The notes below the pieces were generated by a model. It saw nothing but the letters and a program-made list of their open reading frames with translations. It searched no databases and was not told where the DNA came from. From assembly GCA_963803415.1 (NCBI GenBank), contig CAWDMI010000002.1, positions 1,536,369 to 1,600,368 of the forward strand: a stretch of DNA of 64,000 nucleotides. Reading direction: 5' to 3'. Numbering within the stretch: position 1 is the stretch's first letter; each line of letters begins with the position of its first letter. Below, one piece after another: positions 1-64,000 of the stretch. Origin of the DNA: an uncultured delta proteobacterium (GTDB lineage: Bacteria > Desulfobacterota > Binatia > UBA9968). The translations under genes and the position numbers were made by a program.

Positions 1-679
1 CGGCCTCTGCGGGGAGGACGGGCACGCCGCGGTCGACCAGGCTGCGACGCGGAAGATCCCATCGGTTATCGTCATGGTTGATGTTGAATCGTCCCAGCGG
101 AACCAAAACGGCGCCACCGCGGAATTTGCGCCAATCGCCGATGTCGTACTGCATCCACGCCTGCTCCAGTGAAATTTCCGACTGATTGGTGCCTTCAATC
201 GCCTGGGCGCTCGTTAACCCGCCGCCGGGCGTTTTCGTGGTCGTTTTTTCAAATTCCAGTTCGGTGAATCTTTCGAACTCGAGTTCCATATTGGCCTTCA
301 GTCGCTCGGTGATAGGACTATCCACCGTCAAGACGAAGCGGCGGAAGGTAAAAGTGTTGTGCAGCTCGTCCAGATTCGAAGTGCCGTAGCGCATTGAACC
401 GTAGGCACCGACCTTGGTTTGCGCAATGAGTCTATCAAAGAAACTTTGTCCTTTCGCGGTGACCTCTGAGATCACGTCCTTTTTGACTTCTGCTTTGATC
501 GCGGCGCGCTCGTCCGCCGCCTTTTTTTCGCGCGCCGTGTCCTCCATTTCGAGTTTCTTTTCCAACCGTTCTAATTTTTGCCTGAGCTCTCTAACCTCCG
601 CGGCAAGGTCACTTTCCTGCGCGGAGCCGAAAGATGGAAAGATCAGTAGCGCCGAGAGAACCCCAATCCACGTTTTCAT
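1..679 (-). CDS. Outer-membrane porin-like protein with N-terminal signal peptide and coiled-coil (DcaP/OprO-P-like), 3'-partial (runs off window start)
   Basis: My own minus-strand translation from ATG (677-679) gives MKTWIGVLSALLIFPSFGSAQ (signal peptide), then a heptad-rich charged coiled coil (ELRQKLERLEKKLEMED...), then an alternating hydrophobic beta-strand-like region. There is no stop before position 1, so it is absent from the ORF track. It lies co-directionally downstream of the cytochrome/FTR1/CCP genes. Confidence 0.55.
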   Translation of the reverse strand, partial: MKTWIGVLSALLIFPSFGSAQESDLAAEVRELRQKLERLEKKLEMEDTAREKKAADERAAIKAEVKKDVISEVTAKGQSFFDRLIAQTKVGAYGSMRYGTSNLDELHNTFTFRRFVLTVDSPITERLKANMELEFERFTELEFEKTTTKTPGGGLTSAQAIEGTNQSEISLEQAWMQYDIGDWRKFRGGAVLVPLGRFNINHDDNRWDLPRRSLVDRGVPVLPAEA

Positions 680-701
680 TTTTGACTCCTTTCCGAGTTG
701 G

Positions 702-2603
702 CTATTCGTAGTCTTCGTTGAGCGATTTTAGGAACGCCACGAGCGTGGCGATGTCGCCGGGCTGCAGCGCGATGCCGCTGAGCAAAGGGTCGGGATTGCG
801 CATTGTTCCAGCGCGCGCGAAGTTTGAAAACTTCGCATACAAACCAATCACACTCTCTAAAGTATCGGACCGGCCCGTGTGCAGGTATGGCCCTGAATGG
901 CCGAGATCGTGTAACCCTGGCGTTTTAAATCGCGCAATCGCCATTGTTAGAGCTAGAGCTGGGTCATCTAAACACTTGCGTCGGCGGCGCGTGCCTTCGC
1001 ACAGAATGTCTCGGAGGGTTTTCTGCGGGTGCGGTAGGTCGGGATTGGCAAAGACATTCCATACCCCGATATCAGTGTGCCCGGGTTGGTCACTTGAGGG
1101 TATATCGAGAAAGGGCCCGAGGGCACTGGGGCGATTGAAAGTCGGTGGCAGAAACAGATCAAAGTTGGCCGTGCGGGTGGTGAGGTCCGGGATAGCAAGG
1201 GCGGCGAAGGTACCGCCACCGTGAATGTTGTCGTACTCATCCTGGGCTGCGCCGGTATTGTGGAAGCTAAAGTCAGTGAATTTGGGTGCAGGGTGACATG
1301 CCACACAATTGCCGATACCGCCTAGGGCTAGCGCCGCGCCGGGTAAGGGAAGGGAGTCCGGTTCGCGAAGGAAGGCCTTTAGTCCTTCCAATTCGAGCGG
1401 TCCGAACTCGAAAGGCTGTTGGTGGAGCGCGAAAGTTCCGTCGTCGGGAGTGACAAAGCGGGGTTGCTGGAGTTTATCAATCAGCTTTCGAAGACGCCGG
1501 CTGTAATGCGAGTCGGGCTCGCCCACGTCCGGACCCGCCGGCAGCAAGTTCTTCCGCAGAAAGATATCGTAAGGAGAGCCAGAAAATGCCCCGGCGAAAT
1601 CCTGCGCGAAGACCAGAGACTGCACGTACGCACCGATGAGTTTGGCTACGGCGTCGAGGATTTTCTCGTCGCTTGCTCTATCAACTCTTATTCGCAAGCG
1701 CCCGGGAAGGCGGAGTTCCCGTGGAATGCTGGCGTCTTTTCCTGCAAGGACGATGCGGTATGACCCGCCAAAGCTGCGCGCAAGCTCCCCCTGACCGTCG
1801 TCGTCGCGGATGATATGCGCGATATGCGCCACGGCCCGAGCGCGCTCGTTAGGGAGCCAGCCGAAGTTTCGTCCAGTGAGTGTCCCGCGGACAAGGTCTT
1901 CTATGCTCGTGAACTCACCGTCGAAATGCAGAAACAAATCACGTCGTTTCAGCAAAGCGTTCACGAGAGGTGGGAAGTTGCGAGGGCTTGTGAGTTTACC
2001 ATCCGGTCGCGGCGGCACCGGGCTGCGGCGGGCAAAGTCGGCGTAAGTCCGATTGCCGCCGTCTAGGAACTCTTTCTGTTCGTCAACGAGGTGACAACTT
2101 CTGCAGTTCATAGAACTTCCGGCAAACGGGTCGGGCAATGGATCGCCTGTTGTCGTTGTGAAATCCATTGTCGGATCCCCGGTGGGCACCACGGCGTTCG
2201 CGTTTCCAGCTGAGTTCGCAAAGAAAAACTGGGCAAAACGTGTTTCCAAAAACAGGCGTTCCCCAATGGCGACGTCGGCAGGATCAGCCTCTTCTTCCTG
2301 ACCTAGAGCGGCTGGCAGTCGACCCAAGGGGCGATGATGTACAGGACGCAGGCCAAGGCCACTCCAATAACACCAAAGTGTCGGAGCAATGTTTTTCGCG
2401 GTTTCATGTTTCACCTCTTCCGTCGGTAATGGAAATAATCGGTTTGACGCAGTTGCATTTTTCACAGCCTGGAGTAGCAATGCAGATACAACCGGAGATT
2501 TTCTCCCCCTTCTTAGCAGCAGATTGATGGAGCCGGAGTGCCATGCCATTTCACAATGCATCAACCTCGGCAGTGCCCACCTCAAGGACCGACAAATGTT
2601 CAA
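702..2603 (-). CDS. Di-heme cytochrome c peroxidase (CCP/MauG) family protein; N-terminus probably frameshifted (signal peptide sits in the +1 frame)
   Basis: Two CXXCH motifs (CRSCH and CVACH). CCP N-domain signatures are present (IGERLFLETRF ... SPRNFPPLVNA ... HFDGEF), together with the C-domain heme context CVACHPAPKFTDFSFHNTG. A textbook signal peptide (MKPRKTLLRHFGVIGVALACVLYIIAP, ATG at 2407) lies in the adjacent frame and ends at a stop about 2294. The true start is therefore probably 2407 with a frameshift near 2295-2310, or alternatively GTG at 2414. Confidence 0.7.
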   Translation of the reverse strand: MNICRSLRWALPRLMHCEMAWHSGSINLLLRRGRKSPVVSALLLQAVKNATASNRLFPLPTEEVKHETAKNIAPTLWCYWSGLGLRPVHHRPLGRLPAALGQEEEADPADVAIGERLFLETRFAQFFFANSAGNANAVVPTGDPTMDFTTTTGDPLPDPFAGSSMNCRSCHLVDEQKEFLDGGNRTYADFARRSPVPPRPDGKLTSPRNFPPLVNALLKRRDLFLHFDGEFTSIEDLVRGTLTGRNFGWLPNERARAVAHIAHIIRDDDGQGELARSFGGSYRIVLAGKDASIPRELRLPGRLRIRVDRASDEKILDAVAKLIGAYVQSLVFAQDFAGAFSGSPYDIFLRKNLLPAGPDVGEPDSHYSRRLRKLIDKLQQPRFVTPDDGTFALHQQPFEFGPLELEGLKAFLREPDSLPLPGAALALGGIGNCVACHPAPKFTDFSFHNTGAAQDEYDNIHGGGTFAALAIPDLTTRTANFDLFLPPTFNRPSALGPFLDIPSSDQPGHTDIGVWNVFANPDLPHPQKTLRDILCEGTRRRRKCLDDPALALTMAIARFKTPGLHDLGHSGPYLHTGRSDTLESVIGLYAKFSNFARAGTMRNPDPLLSGIALQPGDIATLVAFLKSLNEDYE

Positions 2604-2775
2604 CCTGCTTCATCCCTTGGTCCCGAGCCATAGCGACCGTTGAGCTCAAACTGAAGTGTGGGACCTAAGTCCGTGAGCGCATCCCAACAGAAACCCGAAA
2701 CAAAAAAGCCCGGAACACCCCATCGGGTGACATCCGGGCTCTGGATTCAAAACCTCTGGCCTCTGGATAAGTCTT

Positions 2776-2988
2776 TTAGGATATTATCTCGATTGTTTTT
2801 CTCATATCATCCTCCAAAGCGATGATGACGTAACGCTTGCATCGGCGACACTTCAGCTCTACACCCGTAGGTACTAAACGTGCGACCAAGCTACCGCAGA
2901 CGCAGCGCAGCGATTTCTGAGCTTCGTCGTTTGTACTGTTGTTGCTATTCTGGTTCATAAGATATTGCCATTTACGCAGCCGCCTCAC
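2776..2988 (-). CDS. Small zinc-ribbon protein, Com-like (phage Mu Com family-like)
   Basis: The 70-aa ORF has a CxxC...CxxC arrangement (LRCVCGSLVARLVPTGVELKCRRCKRYV) that resembles Mu Com-type zinc fingers. The local stretch is AT-rich. It uses a GTG start overlapping the stop of the upstream FTR1 gene, with an alternative ATG at 2958. Confidence 0.4.
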   Translation of the reverse strand: MRRLRKWQYLMNQNSNNSTNDEAQKSLRCVCGSLVARLVPTGVELKCRRCKRYVIIALEDDMRKTIEIIS

Positions 2989-4933
2989 GCTGTCGACCAG
3001 ACCACAAAACCGTAGCGACGAGGGCTACGACCATGAGACCCTGCGCTGCGAGAGTCTCGATCGTAGGATAAACGCCAAGCCATGGCACCTGGGGCGGAAA
3101 TGGTAGCGGTGTGGAACTAGACCAACCCGCAGCTTGCAATTCTTTGACACCATTGCCTGCGAACACAAACGCCAAAAGGTAAAGCAGAGCGCCCGCAGCG
3201 CCGAAAAAGTACTTGAGTGGGATTCGTAATCCTAATTTAAAGATCGCCCAAACCAAAACAGCCAAGATACCGAGGCCAGCGACGAATCCCCAGATCACTA
3301 ACTGCGGGGAACTGGGGCTTTGCAACCAGAGCGCCTGATAGAAGAGCACAACTTCGAAGGCTTCGCGAAAAACGGCAAAAAACGACACTCCGACCAGAGC
3401 CAGAATTCCTTTGCCGGACAGGGCCTCGTTCACTTTTGCTTGAATGAATCGCTGCCACTTTCTGGCCTCGGCTTTCGTATGGAGCCAATAACCCATATAA
3501 AAGAGCACCAGCGCGGCTCCTAGGGTAATCAAACCTTCCATGATTTCCCTATGGCTGCCACTAAGAGTCAGGACGGTCTGGGCCAAAATCCACATCAGCA
3601 ATCCTGCAGCGACGGCAAGAACCCACCCCAGATGGACATATCGAATGGCTTCTTTCGCCCCCATAACCCGTAGTAGCGCTAGGATTGCCGCGAGAATAAG
3701 AGCGGCTTCGAGACCTTCGCGCACAATGATCAACGCTGCATTCAAAAAGAGGTACCAACCGGAAAGCGAATTCTCCCTTGTCAGAAGCTGGGATGCGTGA
3801 GCCAGCTCCGCGTCAATTACCTGCTTCTGGCGCTGAACTTCGGCTACGGGGTCTCCGCGCTTTATGGAAGAACGGAATTGCGTGAAGCGAGCCTCTAGAG
3901 CACGGCCGAACGAAAGGTCCCTAGCGAACAATGCTGGCTCGGCAAGGTCGAAGCCGTCAATATAGGACTCGACAGCTTTTTGATACGCTTGATCCTTCTC
4001 CCCCTTCTCGTAAAGGTCCAGTGCTTCGCTCAAGAGGGTCTTTGCTCGAAGCAACGGATCCGCCGTGTTCTCCTCGAGTAATCCTCGTCTCAAGTATGCC
4101 AGGGCTCTCCAGCGATCGGATTGTGCCGGGAAGTAAGATTGCAGCCGGTTCTCCAATTCCTTATCTGAAAGATTCGATAGGGACTCGATGCCGATCAATT
4201 TTTGAGGCAGCTTTTTCGATTCGAGTAACCGCTTCCCTTCTTGTGCGGTATCGGAAAGAAAGCGGAGGGAGAAGACATAGAAAGCAACTTGCCAGCGTTC
4301 GCTTACGGTCAGGGCTGAAAAATTGGGCATCGCTGTGCCCGGGACGCCAAAGGTCGCAGTATTGAACGCCCGGAAAGGAGAAAGGTTGGCCATGACCTGT
4401 GAGTCGTTGAAATTGGCCGGAGCCGGTTCCTTGGGCTGCATGGTCGCGCGGCTTGGACCATCTCCTTTGCCCGATTCTCCGTGACACTGAGCACAAGTTT
4501 CGGTGTAAACTTTTCTTCCCGCTCCAAGGGCAGGTGTAGTTTTGGGAAAGGTTTCAATTCCGTATGCCGCAACCAGCTTTTGTCTGATGCTCTGGGTAAG
4601 TTCAGCAACGCGTGCTTCGCTTTCGTGCTTTTGAACCTGAGCTTCCAGCTGCTGAAGAATGGGCTCGACTCCGGCCTTATCAACTTTTTCCGTTGCCTTA
4701 AGCTGCGCAAATAGTTGGAGCGCGTTCGCTGTAAATTCCTTCATCTCCTGGTATTCATCCTGGCTGATCACTTTTCCGTCCTTAACGGCATTGTTGTAAT
4801 CTCCGCCGATGTAATCGACCAAAGCCAAGAGCCTTTGAGCGTCGTCAGCACCCAGGACACAAGGGACAGCTAAAAAGAGAGAAAAGCACAGGGCTAGAAA
4901 GTAACTCACGTTGCGGTTCAGCCGTATCGCCAT
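2972..4933 (-). CDS. Fusion protein: periplasmic c-type cytochrome domain plus FTR1/EfeU-family high-affinity iron permease
   Basis: The N-terminus carries a signal peptide and a soluble ~380-aa domain with one CXXCH (CAQCHGESGKGDGP). The C-terminal half has seven predicted TM helices and the two FTR1 REXXE motifs (REGLEAA, REAFEVV). It is adjacent and divergent to a DtxR-family regulator. Confidence 0.8.
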   Translation of the reverse strand: MAIRLNRNVSYFLALCFSLFLAVPCVLGADDAQRLLALVDYIGGDYNNAVKDGKVISQDEYQEMKEFTANALQLFAQLKATEKVDKAGVEPILQQLEAQVQKHESEARVAELTQSIRQKLVAAYGIETFPKTTPALGAGRKVYTETCAQCHGESGKGDGPSRATMQPKEPAPANFNDSQVMANLSPFRAFNTATFGVPGTAMPNFSALTVSERWQVAFYVFSLRFLSDTAQEGKRLLESKKLPQKLIGIESLSNLSDKELENRLQSYFPAQSDRWRALAYLRRGLLEENTADPLLRAKTLLSEALDLYEKGEKDQAYQKAVESYIDGFDLAEPALFARDLSFGRALEARFTQFRSSIKRGDPVAEVQRQKQVIDAELAHASQLLTRENSLSGWYLFLNAALIIVREGLEAALILAAILALLRVMGAKEAIRYVHLGWVLAVAAGLLMWILAQTVLTLSGSHREIMEGLITLGAALVLFYMGYWLHTKAEARKWQRFIQAKVNEALSGKGILALVGVSFFAVFREAFEVVLFYQALWLQSPSSPQLVIWGFVAGLGILAVLVWAIFKLGLRIPLKYFFGAAGALLYLLAFVFAGNGVKELQAAGWSSSTPLPFPPQVPWLGVYPTIETLAAQGLMVVALVATVLWSGRQREAAA

Positions 4934-4993
4934 AAAGACTGCTTTCGCTCACGATCGGGGATTACAGTAAAAAAGAAGGGTGAGCTGCATCAT

Positions 4994-5017
4994 TGTCATC
5001 CATGCGATTGTGTGACA
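4994..5017. promoter_or_regulatory. Candidate metalloregulator operator: inverted repeat TGTCA-N14-TGACA in the divergent FTR1/dtxR-like intergenic region
   Basis: TGTCATCCATGCGATTGTGTGACA lies between the divergently transcribed iron permease and the DtxR-family gene. Palindromic operators in this position are typical for DtxR/MntR/Fur-type control of iron genes. The exact repressor is unknown. Confidence 0.25.
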
Positions 5018-5167
5018 GCAAAATGCACTTGTTCCCTCCCTTGAACTTGCTGAACGGGTCAAATAAGATAACCCCGTCAGACCTCGGCAGCATTCAGCCA
5101 CCTGATAAGTTGGAGCCACTGAACTCAAGAAGTTCGAATACACTAATAAAAAAAGCATGTCAAGCTT

Positions 5168-5839
5168 ATGGAGAGCTATAAGATGACCCCAACGGCCGAG
5201 GATTACCTGAGAACGATCTTTGTCCTAGGAGAGGATATGCAACCGGTAATTGCCGCACGGGTCGCCGAGGAGATGGGAGTTTCGCCTTCGACCGTAGTAA
5301 CAACGCTCCGCCGGCTGGAAGAACAGGGATGCCTGAGAGTCGAACACCGAAAGGAAATTCATCTGACCCCTAAAGGCAAAAAGGTGGCCGAGGAGACGCT
5401 GCGGCGCCATTTTCTTACGGAAAGGTTATTAACCGACGTGTTGGGCATGGATTGGGTTAAAGCTCATCAAGAAGCGCATCGTTTAGAGCATGCGATCTCA
5501 GCGGAGGTGGAAGAGCGATTGGCCAAGCTTTTGAATCATCCAGCAACCTGCCCGCATGGGAATCCGATTCCTTATTCCGGCTCGCCGCAAGCGCGCCCAA
5601 AGCAGGTTCCTTTACATCTCGTTCGAGCGGGGAGCGAGGTCGTTCTGCAGTGTGTTACGGAAGGAGGGGAGCGGAATGCGCGCCTGCTGGCCTTTATGCA
5701 GGAGCATGGGCTGGCACCCGGAACCCGACTCAAAATTGTTGACACGGCCCCCTCGCTCGGCACGATGAGCCTGCGAGTTGGCGCAGGCGACGAGATCATC
5801 CTCGGTCTGGAAGCCGCAAAAAAAATTCGTGTGCAGTAA
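5168..5839 (+). CDS. DtxR/IdeR-family iron (metal)-dependent transcriptional repressor with C-terminal FeoA/SH3-like domain
   Basis: N-terminal wHTH typical of DtxR (TAEDYLRTIFVLGED...RVAEEMGVSPSTVVTTLRRLEEQGCL), a metal-binding/dimerisation region, and a C-terminal SH3-like FeoA segment (GSEVVLQCV...LAPGTRLKIVD). Confidence 0.85.
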   Translation: MESYKMTPTAEDYLRTIFVLGEDMQPVIAARVAEEMGVSPSTVVTTLRRLEEQGCLRVEHRKEIHLTPKGKKVAEETLRRHFLTERLLTDVLGMDWVKAHQEAHRLEHAISAEVEERLAKLLNHPATCPHGNPIPYSGSPQARPKQVPLHLVRAGSEVVLQCVTEGGERNARLLAFMQEHGLAPGTRLKIVDTAPSLGTMSLRVGAGDEIILGLEAAKKIRVQ

Positions 5840-5893
5840 AAGTCGTTTGGCGGCAGTCCTATCGAGACAAAAGACTAGGTCGCACAGGAACTT

Positions 5894-6184
5894 TTACGAC
5901 TGGGTTGCCTGAGGAAGGAGAAATTTCTTTAAAGAGTCAGGGATGTGCTCGGGGTTAATTCTCTCTTCGGCGAGCTGGTGGAGAAGGAAATCAATCCGCT
6001 CTGCCAGCGGTTCATCCCGATCGACAATGATGAGATCCCTTCCTTTGACCCGACACCGGCCGCTACGAGCGTGGTACCCCGCTTCACGCAACAGTTTTTC
6101 GGTTCGCACCTCGATATTTTGTTTTTCGGCTAACTGTACCAGTTGGATAAGAATCGTTTCTTTTCTTTTGTTTTCCGATCTCAT
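5894..6184 (-). CDS. Hypothetical protein (96 aa)
   Basis: Clean ORF with plausible coding composition; no recognisable family from sequence alone. Confidence 0.4.
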   Translation of the reverse strand: MRSENKRKETILIQLVQLAEKQNIEVRTEKLLREAGYHARSGRCRVKGRDLIIVDRDEPLAERIDFLLHQLAEERINPEHIPDSLKKFLLPQATQS

Positions 6185-6438
6185 CTTGCGTATGCCTTAT
6201 TATCTCTCATCAGAGTCGTTCTGTAAAGCTTTCGGTTGCGAAAACAGCTACTTGTAAAAAGTTCGCAGCTTGCTATCTTTGACCTGAGAGCGACCCAAGG
6301 AGAACAAGAGCGATGCGCAACTAACTATCGGCCGTGGCGATCCAAAACAAGAAATCTGGCGGCATCTTGTTGGTTTCCACTACGATTCTCTCCGGTTTGC
6401 CGGAACCGATAGTTCGATTCTTTTTATCAGGATGACGC

Positions 6439-7245
6439 ATGAAATTTTCAGCTGCCGCCATCCAGATGTTGGCGGGCGACGATAAAGCAGCCAACTTGGA
6501 AGAGGCTTCACAATGGGTTCGCAAAGCCGCATCTGAGGGCGCAACGGTTATTGCTTTACCGGAAGTTTTTAACTGGCGCGGAGATAAGGTGAAAGAAAGA
6601 GGATCTGCGGAACCGATTCCTGGTCCATCCTCGGGAGCGATGGCTCATTTGGCGCATGAGCTGGGTATCTATCTGCTCGCAGGTTCCATCCTTGAGGAAA
6701 TCTCTGGGAGGGATAAGGCGTATAATACCAGCCTCCTCTTCGGTCCATCGGGGCAACTTCTCGCGAGCTATCGCAAGATCCACTTGTTTGACGTTGATCT
6801 AGCCAACGGTGTTTCCGCGCGGGAGTCAGATACGCGAGCGCACGGCGAAAACGTTGTTGTAGCCAAGACGAGGTTTTGTCCGATGGGTCTTTCCATTTGT
6901 TATGATCTCCGCTTTCCCGAACTTTATCGTGCCCTTGTCAGACAAGGATCTCAACTGATTTTTGTTCCCTCCGCTTTCACGGCATACACGGGACGGGCGC
7001 ACTGGGAAACACTTCTCCGCGCCCGGGCAATCGAAAATCAAGTCTACATGATTGCTCCCGATCAGTTCGGCAAGAATCCAAGAAGCTTCGAAACTCATGG
7101 CCATTCGATGATCATCGATCCTTGGGGCAAGATGTTGGCTGAGGCCCCTGATGGCCCGGGAGTGGTCCTCGCAGAGATTGACCTTGATTATCTAGCGCGG
7201 GTTCGTGAGGAGTTGCCCGCGCTTTCCCATCGACAGCTCATTTGA
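6439..7245 (+). CDS. Carbon-nitrogen hydrolase family protein (nitrilase/amidase superfamily)
   Basis: CN-hydrolase catalytic context: E in VIALPEVF, K in YRKIHLFD, C in GLSICYDLRFPE. Length 268 aa. Confidence 0.85.
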   Translation: MKFSAAAIQMLAGDDKAANLEEASQWVRKAASEGATVIALPEVFNWRGDKVKERGSAEPIPGPSSGAMAHLAHELGIYLLAGSILEEISGRDKAYNTSLLFGPSGQLLASYRKIHLFDVDLANGVSARESDTRAHGENVVVAKTRFCPMGLSICYDLRFPELYRALVRQGSQLIFVPSAFTAYTGRAHWETLLRARAIENQVYMIAPDQFGKNPRSFETHGHSMIIDPWGKMLAEAPDGPGVVLAEIDLDYLARVREELPALSHRQLI

Positions 7246-7404
7246 GTCGGTAGAACCAATTGGGATGCCTGCCGTAAACGTTGGCCATGATTTAGGCAAT
7301 CCGCTCAATCTTTGAGCAGTTTAGTTCGCTTGCCTGAAGTCGTTTTCACTTTCCGCCTGAGCAAAAACCCAGAAAAAGAGCTATCCCGACCTTGGTTGAA
7401 ATCT

Positions 7405-7419
7405 TGGCATGGGAGTTGC
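7405..7419 (+). promoter_or_regulatory. Candidate sigma-54 (-24/-12) promoter upstream of glnK-amt
   Basis: TGGCAT-N5-TTGC (ttggcatgggagttgcc) lies 118 nt upstream of the glnK ATG. glnK-amtB operons are classically sigma-54/NtrC-dependent in other bacteria. Confidence 0.4.
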
Positions 7420-7509
7420 CCATCATGAGAGTTGCTCTTTTTGATGGCAGAAGCAACTTGCGTCCGGTGATTCTATAACCCAGAAGAGGGAAAGGGATAA
7501 TTAAACTGA

Positions 7510-7875
<366 letters not shown>

Positions 7876-7910
7876 GATGAGATAAGAAGCAATCGAAGGG
7901 AGAAGTCGCG

Positions 7911-9377
7911 ATGAAGCGAGAAAGAGGAAGGATTTGGAAACTGTGGGTTCAAGCATTGCTGCTCGTGGTCGTGATCCCCACACTGGCCTATGCGCTGGAC
8001 GGAAAGGTGTTCAATGCGGAGGCAAAGAAATTAGAAGCGGTTCCTGAGGCAAAGTTGTGGGTTGATACGGTCTGGACCATCATTACGGCCATGCTGGTCT
8101 TTTTCATGCAAGCAGGCTTTGCCATGGTCGAAGGAGGGTTCACGCGGGCGAAGAATACCGCAAACATCATGATGAAGAATCTGATGGATTTCGCCATGGG
8201 TTCGATCGCTTTTTGGTTAATCGGGTTCGGCATCATGTTTGGCAACGGCAACGCGTTTTTTGGCATGACCGGTTTCTTTGTCACGCCCGGTAGCGGGGAA
8301 CTCTACGATGCCTTGAACTGGACGAGTGTGCCAACCTTAACGGCTTGGTTCTTCCAGCTCGTTTTCGCCGCGACCGCCGCAACCATTGTGTCCGGGGCGA
8401 TGGCGGAGCGGACAAAATTTGTTTCCTACTTAATCTACAGTTTCTTCATCTCGTTAATTTTCTATCCCATTGTGGGTCACTGGATCTGGGGCGGCGGGTG
8501 GTTGGCGGAGATGGGGATGCTGGACTTTGCCGGATCGACGGTGGTTCACTCCGTTGGTGGTTGGTTTGCGCTAATTGGTGCCATCATGCTGGGTCCGCGA
8601 CTGGGGAAATACGACGCTTCGGGAAAACCTCTTGCCATTCCCGGCCACAGCCTCTCGTTGGCTACTCTGGGAACTTTTATTCTGTGGTTCGGTTGGTTCG
8701 GATTCAATCCCGGGAGCACGATGGGCGCTGATGTGGCTGCCATTTCCTTGACTGCGACGAATACGAATCTCGCGGCGGCGGCGGGGGCGATTGCGGCGAC
8801 GATCACCTCTTGGTTGATTTTTCGCAAGCCGGATCTTTCCATGGCCCTGAACGGGGCACTGGCGGGATTGGTAGCGATTACTTGCTCGTGTGCCTTTGTT
8901 GATCCGTGGGTAGCGATTGTCTTCTTCGGCTTTGTTCCGGGGAGCGTCGTCGTGTTGTCGGTGATGTTTTTTGATCGCATCAAGATCGACGATCCGGTGG
9001 GAGCAATTTCGGTCCACGCGGTATGCGGCTCACTCGGGACCGCGTTGTTGGGATTGTTTCATAACCAACAGGGCCTTTTGTACGGGGGTGGGATGAGGTT
9101 TTTCACGGCGCAAATTGTGGGAGTGGTTAGTGTCTTTTTGTTCTGCGCGGTGGGCGCGTTTATTCTGTTCGGGCTGATCAAGATGACGGTAGGGTTACGC
9201 GTGTCTGAGGAGGAGGAGGTTGAAGGCCTCGATATCAATGAACACGGCAACGTTGCGTATCCAGATTTTGTTTCCGTAATGACGGGAAGTTCGAGGTCGA
9301 TCGCCAGCGGTGCTATGGCTAAGGTCAGCGCCGCGGGGTTTCAACCTCGGATGGCCACAAAGCCAGAAGGAATCTAG
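7911..9377 (+). CDS. amtB: Ammonium transporter (Amt family)
   Basis: 488 aa with signal sequence and about 11 TM helices. Amt signature regions are present (DFAGSTVVHSVGGWFALIGAIMLGPR; twin-His context). Confidence 0.95.
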   Translation: MKRERGRIWKLWVQALLLVVVIPTLAYALDGKVFNAEAKKLEAVPEAKLWVDTVWTIITAMLVFFMQAGFAMVEGGFTRAKNTANIMMKNLMDFAMGSIAFWLIGFGIMFGNGNAFFGMTGFFVTPGSGELYDALNWTSVPTLTAWFFQLVFAATAATIVSGAMAERTKFVSYLIYSFFISLIFYPIVGHWIWGGGWLAEMGMLDFAGSTVVHSVGGWFALIGAIMLGPRLGKYDASGKPLAIPGHSLSLATLGTFILWFGWFGFNPGSTMGADVAAISLTATNTNLAAAAGAIAATITSWLIFRKPDLSMALNGALAGLVAITCSCAFVDPWVAIVFFGFVPGSVVVLSVMFFDRIKIDDPVGAISVHAVCGSLGTALLGLFHNQQGLLYGGGMRFFTAQIVGVVSVFLFCAVGAFILFGLIKMTVGLRVSEEEEVEGLDINEHGNVAYPDFVSVMTGSSRSIASGAMAKVSAAGFQPRMATKPEGI

Positions 9378-9400
9378 CTCCGTGGTGTGTATGGCGCCCT

Positions 9401-9976
9401 ATGAGGGTCTTAGTCATAGATGATCATCCGCCGTCCAAATCTTCTGTGACCCGAGCTCTCAATGAGGAAGGATGCGACGTTGTTGGCGAAGGAACCGATG
9501 GGAAGACCGCCGTTGAATTGGTCAAGATCGTATCGCCGGATGTTGTGCTAATGGCGGTGGGTCTTCCCGACATGGATGGAATAAGCGTCGCCCGAAGGAT
9601 TATGGCCGAAAGGCCGTTGCCGATCCTTTTGCTGACAAGCCGTTACGATCGGGCAACTGTCGAAGAAGCGAAGAAAGCCGGTGTTATGGCGTGCCTCACG
9701 AAGCCGCTTAGAAAGGAAGAGCTTGTGCCCAATATCGAACTGGCAACGTCACGATTTGCCGAAATCATGTCTCTTCGGAAAGAGAATGCAAATCTAAAAA
9801 AAACCTTGGAGTCGCGCAAGGCTATTGAACGCGCAAAAGGGATCCTCATGAAAAACGGGCAACTTTCGGAAGGTGAAGCGTTTTCATTGATGCAGCGAAA
9901 GAGCATGAACACACACAAACCCATGGTGGAAATTGCGCAGGCGATCATTTTGACAGAGGAGATGGTAAAAAAGTAG
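9401..9976 (+). CDS. ANTAR-domain RNA-binding antiterminator with an atypical (non-phosphorylatable) receiver domain (AmiR/NasT-like)
   Basis: The N-terminal CheY-like fold has the acidic pair (VIDDH) and T/K positions. The phospho-acceptor position reads LMAVGLPDMDG, so Ala replaces the conserved Asp. The C-terminal ANTAR helix is present (LESRKAIERAKGILMKNGQLSEGEAFSLMQRKSMNTHKPMVEIAQAII). Confidence 0.85.
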   Translation: MRVLVIDDHPPSKSSVTRALNEEGCDVVGEGTDGKTAVELVKIVSPDVVLMAVGLPDMDGISVARRIMAERPLPILLLTSRYDRATVEEAKKAGVMACLTKPLRKEELVPNIELATSRFAEIMSLRKENANLKKTLESRKAIERAKGILMKNGQLSEGEAFSLMQRKSMNTHKPMVEIAQAIILTEEMVKK

Positions 9977-10245
9977 CCAGATTTTTCGCTCTGGGTGGGC
10001 GCTCCGGTTGAAAAAAAGACTAGGTCCGGTACAATGCGTTTTTGTTTTTCTCTTAGATACAAACTAGAGTAGTCGAAAAGAGAAATGTTTGGTGAACTAC
10101 GTTTCAATATCTTTTCGCGACGTTGGGAAGTGTTTTCGCCACGGCGGCCAAAAGACTGGAATTAATGTGGTTGGGTTCTCAGGTCGTAAACATTGCTTAA
10201 AGACGAGCAACTAATTTCGGTGATAATTTCAAGGAGGTTGACACG

Positions 10246-11520
10246 ATGAGCAAGGTATTGGTGAGTTGGTTGTGGGTTTTTAGTCTCTTGGTCTTTTCGC
10301 TCGGGCCGGTTTACGCGGCCGAGCCGGAACAGAAACCAGCGGAGCCGGAACAGAAAGCGCCCGAGCCTGCAGAAAAACCATTAGAGCCGGGTTGGCTCAG
10401 TTTAGACAGCAGTGTTGGGGCCGCGGACCAGTGGATCGCACTGCACAAGTCCTCTCTCGAAAGCGCTATCGGGCTCGGCATAAGCGGCTACCTGGACACC
10501 AGTTACCAATGGGGTTCAGACCATCCTAAAAGTCCGGCCCAGATGAGCGGTCGCTATTTCGACCAGGACTACAACAAGATCGACTGGAACGATTTTCATA
10601 TCGAAATCGACAAACCGGAAAAGGATTGGGGCGTTGGCTTCCATTTATCTGGTGACTTCGGCCTCACCGGAAAGCTGTTGAGGCAAGCGACATTGTGGGG
10701 CCCGACATTGGTCAAGGAACCTTCAGCCGAGTTGCGCGAGTCCTACATCACCACGACGATTCCCATCGGTGCGGGACTGCAATTCAAGGGCGGTCTGTTT
10801 GTCACGACCTTGGGAACCGAAATCCTTCTAGCGCCGGGAAATTACAACGACACAATATCGCGCTCGTTCGCCTTTAACTACGGTGTTCCGTTACGTCACC
10901 TGGGCACCCTTTTTACCTATCCAGTTCTCAAGACGCTCAGTGTGAGCGGCGGGCTCGTGACGGGATGGGATGACCCTTTCGATAACAACGGTTCACCGTC
11001 GTTTTTGGGTGGAGTCACCTTTACCCCAAGCGACGCGTTCAGCTTGGCAAGCAATATCGTCGTTGGACCCGAGCAGTTTCATAACACCAACAACCAACGT
11101 TTTACATGGAGCAATGTAGCCACGATCAAGCCCATGGATCCCCTCACGGTCTACTTCGAGTACACCTTTGGGACTGAGCACCAAGCACCGACGCCCACGG
11201 GTAATAAAAATTCACAGTGGTATGCCCTCGCCGCTGTCGGATCTTGGAGCTGGACGGACCGCTTCAGCACCGCGCTCCGAGCCGAACTCTTCTTGGACGA
11301 GGGAGCATCGAGGACGCAAGGCTTTGCAGCGACCAAACCTATAGCCAATGTTTCTTTGGGCGAAGTGACAATGGCGGGGACGTACAAGTTTACCAAAATG
11401 TTCCTCGGGCGAGTGGAATTCAGGCAAGACTGGGCCAACCGAAGCGTCTTCAAGAGGGGATCGAGCGCGGCGGTCCCCAACCAGACAACCTTGGAGTTGC
11501 AGCTACTCTATCAGTTCTAA
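10246..11520 (+). CDS. Secreted beta-barrel outer-membrane protein (putative porin), function unknown
   Basis: Signal peptide (LLVFSLGPVYAAEP), a Pro/Glu-rich linker, and a long region of alternating hydrophobic residues. It ends with the aromatic residue typical of OM beta-barrels (...LQLLYQF). Confidence 0.6.
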   Translation: MSKVLVSWLWVFSLLVFSLGPVYAAEPEQKPAEPEQKAPEPAEKPLEPGWLSLDSSVGAADQWIALHKSSLESAIGLGISGYLDTSYQWGSDHPKSPAQMSGRYFDQDYNKIDWNDFHIEIDKPEKDWGVGFHLSGDFGLTGKLLRQATLWGPTLVKEPSAELRESYITTTIPIGAGLQFKGGLFVTTLGTEILLAPGNYNDTISRSFAFNYGVPLRHLGTLFTYPVLKTLSVSGGLVTGWDDPFDNNGSPSFLGGVTFTPSDAFSLASNIVVGPEQFHNTNNQRFTWSNVATIKPMDPLTVYFEYTFGTEHQAPTPTGNKNSQWYALAAVGSWSWTDRFSTALRAELFLDEGASRTQGFAATKPIANVSLGEVTMAGTYKFTKMFLGRVEFRQDWANRSVFKRGSSAAVPNQTTLELQLLYQF

Positions 11521-11549
11521 CGCAAGGATCTACCAGGTTCGAGTAACAG

Positions 11550-11580
11550 AGGGGAGACTTTGTGTCTCCCCTTTTGTTTG
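11550..11580 (+). terminator. Rho-independent terminator after the OM protein gene
   Basis: GC hairpin aGGGGAGACtttgtGTCTCCCCt followed by TTTTGTTTG. Confidence 0.7.
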
Positions 11581-11620
11581 GCCCATGCGGTGTCGGCGAT
11601 TCCGGCGCTAGTTAGCAATC

Positions 11621-13060
11621 TCAGCGCAAGGATAAAAAAGCTCTGCGGCTCAACTCCAGAGCTGCGTTTGGCAAAATGCCGAAATAGAGGGTTGCCGCGA
11701 GCGTGACGGTTAGGGTCGCGTAAAGATAAGGAGAGTTGCGCATCGATTTTCCCTCAACTCCTCCCTGCTCCATATACATCATGACAATGACCCTGAGGTA
11801 GTAAACGAGGGAAAGGAGGCTGTTGAGGACGCCAATGATCGCCAAGTCTGTATAGCCCGACAAAACCGCTGCGCGGAACAAATAAAACTTGCCGGTAAAC
11901 CCTCCTAGAGGTGGAAAGCCCGCTAGAGATAACATGAATACCGACATCGCCATGGCCAAAAAAGGCCGCCGGAATCCGAGACCGGCAAAGTGGCGGTATT
12001 CTTCGTTGTCGTCGTCGTCGTTTTTTAAGGCCAGCACCACAGCGAAAGCCCCCAAGGTCATGGCTGCATAGGCCATGAGATAGAAAAGAAGGGCAGAGCC
12101 ACCAAATTCATCCCCTGCGACGACCGCAATCAGGAGATAACCGGCATGGGCGATACTGGAATAGGCCAGCATTCGCTTCACGCTCGTCTGTACGATCGCG
12201 AGCAGATTGCCCAACGTCATCGTCAGAATCGCCAGGATCCAGAAAACAATGCTCCATTCCTGACTCAGAGGCGCAAGCTGGTGCACGATGATCCGCCCCC
12301 AACCGGCAAAGGCGGCCGCCTTGACGGCAACAGCCATGAAAGCGGTAACCGAAGTTGGGGCGCCTTCATAAACATCGGGCGCCCAGAAATGAAAAGGCAC
12401 AGCGGCTACTTTAAAGGCAAGACCGATCACGATAAGAAAGGCTCCTGCCCTTAGAAGCAAATTTGACTCGTGGGCAGCCTGGATGAGATGAGTGCCGATA
12501 CGGGAGAGATTCGTGGAACCCGTGGCCCCATACATTAGTGCAATGCCGTATAAGAAAAAGCCTGTGGCAAATGCCCCGACCATGAAGTACTTCATCGCCG
12601 ACTCGCTCGATTGGGCTCTTTCACGCCATATGCCGGCGAGAACATAAACACCGATCGACATGGTTTCGAGGCCAAGAAAAAACAGAATCAGGTCGTTAGC
12701 CATCGCCATGAGAATCATGCCGAGCGTGGAAAAAAGGATCAGCGCGTAGTATTCACCGGCGGGGATCTTTGTTTCAGCCAAATAGCGCACGGAAAAAAGA
12801 ATGCAAAGTCCCGACACCGCTACGAACAAATTGGTGAAAAAAAGCCCGAAGTTGTCAAGAATAATGCTATCGTGGAAACCGGTCTCTTGACTCCCCCAAA
12901 GAAGCCACGCGATCGCCCCAACAATACTCAATCCGATCAAACTTATGGTAGCCAGCAGCCCTTTTTCATTCTCATTAAGAAAGAGGTCGAGGACCAGGAC
13001 GGTGAGTGCGGTGAGGGTGATCTCAGCCGCGGGAAGAAGAGGAGTTAAGTTGAGTTCCAT
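11621..13060 (-). CDS. nuoN: NADH-quinone oxidoreductase subunit N (operon 1)
   Basis: 479 aa polytopic antiporter-like subunit with the typical NuoN N-terminus. It is the last gene of a co-directional nuo cluster. Confidence 0.9.
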   Translation of the reverse strand: MELNLTPLLPAAEITLTALTVLVLDLFLNENEKGLLATISLIGLSIVGAIAWLLWGSQETGFHDSIILDNFGLFFTNLFVAVSGLCILFSVRYLAETKIPAGEYYALILFSTLGMILMAMANDLILFFLGLETMSIGVYVLAGIWRERAQSSESAMKYFMVGAFATGFFLYGIALMYGATGSTNLSRIGTHLIQAAHESNLLLRAGAFLIVIGLAFKVAAVPFHFWAPDVYEGAPTSVTAFMAVAVKAAAFAGWGRIIVHQLAPLSQEWSIVFWILAILTMTLGNLLAIVQTSVKRMLAYSSIAHAGYLLIAVVAGDEFGGSALLFYLMAYAAMTLGAFAVVLALKNDDDDNEEYRHFAGLGFRRPFLAMAMSVFMLSLAGFPPLGGFTGKFYLFRAAVLSGYTDLAIIGVLNSLLSLVYYLRVIVMMYMEQGGVEGKSMRNSPYLYATLTVTLAATLYFGILPNAALELSRRAFLSLR

Positions 13061-14609
13061 ACCTATTCTTAAGCGGGCTCTGGTTCTCTAATTTCAGTGG
13101 AGGAACCGAAAGCGTCACTTTTTTGTTTTCGATCCGCTGCAGAATCAGTTCGACTGCCGGCCTCATCCGGCGCAAAAAAGGATCAGGGTAGATGCCCATG
13201 ACGAAGATCAAAGCCAAGATGGGTGCGAGCGTGGCCAGTTCGCGGGCATTGAGGTCTCGAAGCTTTGCATTTTCCGGTCGATTTAAGGGACCAAAGACGA
13301 CGCGACGAAACATCCAGAGCATGTAGATAGGCGCCAAAATCATTCCGCCGGCCGCAGCTGCAGCCCAATAGGGAACAGTGGCGAATGCCCCTAAAAGGAT
13401 GAGAAACTCTCCGATAAAGCCGTTAAGACCGGGAAGCGCAACAGACGAGAAAGTGACGACCAGAAAACAGGACGAAAACAACGGTAGCGGTTTCCACAAG
13501 CCCCCGAAGTCAGCGATCATGCGCGTGTGGGTTCTTTCATAAATCATCCCGACAAGGAGAAACAGCGCCCCGGTCGAAAGACCGTGATTCAGCATCTGAT
13601 AGAGGGCGCCTTCGAGTCCGTTGGCATTCAGGACAAAGAGACCGAGGACGACCAATCCAAGATGGCTCACCGAGGAGTAAGCGACGAGTCTCTTCAAATC
13701 TGCCTGCATCATTGCCACCAGAGCGCCGTAAAGGATGCCGATGACGCCGAGCGCAATCAGCAGCGGTTGCAGGTTGAGGGCGACGTCAGGAAATAAGGGG
13801 ATCGCAAAGCGCAAAAAACCATAGGTTCCCATCTTTAACAGCACGCCGGCCAGAATCACTGAACCAGCAGTCGGTGCTTCGACGTGGGCTTCCGGGAGCC
13901 AGGTGTGCAGCGGAAAAATTGGTACTTTGATCGCGAAAGCGAGGGCAAAAGCGAGGAAAAGCCAGAACTGTTCTTCATAAGGCAGGTTGAGATCATAGAT
14001 CCGAAAAAGGTCGAAGGTCAGGTTTTGTGTGAGGTCCGCCTGGCGCACGGCAAGAAAGATAATCGCGATCAGCATCAGGAGACTGCCGCTCATGGTGTAA
14101 AGGACGAATTTGATTGCGGCGTAAACGCGCCGTGGCCCGCCCCAAACACCGATGATGAAGTACATCGGAATCAGCATCACCTCCCAGAAAACATAAAATA
14201 GAAAGAGATCGAGAGCGACAAAAGTACCGATCATTCCGGTTTCCAGGATGAGTATGAAGAACAGATACTCTTTGACCTTCTCGGTCACAGTCCGGGAGGC
14301 GAGAACGACAAGGGGGGTGAGAAACGTTGTGAGCAAGACCAGGAAGAGATTGATCCCGTCGACGCCGATGAAGTAGTCGATGCCGTATGCAGGAATCCAG
14401 GCAACGCGATCGATAAGCTGGGGCGCTGACTGCGTAGGATTAAAGAACCAGAGCATCCGTAGCGACCAGGCAAAGGTCAATGAGGTAAAAAACAGCGCCG
14501 TCTTGAAGAGCGCACCTGTTGCGTGGCGCGGCAATGCGATGAGACATAGTGCGCCGAGCGCGGGGAGAAAGACCAGAAGCGTAAGGGTTCCGGGAAACGT
14601 GCTTACCAT
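13023..14609 (-). CDS. nuoM: NADH-quinone oxidoreductase subunit M (operon 1)
   Basis: Antiporter-like subunit. The start is trimmed to the internal ATG (MVSTFPG...) that overlaps the nuoL stop. Confidence 0.9.
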   Translation of the reverse strand: MVSTFPGTLTLLVFLPALGALCLIALPRHATGALFKTALFFTSLTFAWSLRMLWFFNPTQSAPQLIDRVAWIPAYGIDYFIGVDGINLFLVLLTTFLTPLVVLASRTVTEKVKEYLFFILILETGMIGTFVALDLFLFYVFWEVMLIPMYFIIGVWGGPRRVYAAIKFVLYTMSGSLLMLIAIIFLAVRQADLTQNLTFDLFRIYDLNLPYEEQFWLFLAFALAFAIKVPIFPLHTWLPEAHVEAPTAGSVILAGVLLKMGTYGFLRFAIPLFPDVALNLQPLLIALGVIGILYGALVAMMQADLKRLVAYSSVSHLGLVVLGLFVLNANGLEGALYQMLNHGLSTGALFLLVGMIYERTHTRMIADFGGLWKPLPLFSSCFLVVTFSSVALPGLNGFIGEFLILLGAFATVPYWAAAAAGGMILAPIYMLWMFRRVVFGPLNRPENAKLRDLNARELATLAPILALIFVMGIYPDPFLRRMRPAVELILQRIENKKVTLSVPPLKLENQSPLKNRYGTQLNSSSSRG

Positions 14610-16531
14610 ATCTGACCGAATGCGTAATACCCAAGAATAATCAGCGTGCCTAGCAGGAAAACGAAGAGATAGTGCTGAACGTATCCTGACTGCAGCCGCC
14701 GCCAGCGAAAACCGATGCTCCAAATGAACCGCGCCACAGCGTTCACCGTGCCGTCAATGCCCCTCGGGTCAAAGGTATCCGCGAGCCACAAGGCATAACG
14801 TGTTAGAGGACGAACGAATGCAATCTCGTAGAATTCGTCAACATAGTATTTATTGAGTACCAAATTGTAGGTTATTCCCTCTGGAGTTAGCCCACTTGGG
14901 CGCCGATTCGGACGAGCATACATGGAATAGGCAAGCACGGCCCCCGAGACAGCGATTCCCAGTGTCAGGGTCAGAAGCAATAGCTCCGCGCTTAGGTTGC
15001 CGTGTGAGGCTTCGCCGTAATGGGCGAAGAACGATCCGAACCATAGATTCCACCAGTTACCTCCCATGAACTCGGGAACTCCCAACCAACCCGCGAGACT
15101 CGAGCCTAAAGCGAGCAGAATCAAGGGTAAGGTCATAACGATGGGTGATTCGTGAATCCCGCGGCGCGTGTCCTCCGTCGCCCGCGAGTGCCCGTGGAAA
15201 ACGAGGAAGAACTGGCGAAACATATAGAACGCGGTCAGGCCTGCGGTCAACCAGCCCACGAGCCAGAGCCAATACGAACCCTTGGCAAAAGCAAGCCACA
15301 AGATTTCGTCCTTGGAGAAGAAACCGGCGGTCAGCGGCGCGCCCGATATCGCGAGCGCGGCAATCAGGAAAGTCCAGTAAGTTACAGGAAAATGAGCTTT
15401 GAGCCCGCCCATCTTTCGCATGTCCTGTTCCCCGTGGAGACCGTGGATCACGCTGCCCGCAGACAGGAACAAGCACGCTTTGAAAAACGCGTGGGTAAAA
15501 AGATGAAAGATTGCCGCGGAGAAAGCGCCGATTCCAATAGCCAAAAACATGTAACCCAACTGGCTCACGGTGGAGTAGGCCAACACACGTTTGATGTCAT
15601 TTTGCACGAGAGCGATGGTTGCGGCGAAGATTGCCGTTGAGGCGCCAATCCAAGCAATGACTTCCAGAGTTGCGGGAGCCAGGGTGAAGAGAAAATGCAA
15701 GCGCGCGATCATGTAAACCCCAGCCGTGACCATAGTCGCGGCATGAATGAGCGCGCTCACGGGTGTCGGTCCTTGCATCGCATCGGGGAGCCAAACGAAA
15801 AGAGGGATTTGTGCCGACTTGCCTGTGGCGCCGGCAAAGAGGAGCAGCGTAATCAGAGTCACTTTCGCGGGCGCAAGCAGATGCGCATTGCGCTCAAGCA
15901 CGGCAAAATTGAGAGACGGGATTCCCTGATTGCTGATTTCCCAGAAAAGCAAAAGTATTCCCAGGATGAATCCAAAGTCGCCAATGCGATTGACGATGAA
16001 GGCTTTATTCCCGGCGATGGTGTTAGCAGGGTCGTGGTACCAAAAACCGATCAGAAGAAATGAGCACAATCCTACTCCTTCCCACCCGACAAAGAGAAGC
16101 AGGAGATTGTCTGCCACTACCAGTAGAGCCATAAAGAAGATGAAAAGGTTGAGGTAGGCGAAGTAGCGAACCATGCCTTCGTCGTGGCCCATATAGCCCA
16201 AAGAGTAAACGTGAATCAGAAATCCGATCCCGGTGATCACTAGAAGCATGATGGCACTGAGCCCGTCGACTTGCAGTGCGACGTCGACTTTGAAAAGGCC
16301 CGATTCGATCCAGGTGAAGAGATTGTCCTTTAACTCCCCGCCGCGCGGCAGGATGGAAAAGGCATAAAGGGAGAGAAGCAATGAAATGGCTACAGCCAGG
16401 CAGGCAAGAGCCCCTGCTGTTTTCCGACTCATGCGGTTGCCCAGAAGAACGTTAAGGATGGCGCCGAAAAGCGGTATCAAAGGAATCAACCGCAGCAGCG
16501 TCCAGTCGCTTGTTAAAGCGATAGGTTCCAT
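14603..16531 (-). CDS. nuoL: NADH-quinone oxidoreductase subunit L (operon 1)
   Basis: ~640 aa antiporter-like subunit with a long C-terminal extension. The start is trimmed to MEPIALTSD..., overlapping the nuoK stop. Confidence 0.9.
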   Translation of the reverse strand: MEPIALTSDWTLLRLIPLIPLFGAILNVLLGNRMSRKTAGALACLAVAISLLLSLYAFSILPRGGELKDNLFTWIESGLFKVDVALQVDGLSAIMLLVITGIGFLIHVYSLGYMGHDEGMVRYFAYLNLFIFFMALLVVADNLLLLFVGWEGVGLCSFLLIGFWYHDPANTIAGNKAFIVNRIGDFGFILGILLLFWEISNQGIPSLNFAVLERNAHLLAPAKVTLITLLLFAGATGKSAQIPLFVWLPDAMQGPTPVSALIHAATMVTAGVYMIARLHFLFTLAPATLEVIAWIGASTAIFAATIALVQNDIKRVLAYSTVSQLGYMFLAIGIGAFSAAIFHLFTHAFFKACLFLSAGSVIHGLHGEQDMRKMGGLKAHFPVTYWTFLIAALAISGAPLTAGFFSKDEILWLAFAKGSYWLWLVGWLTAGLTAFYMFRQFFLVFHGHSRATEDTRRGIHESPIVMTLPLILLALGSSLAGWLGVPEFMGGNWWNLWFGSFFAHYGEASHGNLSAELLLLTLTLGIAVSGAVLAYSMYARPNRRPSGLTPEGITYNLVLNKYYVDEFYEIAFVRPLTRYALWLADTFDPRGIDGTVNAVARFIWSIGFRWRRLQSGYVQHYLFVFLLGTLIILGYYAFGQIW

Positions 16532-16532
16532 A

Positions 16533-16838
16533 TTACCCCTTGAGAAGATGCATTTCCTCGGGATCCAGGGTTTGGCGGTGGCGGTATCCCGCGATGATAA
16601 TCGCCAGTCCAATCACCGCCTCGGCCGCGGCCACGGTCATGACGAAGACTACAATCACCTGGCCTTCCATGGAACCCAGCGCGCGTGCGAAGGCAATGAA
16701 CGTCAAGTTAATCGCGTTCAGCATGAGCTCAATGGACATCAAGACGATAATGAGATTGCGTCGAATGATGACTCCGACGACTCCAATTGAAAAAATCAGA
16801 GCGCTGAGCACGAGGTAGTAATGGAGCGGAGCCATCAT
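16533..16838 (-). CDS. nuoK: NADH-quinone oxidoreductase subunit K (operon 1)
   Basis: 101 aa, 3 TM helices (MMAPLHYYLVLSALIFSIGVVGV...). The ORF is trimmed from a longer track ORF. Confidence 0.85.
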   Translation of the reverse strand: MMAPLHYYLVLSALIFSIGVVGVIIRRNLIIVLMSIELMLNAINLTFIAFARALGSMEGQVIVVFVMTVAAAEAVIGLAIIIAGYRHRQTLDPEEMHLLKG

Positions 16839-17341
16839 TGCTTTATTCGCCGCGCTAGCGTCACTGCTCCGACGATGGCGAGCAGGAGGAGGACCGACGC
16901 AACTTCGAAAGATAATACGAAGTCGGTAAACAGGGTTTGGCCCAGTGCTTCCGGGCTGCCGAACTGACTTCCGATCTGGTTCGTGGGCAATGCTTGAATC
17001 GGGTACGGACCCGGCATCACGAAACGTATGAGTTCTAGAGCGAGGAGGCCGCTCGCAGCGGCGGTCAATCCCCATGCCAAGGCAGATCCTCGTTCCACAG
17101 TCCCGGGATTGAGAAGCATGAGAACAAAGAGAAACAGCACCATGATCGCGCCCGCGTATACCAGGATCTGCAGAGCGGCGACCATCGGCGCGTTCAAGGT
17201 AAGGAACAGAACAGCCATGATGAACAACGCCGCAACCAGAGCCAGAGCGCTATGAACCGGATTTTGCGCCAGAATTACAAGGAGAGAAAAGCCAACCAGG
17301 AAAGTTGCTAAAAGAAAAAAACCCATGACCTCGATGCTCAT
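16835..17341 (-). CDS. nuoJ: NADH-quinone oxidoreductase subunit J (operon 1)
   Basis: ~168 aa, 5 TM helices (MSIEVMGFFLLATFLVGF...). It directly follows nuoH with no nuoI between them. Confidence 0.85.
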   Translation of the reverse strand: MSIEVMGFFLLATFLVGFSLLVILAQNPVHSALALVAALFIMAVLFLTLNAPMVAALQILVYAGAIMVLFLFVLMLLNPGTVERGSALAWGLTAAASGLLALELIRFVMPGPYPIQALPTNQIGSQFGSPEALGQTLFTDFVLSFEVASVLLLLAIVGAVTLARRIKQ

Positions 17342-17369
17342 CTTATGCGACCTCTGTTTTCCGACGAAC

Positions 17370-18461
17370 TCAAGCAGCAAGAACGACGATGCAAATTGCC
17401 GTAAGGATGAGATTGGCAAGTGCGACGGGCAAGAGCATTTTCCACCCCAGCCGCATGACCTGATCATACCGGAATCGGGGTAAAGTCCAGCGGATCAGAA
17501 TAAACAACCAGCAGAAAAAAACAGTCTTCGTCAGGAAAGCGGCTATTTGGAGCCCAACGATGACCAGGTGCGGCACCGTGAGCTCGCCGCCCCAAGGAAA
17601 ATGGAAGCCATCGCGAAACAGGAACGGGACTTGCCAGCCGCCAAAAAACAGCGTTGTGATTAGACCGGCTGCCGTCACCATCTCGGCAAACTCTCCGGCA
17701 AAAAACATTAGAAATTTGCCTCCGGAGTACTCCGTGTGGAAGCCTGCAACGAGTTCCGATTCTCCTTCCGGGAGGTCAAAGGGTACCCGTTTCGACTCTG
17801 CGACGGCCGCGGTGAAGAAAAGGAAGAAAGCAACAGGCTGCAAGACGATGCCCCAAGCCGGGAGCCACCCCCAAAGCAGGTGGCCCTGCGCGCGCGCGAT
17901 CTCCTGGAGTTCAAGCGTTCCGTAAACCATCAGGATCCCCATCACGGAGAGCCCCATCGCGACTTCGTAGGAGATCATTTGAGCAGAGCCGCGGATTCCA
18001 CCCAGCAAAGAGAATTTGTTGTTGGAGGCCCAGGCACCGATCACAATGCCGTAGACCCCTAGAGACGCCATGGCAAAAACGTATAGGATGCCAATGTTGA
18101 TGTTGGCGAGTTGAAGGTTAATTTCCCTTGATCCAATGATCAGAACGTCGCCGAAGGGAATAACCGCAAAAGTGACCAGAGCAGGAAACAAAGCCAAACA
18201 CGGGGCAAGGGTATGCAGGATTTTGTCCCCATAGGGTGGAATGAAATCCTCTTTGGTGAGAAATTTAATTGGGTCGGCGAGTACGGTATTGACAAGTCCC
18301 AAACCGGCAAAACCCATCAGGGACGCGCGATTGGCACCGATCCGGTCTTGAATCAGAGCGCTGCCCTTTCTTTCCACCCAGCCCATGACTCCTGCCAGAT
18401 TTAACACCAGGAACAGAACGATGAAGCTCTTAATCCCAATGATGCTGAGTTCGAAGAACAT
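17370..18461 (-). CDS. nuoH: NADH-quinone oxidoreductase subunit H (operon 1)
   Basis: 363 aa with NuoH/ND1 signatures (PFDLPEGESELVAGFHTEYSG). Confidence 0.9.
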   Translation of the reverse strand: MFFELSIIGIKSFIVLFLVLNLAGVMGWVERKGSALIQDRIGANRASLMGFAGLGLVNTVLADPIKFLTKEDFIPPYGDKILHTLAPCLALFPALVTFAVIPFGDVLIIGSREINLQLANINIGILYVFAMASLGVYGIVIGAWASNNKFSLLGGIRGSAQMISYEVAMGLSVMGILMVYGTLELQEIARAQGHLLWGWLPAWGIVLQPVAFFLFFTAAVAESKRVPFDLPEGESELVAGFHTEYSGGKFLMFFAGEFAEMVTAAGLITTLFFGGWQVPFLFRDGFHFPWGGELTVPHLVIVGLQIAAFLTKTVFFCWLFILIRWTLPRFRYDQVMRLGWKMLLPVALANLILTAICIVVLAA

Positions 18462-18470
18462 CGTGCGCTT

Positions 18471-20042
18471 TTAAGATCCGAGCTGCGCGCCCAGCTCGCC
18501 CAACGTTTCGTAGGTCAGCGTCTGGTACGCGCTGATTTCCGCTGCGATCTGTTGGAAGATTTCCTGGGAGCTATGGTACGAAGCTTGCACACCGGCTTCG
18601 GCCAATAGACGGCTGAAGACTTCCCAGTCTTGGAGGACGTGATGCGGAGCAACAAGCGCCGCGCGTACCCTTTGGACTCTTCCCTTCCGATTAGTATAGG
18701 TCCCCTCTTTTTCGGCAAAATTGCTGGCTGGGAGGACCACGTGCGCGAGTTGGGCCGAGGCGCTCAAATAGGCGTCTTGAACCACCAGAAAAGAAAGCTT
18801 CTTAAGAGCATTCGGGATGTCGGGTCTCTCGGCAGAATAAGAGAGCAGGTCTTCGCCGACAAGATAGAGGCTCGAGAATTCATTTTGGATCAGCCGCTGC
18901 AGCCAGAAATCCATGCTCCCATCGGTACCGATTCCCATGTCTCTCGCCCCGCGAAAATTGGGAGAACGGTCCGGACTCATCAGGATCCTTGCGGTCTCTG
19001 AAAGCCCTCTTTCCTGATAAAAGACCGCTGAAACAGCTTTCGGACTCAGGTGCTTTAGCAATCGAGCGAAGAGAAAGGCTTCCTCGTTGGTGTTCCGGCC
19101 CGAGATAAGACCGGCGACGCATTCGGTGGCGCTCAGTCCTGCGAAAATTGTTCTGAGGGCTGTTTCCCAGTCCGTCGCAACGAGTCCCCCTTCTTGGCGG
19201 ATCAAAGGCGAGCTGAGACGCTCACCTTCTGTCAGGGAGTGGAAGCAGTAGCGCCCTTCGTCGCAGATCCAGTGACTGTTCACTTCTTCGTTGACCCGCG
19301 GCTTAAACCGGGAAATGCGGTTCTGGTAAGTTTCCACCTGGATGTTGCAGCCCGTGCTGCAGCCAGGACAAATCGAAGCCGTGCTCGTGAGGTACCAGAC
19401 ACGAACCTTAAAACGAAAATCGCGGTCGGTGAGAGCGCCTACCGGACAGATATCATTGACGTTCGCGGACAGCGGGTTATCCAGGAACTTGTCCGGGAAA
19501 AGGGCGATGGTTGACTGGTCCCCGCGATTGAGGATGGTCAGCTCTTCAGTGTGCGTGACTTCCTGGAGAAAACGGACGCAGCGAGTACATTTGATGCAGC
19601 GCTCAGCGTCGAAGATCACGTGCGGTCCAAAAACGTGTCGCTTCTGGTTGTGCACCTTGTTTTCCTGAAAGTGGCTGCTCATTAGATCGTGCTTCATGTA
19701 GTAGTCCTGCAACCAGCACTCTCCGGCCTGATCGCAGATGGGACAATCCAAGGGGTGATTAATGAGCAAGAACTCCATCACGGCGCGGCGGGCATCGAGA
19801 ACCTTTTGAGTTTGGGTTCTCACGACCATCCCCTCGGTTGCTTGCGTATTGCAAGCAATCTGTAATTTGGGCATCTTTTCGATCTCTACCAGGCACATGC
19901 GGCAGTTGCCGGCGATCGTAAGCTTCGGATGATAGCAATAGTGCGGGATCGAAATGCCCTCGTCCGCAGCTGCTTCGATAACGGTTTTCCCTTTGGTAAC
20001 TGTGGTTTCGTGCCCGTCGATTGTGAGTTTAACGGTGTCCAT
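18471..20042 (-). CDS. nuoG: NADH-quinone oxidoreductase subunit G (short form)
   Basis: N-terminal 2Fe-2S and 4Fe-4S cysteine clusters (CRMC...C; HPLDCPICDQAGEC; CIKCTRCVRF; CPVGALT), followed by a truncated molybdopterin-like domain. Length 523 aa. Confidence 0.9.
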   Translation of the reverse strand: MDTVKLTIDGHETTVTKGKTVIEAAADEGISIPHYCYHPKLTIAGNCRMCLVEIEKMPKLQIACNTQATEGMVVRTQTQKVLDARRAVMEFLLINHPLDCPICDQAGECWLQDYYMKHDLMSSHFQENKVHNQKRHVFGPHVIFDAERCIKCTRCVRFLQEVTHTEELTILNRGDQSTIALFPDKFLDNPLSANVNDICPVGALTDRDFRFKVRVWYLTSTASICPGCSTGCNIQVETYQNRISRFKPRVNEEVNSHWICDEGRYCFHSLTEGERLSSPLIRQEGGLVATDWETALRTIFAGLSATECVAGLISGRNTNEEAFLFARLLKHLSPKAVSAVFYQERGLSETARILMSPDRSPNFRGARDMGIGTDGSMDFWLQRLIQNEFSSLYLVGEDLLSYSAERPDIPNALKKLSFLVVQDAYLSASAQLAHVVLPASNFAEKEGTYTNRKGRVQRVRAALVAPHHVLQDWEVFSRLLAEAGVQASYHSSQEIFQQIAAEISAYQTLTYETLGELGAQLGS

Positions 20043-20045
20043 GCT

Positions 20046-21317
20046 CTAAAGGGGCAAGGTGACGCATTTTTGCTGCTTGACATGGGCTTCGAATTCAGCG
20101 CGATATTTCTTGATAAAGGCAGCTGCCGGCATCGCGGCCGCGTCCCCGAAAGGACAGATCGTGTTGCCGATAATGTTTCCGCTGACGTTCAGGATCAAGT
20201 CTAGGTCCTTCATGGTTCCCTGCCCGTTCTCAATGCGGTGGAAGATCTTCTCCATCCAATGGCAACCCTCGCGGCAAGGAGTGCACTGGCCGCACGATTC
20301 ATGGGCAAAAAAACGCGCAATGTTCCAGGCGGCCTTGACCATGCAAGTCGTCTCATCCATGACAATCACACCCCCGGAACCCAGCAGCGAACCTGCCTGT
20401 TGCAGCGACTCATAATCGAGACGCACTCCTTCGATCTCATCGGCGCGCAGGACCGGCATCGACGCGCCGCCCGGGATGACCCCCTTAAGCGTTCTTCCGT
20501 TAGCGACGCCGCCACAATCTTCTTCCAGGAAACGCTGCAATGGATATCCCATCTCAAGCTCGTAAACTCCAGGGTTTTCGATATGGCCGCTGACGCTGAA
20601 CAGCTTGGTCCCTTTGCTTTTTTCCGTTCCCAGGGCGGCATAGGCCGCCGCACCACGGTCGATGATCCACGGAAGCGCGGCCAGGGTCTCGACGTTATTG
20701 ACAACGGTGGGACACCCAAACAATCCGTGAGTTGCCGGGAAGGGAGGTTTCACCTTGGGCCAGCCCTTGCCCCCTTCAAGCGACGAGATCAACGCTGTTT
20801 CTTCGCCGCAAATATATGCGCCCGCGCCGCGGTGCAGGATCAATTCTAAATCGTAGCCAGAGCCCAAGATCGATGCTCCCAAATAACCGGCTTCTTTTGC
20901 TTCCTCAATCGCCCTTTCCAGGACACGGCTGCCGAAAGCGAACTCACCGCGGATATAGATGAAGGCCATATGCGATCGGATCGCGTATGCTGCAATGATT
21001 GTGCCTTCAATCATCGCATGCGGATCCCGTTCAATGAGAATTCTGTCCTTAAAGGTGCCGGGTTCACTTTCGTCAGCGTTGCAGATCAGATATTTGGGCT
21101 TGGGGCTGTCCTTGGGAACAAAACTCCACTTCATGCCTGTGGGAAAACCAGCCCCGCCTCGACCTCTCAACCCTGAGTTCTTCACCTCCTCGATGACTTG
21201 CTCAGGGGATATCCCCTGAAGCACTTTTTCCAGAGCGCGATACCCGCCGCGTGATTTGTAGACTCTCAGTGTATGCGAATCACGCGCTTCAAGGTTGCGG
21301 AGGAGCAAGCTTTCCAT
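20046..21317 (-). CDS. nuoF: NADH-quinone oxidoreductase subunit F (NADH/FMN-binding, 51 kDa)
   Basis: FMN/NADH-binding glycine-rich motifs (GRGGAGFPTG; GAGAYICGEETALISSLEG) and the N3 4Fe-4S cysteines (ESCGQCTPCREG). Confidence 0.95.
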   Translation of the reverse strand: MESLLLRNLEARDSHTLRVYKSRGGYRALEKVLQGISPEQVIEEVKNSGLRGRGGAGFPTGMKWSFVPKDSPKPKYLICNADESEPGTFKDRILIERDPHAMIEGTIIAAYAIRSHMAFIYIRGEFAFGSRVLERAIEEAKEAGYLGASILGSGYDLELILHRGAGAYICGEETALISSLEGGKGWPKVKPPFPATHGLFGCPTVVNNVETLAALPWIIDRGAAAYAALGTEKSKGTKLFSVSGHIENPGVYELEMGYPLQRFLEEDCGGVANGRTLKGVIPGGASMPVLRADEIEGVRLDYESLQQAGSLLGSGGVIVMDETTCMVKAAWNIARFFAHESCGQCTPCREGCHWMEKIFHRIENGQGTMKDLDLILNVSGNIIGNTICPFGDAAAMPAAAFIKKYRAEFEAHVKQQKCVTLPL

Positions 21318-21326
21318 CTGGCTGGT

Positions 21327-21824
21327 TCAACGTGGATCGGGTGACTGCAACTCTTCCAAGCTCTGGATGATTGCCGCGACCGTCTCTTCGGAAAGATTTT
21401 CGTAGTAGTCGTCGTTGATTTGCATCATGGGCGCCGTACCGCAAGAAGCCAAACATTCGACTTCAGAGAGAGTGAACTTGCCGTTCGGGGTAGTCTCGCC
21501 GACTTGGATGCCGAGCTTGGATTTGAGAATCGCAGTGATTTTCTCGGCTCCTTTAAGCGCGCACGGAAGTGTCCGGCAAACTTGGATATGATGGTGCCCG
21601 ATCGGTTTCATATTGAGCATGGTGTAGAAAGTCACCACTCCGTAGACCCGAGCCACGGGCAGCTGCAGGATTGTCGCGACATAATCAACGGCTTGGGAGC
21701 TCAGATGGCCGAATTCTTGTTGCGCCAGGTAAAGAACGGGCAGCAGTGCGGCCTCTTTTTTGGGATAGCGCTGCACGAGTTCGGTAAACTTTCGCAGCGC
21801 CGCCGGGGAGAACTCTAAAACCAT
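21327..21824 (-). CDS. nuoE: NADH-quinone oxidoreductase subunit E (24 kDa, 2Fe-2S)
   Basis: 165 aa with thioredoxin-like 2Fe-2S cysteines (CRTLPC ... CLASCGTAP). Confidence 0.9.
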   Translation of the reverse strand: MVLEFSPAALRKFTELVQRYPKKEAALLPVLYLAQQEFGHLSSQAVDYVATILQLPVARVYGVVTFYTMLNMKPIGHHHIQVCRTLPCALKGAEKITAILKSKLGIQVGETTPNGKFTLSEVECLASCGTAPMMQINDDYYENLSEETVAAIIQSLEELQSPDPR

Positions 21825-21831
21825 CTCACAC

Positions 21832-23022
21832 CTATCGGTCGCATTCGCCGCCGATCATGTTGACCATGCCAAAAGTCGGAACGATGTCGGCTATCATATG
21901 GCCGCGAATCATCTCGGGAAAAGCCGCCATGGCGATAAAGCACGGGGGACGCACGCGCAGCGTATAAGGTTTGCCTCCGCCATCGCTCACTATATAGAAG
22001 CCCAATTCACCGTTTCCCCCCTCGACGGCAAAGTAAACTTCTCCAGGCGGTACCTTGATCCCCTCGATAATGATCTTGAAATGATCCATCAACCCTTCGA
22101 TGCTGTTATAAACTCTTTCCTTCTGTGGCAGGATAAAGCGAGGATCATCGATCGCAATGTTACCGGGGGGAAGGTTCTTCAGGGCTTGCTCAACGATGCG
22201 CATGCTTTGCTCGATTTCTTGCACGCGGCAAACGAACCGGTCGTAATTATCGCCTCTGGATCCGACCGGCACGGCAAAGTCCATCTGATTGTAAACCAAG
22301 TAGGGTTGAGCCTTACGGACATCATAATTGATTCCTGTGGATCGTAAGATAGGACCGGTGAGACTATAACTCAAAGCCGTTTCTTGAGAGATGACCCCGA
22401 CATTCGACATGCGATCGATGAAGATGCGGTTGCGCGCGAGCAGGCGGTCGCAATCGCTCAGAATGCTTCTTGTTTTACGGAACGCTTCTTGTACTTGCTC
22501 CGCGAACTGGTACGGGAGATCATGCTTGACTCCGCCGATGCGCGCATAAGTGACGGTTAGCCGGGCCCCAGTCACCGTCTCAGTCAACCTCATGACGAGT
22601 TCGCGTGCTTCTATCATATAGAAACCTACCGTGATGGCGCCCAGTTCAGATGCTGCCATGCCACAGCAGGTCAAATGATCAAAAATGCGCGAAAGCTCGC
22701 TCATGATGACGCGAATGAACTGGCATCTAGGGGGTGGCTCAATCCCGATGAGTTTTTCAACTGCTAGGGCGTAGCCGAAATTGTTGATCAGAGGAGAGGC
22801 GTAGTTCAGACGGTCCGTGTACGGGATCACCTGTGTCCAAGTCGCCTGCTCACAGCTCTTGGCAAAGCCCCGGTGCAAGTAGCCCACCTCTACGTCGCAA
22901 TCAAGAACCTTCTCGCCCTCGAGCTTTAAATTAAATTTTATGGTTCCGTGGGTGGCAGGATGAGATGGGCCCATTTGCAGAGTCATGACTTCCGAAGGTA
23001 GATTGTTTGCTCCTGGTTCCAT
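21832..23022 (-). CDS. nuoD: NADH-quinone oxidoreductase subunit D (49 kDa)
   Basis: 396 aa with NuoD/NiFe-hydrogenase-large-subunit-like signature (LQMGPSHPATHG). Confidence 0.9.
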   Translation of the reverse strand: MEPGANNLPSEVMTLQMGPSHPATHGTIKFNLKLEGEKVLDCDVEVGYLHRGFAKSCEQATWTQVIPYTDRLNYASPLINNFGYALAVEKLIGIEPPPRCQFIRVIMSELSRIFDHLTCCGMAASELGAITVGFYMIEARELVMRLTETVTGARLTVTYARIGGVKHDLPYQFAEQVQEAFRKTRSILSDCDRLLARNRIFIDRMSNVGVISQETALSYSLTGPILRSTGINYDVRKAQPYLVYNQMDFAVPVGSRGDNYDRFVCRVQEIEQSMRIVEQALKNLPPGNIAIDDPRFILPQKERVYNSIEGLMDHFKIIIEGIKVPPGEVYFAVEGGNGELGFYIVSDGGGKPYTLRVRPPCFIAMAAFPEMIRGHMIADIVPTFGMVNMIGGECDR

Positions 23023-23043
23023 ATTAGTTAAAACTGATGGTGT

Positions 23044-23607
23044 TTAAACCTTAGTTGAAAGCTGATGCCTCAGGCGCAAGAGCTTCGTCTCTGATCGCTC
23101 ATCCACGAAAGTTCCTTCGATCTCTCTTAAGGGAACAAGCGGTTGACACTGGTTAACGGGATAATCTTTGCGCAGAGGATGTCCTTGAAACTCTTCGTAA
23201 AGTAAGATTCTGCGAAGGTCAGGATGACCCCCAAAACGAATCCCGTACATGTCCCAAACTTCACGTTCCAACCAGTTCGCTGCTTTCCACAGCGGGGTCA
23301 ACGAATCGACCACGGGATCTTCTTCAGGAACGGGCACCTTAACGCGCAGCCGGAACTTGGTACGTAACGAATAGAAGTGGTACACGACTTCGAAACGAGG
23401 CTCTTTCCTTCCCAGGTAGTCGACCGCGGTGATATCGGTGAGGAAATCCAGGTTCAGTCGTGGATCTTCTCTAAGGAACAGAACCGTCGCGAGTAGTTTG
23501 TCCCGGGTGATAATCATCGTGTCGTGGCCATGTTCGTTGGTGAGTTCCGATATGTCTTGGCCCAGTTTTGCGCACAGGTATTGGCTATTGACGCCCTCTT
23601 CACTCAT
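23044..23607 (-). CDS. nuoC: NADH-quinone oxidoreductase subunit C (30 kDa)
   Basis: 187 aa with NuoC motifs (LWKAANWLEREVWDMYGIRFGGHPDLRRILL). It follows nuoA directly with no nuoB between them. Confidence 0.9.
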   Translation of the reverse strand: MSEEGVNSQYLCAKLGQDISELTNEHGHDTMIITRDKLLATVLFLREDPRLNLDFLTDITAVDYLGRKEPRFEVVYHFYSLRTKFRLRVKVPVPEEDPVVDSLTPLWKAANWLEREVWDMYGIRFGGHPDLRRILLYEEFQGHPLRKDYPVNQCQPLVPLREIEGTFVDERSETKLLRLRHQLSTKV

Positions 23608-23613
23608 GAAATT

Positions 23614-23970
23614 TCAGTCCCATTCGAGGGCGTTTTTCTTCCAAATATAGATATAGGCGATGATCAGGATAGATAGGAAAATCGCCATTTCGACTAGGCC
23701 GAATAAACCCAGGCGACGGAAAATAATTGCCCACGGGTATAAGAAAACGACCTCAATGTCAAAAATCAAAAATAACATGGCTACTAAATAGAATTTAATC
23801 GAGAATTTGACGCGGGCATCGCCCTCGGGCGGATTCCCAGATTCAAACGGTTGCGCTTTGGCAGGATTGCTCTTTTTGGGGCCTAGGGTTTCCGCAAGGG
23901 AGAGCAGGGCGACTACGACACTTCCGGCGACAATAAAAAGAACCAACAAGGGGAGGTAGGGATGATGCAT
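23614..23970 (-). CDS. nuoA: NADH-quinone oxidoreductase subunit A (operon 1)
   Basis: 118 aa, 3 TM helices, first gene of operon 1. Confidence 0.85.
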   Translation of the reverse strand: MHHPYLPLLVLFIVAGSVVVALLSLAETLGPKKSNPAKAQPFESGNPPEGDARVKFSIKFYLVAMLFLIFDIEVVFLYPWAIIFRRLGLFGLVEMAIFLSILIIAYIYIWKKNALEWD

Positions 23971-24114
23971 ATCTGGGGTTCATGACCCGCGTAACGTACC
24001 CGGTAAAGAATGCGAGAAAGTTGGAAGTTACCAGGAAGTTCGTCATTTTTTTGTATTGAAAAAGCGCGCGGATGTCAAGGAAAGTTGACCAATAACGTCC
24101 GCGCTCCGAAACGG

Positions 24115-25269
24115 CTATCTTACCGCTTCGAGGGTCACTCTGACCTGTTCTTGCTTTCCGTTCCGCAGTAACCCCACGGTTACGGTATCCCCAACTTTGT
24201 ACTGTTCCAGAACAAGAAATAAATCGTTCGCCGAAGTGATCTTCTTGCCCTCAACGGCGATTAGCACATCTCCCAGACGGACACGTCCCGTAGAATCTCA
24301 GCGTGTCGGACGTATGCCAGCGCGTGCAGCTGCGCTTTCCGGAGCAACATCATAAACGATGGGCCCGGCTGCACCGAGCTCTTGAGCTATTCGATCCTCA
24401 AGCAGTTGCACCCCAAGCCCGGGACGCGTAACCCGTCCGAAGCGGATAAGCTCAGGAACAACACGATTGACGGTGTCGACCGGGATTGCGAAGCCAATCC
24501 CGGAGGATGCCCCTGAAGGACTATAAATGGCTGTGTTCACGCCGATCATACGACCAGCACTATCAAGCAATGGACCACCGGAGTTTCCAGGATTGATGGC
24601 GGCGTCAGTCTGGATAACCCCTTGAATCGGGTGTCTGGCTACGGATTCGATTTCGCGCCCCAGCGCGCTAATGATCCCCCGGGTTAGCGTTTGATCCAAA
24701 CCAAATGGATTCCCGATCGCGAAAACCTTCTGTCCGACTTGAAGGTCCTTCGAGATTCCTAACGGGATTGGCCGGAGTTGGCCGCGAGGAGCGTCGATCT
24801 TCAGAACCGCGAGGTCTTTATCTGGGGCGTTCCCGACGCGGCGGGCTTTCCAACTCGAGTGATCCGCGAGCGTGACTTGAGCCACGTCGGCATTCTGGAT
24901 TACGTGAAAGTTGGTGACGACGTTACCGAGTTCGTCCCAAATGAGACCTGAGCCGGTGCCCTCTGGAATCTGCAGGAGATTAAGCGTGAACAAATCCTGC
25001 CGGATGGTTAGGGTTGTAATATGGACCACCGACGGGAGGACTGGCGGAACAAAGCGATGGTTGCTTTTTCTTTCTGCGTTCAGATCGCCTGGAGGGGTAA
25101 TGGCCTTTGGCATAGGCCGCGACTCTGCTCTTTCAGCCGACAACGATCGCGTGAGCAGAACCGTAGCCAAGAGAAAGATGAGCACAACCCACGCATAACG
25201 GCAGAGGCGGTTACTAAATTGAAGACGCTGTTTAGATGACATAGGTAGGGGTCTATGCCGATGATTCAC
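24115..25269 (-). pseudogene. htrA: HtrA/DegP-family serine protease (trypsin-like domain plus one PDZ domain) interrupted by an in-frame TGA at 24298-24300
   Basis: N-terminal TM anchor and His/Asp/Ser catalytic triad (TNFHVI, DLAVLKI, GNSGGPL). The ORF stops at TGA after ...AARAGIRPTR. The PDZ domain continues in the same frame for 59 more codons to a TAG at about 24115 (DSTGRVRLGDVLIAVEGKKITSANDLFLVLEQYKVGDTVTVGLLRNGKQEQVRVTLEAVR). Confidence 0.8.
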
Positions 25270-25385
25270 TGCATGGGGTCATCCCAGCGTGGCACAAATT
25301 GTTGGGCATTCTTAGTGAATGGCAAACGAGATGGCTGCGGCAGCCTTTCTTTTTCCTCTTTTAAATGAGTTGTGCTCGGGCGATG

Positions 25386-25766
25386 GTCACGTAATTTGCT
25401 TGGGCTTGACTTTTGCGGCTTTGGGCAGCGTGACTAACAGCAGGCCGTTCTCGTATTCAGCGGTGACACCCTTTTCTTCAATAAGGAGCGGTAACGATCG
25501 AAGCTCGCGAAGGAGATCACTTGATCTTGCCGCTGGAAGATCCAGGGTTTCCGACTTCAAAGAGGGAAAGGAACTTGCGCATCGAGAAGATGGAACCTTT
25601 TCTGCGGGCAGATCTGCTAACGCCGCGCAAACGAGCTTCTAACAGAGTGACGGTGCGATTTGGCGCGATTAACTTTTCAGTGATCGCCTCAGCGAGATAT
25701 TTACTTCGTCTCCATGATCTGCCGGTTCCAGAACAACTGGGAGAGCTCGGTTCACAGTTTCCATGA
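25386..25766 (-). pseudogene. Degraded Hsp20/alpha-crystallin-family small heat-shock protein remnant (multiple frame breaks)
   Basis: A C-terminal Hsp20-like segment is readable in one minus frame (RSLPLLIEEKGVTAEYENGLLLVTLPKAAKVKPKQIT*). A mid-domain-like segment sits in another frame (GSIFSMRKF). There is no intact ORF of 60 aa or more. The remnant lies between htrA and groEL. Confidence 0.35.
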
Positions 25767-25970
25767 ATTCAAAACGTAGGTCAGCGCTAACAAAGGAAAG
25801 CCTCTAGAGTGGCACGAGGGCACGGTGATTCCGTTGATCCACTATATACTGATGGGATCAAAATGCGGGAGAAAAGGCAGAATGGAGTGGGTGGGTCGGG
25901 TGTCCCAAAATCGAAAAGGGGCAGCCCCATTCGAAGATGCCCCTTTTCGATTGCTGTCGCAATTTGCTTA

Positions 25971-27602
<1,632 letters not shown>

Positions 27603-27609
27603 TTAAAAC

Positions 27610-27906
27610 TTATTCAATCACTCCGAGAACATCCTCTTCACGGAGTATAAGATGATCTTCTCCGCCGATCTTTATCTCTGTTCCCGCGTACTTCCCAAAA
27701 AGAATCTTATCCCCAACCTTCACGTCCAGAGGGATAACCTTCCCGTCCTCATGTTTGCCGGAGCCGACCGCAATCACGCGGCCCTCTTGCGGTTTTTCCT
27801 TGGCTGTGTCCGGGATGATGATTCCACCTTTGGACTTTTCTTCTTCCTCGAGTCTCTTAACGATGACCCGGTCATGTAACGGGCGAACCTTCGTAGCCAT
27901 AGGCAT
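27610..27906 (-). CDS. groS: Co-chaperonin GroES (Cpn10)
   Basis: 98 aa canonical GroES ([24 protein letters not shown]...), located immediately upstream of groEL. Confidence 0.95.
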
Positions 27907-28062
27907 CCTCCCTTAAAACTATATTTTATCTTGTCAACTAACGGTGAAATTCGGTGAAGTCGGTGTGCAATTTAACTTCGATTCTTGAAACGTCAAGGGG
28001 TGATGGGTTAGTTTGCTGGAGAATTCTTGTGCGCCAAGAAATCTCGAGCGGGGGACTAATCT

Positions 28063-28695
28063 ATGGAAGATAAGCCGATCAAAATTTGGGGAAGAAGAGA
28101 TTCATCCAACGTCCAAAAGGTTCTGTGGTGTTGCGCGGAACTTGGTCTTTCTTACGAGCGAATCGATCTCGGAGGTCGATTTGGCGGTAACCAGGAGAAT
28201 TCCTATCTGCGTCTTAACCCAAACGGGTTGGTCCCCACAATCGAAGATGGCGGTTTTGTCCTTTGGGAATCAAATAGCATCATCCGCTACCTTGCCGAGA
28301 AATATGGTCGGGAGAGGTTGGTGCCTGTTACTGCTGAGGGTCGAGCCAATGCTAACCGGTGGATGGACTGGCAACTGACAACGATAAGTTCAAGCATGGT
28401 GCCCCTTTTCTGGGGGCTCATTCGGACTCCGGAAGAGAAGAGAAACCGGGATATGATCGAACAGGCATTGAAGAAAGCGACCAAGACCTGGGAGATTTTG
28501 AATAAACACTTGGCAACGAGTTCTTTTGTTGCAGGCGAAAAGTTCAGCATCGGTGATATCCCGCTGGGGGTATGGGTGTACCGATGGTTCAACCTTCCTA
28601 TAGAACGGCGAACCATGGAGCACCTGAACACTTGGTATGGTCGTCTCCTGGAGAGCGTGGCATACCAAACTCAGGTAATGATTCCTCTGACCTGA
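28063..28695 (+). CDS. Glutathione S-transferase family protein
   Basis: N-terminal thioredoxin-like GST domain (IKIWGRRDSSNVQKVLWCCAELGL...ESNSIIRYLAEKYG) and a C-terminal helical domain. Its GC content is noticeably lower than that of its neighbours. Confidence 0.85.
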   Translation: MEDKPIKIWGRRDSSNVQKVLWCCAELGLSYERIDLGGRFGGNQENSYLRLNPNGLVPTIEDGGFVLWESNSIIRYLAEKYGRERLVPVTAEGRANANRWMDWQLTTISSSMVPLFWGLIRTPEEKRNRDMIEQALKKATKTWEILNKHLATSSFVAGEKFSIGDIPLGVWVYRWFNLPIERRTMEHLNTWYGRLLESVAYQTQVMIPLT

Positions 28696-28749
28696 ACCGT
28701 CGAGCGCGCGTTCAAAGCGTGGTGCCCTAAGCAGCCGAGCGATGACCAA

Positions 28750-30234
28750 CTACTTCATGAAAAACTTCAGTGACTCGCTGCTGTATTGAAGAAGGGGTCC
28801 AAAATAGACACCGAACAAAATCGTGACAGTGGTAAGAACTCCGAGAAGAGCAGAGCTTATCGGGGTCATTTCTACGCTAGGCGAATTGGGCTCAGGAAAA
28901 TCAAGAAACATGGTTTTTACAATTCTCGCATAATAGTAGAGTGATATGACGCTATTAATAATTGCCACAAGCGCAAGGATCACAAATGCTCCGCCTTGCT
29001 TGATCACGGCGGCAAAGAGGAAAAACTTCCCCGCGAACCCTGCCAGGGGCGGGAGACCGGTCAGAGAAAAAAGAAATATCGCCATGCACACCGCCAGGCT
29101 TGTAGCCCCGCGCCAAGCGAGGCCACGGTACCCCTCTATATCTTCTCTTCCGGTAGCATTAGCGACGATCATGACGACGAGGAAGGCGCCGAGGTTCATG
29201 ACCAGGTAGACCATGATGTAGAACAGCATCGCCTGTAGGCCATCGTTGTTCAATACCACGAGTCCCATTAAAATGTAGCCGGCATGAGCGATTCCCGAGT
29301 AGGCCAGAAGACGTTTGACGTTTTGTTGATTGAGCGCGCAGAGGTTACCGACGGTCATAGTAAGCATACTCACAAATAGCAGGGCGTTCGGCCATTCGAC
29401 ACCGGTAACGGAAATCCAATTCCCGCCTTCCGCGAGACGTGAGGCTGCCGGGAAGAAAAACCGTATCATGATCGCAACACCCGCTGCGTTGGACCCGACG
29501 GAGAGAAACGCGGTAAACGGGGTAGGGGCACCTTGGTAAACGTCTGGAGACCACATGTGAAAAGGGACCAAGACAACTTTATAGCCAAAGCCGGCGAGGA
29601 TAAGAATAAAGGCAATGAAAAGCGTTACGTGATTCGTCTGGCCTTGGAGCAAAACTTCACTGATCCGCGCGTAGTCGAGGCTTCCAGTCATGCCGTAGAT
29701 CCAGCTCATGCCGTAAATCATGATGCCGGATGCCACCCCGCCATAGATAAGGTACTTCAAACTAGCCTCACTCGAACGGCGATTGTGAGGTAAAAAACCC
29801 GTCAGAATGTAAGAAGTTAGACTGGCCAGCTCCAAGGAAAGATAAGCCATGAGGAGGTTGCTCGCCGAGGCCATGAGAAACATGCCGAGGGCCGAGGTGA
29901 GGAGGATAGCGTAATACTCGCCCTGATGGAGACTACGGACCTCGTTGGAATCCCATGACATCCAAGTCACAAGCATGACGGCGAGCAAAAAGACAACCTT
30001 GAAGAATAAGCCAAAGTTGTCCAGCACGACCATGCGATGGAACAGCCAGCCTGGTGTGGCTCCGTAAAGCTGCAAGGTTGCGAGAAGTGAAAGGAATGAA
30101 CCTACCAGGGCCAACCCGGCCAGACCCCGTTTCTGCTCTGTTACTAAATCGAGCAGCGTGATCAGCAGAATCGTACCGGTCAAGATGATCTCAGGAAGAA
30201 AGAAAGTCAGGCTCTCTAAATTGCTTAGGTCCAT
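28750..30234 (-). CDS. nuoN: NADH-quinone oxidoreductase subunit N (operon 2)
   Basis: 494 aa antiporter-like subunit, last gene of the second nuo cluster. Confidence 0.9.
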   Translation of the reverse strand: MDLSNLESLTFFLPEIILTGTILLITLLDLVTEQKRGLAGLALVGSFLSLLATLQLYGATPGWLFHRMVVLDNFGLFFKVVFLLAVMLVTWMSWDSNEVRSLHQGEYYAILLTSALGMFLMASASNLLMAYLSLELASLTSYILTGFLPHNRRSSEASLKYLIYGGVASGIMIYGMSWIYGMTGSLDYARISEVLLQGQTNHVTLFIAFILILAGFGYKVVLVPFHMWSPDVYQGAPTPFTAFLSVGSNAAGVAIMIRFFFPAASRLAEGGNWISVTGVEWPNALLFVSMLTMTVGNLCALNQQNVKRLLAYSGIAHAGYILMGLVVLNNDGLQAMLFYIMVYLVMNLGAFLVVMIVANATGREDIEGYRGLAWRGATSLAVCMAIFLFSLTGLPPLAGFAGKFFLFAAVIKQGGAFVILALVAIINSVISLYYYARIVKTMFLDFPEPNSPSVEMTPISSALLGVLTTVTILFGVYFGPLLQYSSESLKFFMK

Positions 30235-30241
30235 GGCGGGT

Positions 30242-31762
30242 CTAGGAACTAAGAGGAGCGAAAACCTGGTTTAGCTGGGTAATGGACGCGTTCAGCAGAT
30301 CCAACACAGCGTTGGGGTAAACACCAAGGATGATGACAATGACCCCGAGGGGGACCAAAGTAAATAACTCGCGTGCATTAATCTCGGGGAGTGCCTTGTA
30401 TTTGTCGTTGACTGGGCCCAGATAGATCCGCTGGATGGTCCAGAGGAGATAACCGGCCGTCAGAACTACACCGCTGGCTGCTAGAATGGTGAGAATTTGG
30501 TGCTTTTGCCATGCTCCGAGAAGTACGAGCACCTCGGAGATAAAGCCGGATAGTCCCGGAAGGCCCATCGAGGCAAAAAAGGCCAGCACCGTTACCCCTG
30601 TGTAGACGGGCATCACGGCGGCAAGACCACCGAACCCTTCGATATCTCTATGGTGGGCACGGTCATAAATGACTCCCACAAGGAGGAAGAGCATTGCAGT
30701 GATGGTCCCGTGATTAAACATCTGTAGTACGGCACCATTGACCCCTTGGGGAGTGAAGGTCGCCATTCCAAGCATGACGTAACCCATATGACTTACGCTT
30801 GAATACGCAACGAGTTTTTTTAGGTCCTTTTGCGCCATTGCGCAGAGCGCTCCATAGATGATGTTAAAGGTCCCCAACGCGCCGAGAAAGTAATACGCAA
30901 GATCGGCTGTCGCCGCAGGAAGCATGGGGAAGTTAATCCGCAAGATTCCGTAGGTGCCCATCTTCAGGAGGACCCCTGCCAGGATGACCGAGATCGCCGT
31001 GGGCGCCTCGACGTGCGCGTCCGGGAGCCAGGTGTGAAAAGGAAAAGCCGGGATTTTAATGGCAAAACCAATGAAGAGCGCCATCCAAACGGCGTGTTGA
31101 AAGCCCCATCCCAATCGATCAAAAGGCCAGAACGGCAGAACCTGAGTGCTGTACTTGGCGCTTTGGGCGATAAGTTTGGTCATGTCGAAAGTATGCGGTT
31201 CGCTCGAAAAGTATAGGGCCAGTAAGGCGATGAGCATCAGCACGCTGCCGAAAAGCGTGTAAAGGAAGAATTTGATCGCGGCGTACTCTCTACGCGGACC
31301 GCCCCAGATACCGATGAGAAAATACATGGGCAGGAGCATGACCTCCCAAAAGACGTAGAAGAGGAAGAAATCTAAGGCAACGAAGACCCCCATCATGCCG
31401 GTGTCGAGAAGAAGGAAAAGCGCAAAATAACCTTTAACTGCCTTCTCAATACCCCAAGAGGCGAAAATGCAGATAAAACAGAGCAACGCCGTTAAAAGGA
31501 CCATCGAGATGCTTACGCCGTCGACGCCCACGAAGTAGTCAATGTTATAAGCAGGTATCCAAGCATAGTGTTGCTGGAACTGAAAACCCGGATTGCTGCG
31601 ATCAAAGTTAACAAACAGCCACGCTGCGAGCAGAAGAGGCGGGACGGTGAAAAGCGCGGAAACCCAACGGATAGCGTTGGGTTTGCTGCTCGGCAGGAGA
31701 AGAACCACAACCATTCCAGCCAGGGGAAAAAAGGTCATGTAGGTGAGCACATTATCTGCCAT
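30242..31762 (-). CDS. nuoM: NADH-quinone oxidoreductase subunit M (operon 2)
   Basis: 506 aa antiporter-like subunit, clearly paralogous to operon 1 nuoM. Confidence 0.9.
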   Translation of the reverse strand: MADNVLTYMTFFPLAGMVVVLLLPSSKPNAIRWVSALFTVPPLLLAAWLFVNFDRSNPGFQFQQHYAWIPAYNIDYFVGVDGVSISMVLLTALLCFICIFASWGIEKAVKGYFALFLLLDTGMMGVFVALDFFLFYVFWEVMLLPMYFLIGIWGGPRREYAAIKFFLYTLFGSVLMLIALLALYFSSEPHTFDMTKLIAQSAKYSTQVLPFWPFDRLGWGFQHAVWMALFIGFAIKIPAFPFHTWLPDAHVEAPTAISVILAGVLLKMGTYGILRINFPMLPAATADLAYYFLGALGTFNIIYGALCAMAQKDLKKLVAYSSVSHMGYVMLGMATFTPQGVNGAVLQMFNHGTITAMLFLLVGVIYDRAHHRDIEGFGGLAAVMPVYTGVTVLAFFASMGLPGLSGFISEVLVLLGAWQKHQILTILAASGVVLTAGYLLWTIQRIYLGPVNDKYKALPEINARELFTLVPLGVIVIILGVYPNAVLDLLNASITQLNQVFAPLSS

Positions 31763-31784
31763 CTCTAGAAATCTCCTATCTCAG

Positions 31785-33827
31785 TCAGCTCCAGTAGCGC
31801 AATTTGATGATCGCAGCGGCGAGGATCGCGCCGAGAATCACATATAGGTAACTATTGATGTTGCCGGTTTGCACCCTCCTGAATCGATCGCCGGCCGCAA
31901 AAGTCAAGTCTGCAATTGCGTTAACGATCCCGTCGATGATCCAGTTGTCAAACAAGCCATTGATCCACGAAACGATTCTGGTGACCCACGCAGAGCCGTT
32001 TACGATACCATCGATGATATATTGGTCGAACAGAGATCCGATACGCGCCAAAATCAAAGTTCCGTTGACAAAAATCGCCTGATAGATTTCATCGAAATAG
32101 TACTTGCGATCAAACAAACGGTAGAAAAATCCGCCGGCGAGGTTGGCGAAGCGCTCCGCGGAAAGAGTGCCTCGGTAGTATATGAGGTAGGCGATGAACA
32201 GTCCGAAGGCCGCGACAGAGATGGAAACGGCCATCAAACCCAGCTCAAGCGCATGTTGGGGATGCTCCTCGACATGCGCGCCGACCACCGGCTCTAGCCA
32301 GTGGTCAAATTGGCTACCACCGAATACTCCAGGCAGCCCAATATAACCGGCTAGAACTGCACCGATCGCCAACACAACGAGTGGTAAAGTCATGCTCTTG
32401 GGTGACTCATGCAAATGCTCTTGCGTATGGTGATCCGCGCGGCACGTGCCGAAGAACACCATGAAGAACTGGCGAAACATATAGAAAGCTGTCATGCCGG
32501 CGCCCGCGACTCCGAGAAGCCACAGAAGTCGGGAGCCATGGGGGCTGGAGAATGCGAGCCAAAGGATTGCGTCTTTGGAGAAAAATGCGGCGGTAAACGG
32601 GGTGCCCGCGATCGTAAGCACGGAAACGGCAAAAGTCCAAAAAGTGTAGGGCATGTAGTCTTTGAGGCCGCCCATCTTCCGCATGTCCTGTTCGCCGCCC
32701 ATGGCATGGATCACGCTGCCCGAACCAAGGAAGAGACAAGCTTTAAAGAAAGCGTGGGTCATGAGATGGAAAATAGCTGCGGTATAGCCACCCACACCCA
32801 CACCGATGAACATATAACCGAGTTGGCTAACGGTTGAGTAAGCAAGCACCTTTTTAATGTCGTTCTGAGTTAGCGCAATGGTAGCTGCCATTAGAGCCGT
32901 GAACACGCCGATCCAGGCGATAACATGTAGCGTTTCAGGCGCCATAGAAAAGAAAAAGTTGAGGCGTGCCGTCATGTAGACTCCAGCGGTCACCATGGTG
33001 GCCGCGTGGATCAGCGCGCTAACCGGTGTCGGCCCGGCCATGGCGTCGGGCAGCCATACGTGAAGCGGAATTTGCGCCGATTTGCCGGTAGCGCCGACGA
33101 AGAGAAGAAGAGTTGCGAGAGTGACAACACTGATTCCCCAAATCGTTTGGCCTTGAAGGGTTGATGCCCATTTGGCCATCTCTCGGAAGGTCAGTGTTGC
33201 GTGACCCTGCGCGTCGAGAGACCAGAAAAGCAGAAACATGCCCAGGACGAAGCCGAAGTCACCGACGCGGTTGACGATGAAGGCTTTGTTACCGGCGCGA
33301 GTATTATTGGGATCCTGGTACCAAAAGCCGATCAAAGCATATGAGCAGAGACCGACACCTTCCCAACCGACAAACATGAGGAGCAGGCTATCACCCAGGA
33401 CCAGCGTCAGCATGGCGGCAGTAAAAAGATTTAGCAGGGCAAAAAACCGCCAGAACGCTTTGTCGTCATGCATGTAGCCGATCGAGTAGATATGGATCAG
33501 GCCGCCGATACCGGTAACGACCAGAATCATTACGGCTGAAAGAGGATCCACTAGGAACGCCATATCTACTTTGAGCGACCCCAGATTGATCCAGGTGTAG
33601 AGGTTATCGATCAGAAAGCGTTGTTCGGGATTCAGTCCCTTAAGGGTTAAGAACGCCTGCACGGATAAACCGAAAGCGAGCACCACCGGAGCACAGGCAA
33701 GAAGCGCGACGACGCCTTTGCCCATTCGTTTTTGCACCGTCGAGCCCAACAGGCCGTTGATGCCCGCGCCGATTAACGGGAGAAAAACAATCCAGCGTAG
33801 ATAGTCGGTCTGTATCGGGTGATCCAT
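31785..33827 (-). CDS. nuoL: NADH-quinone oxidoreductase subunit L (operon 2)
   Basis: 680 aa with an antiporter-like core and a long C-terminal amphipathic helix region. Confidence 0.9.
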   Translation of the reverse strand: MDHPIQTDYLRWIVFLPLIGAGINGLLGSTVQKRMGKGVVALLACAPVVLAFGLSVQAFLTLKGLNPEQRFLIDNLYTWINLGSLKVDMAFLVDPLSAVMILVVTGIGGLIHIYSIGYMHDDKAFWRFFALLNLFTAAMLTLVLGDSLLLMFVGWEGVGLCSYALIGFWYQDPNNTRAGNKAFIVNRVGDFGFVLGMFLLFWSLDAQGHATLTFREMAKWASTLQGQTIWGISVVTLATLLLFVGATGKSAQIPLHVWLPDAMAGPTPVSALIHAATMVTAGVYMTARLNFFFSMAPETLHVIAWIGVFTALMAATIALTQNDIKKVLAYSTVSQLGYMFIGVGVGGYTAAIFHLMTHAFFKACLFLGSGSVIHAMGGEQDMRKMGGLKDYMPYTFWTFAVSVLTIAGTPFTAAFFSKDAILWLAFSSPHGSRLLWLLGVAGAGMTAFYMFRQFFMVFFGTCRADHHTQEHLHESPKSMTLPLVVLAIGAVLAGYIGLPGVFGGSQFDHWLEPVVGAHVEEHPQHALELGLMAVSISVAAFGLFIAYLIYYRGTLSAERFANLAGGFFYRLFDRKYYFDEIYQAIFVNGTLILARIGSLFDQYIIDGIVNGSAWVTRIVSWINGLFDNWIIDGIVNAIADLTFAAGDRFRRVQTGNINSYLYVILGAILAAAIIKLRYWS

Positions 33828-33847
33828 ACGTTAAAAAAGGCGGTCAA

Positions 33848-34156
33848 TCATTCCTTTAAGGTCTCGGCTGCCTCGACATCGATGGTATGAAAGATCCGGA
33901 AGATCGCGAGCACAATCGCGAGACCGACGGCGGCCTCGGCCGCGGCCAACATGATTACAAAGATCGCGTAGATTTGTCCGTCCACGTTCGCGCTCGTGTA
34001 GTGGGAGAAAGCCACGTAATTGATATTCGCTGAGTTGAGGATCAGTTCGACCCCCATGAGCACGCTGATCGCGTTGCGTCGCGTCAGAACCGTGTATAGG
34101 CCAAGGGAGAAAAGGATGCCACCGATTGTCAAATAGGTTTCTAGGCCGATCGCCAT
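33848..34156 (-). CDS. nuoK: NADH-quinone oxidoreductase subunit K (operon 2)
   Basis: 102 aa, 3 TM. Confidence 0.9.
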   Translation of the reverse strand: MAIGLETYLTIGGILFSLGLYTVLTRRNAISVLMGVELILNSANINYVAFSHYTSANVDGQIYAIFVIMLAAAEAAVGLAIVLAIFRIFHTIDVEAAETLKE

Positions 34157-34168
34157 GGCAAGCTCCCG

Positions 34169-34669
34169 TCAGTCTTTGGTTTCCTTGCGCGAGATCGTGG
34201 CAGCGCCGATAAGGGCTACGAGCAAGACCACTGAAGCGAGCTCAAAGGGTAGAAGATAGCTTTCCAGGAACAGGTCGCCAATGGTGGCGGTTGTTGGCGC
34301 GTATGAGACTTCCTTGGCTTTGAGCCAAGTGGTTTCGCGCACTGTTTGAACGAGAAGAAAAATAAGCACCGCTATCAACGCAAGGGCGGGGATTCGACCC
34401 ACACTGCGATTGGTGATTTCAACGTCTGTGATGCGGTGCGTCAGCATGACGGCGAACAGAATGATGATGAGAATGCCGCCTACATAGATCAGGACTTGAA
34501 CGCCCGCGACAAAGTCCGCCCCCAGAAACACGTAGAGCCCAGCGACACCGGCGAAGGTCCCCAGAAGGGAGAACGCGGAGTAAATGATATTGGTGGAGAA
34601 GGCCACCATAGCCGCCGATAGGATAGTTACAGCGGCGACCACGATAAAGATGATCGTGCTCAGGTCCAT
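34169..34669 (-). CDS. nuoJ: NADH-quinone oxidoreductase subunit J (operon 2)
   Basis: 166 aa, 5 TM. Confidence 0.85.
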   Translation of the reverse strand: MDLSTIIFIVVAAVTILSAAMVAFSTNIIYSAFSLLGTFAGVAGLYVFLGADFVAGVQVLIYVGGILIIILFAVMLTHRITDVEITNRSVGRIPALALIAVLIFLLVQTVRETTWLKAKEVSYAPTTATIGDLFLESYLLPFELASVVLLVALIGAATISRKETKD

Positions 34670-34790
34670 GCTTTCCGCTCGCGATGTGGGATCCGAGAAA
34701 GCCGCAGGCTTTCCGGCTCAATTACAGGAAGATCCCGTTGGGATCAAGAGCAGCGCGGGTCAAAAGGAAGGCCTGCCCTGCTCGAAGTTA

Positions 34791-35357
34791 CTATCCCTCC
34801 TCAGCGCCTGCCCCTCCACTTTTCTCCGGGGTGGCAAATTCATCTAGGTATTTTAGACCGACTTCAACCTTCCCAATCATTTTCGATTCCGTTTCTCCGC
34901 CCTTCTTGGGTTTGTACAACGGAACCGGCTGGGTAACAAAGTGGCGCACCAATCCAGCCGGATTGTAACTGGCCCCTTCGAATTCCTGGGAATGACGGAT
35001 CGACCCAGTCGGACAAGCCTCAGCGCAAAGGCCGCAGTACATGCATTTACAGATATCGATGTCAAAGTGGGTGAATCCCCGCTGCTTGGTTTCCTTATTC
35101 ATCTCGATGCCGATGGTGATGCAGGTAATCGGGCAGACCCTTTCGCAGGCAAGGCAACCTGTGCAGATGTCCATGTCGACTTCGAGAATTCCGCGATAGC
35201 GCAGGGGCAGTGTTTCTTGAACCGGCTTCTCTATCTTGTCCGGGTATTGGATCGTTGAAGGACGGCGCACCAGATGCGAGAAGGTAATGGCCATACCTTC
35301 GAAGATCGTGGTAACCACTTCGACAATGTTCCGTGCATAACTAGTTACGGTGTCCAT
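34791..35357 (-). CDS. nuoI: NADH-quinone oxidoreductase subunit I (2x[4Fe-4S] ferredoxin-like)
   Basis: Two CxxCxxCxxxCP motifs (CTGCLACERVCP; CMYCGLCAEACP). Length 188 aa. Confidence 0.9.
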   Translation of the reverse strand: MDTVTSYARNIVEVVTTIFEGMAITFSHLVRRPSTIQYPDKIEKPVQETLPLRYRGILEVDMDICTGCLACERVCPITCITIGIEMNKETKQRGFTHFDIDICKCMYCGLCAEACPTGSIRHSQEFEGASYNPAGLVRHFVTQPVPLYKPKKGGETESKMIGKVEVGLKYLDEFATPEKSGGAGAEEG

Positions 35358-35362
35358 AGCTT

Positions 35363-36550
35363 TTAAATATGTGGTTTAAAATAGAGCGTCGGTCGTGCTT
35401 TTTGGATCTGGTAATTCACGCGAATGAAAAACCGCGCCAATATCAACAAACCCAAGACGAACATTGCACTACTCAGGAGACGATTTCCCTGTGGCCAGAT
35501 CAACATCCAAATGGCCGTTCCCAATAGGCAGAAAAACGAAAGCGGTACCATGTACTTCCAGCAAAGCGACATAAGCTGGTCAACTCTAACACGGGGTAGG
35601 GTTGCCCTGACCCACATGGCCACAAAAACCCACAGGTAGGCCTTCACAAAGAAGAGGATAAATTGAAGCACGCCCTGTAGAGTCGGATTGTCCGTAAGCG
35701 GTGGAATTTGCCAGCCCCCAAGGAATAAGGTTGTGGCCACAGCACCAATCACGTAAAGGTTGCCCCATTCTGCGAAGAAGAAAAAGAGGAAGCGCATGCC
35801 GCTGTACTCCGTAACGTAACCGGCAACCAGTTCGGATTCGGCTTCGGGAATGTCAAAGGGAGTGCGGTTTCCCTCAGCTAGAGCCGCGGTAAAGTATAGG
35901 AAGAAAGCGGCGAAGGTAAAAGGGTTATAAAATAAGTACCAATCCCACGGAGCCCAGCCTTGATTCTTGATAATCCCTTGCATGCTCAGGGTCCCTGCCA
36001 CAAGCACGATATTGAGAATTGCTAACCCTGCGGGTATCTCGTAACTCACAATCTGTGCCGCCGAACGCATGCCGCCAAGGAGGGACCATTTGTTGTTTGA
36101 CGACCAACCAGCCATGAGAATGCCAACCACGACCAGCGAGGTGACGGCAAGGATGTAAAGAATGCCGATATTGAGGTCGGCGACAATAAGTTGGCTCCCA
36201 AACGGAATTACGACGAAGGTCGCCAGAAAGCCGACAAAGACGACGTAAGGGGCCAGCGAAAAAAGCCACTTGTCGGCGTCGGCAGGGATAATATCTTCCT
36301 TGAGGAGGTTTTTGATTCCATCCGCAAGCCATTGCAGAATGCCCTGAGGCCCAACCCGATTGGGACCGACTCGCGATTGCATCCGAGCCCAGACCCTGCG
36401 CTCCAGCCAGCTCGTGACGCCGGCGAGCGGCGCGACAAAAAAGGACAAGACGGCAAAGGCGGCAAGGAGCATCGCAATAGCGTAGACGGCCTGCCGCGGT
36501 GTCCCGGAAAAGTACCCTTCTTGAATCAACTTATCGATCAGGGCTTGCAT
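35363..36550 (-). CDS. nuoH: NADH-quinone oxidoreductase subunit H (operon 2)
   Basis: 395 aa NuoH/ND1 (PFDIPEAESELVAGYVTEYSG). Confidence 0.9.
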   Translation of the reverse strand: MQALIDKLIQEGYFSGTPRQAVYAIAMLLAAFAVLSFFVAPLAGVTSWLERRVWARMQSRVGPNRVGPQGILQWLADGIKNLLKEDIIPADADKWLFSLAPYVVFVGFLATFVVIPFGSQLIVADLNIGILYILAVTSLVVVGILMAGWSSNNKWSLLGGMRSAAQIVSYEIPAGLAILNIVLVAGTLSMQGIIKNQGWAPWDWYLFYNPFTFAAFFLYFTAALAEGNRTPFDIPEAESELVAGYVTEYSGMRFLFFFFAEWGNLYVIGAVATTLFLGGWQIPPLTDNPTLQGVLQFILFFVKAYLWVFVAMWVRATLPRVRVDQLMSLCWKYMVPLSFFCLLGTAIWMLIWPQGNRLLSSAMFVLGLLILARFFIRVNYQIQKARPTLYFKPHI

Positions 36551-36562
36551 GGTGTGCGTTGA

Positions 36563-37705
36563 TTAGCGGTCGATCTCCGGCGCGTCGACGTCCAGACTGG
36601 CAATTAAGGCGATCAGATCCGCGACCATGAGGCCGCGGCTGATCTTCTCGATCAGACTCATAGCGGTATACGAGCCGGTGCGGATACGAACCCGATAAGG
36701 GTATTCACTCCCATCGCTGACGACGTAGAAACCCATATCTCCGCGTGCGCTTTCAATGCGGACGTAGACCTCGCCGGCAGGCGGTTTGAACCTTCGCGGC
36801 ACTTTGGCGATGGCCGGCCCGTGTGGCAACATCTTTAGACACTGGCGCAGCTGCTTGCAGCTCTCCTGCATTTCAAGCACCCGCACCCAGTAGCGGTCAT
36901 AGCAATCGCCCATCGTTCCTTTTCCGCCGGTGCCCACCGGAACTTCGAACTCCAGCTCGGGATAGATCGAGTAAGGGATGTCTCTGCGAATGTCCCATTT
37001 TAAACCACAGGCACGCAGGTTGGGCCCTACAATATTATACTGAAACGCATCCTCCAATGTGATCACGGCAACGTTCGCTAACCGCTCAATGAAAATTTTA
37101 TTGTAAGACAGCAGTCGATTGTATTCATCGACGATCGGCTCAAAGTGATCGAGAAATTCGGTGATGCGACCGCAGGTTTCTCCGGTGATGTCGTAACCAA
37201 CGCCACCGATGCGAATATAGTTATAGGTCAGCCTTGCGCCGCAAATCGTCTCCATCAGGTCGTTGATGGTTTCCCTCTCCCTTAGAGCGTGAAGAAAGGG
37301 CGTGATGGCGCCGATGTCCTGACCGAAGGTTCCTACGGAAATCAAGTGGCTTGCGATACGGTTGAGTTCGCAGGCGATGACCCGGCAGAACTCGCCCCGG
37401 CGCGTGACCTCGATGTTCGCCAGCTTCTCCGCTGCCATACAGAAGGCCTGGTTAGTGAACATCGCAGCCAGGTAGTCTGCGCGATCGGTATATGGGACGT
37501 AGCCGTGCCAAGTCACCTTCTCGCCGATCTTTTCGATCGAGCGGTGCAAGTATCCGACATCGGGAACGGCTTCGCTCATGACTTCACCGTCGGTTTTAAC
37601 GACGAACCGAAGCACACCGTGGGTACTGGGGTGCTGCGGGCCCATACTGATGGTCATATCTTCAGTATGAAAGATCGGCTCTGTCGTCGGAGTCGTTTTG
37701 CTCAT
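36563..37705 (-). CDS. nuoD: NADH-quinone oxidoreductase subunit D (operon 2)
   Basis: 380 aa ([12 protein letters not shown]...). Confidence 0.9.
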
Positions 37706-37711
37706 AATGGT

Positions 37712-38218
37712 TTACCGGAGCAGTTTTTCTACCAAGGGGGCCCTTTCGGTGCTGATCCCGTCGTATTCTTCCTGTTCCACATAATCCTTGCGCAAGGGAT
37801 GACCGACCCAATCTTCCGGGAGCAAGATGCGTCTCAGGTCGCTGTGGCCCTCAAAAATCACGCCGAATAGATCAAAAACCTCCCGTTCAAACCAGTTAGC
37901 TGCCTTCCAAACGCTTTCCATCGTCGAAACGTGCGGGACCTCGCGGGGAAGATTCACCTTGAGGACAGCCTGATGGCGATGGGTATAGGAATAGAGGTGG
38001 TAAACCACTTGAATCCAGTTCTCTTTGGGCAGGTCCAGTGCTGTTAGATCGGAAAGAATCTCGAACCGAAACTCCGGCTCATCGCGAAGGTAGGTACAAA
38101 CCTCCACGATGACTGCAGGGTCAACATAAAAATAGGGTTCTAAGACACTTCCGTTAAATTCACGGACCTTGCCTGGAAACCGGCGCTCAGTCTTTTCGTA
38201 CAGCTCGTTTGCTTCCAT
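37712..38218 (-). CDS. nuoC: NADH-quinone oxidoreductase subunit C (operon 2)
   Basis: 168 aa (VWKAANWFEREVFDLFGVIFEGHSDLRRILL). Confidence 0.9.
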   Translation of the reverse strand: MEANELYEKTERRFPGKVREFNGSVLEPYFYVDPAVIVEVCTYLRDEPEFRFEILSDLTALDLPKENWIQVVYHLYSYTHRHQAVLKVNLPREVPHVSTMESVWKAANWFEREVFDLFGVIFEGHSDLRRILLPEDWVGHPLRKDYVEQEEYDGISTERAPLVEKLLR

Positions 38219-38221
38219 GGG

Positions 38222-38731
38222 TTAAGCCCCGACGGATTCCTCCGTGGCGGGCTTTCTAACCAGCCACCGCTCCCGCATCATTTTTTGCTGAATTTTCAGC
38301 AGGCCTTCGGTAAGAGCTTCAGGACGCGGCGGACATCCAGGAACGTAGACATCCACCGGGACAATCTTATCGACGCCTTTGCATACCGAATATGCCAGTT
38401 GAAAGAGCCCCCCGCAGTTCGAACAGCTTCCCATGGAAATAACGTACTTCGGGTCGGGCATTTGGTCGTAGAGGAGCTTTGTCCGCTTGGCCATCTTATA
38501 CGTCAGGGTACCGGCGACGATCATGAGGTCCGACTGGCGTGGGGTCGCGCGGGGAACACAGCCGAATCGATCCAGGTCGGCGCGTGGGCCGCCGGTCTGC
38601 ATGAGCTCGATTGCGCAGCACGCAAGACCAAACAGCATATACCACTGCGAGGAAGCCCTTCCCCAATTGAGAAGGCTATCCACTTTGGTAGTGAAAACGG
38701 TGTCCGGCAAAGAGTTAAGAAGTGGTTTCAC
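38222..38731 (-). CDS. nuoB: NADH-quinone oxidoreductase subunit B (N2 cluster, PSST)
   Basis: 169 aa with N2-cluster cysteines (GLACCAIE ... GSCSNCGG ... GCPP). This is the only nuoB in the window. Confidence 0.9.
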
Positions 38732-38749
38732 ACATTTTCTCCCGTAAAC

Positions 38750-39136
38750 CTAGGGATTGATTTTTTTGACCCAATCCAAATCGCCCTTTTTCCATGCGTA
38801 GACTAGGCCGATTAGAAGAATTGCCAGAAAAACGAAGATTTCACTAAAAGCAAAAAGTCCCCGACCGTTTTCGATCCAGCGACGAAAAGTTGCGGCAACA
38901 GGAAAAACAAAAGCGATCTCAACTTCAAAGATGATAAAGATCAGTGCGGTGATGTAGAAGCGTATGTTGAAGTTAACCCATGCGCTGCCCGTAGCTGGCT
39001 CGCCGCATTCATAAGAGGAAAGTTTACGCTCCTGAGGGTTCGCCGGGCGAAGGAGGCGGCCGATAAGCAGGTTGACACCCACAAAGGCTGCCCCAAGAAA
39101 CGTAAACACTAAAACGTTAGCAAAATCAAACAACAT
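38750..39136 (-). CDS. nuoA: NADH-quinone oxidoreductase subunit A (operon 2)
   Basis: 128 aa, 3 TM, first gene of operon 2. Confidence 0.85.
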   Translation of the reverse strand: MLFDFANVLVFTFLGAAFVGVNLLIGRLLRPANPQERKLSSYECGEPATGSAWVNFNIRFYITALIFIIFEVEIAFVFPVAATFRRWIENGRGLFAFSEIFVFLAILLIGLVYAWKKGDLDWVKKINP

Positions 39137-39369
39137 ATTTTTTCATCGGCAGTTTTTATATAGGCACAAAAGAACATTAGGGTCAACTAAATGACCCCAT
39201 CTAAGGGAGAGGTTCGTGCAGGTTGGTGCTCATTTTTCTAGCAATCGGGCAGCCGTTCAGAACTCGTATTTTGTCTTTCTATACGCCTTCAGAAAATCTT
39301 GACAATCATGAGGCCATTTGTTTAGCTGGGTCTATAGAACAACCCTAAACGAACTAGGGGGGTAAAGAT

Positions 39370-40215
39370 ATGGCGGAGCCAGCGGCCGAAGAAGTGTTGT
39401 TGGATGTTCGGGTAGCAGAAGCTTCGAAGCTGTACAAGTTTTACCTAAACCAGGAGAAAAAGATTTTGGGGGCGGTAGCGGTGGTGGTATTTTTATCGGT
39501 GTGGGAGTTGATGGGGGGTGTCTTACAGGTGGTCAATCCGATGTTTATGAGCGCGCCGTCGTTGATTGGCAAGGCGGCGGTGCAGTTATTTGAGAGCGGG
39601 GAGATCTGGAATGACTTACGGGTGAGCGGGCTAGAGTTTTTTTGGGGGTATGTGTTATCGGTGATCGTGGCGGTGCCGTTTGGGATCGCGGTAGGGTGGT
39701 ACAAGCGGATGAGTTACATATTTGATCCTTTTATCAACGCGATGAATGCGACCCCGAGGGTGGCGTTATTGCCGTTGGTGATCATCTGGTTAGGGATAGG
39801 GATTATCTCGAAGGTGGGGATTATTTTTTTGGGGGCAGTGTTTCCGATCCTGATCAACACCCGAGACGGGGTCAAGACCACGCCGTACAATTTACTGAAT
39901 GCGGCGCGCAGTTTTGGGGCCTCGCAGTGGCAGGTATTTAGGAGTGTGGTATTACCGTCGACGGTGCCGTTTATATTGACGGGACTGCGGTTAGGAGTAG
40001 GGCGGGCGTTGATCGGGGTGATGGTGGGAGAGTTGTATGCGGCGACGGCGGGGATAGGGTTTATGATCACGGTGGCGGGAGCGACGTTTCAGACCGACAA
40101 GGTGTTTGTTGGGGTGTTGATCTTTGCGACTTCGGGGATGATCGCAATGGAGTTGTTGACCAAGCTGGAAGCGCGCTTCAGCAAGTGGCGCCCCAAAGTC
40201 GGCGCCGCCGAATAG
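39370..40215 (+). CDS. Orphan ABC transporter permease (NitT/TauT/SsuC-type family); no ATPase or binding-protein partner adjacent
   Basis: 6-TM binding-protein-dependent permease with an EAA-like loop (ARSFGASQWQVFRSVVLPSTVPFILTGLRLGVGRALIGVMVGE). Codon usage is sharply different from the neighbours (dominant GGG, GTG, GCG, TTG, TTA, TTT). Confidence 0.8.
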   Translation: MAEPAAEEVLLDVRVAEASKLYKFYLNQEKKILGAVAVVVFLSVWELMGGVLQVVNPMFMSAPSLIGKAAVQLFESGEIWNDLRVSGLEFFWGYVLSVIVAVPFGIAVGWYKRMSYIFDPFINAMNATPRVALLPLVIIWLGIGIISKVGIIFLGAVFPILINTRDGVKTTPYNLLNAARSFGASQWQVFRSVVLPSTVPFILTGLRLGVGRALIGVMVGELYAATAGIGFMITVAGATFQTDKVFVGVLIFATSGMIAMELLTKLEARFSKWRPKVGAAE

Positions 40216-42240
40216 CTAGCTTCTTTTGAGGTGCATTAGGATCTCGTCCATTCTGTTCAGTTCTGTGCTTGACTGCCTGCCGGAGAAGCGCGCTCTCTGA
40301 TAGAGCGCGGTCATCTCCTCGGCGCATGCGATGCCAAAGGCTTTGGCTCTGTGACTGTATTCGTCAGGGGTTTCCCCCGGTCCTTTCCGTAGAGATCTCT
40401 TCTTCCCCAACAATTTGAGAAAACAACGATAGCGGTCGGTCGCCTGATTACATGGGTTCTTTAGGAGGAATAGGCGGTGTCCAAGCCGCCCCGTCAGCAG
40501 AAATACGGCTAAACCACTCCCGAAGAGGACCGAGAGAATTCGCATCCAACCGGCACGGGTCGCAGGAAAAACGCCGAATTTTTCGAGAGAAAATCCGTGC
40601 AGCCCTGCAGTAAACCAGTGCTTGGGCTGCCGCAGCGCGGTAAACAGCTGGTGTTGTTCGGCAAAGCTGAAATTAACCACGTAGCGGTACCAGCGCACTT
40701 GCAGGTAGTCAAAGAAGTAGGTCATGGCGCTGAAAGCTCTTTGCGATCCCTGGGGTGCAGCGGGAGTCGGGTCTAAAGTGATCCAGCCCCTTCCTTGCAC
40801 ATACGCCTCGACCCAGCTGTGCGCGTCGCTTTGGCGGACCAGATAGTATTCACCGTAAGGATTCCAGTCGCCACCCAAGTAGCCGTTGACAACGCGCGCG
40901 GGAATGCCAAGACTTCTCAGCATGACGGCGAGGGCCGACGCAAAATATTCGCAGTTACCTTGTCTGGCTGCAAAAAGAAAAGCGGCCAAAGGGTCCTTTT
41001 CTCCGTGCGGGAGACCTTCGAGGGAATAGCGGTAGTTCTCTTTGAGAAATCTTTCCAAGGTGTAAGCCCGTTTTTCTTCGGCTTCAGTGGTTTCCGTGAC
41101 TTTTTGGGCCAATGCAACGACGCGGGAGTCTACGGGAGGGAGCTGAAGAAAACTGCCATTTGCGGACTCATCAGACGGTGCTTCGCGAGTGTCGGAGATG
41201 ACTTCGTAAGAGACCTCAAACGGAAGCGGATAGGCAAAGCGCAGATTCCCCAGCGAATCGCGATAGAGGCTTCCGAGCCGGCCGGAGATGGTCGTTGGCC
41301 TCCCCAGAGCAAACAGCGCCGCAGATCCATTGGGCTCTAGGATGATGCTTTGCCGAAGAGGAATCCCCGCGTCGATTGCGTTCTCCCCGATCAGATAGGT
41401 TTCTCCACGCCGTTTTAGCGGCGTGGATGCTGTTTTGCTTCTCTGCCACCGCTGTCCGTCGAAAAGATCAAGCGTGATTCCACGCCAATAAAGAGACTTG
41501 CCCGGAGTGATTCGAGCCCGATCTATGCTAACCCGCATGGCTATCGCGCTGCTCTTCTGGATCTCCGCGACCTGGCCCAATGTCAGTAAATCGGAAAATC
41601 CCGTAACTCCAGAGCCACTGGCCCAAGTCTCGTCTAACAGCCGCACGCTCAGGCGTGGAAACGTGACGAAGAAAAACAGGGTCAGGATGAAGAGAGCAAC
41701 GCCGGTACTGGCGGCCAAGCCTAGAAGCGCAAAGGTGATGGCAGGAGTTTCCGCCGCGTGCTCTTTGGCGGCGTTTTCTGTTGCCTCTTTGAGTTGCAGG
41801 AGAATCAACACCCAAGGGGCGAGAAAAAGGTAAGCGAGAAAAATTGCCGCAAAAGAAATTTCCAAGCTTAGGGCGGAAGAGGCCACCACGCTAAAAAAAG
41901 AAAGCAGGTAAAGCTGCAGCCAGTCGCGCGTTTTCTTCGGCGTCAAGATCTTTACGGCTTGAAGCGCAAGCAAGAAGTGAACGAGTTCCTCAATCGGTGG
42001 GGCGCCGAGGACGAAAATGGAGATTACCGTCAGAGCAAAGATTGCGATCATGGCAAGGTTCGCCGCCAAAGCCGGCAGAAACCCTTGGCGGCCGCGGAGG
42101 TCAATGAGGACGCCTGCTGCCAATGACAGGATCGTGATGACCAGGTACAGAGGGGACAGTTCGCCAGTATAGATCAGGCCCAGGAGTCCCAAGACAATGA
42201 GCAGATAGGATGAAAGCAGAAAGACCACGCTGAATTTCAT
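40216..42240 (-). CDS. Transglutaminase-like membrane protein (TgpA-like; N-terminal polytopic domain plus transglutaminase core)
   Basis: Cys-His-Asp core (GNCEYFASALAVMLRSLGIPARVVNGY ... AHSWVEAY ... TLDPT), with N-terminal multi-TM and one further TM. It is the last gene of the moxR-DUF58-TGase triad. Confidence 0.8.
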   Translation of the reverse strand: MKFSVVFLLSSYLLIVLGLLGLIYTGELSPLYLVITILSLAAGVLIDLRGRQGFLPALAANLAMIAIFALTVISIFVLGAPPIEELVHFLLALQAVKILTPKKTRDWLQLYLLSFFSVVASSALSLEISFAAIFLAYLFLAPWVLILLQLKEATENAAKEHAAETPAITFALLGLAASTGVALFILTLFFFVTFPRLSVRLLDETWASGSGVTGFSDLLTLGQVAEIQKSSAIAMRVSIDRARITPGKSLYWRGITLDLFDGQRWQRSKTASTPLKRRGETYLIGENAIDAGIPLRQSIILEPNGSAALFALGRPTTISGRLGSLYRDSLGNLRFAYPLPFEVSYEVISDTREAPSDESANGSFLQLPPVDSRVVALAQKVTETTEAEEKRAYTLERFLKENYRYSLEGLPHGEKDPLAAFLFAARQGNCEYFASALAVMLRSLGIPARVVNGYLGGDWNPYGEYYLVRQSDAHSWVEAYVQGRGWITLDPTPAAPQGSQRAFSAMTYFFDYLQVRWYRYVVNFSFAEQHQLFTALRQPKHWFTAGLHGFSLEKFGVFPATRAGWMRILSVLFGSGLAVFLLTGRLGHRLFLLKNPCNQATDRYRCFLKLLGKKRSLRKGPGETPDEYSHRAKAFGIACAEEMTALYQRARFSGRQSSTELNRMDEILMHLKRS

Positions 42241-43298
42241 AGGGCCACGATCTCGCAGAGTGGCAGCGGTTGGGGCGGGGGAAGTTCGCCTTTAAGGAAC
42301 ACGCCGCCATGCTCACGCGCCACCTGCGCGCGCCACATCTGAAAGCCTGTTCCTACGGGTTCTTGTACGGGAGCGACAAGAGCCAAGTGTCGCAGGGCAG
42401 CTTTTGTTTCGCGCCCGTTTGCAGTGGGTTGAAAATGCTCTTCCCAGGTTGCAAAACTGACGGCCACGCCGCCTTTTGCCAGCGAGCGCAGCAAGCTGGC
42501 CGCGCGCTCGACCGCGTGCTCGAACCTTTCGCCCGGGCTGCCCCGATTGTCGAAGAAGAAAGGGCGCGGGTGCTGGATTTGTTCGGCGAGTTCTTTGACC
42601 ATCAGCTGGGCGGTGCGAGCGGACGTAGGCCAGTGCACGAGCCGGTGGTCGTCCTCAGGTAGGGCCGGCCGCAGGCTTAACACCTCCTCGCCGGAGCGCG
42701 TCTTTCTGCTGCCGTTATGGTCTCTACCCGTTACCCAAGGGTGAAGTGGCGGAAGCTCCCCGTGACCGGGGTAGGCCAGGAAGGAGTCTTGCAGGGGGAT
42801 CAGACGCACTTTTTCAAAGAATCCAAAGGGGAACCGGGTGCTCAGGCGAAGCCAACGGAAATGGTAGAGCCCTCGTTTTTCCACCTGAACAAAGTAGGAA
42901 ATTTTCTTTCCCGCCCCCGGCTTGAGGGAGGCCAGATAGCCGAGTTTACGCACGGGGGAAAAATCACAGCTGTTGCTGATGTCGACCGAGTAAACAGTTC
43001 TACGAGCGTGGGTGTTTCGTACGTCAATGACAATCGGAAAAGGAACGCGGGCGGTTACCTCGCGGGGAACGTGATGTTCGACTTTGATCCTGCGCAGCAC
43101 CGTTTCCGAAAGAATGCCAGAAACAATCACTGTGCCGAGAAGAAACCCGAACATTAAATGGAACAGATTGTGTCCGGTATTCGTCGCGACCAGTCCCATG
43201 CCCACGGTGATCGCACAGAAGATCCAGCCGCGTGGGGTGAGATAAAGACGGCGATACGGATGAATCAGCAGACTGAGGATATAGCGCAAAGCCTTCAC
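42237..43298 (-). CDS. DUF58-family protein (vWA-like, MoxR-associated)
   Basis: N-terminal two TM helices and a DUF58-like core (...EDDHRLVHWPTSARTAQLMVKELAEQ...). It sits between moxR and the transglutaminase gene with overlapping stop/start codons. Confidence 0.7.
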   Translation of the reverse strand: MKALRYILSLLIHPYRRLYLTPRGWIFCAITVGMGLVATNTGHNLFHLMFGFLLGTVIVSGILSETVLRRIKVEHHVPREVTARVPFPIVIDVRNTHARRTVYSVDISNSCDFSPVRKLGYLASLKPGAGKKISYFVQVEKRGLYHFRWLRLSTRFPFGFFEKVRLIPLQDSFLAYPGHGELPPLHPWVTGRDHNGSRKTRSGEEVLSLRPALPEDDHRLVHWPTSARTAQLMVKELAEQIQHPRPFFFDNRGSPGERFEHAVERAASLLRSLAKGGVAVSFATWEEHFQPTANGRETKAALRHLALVAPVQEPVGTGFQMWRAQVAREHGGVFLKGELPPPQPLPLCEIVAL

Positions 43299-44221
43299 AA
43301 AGGAACGTTGATCTCTTCGATAAGCGCGCGCAGGATTTCCTCGGCGCGCCGGGAATTGGATGGGCCGCCGCCAGTCTCCGTGAGGAGGATACGATGGGCT
43401 AGAACTGGCACACAGAGCTCCTTAATGTGGCGTGGCAGCACGTAGTCGTATCCTTCCAAGAAGGCGAACGCCTGCACCGCATGGTACATCGACCGGGCCG
43501 CACGCGGGCTTGCCCCAAGAGCAATGGCCGCAGAGTTCCGGGTCGCGGCAATGATGTCCAGAACGTAAGAGACCAAACTGTCGTCAACCCGGATTTCTTC
43601 TACCTTTCCCTGCAGCGCAATGATTTCCTCGGCCTTCATCACGGGTTTAAGGTCGCGAGCTAGGAGCGTTCCCATGACTACCTCGCGCTCTGCGTCGCGG
43701 GCCGGGTAGCCCATGGAAATCCGCATTAGGAACCGGTCGAGCTGCGACTCGGGAAGAGGAAAGGTCCCGGCAAACTCAATGGGATTTTGCGTCGCGAGGA
43801 CCATGAAAGGCTCCGGCAAAGGGTACGTGTGGCTATCAAGACTTACTTGTCCTTCATTCATCGCTTCCAACAGCGCGCTCTGAGTACGCGGCGTTGACCG
43901 GTTAATCTCGTCTACGAGAACGACATGATGGAAGATAGGCCCGGACTTTAGGTGAAACTGCTGTGTTGCCGGGTCGTAGATCATGGTGCCGAGAATATCG
44001 GAAGGCAGAAGATCGCTGGTAAGCTGGATGCGCTGGAACGAACAGTTAAGAGAGCTGGCTAAAGCTGAAGCTAGACTCGTCTTTCCGACCCCGGGGACAT
44101 CTTCGATCAGAAGATGCCCGCGCGCTAGAAGGCAGATAACCGCCATGCGAATGGCATCGTCCTTACCCCGAATTACCAAACCGATGTTGCTAATGAGGGC
44201 GTCAAGTTGATCTTGCATCAT
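43295..44221 (-). CDS. MoxR-family AAA+ ATPase
   Basis: Walker A (GVPGVGKTS), Walker B (HVVLVDEINRSTPRTQSALLEAMNE) and a MoxR-type lid. The start is trimmed to MMQDQLDALISN... (ATG at 44221). Confidence 0.85.
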   Translation of the reverse strand: MMQDQLDALISNIGLVIRGKDDAIRMAVICLLARGHLLIEDVPGVGKTSLASALASSLNCSFQRIQLTSDLLPSDILGTMIYDPATQQFHLKSGPIFHHVVLVDEINRSTPRTQSALLEAMNEGQVSLDSHTYPLPEPFMVLATQNPIEFAGTFPLPESQLDRFLMRISMGYPARDAEREVVMGTLLARDLKPVMKAEEIIALQGKVEEIRVDDSLVSYVLDIIAATRNSAAIALGASPRAARSMYHAVQAFAFLEGYDYVLPRHIKELCVPVLAHRILLTETGGGPSNSRRAEEILRALIEEINVPL

Positions 44222-44443
44222 GCCAATAATAATCCCTTTTCGAGTTAAAAAGAACAAATCTGCAAAGTGTCCGTGAGTGGGTCTTAGATCAGTCGAGCAA
44301 CCCCTATGCCAATTTCGTTGTGAGAAATCATTTTTAAGCGGGAGCCTTTTCCAAAGTTCTGGGTAGCCAGGGTGGTACAAAAAAGGACAGTGAGAACGAA
44401 TAAAGAACGAAAATGAAAGTTCCTACGCGTGCCGAGTCAAGGC

Positions 44444-45127
44444 TTAGAACGTGCGCCTCGCCAGGCGCTTTTCCATGCGGCGCGCGAACGTTGACATGAG
44501 GAAGTTTATGGAAAAATAGACCCACGCGACCGCGAGAAAGGTTTGCATCGGGTTTTGGTACTTGGTAAAAAAGATGACGGCCGCTCCCGTCATTTCTTCG
44601 AGACCGAGTGCCCACGCGTACGAGGTGTCCTTGACGACTGTCACAAACTGGCTGGTTAGCGGCGGGATCATGCGACGCAGGGCTTGCGGGAGCACGATGT
44701 GACGCATGCATTGGATGCGCGAAAAGCCTTGCGCGAAAGCTGCGTCCCATTGTCCCCGATCCACCGAGTTGATGCCGCCGCGGATAATCTCAGCCGTGAC
44801 CGATGAGACAAATGCGGTCATGCCCGCAACCGTAGCCCAAAAGACAGGCGCCGAGAAGCCCAAGGCGACAAAGATTTTCCCGGTCTTGAGACGAACGAAA
44901 AGCATGACCAAAAGCATGGGCAAGTTACGTACCGTCTCAACATACAAAGTCGCTAAACGTCCCCAGAGCCAATGGCCGGAATAACGCGTGAGTCCCAGGA
45001 CTACGCCCAGAGCAAAACTCAGGACGATCACGGCCACTGCCATTCGAATGGTAAGCCAGAATCCTCTGCCGATGAAGGTGATCGCTTCCCAGCTTAGCAG
45101 AGGACCAAAGCCGTCGAAGAAACTCAC
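44444..45127 (-). CDS. Polar amino-acid ABC transporter permease (HisM/GlnP-type), second permease
   Basis: His/Glu/Gln/Arg/opine-family permease with an EAA motif. The proposed GTG start overlaps the upstream permease stop (GTGA), so the longer track ORF is trimmed. Confidence 0.8.
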   Translation of the reverse strand: MSFFDGFGPLLSWEAITFIGRGFWLTIRMAVAVIVLSFALGVVLGLTRYSGHWLWGRLATLYVETVRNLPMLLVMLFVRLKTGKIFVALGFSAPVFWATVAGMTAFVSSVTAEIIRGGINSVDRGQWDAAFAQGFSRIQCMRHIVLPQALRRMIPPLTSQFVTVVKDTSYAWALGLEEMTGAAVIFFTKYQNPMQTFLAVAWVYFSINFLMSTFARRMEKRLARRTF

Positions 45128-45804
45128 GAGGGCGTTCCTTGTCGCAGCCAACCGGCTTGCCGTTCGAGCCGAACGGCAAGGAAGGACAGCGGCAGGGTGA
45201 TCCCGAGATAGAGCAAGGCGGCCGTGCTGTAGGCTTCGGTCGTGAGAAAATTTTGTGCCTGCCAATTGTCCATGCGGTAAAAAAGATCGCCGGTCCCGAC
45301 GAGCATCGCGACTGCGGAATTCTTGACCAGGTTGAGGCACTGATTTGTCAGCGGGGGCAGAACCACCGGTGCCACTTGAGGCAAAATGATGTGGCGCATT
45401 AAACCGACGTAGGCAAATCCCTGGGCGAGCCCGGCATCAAATTGGCCGCGCGCGACCGAGCCAATTCCAGCTCTTACGACTTCGGATACATAAGCACCGG
45501 TGTAAATTCCCAGACTTAAAACACTGGCCCAAAAAGCGTCGATGTTGACTCCCAGGTACGGGAGGCTGTAGAAAACGAAGAATAGCTGCAAGAGCAAAGG
45601 CGTGTTCTGAAAAAATTCCACGTAACTGCGCGCCATCACCCGTAGCGGCCTCCACGGTGCCGTCGAGGCGACGCCTGACACAAGACCGATTCCGAGGGCA
45701 AGGCCGAGCGCGAGAGAAGAGATCTCAAACGTTACCCACAGGCCGGGAAGAAAGACCGTGTCCAGCGCCCGGAGAACTTCGAGCCAACCCCGCATAGCAG
45801 TCAA
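45124..45804 (-). CDS. Polar amino-acid ABC transporter permease (HisQ/GlnP-type), first permease
   Basis: 226 aa with 5 TM and an EAA region (AGLAQGFAYVGLMRHIILPQVAPVVLPPLTNQ). Confidence 0.85.
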   Translation of the reverse strand: MTAMRGWLEVLRALDTVFLPGLWVTFEISSLALGLALGIGLVSGVASTAPWRPLRVMARSYVEFFQNTPLLLQLFFVFYSLPYLGVNIDAFWASVLSLGIYTGAYVSEVVRAGIGSVARGQFDAGLAQGFAYVGLMRHIILPQVAPVVLPPLTNQCLNLVKNSAVAMLVGTGDLFYRMDNWQAQNFLTTEAYSTAALLYLGITLPLSFLAVRLERQAGWLRQGTPS

Positions 45805-46586
45805 CTGATCCCGTGCTTTTCCATGAGTTGTTTGATCGTGCCTGCCTTCTCAAGCTTTGAGAAGGTTTCGCTGACCCAGGCGCGGAGATCGGCGGCATCT
45901 TTGCGAAAAGCTGGGGCATACGGTTCTGACGAGAGTCGGTCTTCCAGAACGATCATTCTTGGATCCTGGGCCGCGTAGCCCAACAGGATGGAGCGATCTG
46001 TCGCCATGGCGGCGGCGCGCCCCGATTGCACTGCTTGGAGACAGAGAACGTAGTTGTCGAGTTCCAAAGTCTGCAGTTGGATCCCCGCCTCTTTTGCGCG
46101 CTCGACGATGCGCACGGCGCCCGTCGAGCCTTTCTGGACGGCGACGGTTTTTCCATTGAGGTCTTTCAGGCTTTGGATTGCCCCGTCTTTAGGTGCGAGA
46201 ATTCCCAAGGCGTCGGTGAAGTAGACTGGGCCGAAGTCCACCTCTTTCTTGCGGTCTTCGGTCACCGTCATTGTTGCCATGATAAAGTCGATTTCTTTGT
46301 TGTCGAGAAGTCCGATCCGCGTCGCGGCGGTGACATGGACGATCTCCGCCTTGTTTTCGTCTCCAACAAGCTCTTTGGCCAATAGTCGGATGATGTCCGA
46401 TTCAAAACCTTCAATTTGACCCGTGGCGGGGTTCTTAAAGCCAAATTTGGGCACGTCATATTTGCCGCCAACGATGAGGGTCCCGCGTTTTTTGATGGCC
46501 GCGATGTTGGGTGACTCAGTTGACTCGCGCTTGCATGCGGCGAAAGCCAGCAAGACCATGATCAGCAAAAACCATTTTCTTCCCAT
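45801..46586 (-). CDS. Amino-acid ABC transporter substrate-binding lipoprotein (family 3 SBP)
   Basis: Lipobox (LLAFAACK) and a PBP type-II fold typical of polar amino-acid binding proteins. Confidence 0.85.
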   Translation of the reverse strand: MGRKWFLLIMVLLAFAACKRESTESPNIAAIKKRGTLIVGGKYDVPKFGFKNPATGQIEGFESDIIRLLAKELVGDENKAEIVHVTAATRIGLLDNKEIDFIMATMTVTEDRKKEVDFGPVYFTDALGILAPKDGAIQSLKDLNGKTVAVQKGSTGAVRIVERAKEAGIQLQTLELDNYVLCLQAVQSGRAAAMATDRSILLGYAAQDPRMIVLEDRLSSEPYAPAFRKDAADLRAWVSETFSKLEKAGTIKQLMEKHGIS

Positions 46587-46615
46587 CCTGTCCTCCCGGT
46601 CCTTGAATTCAATCT

Positions 46616-47338
46616 TCAGAGAATCTTTGCCAAGAAAGCTTGGGTGCGCTCGTTTTCAGGGCGCGAAAAGAATTGGTCGGGTGCTCCTTCTTCGATAATC
46701 GCACCCTCGTCGAGAAACAAAATGCGGTCGGCTACCTGTCGGGCAAAGCCCATCTCGTGGGTAACGCAGATCATGGTCAGGCCCTCGTGCGCCAGGTCCA
46801 CCATCACGTCGAGTACCTCTTTGATCATTTCGGGGTCGAGCGCCGAAGTGGGTTCGTCGAAGAGCATGATCCTCGGTTTCATTGAAAGGGCGCGGGCAAT
46901 CGCCACCCGCTGTTGCTGGCCACCGGAAAGCTCGGCGGGGTAGGAGTTCATTTTCGCCTGCAGGCCGACGCGAGCGAGCCAGTACCGCCCGTTCTCCTCG
47001 GCATCCGTCCGAGGGACTTTTTTGACGATCGTCGGAGCCAAGACGCAATTTTCCAGAGCCGTCTTGTGTGGGTAGAGGTTGAAGAGTTGGAAAACCATGC
47101 CGATGTCTTGACGCACTTTATGGACGAGCGCTCCAGCCGCTGTGATGTCAATGCCGTCAACCCGGACCCGCCCGCTGGTAACACGCTCGAGCTGGTTGAT
47201 GCAGCGGATCAACGTACTCTTGCCCGACCCGCTCGGTCCGATCAAAACGACCTTTTCGTTGGTGGCGATTGTTAAATTGATCCCTTTGAGGACATGCAGA
47301 GCGCCAAAGTACTTGTGGACGTCTTGAAATTCGATCAC
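46616..47338 (-). CDS. Amino-acid ABC transporter ATP-binding protein (GlnQ/HisP-like)
   Basis: Walker A (GPSGSGKST), signature ([15 protein letters not shown]), Walker B ([10 protein letters not shown]). Confidence 0.95.
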
Positions 47339-47429
47339 CCGTTACCTATTGGTTATGCAACTTGGCCTGGCGGGATCGCCGCGGACAAAACTTCGCCGGC
47401 TTGAGACACCCAAGGCGTGCGTCGTGATA

Positions 47430-47828
47430 TTAGCCCACCATTGAGACGCGCTCAGGGCGAATCTTATAGAGAACGCGGACTTCTCCAGGCCGGCGGAAAG
47501 GGTATTTTTCTTTGCCTAGATACTTTTGGGCGAGCTGGTCGATGTGATCATCAGCCCCTTGCTCGGTGATCTCATCGACCTCCCCGCGGATTTCCATATA
47601 GCGATAAGGATCGTCGGGGTTGGTAATCGCGAGCGCAACCTTCTTGTTTCGTTTCATGTTCTTATCTTTGATCCTTCCCCTGGCGGGATTGATCCGGACG
47701 CAGGTACCATCATGGTCGCACCAAACTGGGGTCACGTGCGGACTGCCGTCAGACATGAAGGTAGCAAGGGAAGCAAAAGGCTTTTTTGTGAAAAGGTCCG
47801 TAAAAGCATCGGGAATCGTTGCTGCCAT
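47430..47828 (-). CDS. Pyridoxamine 5'-phosphate oxidase-family protein (PPOX class; possibly F420-dependent)
   Basis: 132 aa split-barrel FMN/F420-binding fold (...ASLATFMSDGSPHVTPVWCDHDG...RNKKVALAI...). Confidence 0.7.
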   Translation of the reverse strand: MAATIPDAFTDLFTKKPFASLATFMSDGSPHVTPVWCDHDGTCVRINPARGRIKDKNMKRNKKVALAITNPDDPYRYMEIRGEVDEITEQGADDHIDQLAQKYLGKEKYPFRRPGEVRVLYKIRPERVSMVG

Positions 47829-47869
47829 ACTGCCTCCTTGATTGCATGCTGCGTGCTCGTTAAAACGAA

Positions 47870-48274
47870 CTAGAGATCGTAAATGGGGGTGTGCAGAGCA
47901 ACGTGTTTTCCCATCGCGATCGCCCCGACGATATCCGCCCGGCTGACGATGCCGAGTAGTTTGTCGCCGCGCATCATGGGCACCCGCTTGATTCGATGTC
48001 TGGTCAGCAAGCTTGCGACCTCTTCCACGGGCGTTTCCTCCTTCACACTGATGATCTTCTTGCTCATGATCGCCTTCACTTGCTTTCCCTTCTTGCCCAC
48101 GATATCGGCCTGGGTGACAATGCCGACAATCTTGTCGTTCTTGTCTCGGACGGGAACGCCACTAATGTTGTTTTTGGTAAGCAAGATCGCCAGCTTCCGA
48201 ACCGAGGTCGAAGGGGTTACCGTGAGCACCTCTTTGGTCATGATGTTTTTTGCTACCAATTTCCGCGCCTCCAT
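47870..48274 (-). CDS. CBS-domain pair protein
   Basis: Two tandem CBS motifs (IMTKEVLTVTP...GVPV; IISVKEETPVEEV...RVPM). Confidence 0.85.
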   Translation of the reverse strand: MEARKLVAKNIMTKEVLTVTPSTSVRKLAILLTKNNISGVPVRDKNDKIVGIVTQADIVGKKGKQVKAIMSKKIISVKEETPVEEVASLLTRHRIKRVPMMRGDKLLGIVSRADIVGAIAMGKHVALHTPIYDL

Positions 48275-48511
48275 TTTTTTCCGGGCCCCGCTGGCCCGTA
48301 CGCTCTACGTTTTGTCTTTAACATTACTTGGGATAAGGCATCAACCGTAGGCGCCCCTCAATCGCTTTCTGACCAACGCGCGATCGGTGACACCGAAAGC
48401 CTTCTTGATTGCAAGGGTTGGCTGGGCGTGTCAGATTACACGCAGCGCGAAAGTTAATGTGCATCATGGTGTGCGTGCTTTCAGGCCGCACGCGATCAGG
48501 GGTGAAAAAAT

Positions 48512-49537
48512 ATGAAAGTGGGACTCATTGGAGTTCGAGGATCGGGGAAGACGACCCTATTTAACATGCTAACCGGCTTGCAAGTGCAGGTTGGCGGCGC
48601 CAAAGACGAGGTCCATCTTGGAGTGATAAAAGTTCCGGACCAGCGGATTGACTGCCTGGCAGCGATCTTCAAGCCGCGGAAGGTTACCTATGCCGAAGTT
48701 CAGTTCGCCGATTTTCCGCCGCAGGCGAAGGAAAACGCAAAGGCGAGCGCGACGCTTCTCAGTCAGATGCGCGAAGTTGAGGCGATTGCGCTTGTTTTAC
48801 GAAGCTTCGACGCCGACTCGCAACCCCTAAAAGAGCTTGACGAGCTGTTAGACGAAATGATTCTCGCGGATCTGGCGGTTGTCGAGAACCGTTTAGCGCG
48901 GTTGAAGAAAGAAAAGGGCAAGGAAGGAGAAGGGCGAGTTTTGCAGCGCTGCCAGGAAGCATTGGATCAAGGGCTGAGTTTGCGGACCGTGTCTCTTACG
49001 CCGGACGAAGAATCGCTGCTTTCCGGCTTTGGATTTCTCAGCCGCAAGCCGGCTCTTGCGCTCTTTAACTTGGCGGACGAGCAAGCGGGGAAAAATCTCG
49101 CTCCGGAATATAGCCGTGAAATGGAGTCGCGCGGAATTGAGGGATTCGCCGTGTTCGGCAAGCTGGAGATGGAAATCGCTCAGTTGAATGAATCCGACCG
49201 TGACGCGTTTCTGCTGGAGGTCGGTCTCAAGGAAACGGCGCGCGCGCGCTTTATCCGCGCGTGCTATCACCTGCTCGATCTGATCAGTTTTTTCACGACC
49301 GGGGAAGACGAAGTCAAGGCTTGGACGATTAAAAGAGGGACGCCGGCAAGAAAGGCCGCGGGGAAAATTCACAGCGATATCGAGCGCGGGTTCATCCGGG
49401 CAGAAATCGTGACCTACGAGGAATTCATTGCCCTGGGGAATGAAGTGAAATGCAAAGAGGCGGGAAAGCTCCGGCTCGAAGGCAAAGATTATACCGTTCA
49501 AGACGGCGACATCATCCATTTTCGGTTTAACGTTTAG
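48512..49537 (+). CDS. ychF: YchF/Ola1-family P-loop NTPase with TGS domain; atypical Walker A
   Basis: The C-terminus is strongly YchF-like (AGKIHSDIERGFIRAEIV...LRLEGKDYTVQDGDIIHFRFNV). The N-terminal P-loop reads GVRGSGKTT instead of the canonical GLPNVGKST. Confidence 0.7.
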   Translation: MKVGLIGVRGSGKTTLFNMLTGLQVQVGGAKDEVHLGVIKVPDQRIDCLAAIFKPRKVTYAEVQFADFPPQAKENAKASATLLSQMREVEAIALVLRSFDADSQPLKELDELLDEMILADLAVVENRLARLKKEKGKEGEGRVLQRCQEALDQGLSLRTVSLTPDEESLLSGFGFLSRKPALALFNLADEQAGKNLAPEYSREMESRGIEGFAVFGKLEMEIAQLNESDRDAFLLEVGLKETARARFIRACYHLLDLISFFTTGEDEVKAWTIKRGTPARKAAGKIHSDIERGFIRAEIVTYEEFIALGNEVKCKEAGKLRLEGKDYTVQDGDIIHFRFNV

Positions 49538-49622
49538 TTTCCTGAAACTCCCCGCGCCTTGTTTGCAGCTTGTCTTACCCGGCGCCATTTGCTAGGTCTG
49601 CGGCGAATCCCTTCCCGGAGAA

Positions 49623-51074
49623 ATGTGCACTATGAAGACTCTCATCCAAGGCGGATTTGTCGTCGGCTTCAACGGTAAGGAGCACGAGATCTTCAAAGAC
49701 GGCGTTGTGGTGTTTGAGGGCGACCGAATCCTGTTTGCCGGTAAAGTCTATGCCGAACCGGTGGACAAAACGATCGATGCCCGAGGCTGCCTCATCGCCC
49801 CGGGCTTTATCGATACTCACTTCCACTCCGGCATCAATGCCAGCGACTACATTCTTAATGATTCGACGAAGACGGATTTTTTTGCTTCCAATTATCTGGC
49901 GCACGGCGGGCCGACACGCGCAGGGGCGCATGCCGCTCATTTCAAGGATGTCGATGTCGGGCAACGTTTCTCGCTCATTCATGTTTTAAAGAGCGGTGTA
50001 ACGACGACCTTTGATATCGGGGGTCCGAGCGGCGAACCCGATCGGTACGTGGACATGGTCGATCAAGTCGGGATTCGCTGTGCGAGCGGCCTGAGCTATA
50101 AGAACGTGAACTTTTACCACGATCGCGAAGGCCGCTTGGAGTATGATTGGGATGACGCTCGGGGCAGCGCAGGTCTAAAGCGCGCGATTGAGTTTGCCAA
50201 GAAAAATAATGGCTCGTGTAACGGGCGGATGACCGCCCTGCTGTTTCCGGGCCATGTGGATTCCTGCACGCCAAGCCTTTTGAAAGAAACTCGCGCGGCG
50301 GCCAGGGAAATCGGGGTCCGCGTGCAGATTCACGCCACGATCAATTTGTTCGAGTTCCACACTGTAATGCAGCGCGAGCGCTGCACGCCGATCGAGCTGC
50401 TGCACAAGATTAGCTTCCTCGATCCGGAGGTTTCACTCTCCCATTGTATTTTCATCAGCGGCCATAGCTGGCTCGCTTATCCATTTGGAGACGACCTCAA
50501 GATCATTGCCGACTCCGGCGCATCCGTCGCTTATAGCCCGCTCAAATATTTGAAGCTGGGAATCGTGATGGAGTCCTTTGATAAGTATCTCAAGGCGGGC
50601 ATCAACATGGGCATCGGTACCGATACCTTTCCAAAGGATATTGTCTCTGACATGCGTTACGCTGCGCTTGCCTCACGCGTTGCCGAGAAAAGTTTTCTGG
50701 CCGGCCATCCGCGCGACGTGTTCAACGCGGTGACAGTAGGCGGCGCGAAAATGCTCGGCAGAGATGATCTGGGAAAACTACAAAAAGGGGCGAAGGCGGA
50801 TATCACGATCGTGAACCTCAAAGATATCGCCTTCGGTGCGGTTCGAGATCCGATCCGATCATTGATGGAGACGGCTGTCAGCCGGGATGTGCGAACCGTT
50901 ATCGTCGACGGCGAAACCTTGGTCGACAACGGCAAGTATCTTCGTCTGGAGGAGAAAGAATTGCTGGAAAACGTTCAAGCCAAAGGGGAGCAGGTGTGGG
51001 ACAGCGTCCCCAAATGGCACTGGAGCGGAAAGAGTCTGGACGAAGTCGTCCCGCCGGCATTTAAAATCCTATGA
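49623..51074 (+). CDS. Amidohydrolase-family metal-dependent hydrolase (chlorohydrolase / cytosine-guanine deaminase-like)
   Basis: HxH metal motif (FIDTHFHSG) plus later His/Asp ligands, and a TIM-barrel-sized protein of 483 aa. Confidence 0.8.
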   Translation: MCTMKTLIQGGFVVGFNGKEHEIFKDGVVVFEGDRILFAGKVYAEPVDKTIDARGCLIAPGFIDTHFHSGINASDYILNDSTKTDFFASNYLAHGGPTRAGAHAAHFKDVDVGQRFSLIHVLKSGVTTTFDIGGPSGEPDRYVDMVDQVGIRCASGLSYKNVNFYHDREGRLEYDWDDARGSAGLKRAIEFAKKNNGSCNGRMTALLFPGHVDSCTPSLLKETRAAAREIGVRVQIHATINLFEFHTVMQRERCTPIELLHKISFLDPEVSLSHCIFISGHSWLAYPFGDDLKIIADSGASVAYSPLKYLKLGIVMESFDKYLKAGINMGIGTDTFPKDIVSDMRYAALASRVAEKSFLAGHPRDVFNAVTVGGAKMLGRDDLGKLQKGAKADITIVNLKDIAFGAVRDPIRSLMETAVSRDVRTVIVDGETLVDNGKYLRLEEKELLENVQAKGEQVWDSVPKWHWSGKSLDEVVPPAFKIL

Positions 51075-51151
51075 GTCTTTTTTGCGGCCGAGCTACTGAA
51101 TTGTGATAAGTCAACTGGCCTTGTAGAGTCGCGGTTACCTTAGGGAATCAC

Positions 51152-51442
51152 GTGGCGGAAGGGTGGAAAATCAACAGGACGGCGATCTTCTTCTTTGTTG
51201 TCTGGTTACTATTCCTTTGGGTTTTGGCTTGTCTCCTCGGGATCATAAATCCCGCAAGCGCAAGATCGCAACTCTTCATCTTGCTTTTCGTTGCTGTCGC
51301 TCTGTACTGCTTGAAAAACCGATTACAGTCCAAAAAGTGCCCGCGATGTGGAAACCGAAATTGGTCTCGTGCAAAATGTCCTCACTGTGAATATGATTTT
51401 TCCGAGGACGAGAAGTGGTCCAAGCCATTCTGTGAGCCTTGA
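51152..51442 (+). CDS. Small membrane protein with C-terminal CxxC...CxxC zinc ribbon
   Basis: 96 aa with two TM segments followed by CPRCGNRNWSRAKCPHCEYDF. It lies in a low-GC stretch. Confidence 0.45.
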   Translation: MAEGWKINRTAIFFFVVWLLFLWVLACLLGIINPASARSQLFILLFVAVALYCLKNRLQSKKCPRCGNRNWSRAKCPHCEYDFSEDEKWSKPFCEP

Positions 51443-51974
51443 ACCGCTAGTTTGAAACAAGTGAGGACCGGTGCAGATCTATTTGGCAATAGGTGAAGAC
51501 GAGGATGAAATTAGGCAGTTGCACTAGCCTGAAGGTCTGCCCTTTTTCGTCACCCTAATATACGAACCTTGATAGTTATTGTAGTTAGCGTCTCAGTTGT
51601 TCAAAACTGACGACGTCTCCCCATAAATTCTCTTTAACAAGAAAGCGAGAAATCGCTTTCCCGAAACAGTTGTCTTAAGACAGCATTCAATCGGTGTAGC
51701 GAAGGGACAATCCTTCATCGCCGGAAATCATTACCCTAAAAACTCTTTGAAATCAGCTGGATTTTTGCAAAGCGTATCCGGCATAGTGTTTGCACCAGCG
51801 ATAAGAGGACCAGCGAATCTAGCAACAACAGCGGGAGGATTTGGCTCAGGCGCTTAGCTATCAAGCCTTGCTATTAGCCTTTGGCTGAGCTTTGCGAATC
51901 GGGAGTTGCCATCAGGGCGCGCCGCGGGCGAGGGTGGTCACCGTTAGGCGTACCGATGTGGAAATCTCAGCATC

Positions 51975-54098
51975 TTGAATGGGCCCGAACCGGAGTTTAT
52001 TCTTAGGTCCATGGACGGCCAAATGACCGAGCGACGGGAAGGGAATCCTTTACAGAGCCTGTATCAGACTCTTCTCGAGATTTCACAAGCGATCGCATCG
52101 CACCGAGACATCGACGAGCTTTTTCACGAGCTTGCCCCGCGCCTTCACCGGGTCGTACAATTCGAGTTTGCCAATCTGATACTCTACGAGCCGACACGCA
52201 AGGTGATGAAGTCCCATGTCCTGGAGACGCCCGATCCCGGCTACGTTTGCCCGGCAGGGGAATGTCCGATGGAAACACCTGGAGGTTGGGTCTGGCAAAC
52301 GCAAGAGCCGTGGGTCATCTCTGATCTGAACAGCGACACGCGGTTTCCCGACTTAGGACGGTGGCTCTGTGATCGGGGAGTTCGATCGCTGTGTGTCGTT
52401 CCCGTTACAACGGCGTTAAGAAAACTTGGCGCTCTGGCATTCGGGAGCATGCACGAAGGTGCCTACTCGGAGGCCGACGTGACCTTTCTTCAACAGGTTG
52501 CTCGACAAGTGGCCGTCGCGGTAGACAACGCGCTCAACTTCGAGCAGGCGCAATCCGTGCAGCAACAGCTGAAAGAGGAACGGGACCGTCTAAGGTTGTT
52601 GTTGGAAGTTAACAATACAGTCGTCTCCGTGCTCGATTTGCACGAACTGCTCAACGCGGTTTCTGCTTCGTTGCGGCGTCTGGTGCCGCATGAATATGCG
52701 AGTCTCTCTCTTTACGATGCGGAAACCCAAAGTTTACAGATTCACGCTCTGGATTTCCCGGTCAGTAAGGGCTTGCTTCAGGAAGGTCTCTCGATACCCG
52801 TCGAGGGGTCACCCACGGGTCGGGCGATAACTACACGCCAACCCGTTTTCATTACTCGCAGCGACGTCGAGCAATTCGGTTCTGATGTGGCCCGGCGCAT
52901 TCTTGCCGAAGGTCTCAAATCTGCCTATTGTTTGCCCTTGATTTCTCATGGACGTCCCCTCGGCACGCTTGTGGTAGCGAGTCTACGCGAGGAGACTTTT
53001 CCCGAGAAGGATGCGGAATTGCTTCAACACGTCGCCAATCAAATCGCGATTGCGGTAGAAAACTCGCTTGCTTTTCGTCGGGTTGTGGAACGGGCGAACA
53101 AACTCGGCGAGGAAAGGCTTTACTTACAGGATGAAATCCGCACCGAATACAACTTCGAAGAGATCATCGGTGAGAGTTCCGTCTTGAAACGGATCTTGGA
53201 ACAACTGGAGACCGTGGCGCCGACAGACTCGACAATTTTGATTCAGGGTGAGACCGGCACCGGCAAGGAATTGATTGCCCGGGCCATCCACAATCTGAGC
53301 GCGCGCCGGGAACGAACTCTTGTGAAGGTTAACTGTGCCGCGATTCCTACCGGCTTGCTTGAAAGCGAGTTGTTCGGGCACGAAAAGGGCGCGTTCACCG
53401 GCGCCATTGCGCAACGAGTTGGTCGGTTCGAATTGGCGCACCATGGCACGCTCTTTCTCGACGAGGTGGGAGACATTCCCCTCCAACTCCAGCCCAAGCT
53501 CCTGCGTGTTCTCCAGGAACAAGAGTTTGAGCGGCTGGGCAGCGCGCGAACGATTCGCGTGGATGTTCGCGTGGTCGCGGCCACGAACGCGGATCTGGCG
53601 CAAAAAGTGTCGGACAATCAATTTCGTCGCGACCTCTATTACCGACTGAACGTCTTTCCGATCACGATCCCTTCGCTGCGCGAGCGGCCGGAGGACATTC
53701 CTCTGCTCGTGCGCTACTTCGCGCAAAAATACGCGCGACGCATGAAAAAGCCGATTGACTCCATTCCTGCCAGGGCGATGACGGCCTTGACGGAATACCG
53801 TTGGCCCGGCAACGTGCGCGAGCTCGAAAACTTCATCGAGCGCGCGGTCATTCTTTCCCGCGATGCCGAACTCGAAATTCCGCTCGCTGAGCTCAAGCAA
53901 ACGGCGAGACCGCTTGCGGTTGGCCCGGTCAATGGTCTCGCTACTTTGGAGCATGCCGAACGCGAGCACATTGTGCGCGTCCTCGGCGAAACCAATTGGG
54001 TGATTGGCGGGTCCGAGGGCGCCGCCGCTCGACTCGGCATGAAGCGGACCACTCTTCAGTCGCGCATGCGAAAGCTAGGAATCACGCGTCCCCAATAA
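51975..54098 (+). CDS. Sigma-54-dependent transcriptional activator (bacterial enhancer-binding protein) with two N-terminal GAF domains and C-terminal Fis-type HTH
   Basis: GAF-GAF region; AAA+ sigma-54 interaction domain with Walker A (GETGTGKE), GAFTGA loop ([15 protein letters not shown]), Walker B (TLFLDEVGD) and arginine finger region; terminal HTH ([21 protein letters not shown]). Confidence 0.92.
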
Positions 54099-54103
54099 AG
54101 CCC

Positions 54104-54127
54104 ATATTTCGGCGCCTGCCGATAAAT
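54104..54127 (+). promoter_or_regulatory. Candidate enhancer (upstream activator sequence) dyad, copy 1: ATATTTCGGCGCCTGCCGATAAAT
   Basis: Imperfect palindrome TCGGC-N4-GCCGA flanked by AT-rich arms. The 17-nt core ATATTTCGGCGCCTGCC is repeated exactly at 58704. In both copies it lies about 115-120 bp upstream of a perfect -24/-12 element. Confidence 0.55.
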
Positions 54128-54232
54128 CGTCAGACTTCTTTCGTCACACTCCTTAGCAGCCCCAAAGGTGAGCGACCTGTAACTTTCCCGATTCGCGCGG
54201 TTAATCCTGTTTCGCACCAACGATCCGCGCCT

Positions 54233-54247
54233 TGGCACAGTGCTTGC
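54233..54247 (+). promoter_or_regulatory. Sigma-54 promoter (TGGCAC-N5-TTGC), copy 1
   Basis: ttGGCACagtgcTTGCt matches the RpoN consensus perfectly. A strong RBS GAGGAGG and the ATG at 54284 follow. Confidence 0.75.
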
Positions 54248-54283
54248 TCGATTTTCAGTAGAACGAGAGAGGAGGTGAATCTA

Positions 54284-54433
54284 ATGAAAATTGCAACGAC
54301 ATTTTTTGCAGCGCTGCTTCTGACCGCCAGCCTCCTGGTGACTGCTGCTGCCGCAGCCCCTGAAGATTGGAGCGAGCAAGCCTGGCACGCTCACATCGAG
54401 GAGCTGCGCCAGCTTAAGCAAGACCAGGAATAA
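54284..54433 (+). CDS. Small secreted/hydrophobic protein (49 aa), paralog A
   Basis: MKIATTFFAALLLTASLLVTAAAAA|PEDWSEQAWHAHIEELRQLKQDQE. RBS GAGGAGG. The N-terminal 13 residues are conserved with the 49-aa protein at 58881. Confidence 0.6.
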   Translation: MKIATTFFAALLLTASLLVTAAAAAPEDWSEQAWHAHIEELRQLKQDQE

Positions 54434-54453
54434 GCGGTGCAATGGCCTAACAA

Positions 54454-54484
54454 GCATGAGGAGGGGCAACGCCCCTCCTCATGC
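54454..54484 (+). terminator. Stem-loop (13-bp perfect stem) downstream of small gene A; probable terminator with weak U-tract
   Basis: GCATGAGGAGGGG-caacg-CCCCTCCTCATGC, followed by CGTTGTG. Confidence 0.5.
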
Positions 54485-54556
54485 CGTTGTGCCGCGTGCG
54501 CTGAATCAAGAATACAATAGACAAATAGGGGAACATAATTCCTGAAGGGAGAAGTT

Positions 54557-54718
54557 GATGCTTAGGAAACCGCTGAATCTGGAGCCGGTAGTCGTTTCGG
54601 TCAACAATCCGGTAGCGCTAAAGCACGGAGACTCGGTTTACTGTTGGTGTGATCCGATCGTCGAGGTGGATGAAAATGGACGGGAAGTAGTGGTCCATAA
54701 GGAAGTATCCTGGAACTG
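54557..54718 (+). CDS. Hypothetical small protein (53 aa)
   Basis: Good RBS (AAGGGAGAAG-N4-ATG). Sequence MLRKPLNLEPVVVSVNNPVALKHGDSVYCWCDPIVEVDENGREVVVHKEVSWN. Confidence 0.35.
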
Positions 54719-54765
54719 ACCAAATCATCAACAGTCGGAGTGATGATTTGTAAGGAGCAATGCTT

Positions 54766-55116
54766 ATGAGTACGTGGCAACTTATTTTTCTCCAGAGCAG
54801 GGCGAATAATTGCGCCTATGACGAAGATGATTTACCGGCGCAAAATTGGGCCTGGCCCCAAGGGACCTGGTTCCAAAAGCGTCGGCATTACCTGCGCGAG
54901 ACCCAGCGAAAATACGCCCGCCAAAATAGACCGAGCCCACCTTCAAACAGGTTTAGGGAAGTAGCGTTTGTCGATCAAGGAGGAGAGTGTCCTATGAGTT
55001 TTTCGATGGTGCCATTGCCTCTCGCCGAAAGGGAAATTCCGGCTCAGGCACGAGAGGCTTTGCTGGAAAACCGCCGTCGCGGAGCTCCTCATGCAAGAAT
55101 ATGGACTGAGCTGTAG
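54766..55116 (+). CDS. Hypothetical protein (about 116 aa)
   Basis: ORF preceded by TAAGGAGC, with no recognisable domain. Confidence 0.3.
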   Translation: MSTWQLIFLQSRANNCAYDEDDLPAQNWAWPQGTWFQKRRHYLRETQRKYARQNRPSPPSNRFREVAFVDQGGECPMSFSMVPLPLAEREIPAQAREALLENRRRGAPHARIWTEL

Positions 55117-55239
55117 CGAAGCCGGTCAGCTCGTGGAAGTCGCCGCGTGCGACTTGGGTAGATAGGGGATCCTGCAATGCCGCAAGGCGCTGCAGGGCGT
55201 GATGGTTTCGCGAGAAGGTTAGGAGCGCGGAGGAAAAAA

Positions 55240-55805
55240 ATGAAGCAACGACGTTTGGGCAAAAATGGCCCGATGGTTTCGGCCATGGGTCTTGGATGTA
55301 TGGGCATGTCGGAGTTCTATGGATCGCGCGATGAACCGAGTCGATCGCGACGATCCATCGGGCGCTCGACCTCGGCATCGGATTTCTCGACACCGCGGAC
55401 ATCTATGGCATGGGCGCCAATGAAGAGCTTGTGGGTAAGGCCATCAAAGGCTGGTGGGATAAAGTGATGCTCGCGACCAAGTTTGGCATCGTTCGCACTA
55501 CCGATCTACGAATAGAGCTAAAGCGCAGCCCCATTTTAGTTTCCAAGATGCAAACTTCGTTGGACGAGGAAGCCGACGTTATCGCGGCGCTCATGGAGGG
55601 GTTTCTTTGCCGCGCAGCCCTATCGATAACTCCGGACATCAACGACGCCATCATTTCGGCACCTGCCAATAACTCGGCACAGTTTCTTCGTCACATCCAA
55701 AAGCATTCAAAAATGCGACCGCCGGAACTCCGTGAATCTGTAACATTTCCTGAGTCCTCTGACTGTCAAGGAGCACTTGGCACGAGACTTGTTGAGATTC
55801 CCTAG
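55240..55805 (+). pseudogene. Aldo/keto reductase pseudogene (frameshifted and C-terminally degenerate)
   Basis: The AKR N-terminus [32 protein letters not shown] switches frame (a 1-nt loss next to GATGAA) into ...[35 protein letters not shown]...KFGIVRT. Family similarity then stops. Confidence 0.65.
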
Positions 55806-55853
55806 AGAGAAAGCCGAAAGGCCTTCGATCCGGAAAAATACAAAGGAGGATTT

Positions 55854-56585
55854 ATGTCGTCACTTGAAAGGAAATCTGCACTGGTTACGGGCAGCTCTCG
55901 CGGTATCGGCCGGGCGATCGCCGAACGTCTGGCTGCCGACGGAGCGGCGGTCGTTATCAACTACACGCACAATCGGGAACCGGCCCAGGAAGTGGTCGAC
56001 GGCATCGTTGCGAGGGGCGGTAAGGCCATAGCCGTCCAGGGCGACGTTTCGAAGCCAGCTGAAGTGCGGCGCTTGTTCAATGAAGCGGAGAGAGCGGTTG
56101 GGCAGCTCGACATTGTTGTAGCCAACGCCGGCGTGTATCTGTCGAAACCGCTCATCGAAAACACCGAAGAAGACTACGACGCGGTGTTCAATATCAACAC
56201 TAGAGGCATGTTCTTCACGTTACAGGAGGCCGCCCGTCGCGTGCGCGATGGGGGTCGGATCATCGCCGTTTCGACCGGAGGCACAAAGATGCCGTTTCCA
56301 AACGCCTCGCTTTACCTCGGGAGCAAGGCGGCGGTGGAACAATTCGTTCGTTCGCTTTCGCGTGAAATCGGTCCGCGGAACGTTACGGTGAACGTCCTCT
56401 CACCGGGATTCACTGCCACGGATATGCTCAGCAGTGACGAGATCCGTCACTATGGCGCCTCTCTATCGCCGTTCAACCGCATCGGCACGCCGCAGGAAGT
56501 GGCCGACGTGTCCGCATTCCTTGCGAGCGACGCCGCGCGCTGGGTGACCGGGCAGAATCTGCAAGCCGGCGGCGGGGTTGTGTGA
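55854..56585 (+). CDS. SDR-family NAD(P)-dependent oxidoreductase (FabG-like)
   Basis: TGSSRGIGRAIA cofactor motif, a NAG-type segment (VANAGV) and catalytic YxxxK (YLGSKAAVE). Length 243 aa. Confidence 0.9.
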   Translation: MSSLERKSALVTGSSRGIGRAIAERLAADGAAVVINYTHNREPAQEVVDGIVARGGKAIAVQGDVSKPAEVRRLFNEAERAVGQLDIVVANAGVYLSKPLIENTEEDYDAVFNINTRGMFFTLQEAARRVRDGGRIIAVSTGGTKMPFPNASLYLGSKAAVEQFVRSLSREIGPRNVTVNVLSPGFTATDMLSSDEIRHYGASLSPFNRIGTPQEVADVSAFLASDAARWVTGQNLQAGGGVV

Positions 56586-56923
56586 GACAGCGCGGCAGAA
56601 ATAGGACTACGAAAGGTCCCTATGACCAGAACCCATGTCGATATAGCGATACTGGTACCAAAGGCCGATGAACACGTCGCTTTGGCCCAAGCCTTTGGAT
56701 GGGGCCTCACAGGCTCAGACGGAAAAATTCGTTCCCAAGGCGCCTTCAAGGTAACGTCGTACCCGACGCGGGGGAAAGCTCGCCCCGAATGCCAGAGATG
56801 AGTTGTTCCGCTGTTCCCGCCGGCACATATTTCAACCCTTTCGCGAAGTGAAAAATATGCTTGGGTGGACGCCTTTTTCCTAACTTATTGAATGCATTAT
56901 TGACTTCAGCCAAACTTCTGGAT

Positions 56924-58346
56924 CTAACCAATTGTCTCAGTAATCCAAATTCGATCAGAACAGTATCGCCTGCATTCGCGGGGTCTGTCGTCGGAATGTC
57001 CTCCTGGCCCCACGCCATTCACCCAAGACGCCAGCAAAAAGCGCGCTTCCTGCTCAGTCGGAATAACCTTTTCCCTGTGTTTATAGAGTATCAAAAGCTC
57101 ACGGTAGGTTAGTAAACTCTGCGTAGTTTGATAGGCAGAAGCTTTGGAGGTTAGAAGTTCCCGAAACCGTTTGAATTCTCGTTCTTCTGAATCCGCGAGA
57201 TCGGAAATAACTTTCTTTGCGATATAATCGTGGCTGACCTCATAATACGGATCAATGTGTCTCACCAACCTCAAGTCTATTAATTTTTCTAGCGCGCCTT
57301 CACAGACAAAATTCTCCAGGCCCGTGTCCGATGCGATTTCCGACAAAGTTCGTTGGGCCTTTACTCCGTAGCTTCTCACAAGTGATATAAGCACAGCTCG
57401 GATGCGCCCTTCACTATCCTGAGCGTACTGTAAAAGCCGATTGAGGTAACCTCCGATTACGCCTTCCATGCCGCCGGCTTCTTGGTAGTTCTGAATCATG
57501 TATGGTTTTTGAGCCTTTTGCGTGGAAGACCAAATGTGCTCAATTAACATTTGGAGGTAGGGAGGGTAGACACCGGAAAAACCCGCTACACTGCTTGATA
57601 CTAATAGATCACGCGGAATGCGTTTCTCTTCAACATCCCTTAGGGCGAAGGACACCGACAAATCTGTGGCAATCCTTTTTATTCCCCCAGGCATACTCGT
57701 CATTTATACCGCTTAGGTAGTGTCGGGTGAGACCTTTGGGAGAGCCGCTGATCTGTTGCCAGTACTGTCCGAGACGGCCTTCTAAGTCGGCACGATAAGA
57801 GATTAGAACGCGCAATGATGGGTCGTCCAATTCATATATCGACCGAAGTCCTTCGAGTAGTTGTGTTGTCTCATGGACGTCCTGAGCGGCGAGCACGTCT
57901 TCAAACTGATCAATAATCAACAGCACACCCGTGTTTTTCAGCGCGGAACTTGTCTCAGCAAGCAGAGGAAGAAGCGGTCCCTTGTACTTAGCCGGCCCTT
58001 CGAAAATCGTTGTCTGAATCTTCTGAGCTATATCCGTGCAGGGAAGTCCTAATGGCCGAGTGTAAATCGGCCTCATTTTTAAATCGGCACAGGCTGGAAT
58101 AAGACCTGCGTGAATCAATGATGCCTTACCTACGCCAGAATCTTCAAGTAATAGAACGATCGGAGAGGCAGCAAGTTGATCAGTTAAGTCTGACGTATCT
58201 CGTTGTCGGCCAAAAAGATAATACCGATCGCTGCTCGTAAGAAAATCAATTCCCAGCGGCTCTTTGAGTGACTTGGCTGCTGCACAAAGGCAGGAAACCG
58301 ATCTGATATCTTCCGGTACACATCTCGGACAATGGAAAAAAGAAGA
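56924..58346 (-). pseudogene. STAND-class P-loop NTPase, disrupted (at least two frame breaks), low-GC
   Basis: My own extension of the 57630..58118 frame upstream reads ...YLFGRQRDTSDLTDQLAASPIVLLLEDSGVGKASLIHAGL (Walker A GxxGxGKxSL). The tracked ORF contains the Walker B VLLIIDQFEDVL. The C-terminal helical part (56924..57703) sits in another frame, with a junction near 57670. An upstream stop lies at 58347. The locus is AT-richer than its surroundings. Confidence 0.6.
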
Positions 58347-58703
58347 TCATCGGCTGATTTGAATTGAGCGCAAGTGTGTTTTTTAGCTTTTTCTTTGAGC
58401 CGTTTGAGCCCTGACTTAGCCAGAGGAGTGGGTTCTTTGTATTGCTGCCCCAGGTGGAGTCCTCTTCGATTAAATAGAGTAAGATATCGCTGACAGTTCC
58501 TGTGCTCAGCGCATGATTCGCTTCATCCAACTCAACATCCGTTATGGATTTGCCCGCGCTAGAGGCTACGCTTCCGTAACGGTGCGCGTAGATGCTACCC
58601 CCCTTTAACGACTTCCAGTCGGAACTCTTCGAGGCCATCAGCTACACAACTTGTTACGCGACGACTACTCAAAGCCGAACGTCACTGGTCCAAGAAGAGC
58701 CGA

Positions 58704-58725
58704 TATTTCGGCGCCTGCCAATATG
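58704..58725 (+). promoter_or_regulatory. Candidate enhancer (upstream activator sequence) dyad, copy 2: ATATTTCGGCGCCTGCCAATAT
   Basis: Same 17-nt core as at 54104, with an imperfect dyad. Its centre lies about 116 bp upstream of the -24 element at 58829. Confidence 0.55.
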
Positions 58726-58828
58726 GTGGCAGATTTTCTTCGGCACAAGCCCTAATAGCCTCGTTCGGCGCAATCGTTAATGCCTCTAATTTTGCGCACT
58801 TGTGGGCCCTTTCTGGTGTCGGTGCCTT

Positions 58829-58843
58829 TGGCACTGTGATTGC
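58829..58843 (+). promoter_or_regulatory. Sigma-54 promoter (TGGCAC-N5-TTGC), copy 2
   Basis: tTGGCACtgtgaTTGCt, followed by RBS AAGGAG and the ATG at 58881. Confidence 0.75.
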
Positions 58844-58880
58844 TCACAGCATATGTAGAAAGAAAAAGGAGATGATTCCA

Positions 58881-59030
58881 ATGAAGATCGACACATCGTT
58901 TTTCGCGGCCCTGGTCCTGGCTGTGACCACTCTATGGGCGCGGATGGCGGTTCAAGGAGTTGAACAGGCAGTTGTCTCGACAGCGCTTGAGTATTGCCTG
59001 AAGCGCATCAAGGTTCGGGTTGGGAAGTAA
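58881..59030 (+). CDS. Small hydrophobic protein (49 aa), paralog B
   Basis: MKIDTSFFAALVLAVTTLWARMAVQGVEQAVVSTALEYCLKRIKVRVGK. It has the same length as paralog A and a conserved N-terminus (MKI.T.FFAAL.L), but diverges at the DNA level. Confidence 0.6.
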   Translation: MKIDTSFFAALVLAVTTLWARMAVQGVEQAVVSTALEYCLKRIKVRVGK

Positions 59031-59050
59031 GGAATCGAGGGAAAACTTTC

Positions 59051-59464
59051 GTGAGAGTCAAAAATAAGATCTTTTTCATCGTTTTCATCCTATTGGAGTT
59101 TATTGGTCGAGTATTCTTTCCCGGATACGCCGCCGCTGAATCCCCAAAAGCGATCGGCGAGGTCGTGCGTAAGGAAATCTTTCCGACTGGCGCGGCACCG
59201 GAAAAGAAACGTCTTAATTTAGTTTCATCTTTCGCGTTGACGGTCGACGGAGAGAGGGTGGGCAGCATCGCTCTATACGATGACCCCGCAACCGAAAGAC
59301 CTGCTGATTATTTAGAGCTTTACGACCACGCAGGGAACCTCCTGGCCGTCAGTTGGTTCGATCGATTCGGCATCGAAAGGACCGCTGTCGATCGCGGGAT
59401 CCTGGAGGATGCCGACAAACCCGAGGGAATCTTTGTCATTCTTTTGGCTGGCGAATCCCTATGA
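59051..59464 (+). CDS. Secreted hypothetical protein (signal peptide, about 137 aa)
   Basis: Proposed GTG start. Hydrophobic signal KIFFIVFILLEFIGRVFFPGYAAAES, with no recognisable domain. It lies immediately downstream of small gene B in the same orientation. Confidence 0.45.
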   Translation: MRVKNKIFFIVFILLEFIGRVFFPGYAAAESPKAIGEVVRKEIFPTGAAPEKKRLNLVSSFALTVDGERVGSIALYDDPATERPADYLELYDHAGNLLAVSWFDRFGIERTAVDRGILEDADKPEGIFVILLAGESL

Positions 59465-59479
59465 GGTTCCTGTTGACTT

Positions 59480-59746
59480 ATGTTGAAAATCACGACTCAC
59501 ACTGACGCGACAGCAACTACTTTGGAACTCGAGGGAAAATTAGCGGGACCCTGGGTGCAAGAACTTGAACGCTGCTGGCAGGAAGCAGTCCAGGTCAATC
59601 GGCCGGTGAAGGTACGGTTGAAGGTAGTGACGTTCATCGATGGCGCGGGGAGAAAACTTCTGGCCGAGATGCATCGGCAGGGAGCCGAACTCATAGCGGA
59701 TGGATGCATGACCAAAGCCATCACAGAGGAGATCGAGAGAGGATGA
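59480..59746 (+). CDS. STAS-domain protein (anti-sigma-factor antagonist / SpoIIAA-like), short
   Basis: 88 aa. Pattern TLELEGKLAGPWVQELE...VRLKVVTFIDGAGRKLLAEM is typical of STAS domains. No partner anti-sigma kinase is in the window. Confidence 0.55.
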   Translation: MLKITTHTDATATTLELEGKLAGPWVQELERCWQEAVQVNRPVKVRLKVVTFIDGAGRKLLAEMHRQGAELIADGCMTKAITEEIERG

Positions 59747-59875
59747 CGAATAAGCTGGGGCGCGTTACGAAAGCAAGCGACAGCTGTTCGCGGATTTCTG
59801 GTTCCTCTGGACGGGTTGAACGGGTAAAATTGCACTGAAACATGGATGTAAAGAGAGCGTGATAAGCCAGACGTT

Positions 59876-60766
59876 ATGGAATACACGATGATCGCTAGCA
59901 GTCTTAGAGTGTCGCGCATCGTACTGGGGACTTGGTCGATGGGCGGTTCGATGTGGGGCGGCAGCGACGAAGGGGAAGCAATTCGTACGATTCACGCGGC
60001 CCTGGAGCAAGGCATCAACCTGATCGATACCGCTCCCGTCTATGGATTCGGCAAGTCGGAAGAAATAGTGGGGCGTGCTCTGGCTGAACGGGGGCGTCGC
60101 GAGGACGTGATCCTTGCGACCAAGGTTGGACTTCAGTGGCGCGATTGGGAGGTTGTGCGCAACTCATCCCGGCAACGGATTTTGAGCGAGATAGAGGACT
60201 CATTGCGGCGCCTCAAGACGAGTTATATTGACCTCTACCAGGTTCACTGGCCGGACCCGCTGGTCCCGATTGAGGAAACCGCCGAAGTGTTGGCCGCCCT
60301 CTACCGGCAAGGCAAGATTCGCGCGATTGGGGTGAGCAATTATTCGCCGCGGCAGATGGAGGAGTTCCGGGCCGTCGCTCCCCTTCATAGCACGCAACCA
60401 CCGTATAATCTGTTCGAAAGGGAGATCGAGCGCGATGTGCTCCCGGCCGCGCGACAAACGCATCTCGGCGTCCTTGCCTATGGGGCGCTGTGCCGCGGCC
60501 TTTTGAGCGGCCGCATGCGGGCGAACTCTCAATTCCAAGGAGATGATCTGCGCCGTATTGATCCGAAGTTTCAACCGCCCCGGTACGCGGAGTATCTTAA
60601 AGCGGTCGATCGCTTAAATCAGTTTGCGCAACACAATTATGGCAAGGGAGTTCTCGAGCTGGCTGTCCGCTGGTTGCTCGGCCTGAGGCAAGCGCCTGTA
60701 CGGCAGCCCGCTATTGGGCTCGGGAAGCACGTCGCGCGGTCTGTTCGACAGTGCAAGAAATGTTGA
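59876..60766 (+). CDS. Aldo/keto reductase family oxidoreductase
   Basis: AKR signatures (LGTWSMGG, LIDTAPVYGFG, YIDLYQVHWPD, IRAIGVSNY). The C-terminal 40 residues are atypical and may hide a frame problem. Confidence 0.85.
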   Translation: MEYTMIASSLRVSRIVLGTWSMGGSMWGGSDEGEAIRTIHAALEQGINLIDTAPVYGFGKSEEIVGRALAERGRREDVILATKVGLQWRDWEVVRNSSRQRILSEIEDSLRRLKTSYIDLYQVHWPDPLVPIEETAEVLAALYRQGKIRAIGVSNYSPRQMEEFRAVAPLHSTQPPYNLFEREIERDVLPAARQTHLGVLAYGALCRGLLSGRMRANSQFQGDDLRRIDPKFQPPRYAEYLKAVDRLNQFAQHNYGKGVLELAVRWLLGLRQAPVRQPAIGLGKHVARSVRQCKKC

Positions 60767-60855
60767 CGGCCAAGAAGCATTTTGCGACCGTGGCGAGCGC
60801 GGATCGAGGGAGATAGGCGGGGAGAGGCCAATATTGGACGGACATGGGGGCATAA

Positions 60856-61302
60856 ATGAATCCAGCCGATCCAGTTTATCGAGAGCCAAAGGCTCTCGAT
60901 CTAATCTTGAATAAGGCTTTCGGTGTTCTGGTGGGGCTTGGCCTTGGCCTCCGCCACAACTACCTCGTGCAAGTACGGGGCCGCAGCACGGGCCACCTGT
61001 ATTCCACCCCAATCGATCTGCTGGAGTTCAACGGAAAACGTTTTCTCGTCGCCGGCCGCGGGCGCACACAATGGGTTCGTAACGCTGAGGCTGCGGGCGA
61101 AGTCACTTTAAAGAAAGGTCGCAAGCGACAGAACTTCCGCATTCGAATCGTGCCAAACGGGGAGAAACCCGAAATCTTGAAGGCGTATCTTGATCGCTTC
61201 AAATTGACCGTTCAACGGTATTTTCCGGTGCGAGCGGGTTCTGAAGCCTCAGCGTTTGCCGAGATAGCTAAACGGTATCCAGTTTTTGAATTGCTTCCGT
61301 AA
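60856..61302 (+). CDS. Deazaflavin(F420)-dependent nitroreductase-family protein (DUF385/Ddn-like)
   Basis: Pattern [48 protein letters not shown] matches the Ddn-family split barrel (TTGRKSG...WYRNL.ANP.V). Confidence 0.7.
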
Positions 61303-61375
61303 GACGACGAGTCAATATGTCCGCGCACCTTTGCTGTCGCCCGCGACTCGTTATGCGATTCCGTTAAGTCAGGCG

Positions 61376-62302
61376 ATGCCACCGATCATTTCTATTTCGA
61401 ACTTGACCAAGACCTACGCTTCGGGCCTTCAGGCGCTGAAGCGGGTCAACCTCGAGATCCGCAAAGGTGAAATCTTCGCCCTGTTGGGTCCCAACGGCGC
61501 CGGCAAGACGACGCTGATCAGCATCGTGTGCGGGATCGTCACTCCGACCGAGGGGACGGTAGTCGCAGACGGCCACGACATCGTGCGCGATTACCGCGTG
61601 GCGCGGTCGAAGATCGGTTTGGTGCCGCAGGAGCTGACTACGGACATGTTCGAAACGGTGTGGGCCACGGTGAGCTTCAGCCGGGGACTTTTCGGGCTGG
61701 CGCCGAATCCGGCACACATCGAGAAAGTGCTGCGCGACCTGTCGCTGTGGGAGAAGCGCAATGACAAGATCATGACGCTGTCGGGCGGTATGAAGCGGCG
61801 CGTGTTAATCGCCAAGGCCCTGTCGCACGAGCCGCGGATCCTGTTCCTGGACGAGCCGACGGCGGGCGTGGACGTGGAGCTGCGTCGCGACATGTGGGCG
61901 CTGGTACGCGGCCTGCGCGAAAGCGGCGTGACGATCATCCTGACTACGCACTACATCGACGAGGCCGAGGAGATGGCCGATCGGATCGGGGTCATCAACA
62001 AGGGCGAGCTCATCGTGGTCGAGGAGAAGAGCATGTTAATGAAAAAGCTCGGCAAGAAACAGTTAACGCTCCATCTGCAACAGCCGATGACGGCGATCCC
62101 CGCCGGGCTGGCCGAGTGGCGCCTGGCGTTGAAAGCCGAGGGAAGCGAGCTGGAATACACCTTCGACACCAACGAGGAACGCACGGGCATCCCGTTGCTG
62201 CTCAGGCGGATGAGCGATCTGGGGATCGGGTTTAAGGATCTGAACACGAGCCAAAGCTCGCTCGAGGACATTTTCGTCAGCCTGGTGAGCGACCGCTCGT
62301 GA
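61376..62302 (+). CDS. ABC transporter ATP-binding protein (ABC-2/DrrA-NodI type)
   Basis: Walker A (GPNGAGKTT), signature ([15 protein letters not shown]), Walker B ([11 protein letters not shown]). The start is trimmed to [10 protein letters not shown]. Confidence 0.9.
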
Positions 62303-63087
62303 GCGCAGCGATGAACACATTGGCGTTCAACCGTCACGGGGTCTGGGCCATCTACAAGTTCGAGATGGCGCGCGCCGGGCGCACCCTGCTGCAGAGTCTG
62401 GTGACGCCCGTGATCACCACCTCGCTCTATTTCGTGGTCTTCGGCGCAGCAATCGGATCGCGCATGAGCGAGGTCAATGGCGTGGTCTACAGCGCCTTCA
62501 TCGTGCCCGGTCTGATCATGCTGTCGCTGTTTACCCAGAGCATCTCTAACGCCTCGTTCGGCATCTATTTTCCGAAGTTCACCGGCACGATCTACGAGAT
62601 CTTGTCCGCGCCGGTGTCCTATCTGGAGATCGTCATCGCCTACGTCGGGGCGGCGGCGACCAAGTCGATTATGTTGGGCCTGATCATCCTGGCCACAGCG
62701 GCTATGTTCGTGCCGATCCAGATCCTGCACCCGCTATGGATGGTCACGTTTCTGGTGCTCACGGCGACGGCATTCAGCCTGTTCGGTTTCATCATCGGTA
62801 TCTGGTCGAAAGGGTTCGAGCAGCTGCAGTTCATTCCGATGCTGGTTGTGACACCATTGACCTTTCTGGGCGGCGCCTTCTATTCGATCGACATGCTGCC
62901 GCCGACGTGGCAAACGGTCGCCCTGTTCAACCCGGTGGTCTATCTGATCAGTGGCTTCCGGTGGAGCTTCTATGAGTCGGCGGACGTGAGCGTGCGCGTG
63001 AGCCTGGCGATGACGCTGGGATTTTTCATGATCTGTCTGGCGGTGGTGGGATGGATTTTCAGGACGGGGTATCGGCTGAAGAGTTGA
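62299..63087 (+). CDS. ABC-2 type transporter permease
   Basis: 262 aa with 6 TM. It is translationally coupled to the ATPase (overlapping stop/start) and has an ABC-2 fold. Confidence 0.85.
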
Positions 63088-63316
63088 GGGGGAGAACTAT
63101 TTCATGAACGAGAGCCTTTCCTCTACTCTATCCTTTTTTCTTCCAGGCATCTTGGCATAGAGTGTCTTTGGAGCAGGCGCTAACTCCCGCCACCAAATTC
63201 CGTCTAGACAGACCGCAGCTATCGATGATATCAACCTCGTGACACATGATGTGTTGATCGCCACGTCAAGAAAATCATTCTGAAACAAGTAGGACAGCGC
63301 AGAAAGAGGCAACCTT

Positions 63317-64000
63317 ATGCTCTTGCTGAACAACGATGACATCAGAAGCATTTTAAACATGGAGCTCACTATGGACGCTCTCGAGCAAGCCTATCGAGAG
63401 CTTTTTGTCTCGAAAGCCGTGTGCCGCCCTCACGTACAAATTCATATACCGACTTCCGATCCATCAAAAATGTATCGTTGGGGAACGATGGAGGGCGGAT
63501 CGTCGGTGAGCGGGTACTTCGCCATCCGCATGAAGTCGGACATTGTCTATGAGCAGGAGTATGCCGGAGTTAAAACCGAAGAGAAATACTGCCTGCGACC
63601 CGGTCTTTTTTGCGGTCTTATTCTTCTCGTCAATATTCAGACCGGTGAGCCTCTGACTTTGATGAACGATGGCTACGTTCAGCATATGCGTGTAGGGGCT
63701 GACGCGGGAATCGGAGTCAAATACATGGCTCGAGAGGACTCCCAGACGGTCGGGATGCTAGGTTCAGGAGGTATGGCCAGGACGTACAGCGAAGCCATAG
63801 CCTTGGTGCGGCGGGTCAAAAGAATTCAAGTCTACAGTCCCACGAAATCTCACCGAGACGAGTTTGCACAGGAGATATCAGAAAAATTTAAGATTGAAGC
63901 AATCTCGGTAGACGAGCCGAGAAAAGTATTTGACGGAGCCGACATCATCGCCGGCTGCACTGACTCTTCCGTTCCTGTGATACCCGGAAACTGGCTTGAA
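63317..64000 (+). CDS. Ornithine cyclodeaminase / mu-crystallin family protein, 3'-partial (continues past window end)
   Basis: My own translation from ATG 63317 stays open to position 64000: MLLLNNDDIRSILNMELTMDALEQAYRELF...GMLGSGGMARTYSEAIALVRRVKRIQVYSP (Rossmann GxGxxA motif typical of OCD/mu-crystallin). It is absent from the ORF track because no stop lies in the window. Confidence 0.7.
   Translation, partial: MLLLNNDDIRSILNMELTMDALEQAYRELFVSKAVCRPHVQIHIPTSDPSKMYRWGTMEGGSSVSGYFAIRMKSDIVYEQEYAGVKTEEKYCLRPGLFCGLILLVNIQTGEPLTLMNDGYVQHMRVGADAGIGVKYMAREDSQTVGMLGSGGMARTYSEAIALVRRVKRIQVYSPTKSHRDEFAQEISEKFKIEAISVDEPRKVFDGADIIAGCTDSSVPVIPGNWLE

Follow-up and report, generated by a model that had tools for sequence, protein, structure and literature searches.

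A complex I operon without nuoB and nuoI in a presumed member of the Binatia, and the probable relocation of the two genes

The stretch of DNA analysed here, 64 kb long and hereafter called the window, carries two complex I operons, one of which (operon 1) has neither nuoB nor nuoI; both genes are truly missing from it, and the only copies in the window are those of the second (operon 2). The window lineage is uncultured, and by sequence similarity the organism would belong to the Binatia. Probably operon 1 encodes an ordinary 14-subunit complex I whose nuoB and nuoI have been relocated, beside an independent 11-subunit complex. An ordinary enzyme with scattered genes is most likely because relatives hold matching nuoB and nuoI copies elsewhere; judging from these relatives, it is quite likely that this organism has such orphan genes too, and their products would presumably join the operon 1 subunits.

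Gene content of the two operons

Operon 1 runs from 23970 down to 11621 on the minus strand in the order nuoA-C-D-E-F-G-H-J-K-L-M-N. According to Pfam it codes for 12 of the 14 complex I core subunits, with standard domains, and every one of the 12 ORFs has an intact reading frame and a full-length match.

23614..23970, minus strand: nuoA, 118 aa (PF00507, E 2.5e-38)
23608..23613, minus strand: nuoA-nuoC junction, the usual nuoB site, 6 nt (sequence read)
23044..23607, minus strand: nuoC, 187 aa (PF00329, E 2.6e-48)
21832..23022, minus strand: nuoD, 396 aa (PF00346), mitochondrial/Thermus-like type
21327..21824, minus strand: nuoE, 165 aa (PF01257, E 8.5e-57)
20046..21317, minus strand: nuoF, 423 aa (PF01512, PF10589, SLBB), FMN/NADH site and N3 cluster region
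18471..20042, minus strand: nuoG, short form, 523 aa (Fer2_4, NADH-G_4Fe-4S_3, Fer4_Nqo3, Molybdop_Fe4S4, partial Molybdopterin domain)
17370..18461, minus strand: nuoH, 363 aa (PF00146, E 1.6e-108)
17342..17369, minus strand: nuoH-nuoJ junction, the usual nuoI site, 28 nt (sequence read)
16835..17341, minus strand: nuoJ, 168 aa from the ATG at 17341 (PF00499), start refined
16533..16838, minus strand: nuoK, about 101 aa (PF00420), start refined
14603..16531, minus strand: nuoL, about 642 aa (PF00361, PF00662), start refined
13023..14609, minus strand: nuoM, 528 aa (PF00361, PF01059), start refined
11621..13060, minus strand: nuoN, 479 aa (PF00361)

The nuoC ATG at 23607 lies 6 nt beyond the nuoA stop (23614-23616) and the nuoJ ATG at 17341 lies 28 nt beyond the nuoH stop (17370-17372); reading of these two junctions revealed no gene remnants, and Pfam found no extra Fer4 or Oxidored_q6 domain on the neighbouring genes. 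Pfam on all ORFs and the reading of both gaps thus bear out the earlier note in its claims that operon 1 has no nuoB or nuoI and that no ferredoxin-like or PSST-like sequence is fused to a neighbour. A tblastn search of all six frames of the window with the operon 2 proteins (NuoB2 and NuoI2) and with orphan-type NuoB and NuoI returned the operon 2 genes only. It also holds, as the same note argued, that operon 1 alone would be insufficient for a working enzyme, since the subunits bearing N2 (NuoB) and N6a/b (NuoI) are missing.

The N-module for NADH oxidation is complete in operon 1 by the domains of NuoF, NuoE and NuoG (Pfam, with TIGR01973 for NuoG at 474.8 bits against a cut-off of 470), and we take its cofactors to be the FMN/NADH site and N3 in NuoF, N1a in NuoE and N1b, N4 and N5 in NuoG. 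NuoD of operon 1 (NuoD1) has both quinone-site motifs, GPSHPATHG and IPYTDRLNY, in which, by the established Thermus and Yarrowia structures, the residues that matter are His in HPxxHG, on the beta1-beta2 loop, and Tyr in PYxDR. It scores above the NCBIfam cut-offs of NF004739 (482 bits) and TIGR01962 (481 bits), and in the PDB it scores highest against the mitochondrial 49-kDa subunit (389 bits), followed by Thermus Nqo4 (353) and NdhH (286).

Operon 2 runs from 39136 to 28750 as nuoA-B-C-D-H-I-J-K-L-M-N and, as first described, is of the 11-subunit type without E, F and G (Pfam). A spacer with four genes (24298..28695, mixed strands, Pfam) lies in the 4.8 kb between the operons.

38750..39136, minus strand: nuoA, 128 aa (PF00507)
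38222..38731, minus strand: nuoB, 169 aa (PF01058), N2 ligand motifs present, including GCPPRPE
37712..38218, minus strand: nuoC, 168 aa (PF00329)
36563..37705, minus strand: nuoD, 380 aa (PF00346), NdhH-like type, top PDB match cyanobacterial NdhH (322 bits)
35363..36550, minus strand: nuoH, 395 aa (PF00146)
34791..35357, minus strand: nuoI, 188 aa (Fer4 families), NdhI-like, two CxxCxxCxxxCP motifs
34169-34669, minus strand: nuoJ (Pfam)
33848-34156, minus strand: nuoK (Pfam)
31785-33827, minus strand: nuoL (Pfam)
30242-31762, minus strand: nuoM (Pfam)
28750-30234, minus strand: nuoN (Pfam)
28063-28695, plus strand: GST, spacer (Pfam)
27610-27906, minus strand: groES, spacer (Pfam)
25971-27590, minus strand: groEL, spacer (Pfam)
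24298-25269, minus strand: trypsin-like protease, spacer (Pfam)

The 4Fe-4S motifs of NuoI2 read CTGCLACERVCP and CMYCGLCAEACP; in the PDB it resembles cyanobacterial NdhI most (95 bits, while mitochondrial TYKY reaches 75), and it falls under every NCBIfam NuoI cut-off (best score 98, cut-off 163). The gene order of operon 2 is also found in the loci L085, L087, L090 and L125. The electron donor expected of such an enzyme is ferredoxin, flavodoxin or F420H2 instead of NADH; Pfam showed no donor-module gene adjoining operon 2 here. Cyanobacterial and chloroplast NDH-1, which are 11-subunit enzymes without NuoEFG, have exactly the same gene set; unlike in those systems, no NdhS/O/V-type accessory genes were seen near operon 2. 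This 11-subunit complex I-like type has been described as 'ancestral' (PMC3144371), and an enzyme of the kind is reported from Desulfitobacterium hafniense (PMC11238625). Operon 2, which has a NuoB and a NuoI to itself, probably encodes a separate and self-sufficient NDH-1-like complex.

The layout and the missing genes in relatives

The loss pattern, whose possible recurrence in related genomes the earlier note had raised, recurs in about 80: the order without nuoB and nuoI is present in every related locus of sufficient length (L002-L083, from about 80 genomes at species level that carry the label Binatia or 'Deltaproteobacteria'), with NuoD 77-86% identical across the class. The nuoA-nuoC gap has a median of 9 nt and a maximum of 10 in 76 related loci, and in 55 the median distance from the end of nuoH to the start of nuoL is 814 nt, enough for nuoJ plus nuoK only. 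Neither frameshifts nor relaxed selection were seen in the operon 1 genes across relatives. Since the layout recurs at such NuoD identity, it is a conserved and selected one rather than a product of local decay.

Relatives also point to where the missing genes may lie. In the class to which those with the B/I-less operon belong, the Binatia, there is a second, divergent NuoB encoded outside any nuo operon, 39-47% identical (about 42%) to the operon-2-type NuoB, the orphans being 77-93% identical among themselves. In the relatives' sequences it keeps all N2 motifs (ACCAMEYM, GACASTGG and GCPPRPE) and passes the NCBIfam NuoB equivalog NF011392, whereas NuoB2 passes a different one, NF011393 (302.7 bits, cut-off 255); its PDB profile is flat, at 162-172 bits. 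The orphan type is abundant in Binatia-labelled MAGs, with 90%-identity clusters of 956, 408, 357, 86 and 35 members, and sits in a conserved neighbourhood of Metallophos, a hypothetical gene, APH, nuoB, two hypothetical genes, ubiE and polyprenyl synthase; other lone nuoB genes neighbour NifU/Rrf2 or SUF genes. These settings hint that Fe-S or quinone supply regulates these subunits separately. Co-occurrence of the orphan nuoB with the operon lacking nuoB and nuoI was observed in one MAG, GCA_050257635.1 (JBLMXG01), and depends on its correct binning: contig 120 carries the operon (L057), contig 77 the lone nuoB (L174).

A stand-alone TYKY-type NuoI is found in the Binatia assembly GCA_046327955.1 (L091:460-1047) and on the metagenome contigs L126 and L145. 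The L091 protein has both CxxCxxCxxxCP motifs; its top PDB matches are NDUFS8/TYKY at 83-92 bits, against just 36 for NdhI, and its score on TIGR01971 is 101.5, under the cut-off of 113. None of the relatives' loci examined belongs to a genome showing both the orphan NuoI and the operon without nuoB and nuoI.

By sequence comparison, the affinity of both orphans is operon-1-like. Complete A-B-C-D-E-F-G-H-I clusters from other lineages (L160, L167 and L170) have every subunit nearer operon 1 of the window than operon 2, with NuoD at 46-54% against 36-39% and NuoH at 53-56% against 37-40%. Their in-operon NuoB shares 67-69% identity with the orphan NuoB and 39-45% with NuoB2, and their in-operon NuoI 46-58% with the orphan NuoI and 31-36% with NuoI2; the NuoI of a Myxococcales cluster (L084) gives 56% against 35%. 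The two types also split by their structural matches, NuoI2 being NdhI-like and NuoD of operon 2 (NuoD2) NdhH-like, NuoD1 and the orphan NuoI mitochondrial or TYKY-like. In L154, L162 and L166 an operon-2-type cluster with its own B2-type NuoB (73-77%) stands head-to-head with an operon-1-type cluster carrying its own B, and each complex would therefore ancestrally have had its cognate NuoB. As operon-2-type clusters keep nuoB and nuoI even beside operon-1-type clusters with their own B, the complementary gene content of the two operons in the window is most likely coincidental. The order A-C-D-E-F-G-H-J-K-L-M-N with a lone nuoB and a lone nuoI is most likely the fixed state in the Binatia.

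We thus propose that operon 1 holds most of the genes for an NADH-oxidising 14-subunit complex I, whose small [4Fe-4S] connecting subunits NuoB (N2) and NuoI (N6a/b) would be encoded by unlinked chromosomal genes. Assembly and catalysis would follow the usual complex I scheme. NADH is predicted to reduce the FMN in NuoF, from where electrons would pass along the clusters of NuoE, NuoF and NuoG, reach first N6a/b, borne by the orphan TYKY-type NuoI, and next N2, borne by the orphan NuoB, and finally reduce quinone at the NuoD/NuoH/NuoB site; proton pumping by NuoL, NuoM and NuoN would be coupled to this transfer.

Sharing, docking or decay

Among the three explanations offered in the earlier note, additional copies elsewhere gain support from the orphans in relatives, and shared NuoB/NuoI and a docking NADH module lose it. 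Sharing would mean that the sole nuoB and nuoI are those of operon 2 and that their products enter both complexes, the NADH-oxidising one then being a hybrid of operon 1 subunits with NuoB2 and NuoI2. The window itself, with no second nuoB or nuoI and with operons so close together, fits this idea, as do the extreme conservation of NuoB2 (its cluster at 90% identity has 2187 members) and its mitochondrial-like PDB profile (PSST 206 bits, Thermus 166), which resembles that of NuoD1 with its best match to the mitochondrial 49-kDa subunit. A functional analogue would be the cyanobacterial NDH-1L and NDH-1MS, which share a common core including the whole Q-module and vary in NdhD/F. The evidence here favours no sharing: most relatives with the B/I-less operon have no adjacent operon 2, the pair being seen, besides the window lineage, only in L071; nuoB and nuoI loci with operon-1-like affinity occur in relatives, and such orphans are abundant in the class; NuoD1 shares only 38% identity with NuoD2; and the NdhI-like NuoI2 would have to dock onto NuoG, a partner that an NDH-1-type NuoI would never have met. 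Mixing of subunits between complex I clades was moreover rare in a phylogenomic survey (PMC4453560). It is accordingly unlikely that the orphans were lost in this lineage and that the NuoB and NuoI of operon 2 serve both a ferredoxin-type 11-subunit and an NADH-type complex. If they did, complex I would occur here as a natural hybrid, its N2/N6 subunits serving two Q-modules only about 38% identical, and such sharing between divergent complexes would be of strong interest to complex I specialists.

Far less probable is the docking of NuoE, NuoF and NuoG from operon 1 onto the 11-subunit core of operon 2, with the other operon 1 genes redundant or forming a second membrane arm. The subunit contents do appear complementary; however, operon 1 keeps a full and highly conserved Q-module and membrane set (A, C, D, H and J-N), a class-wide conservation that would be pointless under docking, and relatives have cognate operon-1-type B and I and mostly no adjacent operon 2. 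Least credible of all is that operon 1 is a decaying, non-functional remnant or the gap an assembly artefact, for although two essential genes are missing from the cluster, all of its ORFs are intact, its junctions hold no remnants, the mis-assembly by collapsed repeats that the earlier note had considered is no concern between paralogues only 28-54% identical, and the independent Logan assembly ERR11718635 gives the nuoA-nuoC junction and the H2-I2-J2 order at 100% identity, the same junctions recurring in about 80 other genomes.

Known systems and significance

The ordinary enzyme with relocated nuoB and nuoI, which we favour, closely resembles canonical Nuo/Nqo (Thermus thermophilus, Paracoccus and the mitochondrial core): operon 1 has 12 of its 14 subunits, and NuoD, NuoG and, in relatives, the orphan NuoB pass the NCBIfam equivalog cut-offs. 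It differs in the short NuoG and in the operon without nuoB and nuoI, presumed to be unlinked. A precedent for a stand-alone nuoB away from the main cluster is NUO-2 of Nitrospina gracilis, scattered as nuoACHIJKLMN, nuoEGD and lone nuoB2 and nuoF2 (PMC3578206), although the Nitrospina cluster retains nuoI and its NuoF/G have extra clusters, whereas in the present case the displaced genes are B and I alone and NuoE/F/G look standard. In Acidobacteria, 'nuoACDHJKLMN operons, one with nuoEFG' have been reported (Hausmann et al., bioRxiv 10.1101/197269), a formula that omits B and I as operon 1 does. MBNT15 SHF-111 has adjacent nuoA-N and nuoABCDHIJKLMN clusters (PMC9386147), with 31-60% identity between paralogues where the window has 28-54%; its 14-gene cluster is reported with B and I, unlike operon 1. 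Both cases show the pairing of an NADH-type with an 11-subunit cluster found here, and neither study analysed where nuoB and nuoI lie or which complex they serve. We found no description in the literature of a class-wide displacement of just the two small [4Fe-4S] connecting subunits.

The class-wide loss of nuoB and nuoI from the operon is a modest curiosity and opens no new mechanism. If the favoured reading is true, operon-completeness pipelines would miscall the NADH-type complex I of Binatia as 'incomplete', and the same miscall is probable for Acidobacteria and for further soil lineages that published work mentions. Most likely the NADH-type enzyme of the Binatia lacks no subunit, its nuoB and nuoI lying elsewhere in the genome.

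Two nuo clusters of different content

The window holds two sets of complex I genes (Pfam), whose products are distinguished here by the digits 1 and 2, and they lie among the following genes.

Features of the window
702-5839: iron-related cluster, comprising the next three genes
702-2603: CCP/MauG-like di-haem protein
2972-4933: FTR1 iron permease fused to a cytochrome c domain
5168-5839: DtxR-type regulator with a FeoA domain
23970 down to 11621, minus: operon 1, nuoA-C-D-E-F-G-H-J-K-L-M-N
Between the operons: trypsin-like protease, groESL and GST genes (Pfam)
39136 down to 28750, minus: operon 2, nuoA-B-C-D-H-I-J-K-L-M-N
39370-40215, plus: ABC-transporter permease gene flanking the triplet below
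40216-44380, minus: MoxR AAA ATPase, DUF58 and TgpA transglutaminase-like triplet
44444-45340, minus: second flanking ABC-transporter permease gene

The earlier note had reported that operon 1 lacks nuoB and nuoI, and this is borne out by the Pfam assignments, the gene junctions, a search of the window and an independent assembly. Read from the sequence, only 6 nt lie between the nuoA1 stop and the nuoC1 ATG (23607), and 28 nt between the nuoH1 stop and the nuoJ1 ATG (17341). Pfam finds no added ferredoxin domain or PSST domain (the mitochondrial NuoB counterpart) on the adjoining proteins, and tblastn of NuoB2, NuoI2 and their orphan-type counterparts (see below) against the whole window returned the operon-2 genes only; together these rule out a hidden copy in the window or a fusion with an adjoining gene. 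Collapsed repeats between the nuoL, nuoM and nuoN copies, which the note had named as a possible source of error, did not hold up. The paralogous subunits of the two operons are only 28-54% identical and both loci were recovered at 100% identity in an independent Logan assembly, so the absence of the two genes is real; mis-assembly is ruled out by this divergence and by the same junctions in independent assemblies and 80 genomes.

NuoG1 (18471-20042) has 523 aa, and its relatives 523-529 aa; only the end of the molybdopterin-like domain is present, and Thermus Nqo3 and E. coli NuoG are far longer. Consensus scans for promoters and terminators performed no better than shuffled sequence. Upstream of nuoA1, TTGACA and TACAAA stand 17 nt apart (24049-24077), a possible operon-1 promoter that the scanner did not report because its -10 hexamer lacks the final T.

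A layout fixed across the class

Close homologues of NuoD1, at about 80% identity, number in the thousands and are labelled mostly Binatia or 'Deltaproteobacteria'; a scan with NuoD1, at one genome per species, gave 80 loci (best match 86%). Every locus long enough to tell reads A-C-D-E-F-G-H-J-K-L-M-N, with neither B nor I; A and C are separated by a median of 9 nt and by 10 at most (76 loci), and the end of H and the start of L are a median of 814 nt apart (55 loci), which corresponds to J and K only. The loss pattern, which the note had proposed to look for in related genomes, thus recurs throughout, and since the order is the same in all readable loci, we regard the layout without nuoB and nuoI (hereafter B/I-less) as a fixed, selected feature of the whole class.

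Operon 2 is generally not adjacent to operon 1 in these relatives, and only L071 shares the window's arrangement of nuoN2 upstream of nuoA1 (L numbers denote loci from other genomes or metagenome contigs). Three loci (L046, L038 and L049) exceed the median H-L distance by about 300-370 nt, located between nuoJ/nuoK and nuoL and without similarity to NuoI. An additional nuoA-C-D mini-cluster (L040:9228-11188, L042:453-2493) is present in some Binatia MAGs whose B/I-less operon is full (L026, L023); its NuoD shares 79% identity with NuoD1, and there are no other nuo genes within 10 kb of it. In L040 it is flanked by a globin gene and a NuoF-like gene on one side and by a SUF operon (Rrf2, SufC, SufBD, SufS, NifU, SufT) on the other. 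The Myxococcales locus L084:9006-14052 reads nuoA-C-D-G-H-I: nuoE and nuoF are absent, as is nuoB from its place between A and C, but nuoI is kept, a further pattern of partial relocation.

Orphan nuoB and nuoI genes and their affinity

Searching the homologues of NuoB2 for a second type of NuoB was uninformative, as the best 120 hits are all at least 79% identical, an unusual conservation that takes in the labels Binatia, Terriglobia and Thermodesulfobacteriota. The second type came to light in the flanks of operon-2 relatives in complete genomes of 4.3-5.0 Mb, where NifU and Rrf2 flank an extra Oxidored_q6 gene a short way upstream of nuoA2. Its product is about 42% identical to NuoB2 and has all the ligand motifs for N2, the Fe-S cluster of NuoB, and its homologues are abundant, including proteins named Binatia and Binataceae. 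When metagenomes were scanned with a Binatia member and the subunits were typed, these orphan genes fell into three contexts.

Contexts of orphan nuoB
Context 1: nuoB-nuoF-nuoG mini-cluster
Context 2: nuoB upstream of operon 2
Context 3: nuoB alone, in the conserved order Metallophos, hypothetical, APH, nuoB, two hypotheticals, ubiE, polyprenyl synthase

The mini-cluster, which has no nuoE, is conserved in Binataceae-labelled genomes (L091:10001-13433, L092:10001-13663 and some 30 loci among L094-L147). Identity to the operon-1 subunits is 52-63% for its NuoF and 40-64% for its NuoG, the upper NuoG values being partial matches on truncated contigs, and this NuoF stands roughly as far from operon-1 NuoF as from the in-operon NuoF of complete operons; the mini-cluster could be either the complement of a main cluster without F and G or an extra module. 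In the second context, found in 4.3-5-Mb genomes labelled 'Desulfurellaceae' (L087:4127-9480, L090:4268-9536, L118, L119, L123-L125, L131), nuoB stands between NifU and the Rrf2 regulator directly upstream of the 11-subunit operon, preceded by two Mrp/ApbC-like genes, DUF971, a 2Fe-2S ferredoxin and a ferredoxin reductase, a setting that suggests a link of NuoB to Fe-S assembly or regulation. At 90% identity the lone type falls into clusters of 956, 408, 357, 86 and 35 members, with the names Candidatus Binatia or Deltaproteobacteria. Two conserved Pfam-less ORFs, one of about 87-103 aa and one of 276 aa in most loci, always separate it from ubiE and the polyprenyl synthase gene (L130:10585-11889, L174:5137-6258, L176-L185), and they may encode unrecognised accessory or assembly factors.

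A stand-alone orphan nuoI is found as well. In the Binatia assembly GCA_046327955.1 a two-cluster ferredoxin of 196 aa adjoins an HtrA-like gene; it is a TYKY-type NuoI, with PDB scores of 83-92 bits for NDUFS8/TYKY (the mitochondrial NuoI counterpart) and 80 for Thermus Nqo9 but no more than 36 for cyanobacterial NdhI. L126 and L145 have a similar orphan nuoI upstream of nuoB-F-G, at a distance of about 5 kb.

Score profiles against PDB chains, tried as a proxy for affinity, were clear for NuoD1, NuoD2, NuoI2 and the orphan NuoI: the profiles of NuoD1 and of the orphan NuoI resemble the mitochondrial/Thermus type and those of NuoD2 and NuoI2 the NDH-1 type, in line with the identities given below. 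They were ambiguous for NuoB, the orphan giving a flat profile and NuoB2 (38222-38731) a mitochondrial/Paracoccus-like one (206 and 202 bits versus 173-178 for NdhK). NuoB2 here contrasts with its partners NuoD2 and NuoI2, which score best with cyanobacterial NdhH and NdhI. In place of the proxy, the sequences were compared directly with their in-operon orthologues. In L160, L167 and L170, complete A-B-C-D-E-F-G-H-I clusters from the metagenome scan, the gene between nuoA and nuoC encodes a more distant relative of the orphan NuoB (62-74% identity), and every subunit is nearer to operon 1 than to operon 2.

Identity of L160, L167 and L170 subunits to the two operons
Subunit A: 41-50% to operon 1, 30-40% to operon 2
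Subunit C: 43-57% to operon 1, 30-41% to operon 2
Subunit D: 46-54% to operon 1, 36-39% to operon 2
Subunit H: 53-56% to operon 1, 37-40% to operon 2

Their in-operon B is 67-69% identical to orphan NuoB versus 39-45% to NuoB2, and their in-operon I 46-58% to orphan NuoI versus 31-36% to NuoI2; in L084, where NuoD is 56% identical to NuoD1, the in-operon NuoI is 56% identical to the orphan versus 35% to NuoI2. An all-against-all comparison of 67 NuoB sequences gave two clean groups, 37-50% identical between them: the operon-2 type (71-100% internally), and a second group in which the orphans (70-100% mutually) are joined by the B subunits encoded within operon-1-like clusters (58-76% to the orphans). 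NCBIfam assigns them to separate equivalogs, NF011393 for the NuoB2 type and NF011392 for the orphan type, both above cut-off.

A probable relocation of two subunit genes

The most economical reading is that operon 1 encodes the bulk of an ordinary 14-subunit NADH:quinone oxidoreductase whose nuoB and nuoI have been relocated, and that operon 2 encodes an independent 11-subunit NDH-1-like complex. A third nuoB/nuoI locus of operon-1-like affinity, which the note had held to speak against its own interpretation, is found in relatives and, for nuoB, in one bin with an identical operon: MAG GCA_050257635.1 (JBLMXG01), labelled Chloroflexota yet with Binatia-type genes, has the B/I-less operon on contig 120 (L057), while its contig 77 (L174) carries a lone nuoB within the conserved gene order given above. 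Two further candidates for such co-occurrence (P0527, P0464) proved to lie in assemblies outside the set of operon-1 loci. The note's observation was correct and its interpretation over-exciting.

That NuoB2 and NuoI2 serve both complexes in this genome is unlikely, even with theirs the only such genes in the window: L154, L162 and L166 have an operon-2-type cluster with B2-type NuoB head-to-head with an operon-1-type cluster with its own B, implying a cognate B for each complex ancestrally. Docking of NuoEFG on the operon-2 core, which lacks that module, is very improbable here. That operon 1, for all its missing subunits, is non-functional or an artefact is scarcely credible beside its constancy across the class.

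Comparable arrangements have been described. MBNT15 has adjacent nuoA-N and nuoABCDHIJKLMN clusters of 31-60% identity (PMC9386147), acidobacterial MAGs have 'nuoACDHJKLMN operons', one with nuoEFG (10.1101/197269), and nuoB2 of Nitrospina NUO-2 is a lone gene (PMC3578206). Hybrid complexes were rare in a phylogenomic survey (PMC4453560). B/I-less operons receive passing mentions only, and we found no paper in which the relocation of the two genes is itself analysed. Complex I and its 11-subunit relative are of known kinds, and it is the split gene layout, class-wide, that has been little described.

Follow-up and report, generated by a model that had tools for sequence, protein, structure and literature searches.

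The 64-kb window (the whole stretch of DNA analysed) contains, on the plus strand, a gene for a sigma-54 enhancer-binding protein (52011–54098) and three units, each with half-sites arrayed around TTTCGGC-N4-GCCGA and, 123–126 nt downstream, a -24/-12 promoter. Unit 1 leads to a 49-aa ORF, Unit 3 to a short-chain dehydrogenase, and Unit 2 to a second 49-aa ORF, a 137-aa protein and a STAS-like protein. The initial annotation had counted two units; the third lies before the SDR gene at 55854–56585.

The activator ORF, first drawn at 51975–54098, was confirmed by Pfam in all its domains (two GAF, Sigma54_activat, AAA_lid_14 and HTH_8), with GAFTGA present. The mechanical ORF opens at a TTG (51975), and the start is likely the ATG at 52011 or 52023; the public gene call (691 aa) uses the latter. 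The best NCBIfam match was the FhlA model (residues 179–689; 590 bits, below the cut-off of 830), and the closest solved relatives were NifA and ZraR. No rpoN gene was found within the 64-kb window. Among the orthologues adjoining the same motif (75–89% identical), Cys76, Cys81, Cys124, Cys303 and Cys438 were invariant, and the helix-turn-helix was nearly so. Of the cysteines, those in GAF domain 1 (CPAGECP) may act as sensor residues.

The Unit 1 site (54099–54153, GCCCATATTTCGGCGCCTGCCGATAAATCGTCAGACTTCTTTCGTCACA) begins immediately 3' of the activator stop codon, which is 8 nt before TTTCGGC. It consists of TCGGC/GCCGA half-sites repeated about every 9 bp, with a TTCGTCACA box downstream, and is followed by promoter P1 (54233–54247, TGGCACAGTGCTTGC). 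The Unit 3 site (55646–55700, GCCATCATTTCGGCACCTGCCAATAACTCGGCACAGTTTCTTCGTCACA), missing from the first list, is also present in L001 and L002 (L numbers designate related loci), and precedes P3 (55778–55792, TGGCACGAGACTTGT). The Unit 2 site (58698–58752, GCCGATATTTCGGCGCCTGCCAATATGGTGGCAGATTTTCTTCGGCACA) precedes P2 (58829–58843, TGGCACTGTGATTGC). P1 and P2 match TGGCAC-N5-TTGC exactly, as first reported. P3 ends in TTGT instead of TTGC, and the same TTGT variant precedes the dehydrogenase genes of L011 and L013. The distances from TTTCGGC to TGGCAC are 126, 124 and 123 nt in the three units, similar but not identical as had been claimed.

The 17-mer ATATTTCGGCGCCTGCC occurs exactly at 54104–54120 and, one position off from the earlier reading of 58704, at 58703–58719. 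A third copy with three mismatches is at 55651–55667. At up to three mismatches, the window gave these three matches against 0.29 expected, and none of 100 shuffles reached three. The dyad described at first is real, and its palindromic core is perfect in other loci (e.g. TTTCGGCACGTGCCGA). The promoter pattern by itself was found seven times in the window against 4.3 expected, which is not above chance. The significance of the units therefore comes from the pairing of motif and promoter.

Small ORF 1 (54284–54433, 49 aa, MKIATTFFAALLLTASLLVTAAAAAPEDWSEQAWHAHIEELRQLKQDQE) has a signal-peptide-like N-terminus and an acidic tail. A search of 5.8 billion proteins found just one cluster besides its own, 88% identical. 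Orthologues in L024, L025 and L091 are all exactly 49 aa long, each 3' of a GAF activator gene. Compared with L024, codons 1–25 contained seven synonymous and no non-synonymous changes; codons 26–49 contained two and six, respectively. The JGI name for this protein, 'Spy/CpxP family', was not supported, because there was no Pfam match and no significant NCBIfam match (only LolB, far below cut-off).

Small ORF 2 (58881–59030, 49 aa) belongs to a conserved uncharacterised family with the consensus MKIExxFLAALLLxGTxLxARxAVQGVEQALLSTAIEW… and at least 129 clusters (90% identity). The 120 clusters listed were 45–99 aa long, none with a Pfam domain and all but one unnamed or hypothetical. The product is predicted to be a single long helix (AlphaFold2, pLDDT 80, residues 5–48), along which the alignment showed invariant or near-invariant residues. 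In 23 units, a member of the family directly follows the module.

The two small ORFs had been taken as paralogues under purifying selection. Over their full length this was not supported, as only the promoter, the 5' UTR and about 20 codons are common to them. Their likeness was limited to residues 1–18 (11 of 18 identical), the HMM of the small ORF 2 family covered only residues 1–21 of small ORF 1, and no frameshifted leftover of that family's C-terminus was found in the small ORF 1 region. The equal length of 49 aa is coincidental, since most members of the small ORF 2 family have 54–64 aa.

These ORFs could be non-functional leaders, translated or untranslated, with real promoters that serve only the larger genes downstream. 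The single other cluster for small ORF 1, the excess of non-synonymous changes in its C-terminal half and the lack of any small ORF in Unit 3 would fit this, and the common N-terminus could stem from duplication of a promoter cassette. On the other hand, both small ORFs are preceded, at the right distance, by strong ribosome-binding sites, and the small ORF 2 family is large and constrained along its helix. The frame, length and stop position of small ORF 1 were kept in three lineages, and its first 25 codons changed only synonymously. We consider the leader explanation unlikely. As first proposed, the small ORFs appear to be genuine conserved genes, with relatives found for both.

A hairpin (54454–54484) was found by folding 3' of small ORF 1. 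Its presence agreed with the initial annotation, but the stem is of 14 bp instead of 13 bp. It has no U-tract and was not called on the plus strand by a simple terminator scan. Its stem was kept by paired changes in L024 and L091, and it may terminate transcription or affect RNA stability.

Behind the hairpin, on the plus strand, lies a conserved 53-aa ORF (54558–54719, …CWCDPIVEVDENGREVVVHKEVSWN), which probably belongs to the P1 transcription unit. The exact protein is present in public collections; it had no Pfam or NCBIfam match. It was conserved in L002, L024 and L091, and in L039 it forms a fusion with a small-ORF family member. The next segment (54766–55170) encodes a conserved protein (MSTWQLIFLQSRANN…) and, frameshifted in the window, a small ORF (MSFSMVPLPL…ALLENRRR…) that represents a third family. 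Neither had a Pfam match, and intact homologues of the genes occur in L018, L024, L010, L063 and L087. In L010, L063 and L087, the third-family small ORF is directly 3' of the same motif and promoter. A 5' fragment of an aldo/keto reductase gene (55241–55506) follows, the gene being cut by a deletion of 2.2 kb when compared with the near-identical contig L002.

The gene behind P3 encodes a short-chain dehydrogenase/reductase (Pfam adh_short_C2, E 2.7e-61), and SDR-class genes were found behind the same module in L009, L011 and L013.

Small ORF 2 is followed by the gene for the 137-aa protein (59051–59464, …VYDDPATERPADYLELYD…SWFDRFGIER…), which has a beta-sheet core preceded by a signal or membrane helix at the N-terminus. 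Its 291 clusters included none with a Pfam domain. The structural model was weak (pLDDT 58, beta core at residues 56–114), and a Foldseek search of the PDB gave no significant match (best E 0.07). The 88-aa STAS-like protein (59480–59746) fell below the cut-offs of Pfam STAS_2 (E 0.0011; 19.5 bits against 29.2) and of TIGR00377 (E 0.0027); the JGI name is MlaB component. A sequence search found no solved relative. STAS-like proteins lay behind the module in 20 units. The second unit had been described as continuing into a secreted and a STAS protein; both genes are present, and the 137-aa protein has a hydrophobic N-terminal helix. Genes for an aldo/keto reductase, 3'-truncated relative to L002 by a deletion of about 213 nt at 60680, and an F420H2 quinone-reductase-like protein (59876–61302, Pfam) may be distal genes of the P2 unit.

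A scan for motif and promoter together was run on 185,579 species genomes. It gave 20 matches, against about two estimated by chance, and 15 were true: 14 in Binatia or 'Deltaproteobacteria bacterium' MAGs and one in a contig labelled Candidatus Udaeobacter. Metagenomes were scanned with the motif alone, leaving the promoter out of the query, and gave 69 loci; the central dyad was the anchor of every motif search. A -24/-12 element lay 95–160 nt downstream of 49 of the 56 same-orientation metagenome sites, compared with 2.2% of random stretches from the same loci. Nearly all the true motif matches were from Candidatus Binatia. Many loci carried two or three units, and most units had no activator gene upstream. 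In relatives 89% identical, the motif, promoter and ribosome-binding site were kept and the spacer diverged; likewise, P1 was kept in L024 and L091 and the spacer 5' of it diverged. The link of activator, repeated upstream site and -24/-12 promoters recurs far outside the window, which supports the single circuit first proposed. The architecture, its conservation and the statistical association of the motif with the promoter and with the activator gene were all observed in these data.

The motif might be bound by another activator or repressor encoded elsewhere, its adjacency to this activator gene being incidental. Similar helix-turn-helix domains are common where bacteria have many sigma-54 activators, and the genome was examined over 64 kb. 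No second activator is present in the window, however, and the activator stop codon lay 8–13 nt (mostly 8–9 nt) 5' of the motif in at least 17 independent units. In other loci, it was 8–9 nt before TTTCGGC in 14 of the 16 activator-adjacent units and 13 nt in one. The motif was also at the usual enhancer distance from the promoter in those 49 of 56 cases. This alternative is slightly less probable than the leader explanation.

It is quite improbable that the units spread as a MITE-like repeat or other mobile or recombining promoter cassette, with no selection for a regulatory function. Three copies do occur within a span of 4.7 kb, the surrounding region has deletions, pseudogenes and (in the sister contig) transposase fragments, and the gene after the activator-proximal module differs among genomes (a small ORF, SDR, MOSC, methyltransferase or MBL-fold protein). 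Against this, neither terminal repeats nor target duplications were seen, and the pattern is the same in genomes whose activators differ by 11–25%. Overall identity among the three units is only about 67%, and is concentrated in the half-site array, promoter and ribosome-binding site, which indicates selection on function and not recent copying.

Least probable is a role of the motif at the RNA level, either in a leader structure or at the 3' end of the activator mRNA, as a terminator or other 3' element. Short hairpins can form between half-sites, the activator stop codon directly precedes the motif, and the simple scan listed terminator-like hairpins within the Unit 2 array. Against this, the palindrome changes across loci were not compensatory, most units lack the upstream activator gene, and the window had no Rfam match. 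The motif also occurs inverted, in a second group of loci, and its position is 5' of the transcription start predicted for its target. The uncompensated changes and the inverted occurrence suggest a DNA site.

We therefore favour, with good though not full confidence, the interpretation that the locus belongs to a sigma-54 regulon conserved across the uncultured soil class Candidatus Binatia. For binding, activation, signal and physiological role, we infer the following. The adjacent GAF-GAF/AAA+/HTH activator would bind the TCGGC/GCCGA array with its spacing of about 9 bp (site consensus GCCnnTATTTCGGCRCCTGCCGATAnnTCGGCAga…TTCGTCAcA). A signal, possibly a small molecule, would act through the GAF domains and assemble the activator into an active ATPase. 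By DNA looping, this would open sigma-54 RNA polymerase complexes at the -24/-12 promoters about 110–125 bp downstream. P1 would then drive the 49-aa signal-peptide-like ORF and probably also the small ORFs and the aldo/keto reductase remnant behind it, and P3 the short-chain dehydrogenase. P2 would drive the single-helix small protein, the 137-aa exported protein and the STAS-like protein, possibly on into the aldo/keto reductase.

The circuit had been thought to be dedicated to tiny peptides. This was not the case, as Unit 3 precedes a dehydrogenase gene and the module in relatives is followed by genes for thioredoxin, SDR, glyoxalase, ABM, tautomerase, YCII, MOSC, FMN reductase, methyltransferase and MFS proteins, the targets being mostly enzymes of redox metabolism and detoxification and efflux proteins. 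Since most targets are of these kinds, a response to redox, electrophile or xenobiotic stress would be the likeliest role, which we propose tentatively from gene content. The core operon proteins (small helix, 137-aa, STAS-like and 'LFQPDTLL') have no known function.

The architecture had been regarded as without precedent. An activator gene adjoining its own upstream sites and sigma-54 promoters is, on the contrary, the canonical layout for enhancer-binding proteins, and the circuit is an undescribed regulon of this well-known, classical kind. FhlA of the E. coli formate regulon (hyc, hyp, fdhF and hydN) has the same layout and size (N-terminal GAF-containing sensor, AAA+, HTH; 691 aa). In FhlA-type logic, one ligand-sensing activator serves several nearby sigma-54 promoters with upstream sites about 100 bp away, as proposed here. 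The activator differs from FhlA in scoring under its equivalog cut-off, and the targets include no hydrogenase or formate dehydrogenase genes.

NorR, which senses nitric oxide and controls the detoxification operon norVW, likewise joins a GAF sensor to AAA+ and HTH domains. Several neighbouring sites 5' of its sigma-54 promoter are bound by NorR, an arrangement that the half-site array would parallel. The present activator has two GAF domains instead of one, scored 386.6 against the NorR cut-off of 476, and has a different site sequence; no flavorubredoxin or NO reductase genes were seen. NifA (GAF, AAA+, HTH) is the closest solved full-length relative (9qq6, E 9e-89). It too has a single GAF domain; the score here was 450.9 against the equivalog cut-off of 528.85, and there are no nif genes.

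ZraSR-ZraP and PspF-pspABCDE respond to envelope stress through sigma-54 and drive small envelope proteins. As at this locus, genes for small exported or membrane-anchored proteins adjoin the activator gene and have sigma-54 promoters. ZraR, on the other hand, has a receiver domain and PspF has no sensor domain, in place of the GAF domains here, and the targets here are mostly cytoplasmic enzymes.

In the literature searched, no paper joined 'Binatia' with 'sigma-54' and none dealt with a Binatota regulon. Sigma-54 regulons have been reconstructed by comparative genomics in Clostridiales (PMC6615313), with the same combination of an orthologous activator group, a common upstream motif and -24/-12 promoters before varied metabolic genes. 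That study includes neither the present motif nor the small-protein families. It gives the FhlA upstream site as the TGT-N10-12-ACA type (PMC6615313), whereas the sites here are built of TCGGC/GCCGA half-sites.

The regulon architecture in the window is real with high confidence. It consists of three units, each with an upstream array of half-sites, a -24/-12 promoter and target genes, all on the plus strand. Promoters P1 (54233) and P2 (58829) read TGGCAC-N5-TTGC exactly, and P3 (55778) reads TGGCAC-N5-TTGT. The -24/-12 signature, with GG and GC doublets ten bases apart in the TGGCAC-N5-TTGC context upstream of a gene, was found, and its elements were conserved in relatives. Promoter-like matches at 7405, 18574, 20992 and 44297 were rejected, as they lacked the upstream motif and occurred at chance level. 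The enhancer-binding protein gene, the two motif copies, the two exact promoters and the two 49-aa ORFs of the initial annotation were all present. Its count of two units was too low, as a third unit precedes a short-chain dehydrogenase gene (55854-56585).

The 17-mer ATATTTCGGCGCCTGCC was present in exact copies at 54104 and 58703, and in a third copy with three mismatches at 55651. These three matches compare with 0.29 expected in the window, and no shuffled sequence reached three. The array consensus was GCCnnTATTTCGGCRCCTGCCGATAnnTCGGCAga…TTCGTCAcA, which reads as a series of four or five half-sites (TCGGC/GCCGA) spaced by about 9 bp. The dyad reported initially corresponds to the center of this array (TCGGC-N4-GCCGA), and some metagenome loci contained a perfectly palindromic core, TTTCGGCACGTGCCGA. 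Substitutions in the arms of these palindromes were uncompensated. This pattern is a better fit to a protein-binding DNA site than to an RNA structure. An Rfam scan of the whole window gave no matches, and single palindromes in the window, including the region upstream of the activator gene, gave no matches above chance. The hairpin described after the first 49-aa ORF was confirmed; its 14-bp stem is kept by paired changes in both relatives, L024 and L091.

In an alignment of the three units, only the upstream array, the -24/-12 element and the ribosome-binding site were conserved in all three; units 1 and 2 additionally shared the first codons. Between units 1 and 2, DNA similarity extended from the array across the promoter and the 5' UTR and into the first codons.

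Recurrence of the module was tested across 185,579 species, each represented by a single genome, with the pattern TTTCGGCNCCTGCC-N95-125-TGGCAC-N5-TTG. The scan gave 20 matches, compared with about two estimated by chance, and 15 of them carried the whole extended array. Of these 15 true matches, 14 were in metagenome-assembled genomes bearing the name Candidatus Binatia or 'Deltaproteobacteria bacterium', and the remaining one was on a contig labelled Candidatus Udaeobacter; the window thus very probably belongs to Binatia (phylum Binatota). The other five matches (L007, L008, L012, L016 and L017) lacked the rest of the array and were judged to be chance matches. Locus L015 (DASQUN010000209.1), whose contig had been assigned to a Candidatus Udaeobacter bin (Verrucomicrobiota), carried one complete unit with the small ORF and the 131-aa protein; either mis-binning of a Binatia contig or lateral transfer would account for it.

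Metagenomes were scanned with the upstream motif alone, which left the promoter as an independent test. This yielded 69 loci, many of which contained two or three units. A strict TGGCAC-N5-TTG[CT] was present 114-138 nt after TTTCGGC (mode 122) in 37 of the 65 sites with sufficient downstream DNA. When up to two mismatches were tolerated outside the GG and GC doublets, a promoter was found at 95-160 nt in 49 of 56 same-orientation sites, against a background of 2.2% for randomly chosen stretches of these loci.

In a second group of nine loci (L026, L033, L051, L072, L079, L081, L082, L084 and L090), the array formed an almost perfect double palindrome, GCCGATATTTCGGCACCTGCCGATATTTCGGC, in inverted orientation with respect to the target, and a TGG-N9-TTGC element lay about 125 nt from it. 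The targets in this group were an ORF in which a STAS-like N-terminal part is joined to an outer-membrane efflux (OEP) domain and, after it, genes for a HlyD-type protein and a cytidylate-kinase-like protein. At about 7400-7560 of L090 (plus orientation of the motif), tandem repeats of about 66 nt (…GGGCGAACACAAGGTTCGCCCCTACGATGGCCACATGGGATACTGGTTCTGCC…) adjoined the motif.

The only sigma-54 activator encoded within the 64-kb window is the product of the plus-strand gene ending at 54098; no rpoN was found in the same 64 kb. The public gene call starts it at the ATG at 52023, giving 691 aa. The protein contains two GAF domains, a sigma-54 interaction domain (PF00158, E 5.1e-73, residues 397-563), an AAA lid and a Fis-type helix-turn-helix (PF02954 HTH_8, 23.5 bits against a Pfam cut-off of 22). 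Nine full-length orthologues were 75-89% identical to it. The GAFTGA loop was intact across their alignment, and a 17-residue segment of the C-terminal helix-turn-helix was nearly invariant. Also invariant were Cys76 and Cys81 (CPAGECP, in GAF domain 1), Cys124, Cys303 and Cys438.

The motif started 8-13 nt (mostly 8-9 nt) past the stop codon of an orthologue of this activator in at least 17 units. We infer from the sequences that the array would be bound by the adjacent GAF-GAF activator.

The best family model for the activator was FhlA (NCBIfam PRK15429), and the closest solved chain was a NifA. The FhlA score was 590.2 bits, below the equivalog cut-off of 830, so that the activator did not qualify as an FhlA orthologue. 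Hydrogenase-3 and formate dehydrogenase genes, the targets of FhlA, were absent downstream in the window and in about 80 related units. The upstream site of FhlA has been described as of the TGT-N10-12-ACA type (PMC6615313), which differs from the array of TCGGC/GCCGA half-sites found here.

To survey the targets, the ORFs found in the first 3 kb behind each of about 80 units were clustered, and Pfam was run on representatives. A recurrent operon was composed of a small helix protein of the small ORF 2 family (23 units), an approximately 134-aa protein carrying a signal or membrane helix (15 units), a STAS-like protein (20 units), a thioredoxin (14 units) and a protein of about 130 aa without assigned function, 'LFQPDTLL…' (24 units). 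Other targets included SDR, glyoxalase/VOC, ABM monooxygenase, tautomerase, YCII, DUF4440/SnoaL and MOSC proteins, an NADPH-dependent FMN reductase, a methyltransferase, an MBL-fold protein, an MFS_3 transporter, a zinc alcohol dehydrogenase or quinone-oxidoreductase-like protein, and a fusion of cNMP, glutaredoxin and pyridine-nucleotide-disulphide-oxidoreductase domains. A catalase was found farther downstream. The earlier suggestion of a circuit dedicated to tiny peptides was thus too narrow, with enzymes and transporters also behind the module. The regulon is nevertheless unusually rich in conserved small proteins without known function.

Small ORF 1 (54284-54433, unit 1) and small ORF 2 (58881-59030, unit 2) both encode 49 aa and are alike in the first 18 residues only. 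Small ORF 2 matched its family profile, 'MKIExxFLAALLL…VQGVEQALLSTAIEW', over essentially its full length (90 bits, residues 1-47). The family comprised at least 129 clusters at 90% identity. Those listed (120) were 45-99 aa long, none with a Pfam domain and nearly all unnamed or hypothetical. G26 was invariant, and M1, K2, I3, A9, T16, L18, R21, Q25, E28, A30 and E37 were nearly so. The predicted structure of small ORF 2 was one long helix (pLDDT 80). Its 90%-identity cluster also listed an unrelated 422-aa glycosyltransferase-like protein from Logan, which looks like a clustering artefact.

Small ORF 1, on the other hand, matched the same profile with 15 bits over residues 1-21 only, short of a full-length match. 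A frameshift origin of its C-terminus from the family sequence was rejected, as no other frame matched. From this partial match, the lack of a frame with the missing part and the shared cassette DNA, small ORF 1 is best read as a derivative in which the regulatory cassette and the hydrophobic N-terminal segment were retained and a different tail was acquired.

Orthologues of small ORF 1 in three related loci (L024, L025 and L091) were exactly 49 aa long and lay downstream of a GAF activator gene. Compared with L024, the first 25 codons showed seven synonymous and no non-synonymous changes, and the tail two synonymous and six non-synonymous changes, mostly conservative. As judged from sequence comparison, small ORF 1 is a maintained gene. 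It gave no Pfam match at E up to 0.01, and in NCBIfam only a sub-threshold LolB match. The JGI name 'Spy/CpxP family' was unsupported by any LTXXQ-type profile match, and a Spy/CpxP/ZraP fold was rejected, as 49 aa with about 24 mature residues is too short.

A 53-aa 'CWCDP' ORF (54558-54719) is probably part of the regulon as well. In L039, a 128-aa ORF located 1229 nt downstream of that locus's first unit joins a small-ORF family sequence to this 53-aa domain. The fusion matches two separate neighboring genes in the window, which suggests that the small ORF 1 and 'CWCDP' proteins act together.

A third small-ORF family (about 55-61 aa, 'MKFSLIPLL…ALRENRL…', pattern 'M[KS]FS..PLL…ALRENR…YGL.C.EAG.L..V..C') was represented in the window by a frameshifted copy (54996-55170). 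Intact copies were direct targets behind the motif and promoter in three loci (L010, L063 and L087).

Pfam and NCBIfam gave nothing usable for small ORFs 1 and 2, the 53-aa ORF, the 137-aa protein (59051-59464), the 'LFQPDTLL' protein or the third small-ORF family. The 137-aa protein had 291 clusters and no Pfam domain. Its structural model was weak (pLDDT 58, with a beta core at residues 56-114), and a Foldseek search of the PDB with this weak model gave only non-significant LolA/ependymin-like matches (best E 0.07). The STAS-like protein (59480-59746) matched STAS_2 with E 0.0011, at 19.5 bits against a Pfam cut-off of 29.2, and TIGR00377 at 17.6 bits against an NCBIfam cut-off of 53.45. In the second group of loci, a homologue matched a STAS profile with E 0.00018. 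Sequence search found no PDB relative of the STAS-like protein.

The circuit is a canonical enhancer-binding-protein regulon; it adds a regulon, and no new architecture or principle. Binatia are abundant, uncultured bacteria of soil and sediment. Within the literature that could be searched, no described Binatia sigma-54 or Binatota regulon was found, and no paper on Binatia gene regulation. The locus provides a precise cis-element with an assigned candidate activator. The list of co-regulated genes predicts a redox or detoxification response, and co-regulation hints at the function of at least three conserved unannotated small-protein families. Going by gene content only, a role in the response to redox stress, electrophiles or xenobiotics can be proposed tentatively.

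A broader reading, improbable when taken as a whole, is that of an unrecognised stress response of Binatota, with a cysteine double-GAF sensor, an envelope-linked module in the first operon, and small proteins as signalling parts. In such a response, the double-GAF activator may sense redox or electrophile damage. The first operon, with the single-helix protein, the exported 137-aa protein, the STAS-like protein, thioredoxin and the 'LFQPDTLL' protein, may be a new envelope-linked module for sensing or feedback, which could be likened to PspA, PspB and PspC acting on PspF. The small-protein families under this type of promoter may likewise be functional signalling parts, not passengers.

A near-identical JGI metagenome contig, L002, was about 97% identical to the window and had the same three units. 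Relative to it, the window had a deletion of 2.2 kb at 55506 (L002 3375-5596) that ended 145 bp before unit 3. In this segment, L002 encodes a 229-aa protein, a carboxymuconolactone-decarboxylase-family protein, the C-terminal part of an aldo/keto reductase (3' part of the gene) and the start of a 53-aa ORF. The window also lacked about 213 nt at 60680 (L002 11657-11869), which truncated the aldo/keto reductase gene at 59876-60766 to 296 aa, compared with 333 aa in L002.

On the minus strand, the nSTAND1 NTPase gene (56924-58638) was broken into three ORFs, and is therefore probably a pseudogene. In place of this stretch, L002 had a 374-aa gene and two Transposase_mut fragments. These nSTAND1 fragments and the replacement genes in L002 indicated that the stretch separating units 3 and 2 is a rearrangement hot spot.
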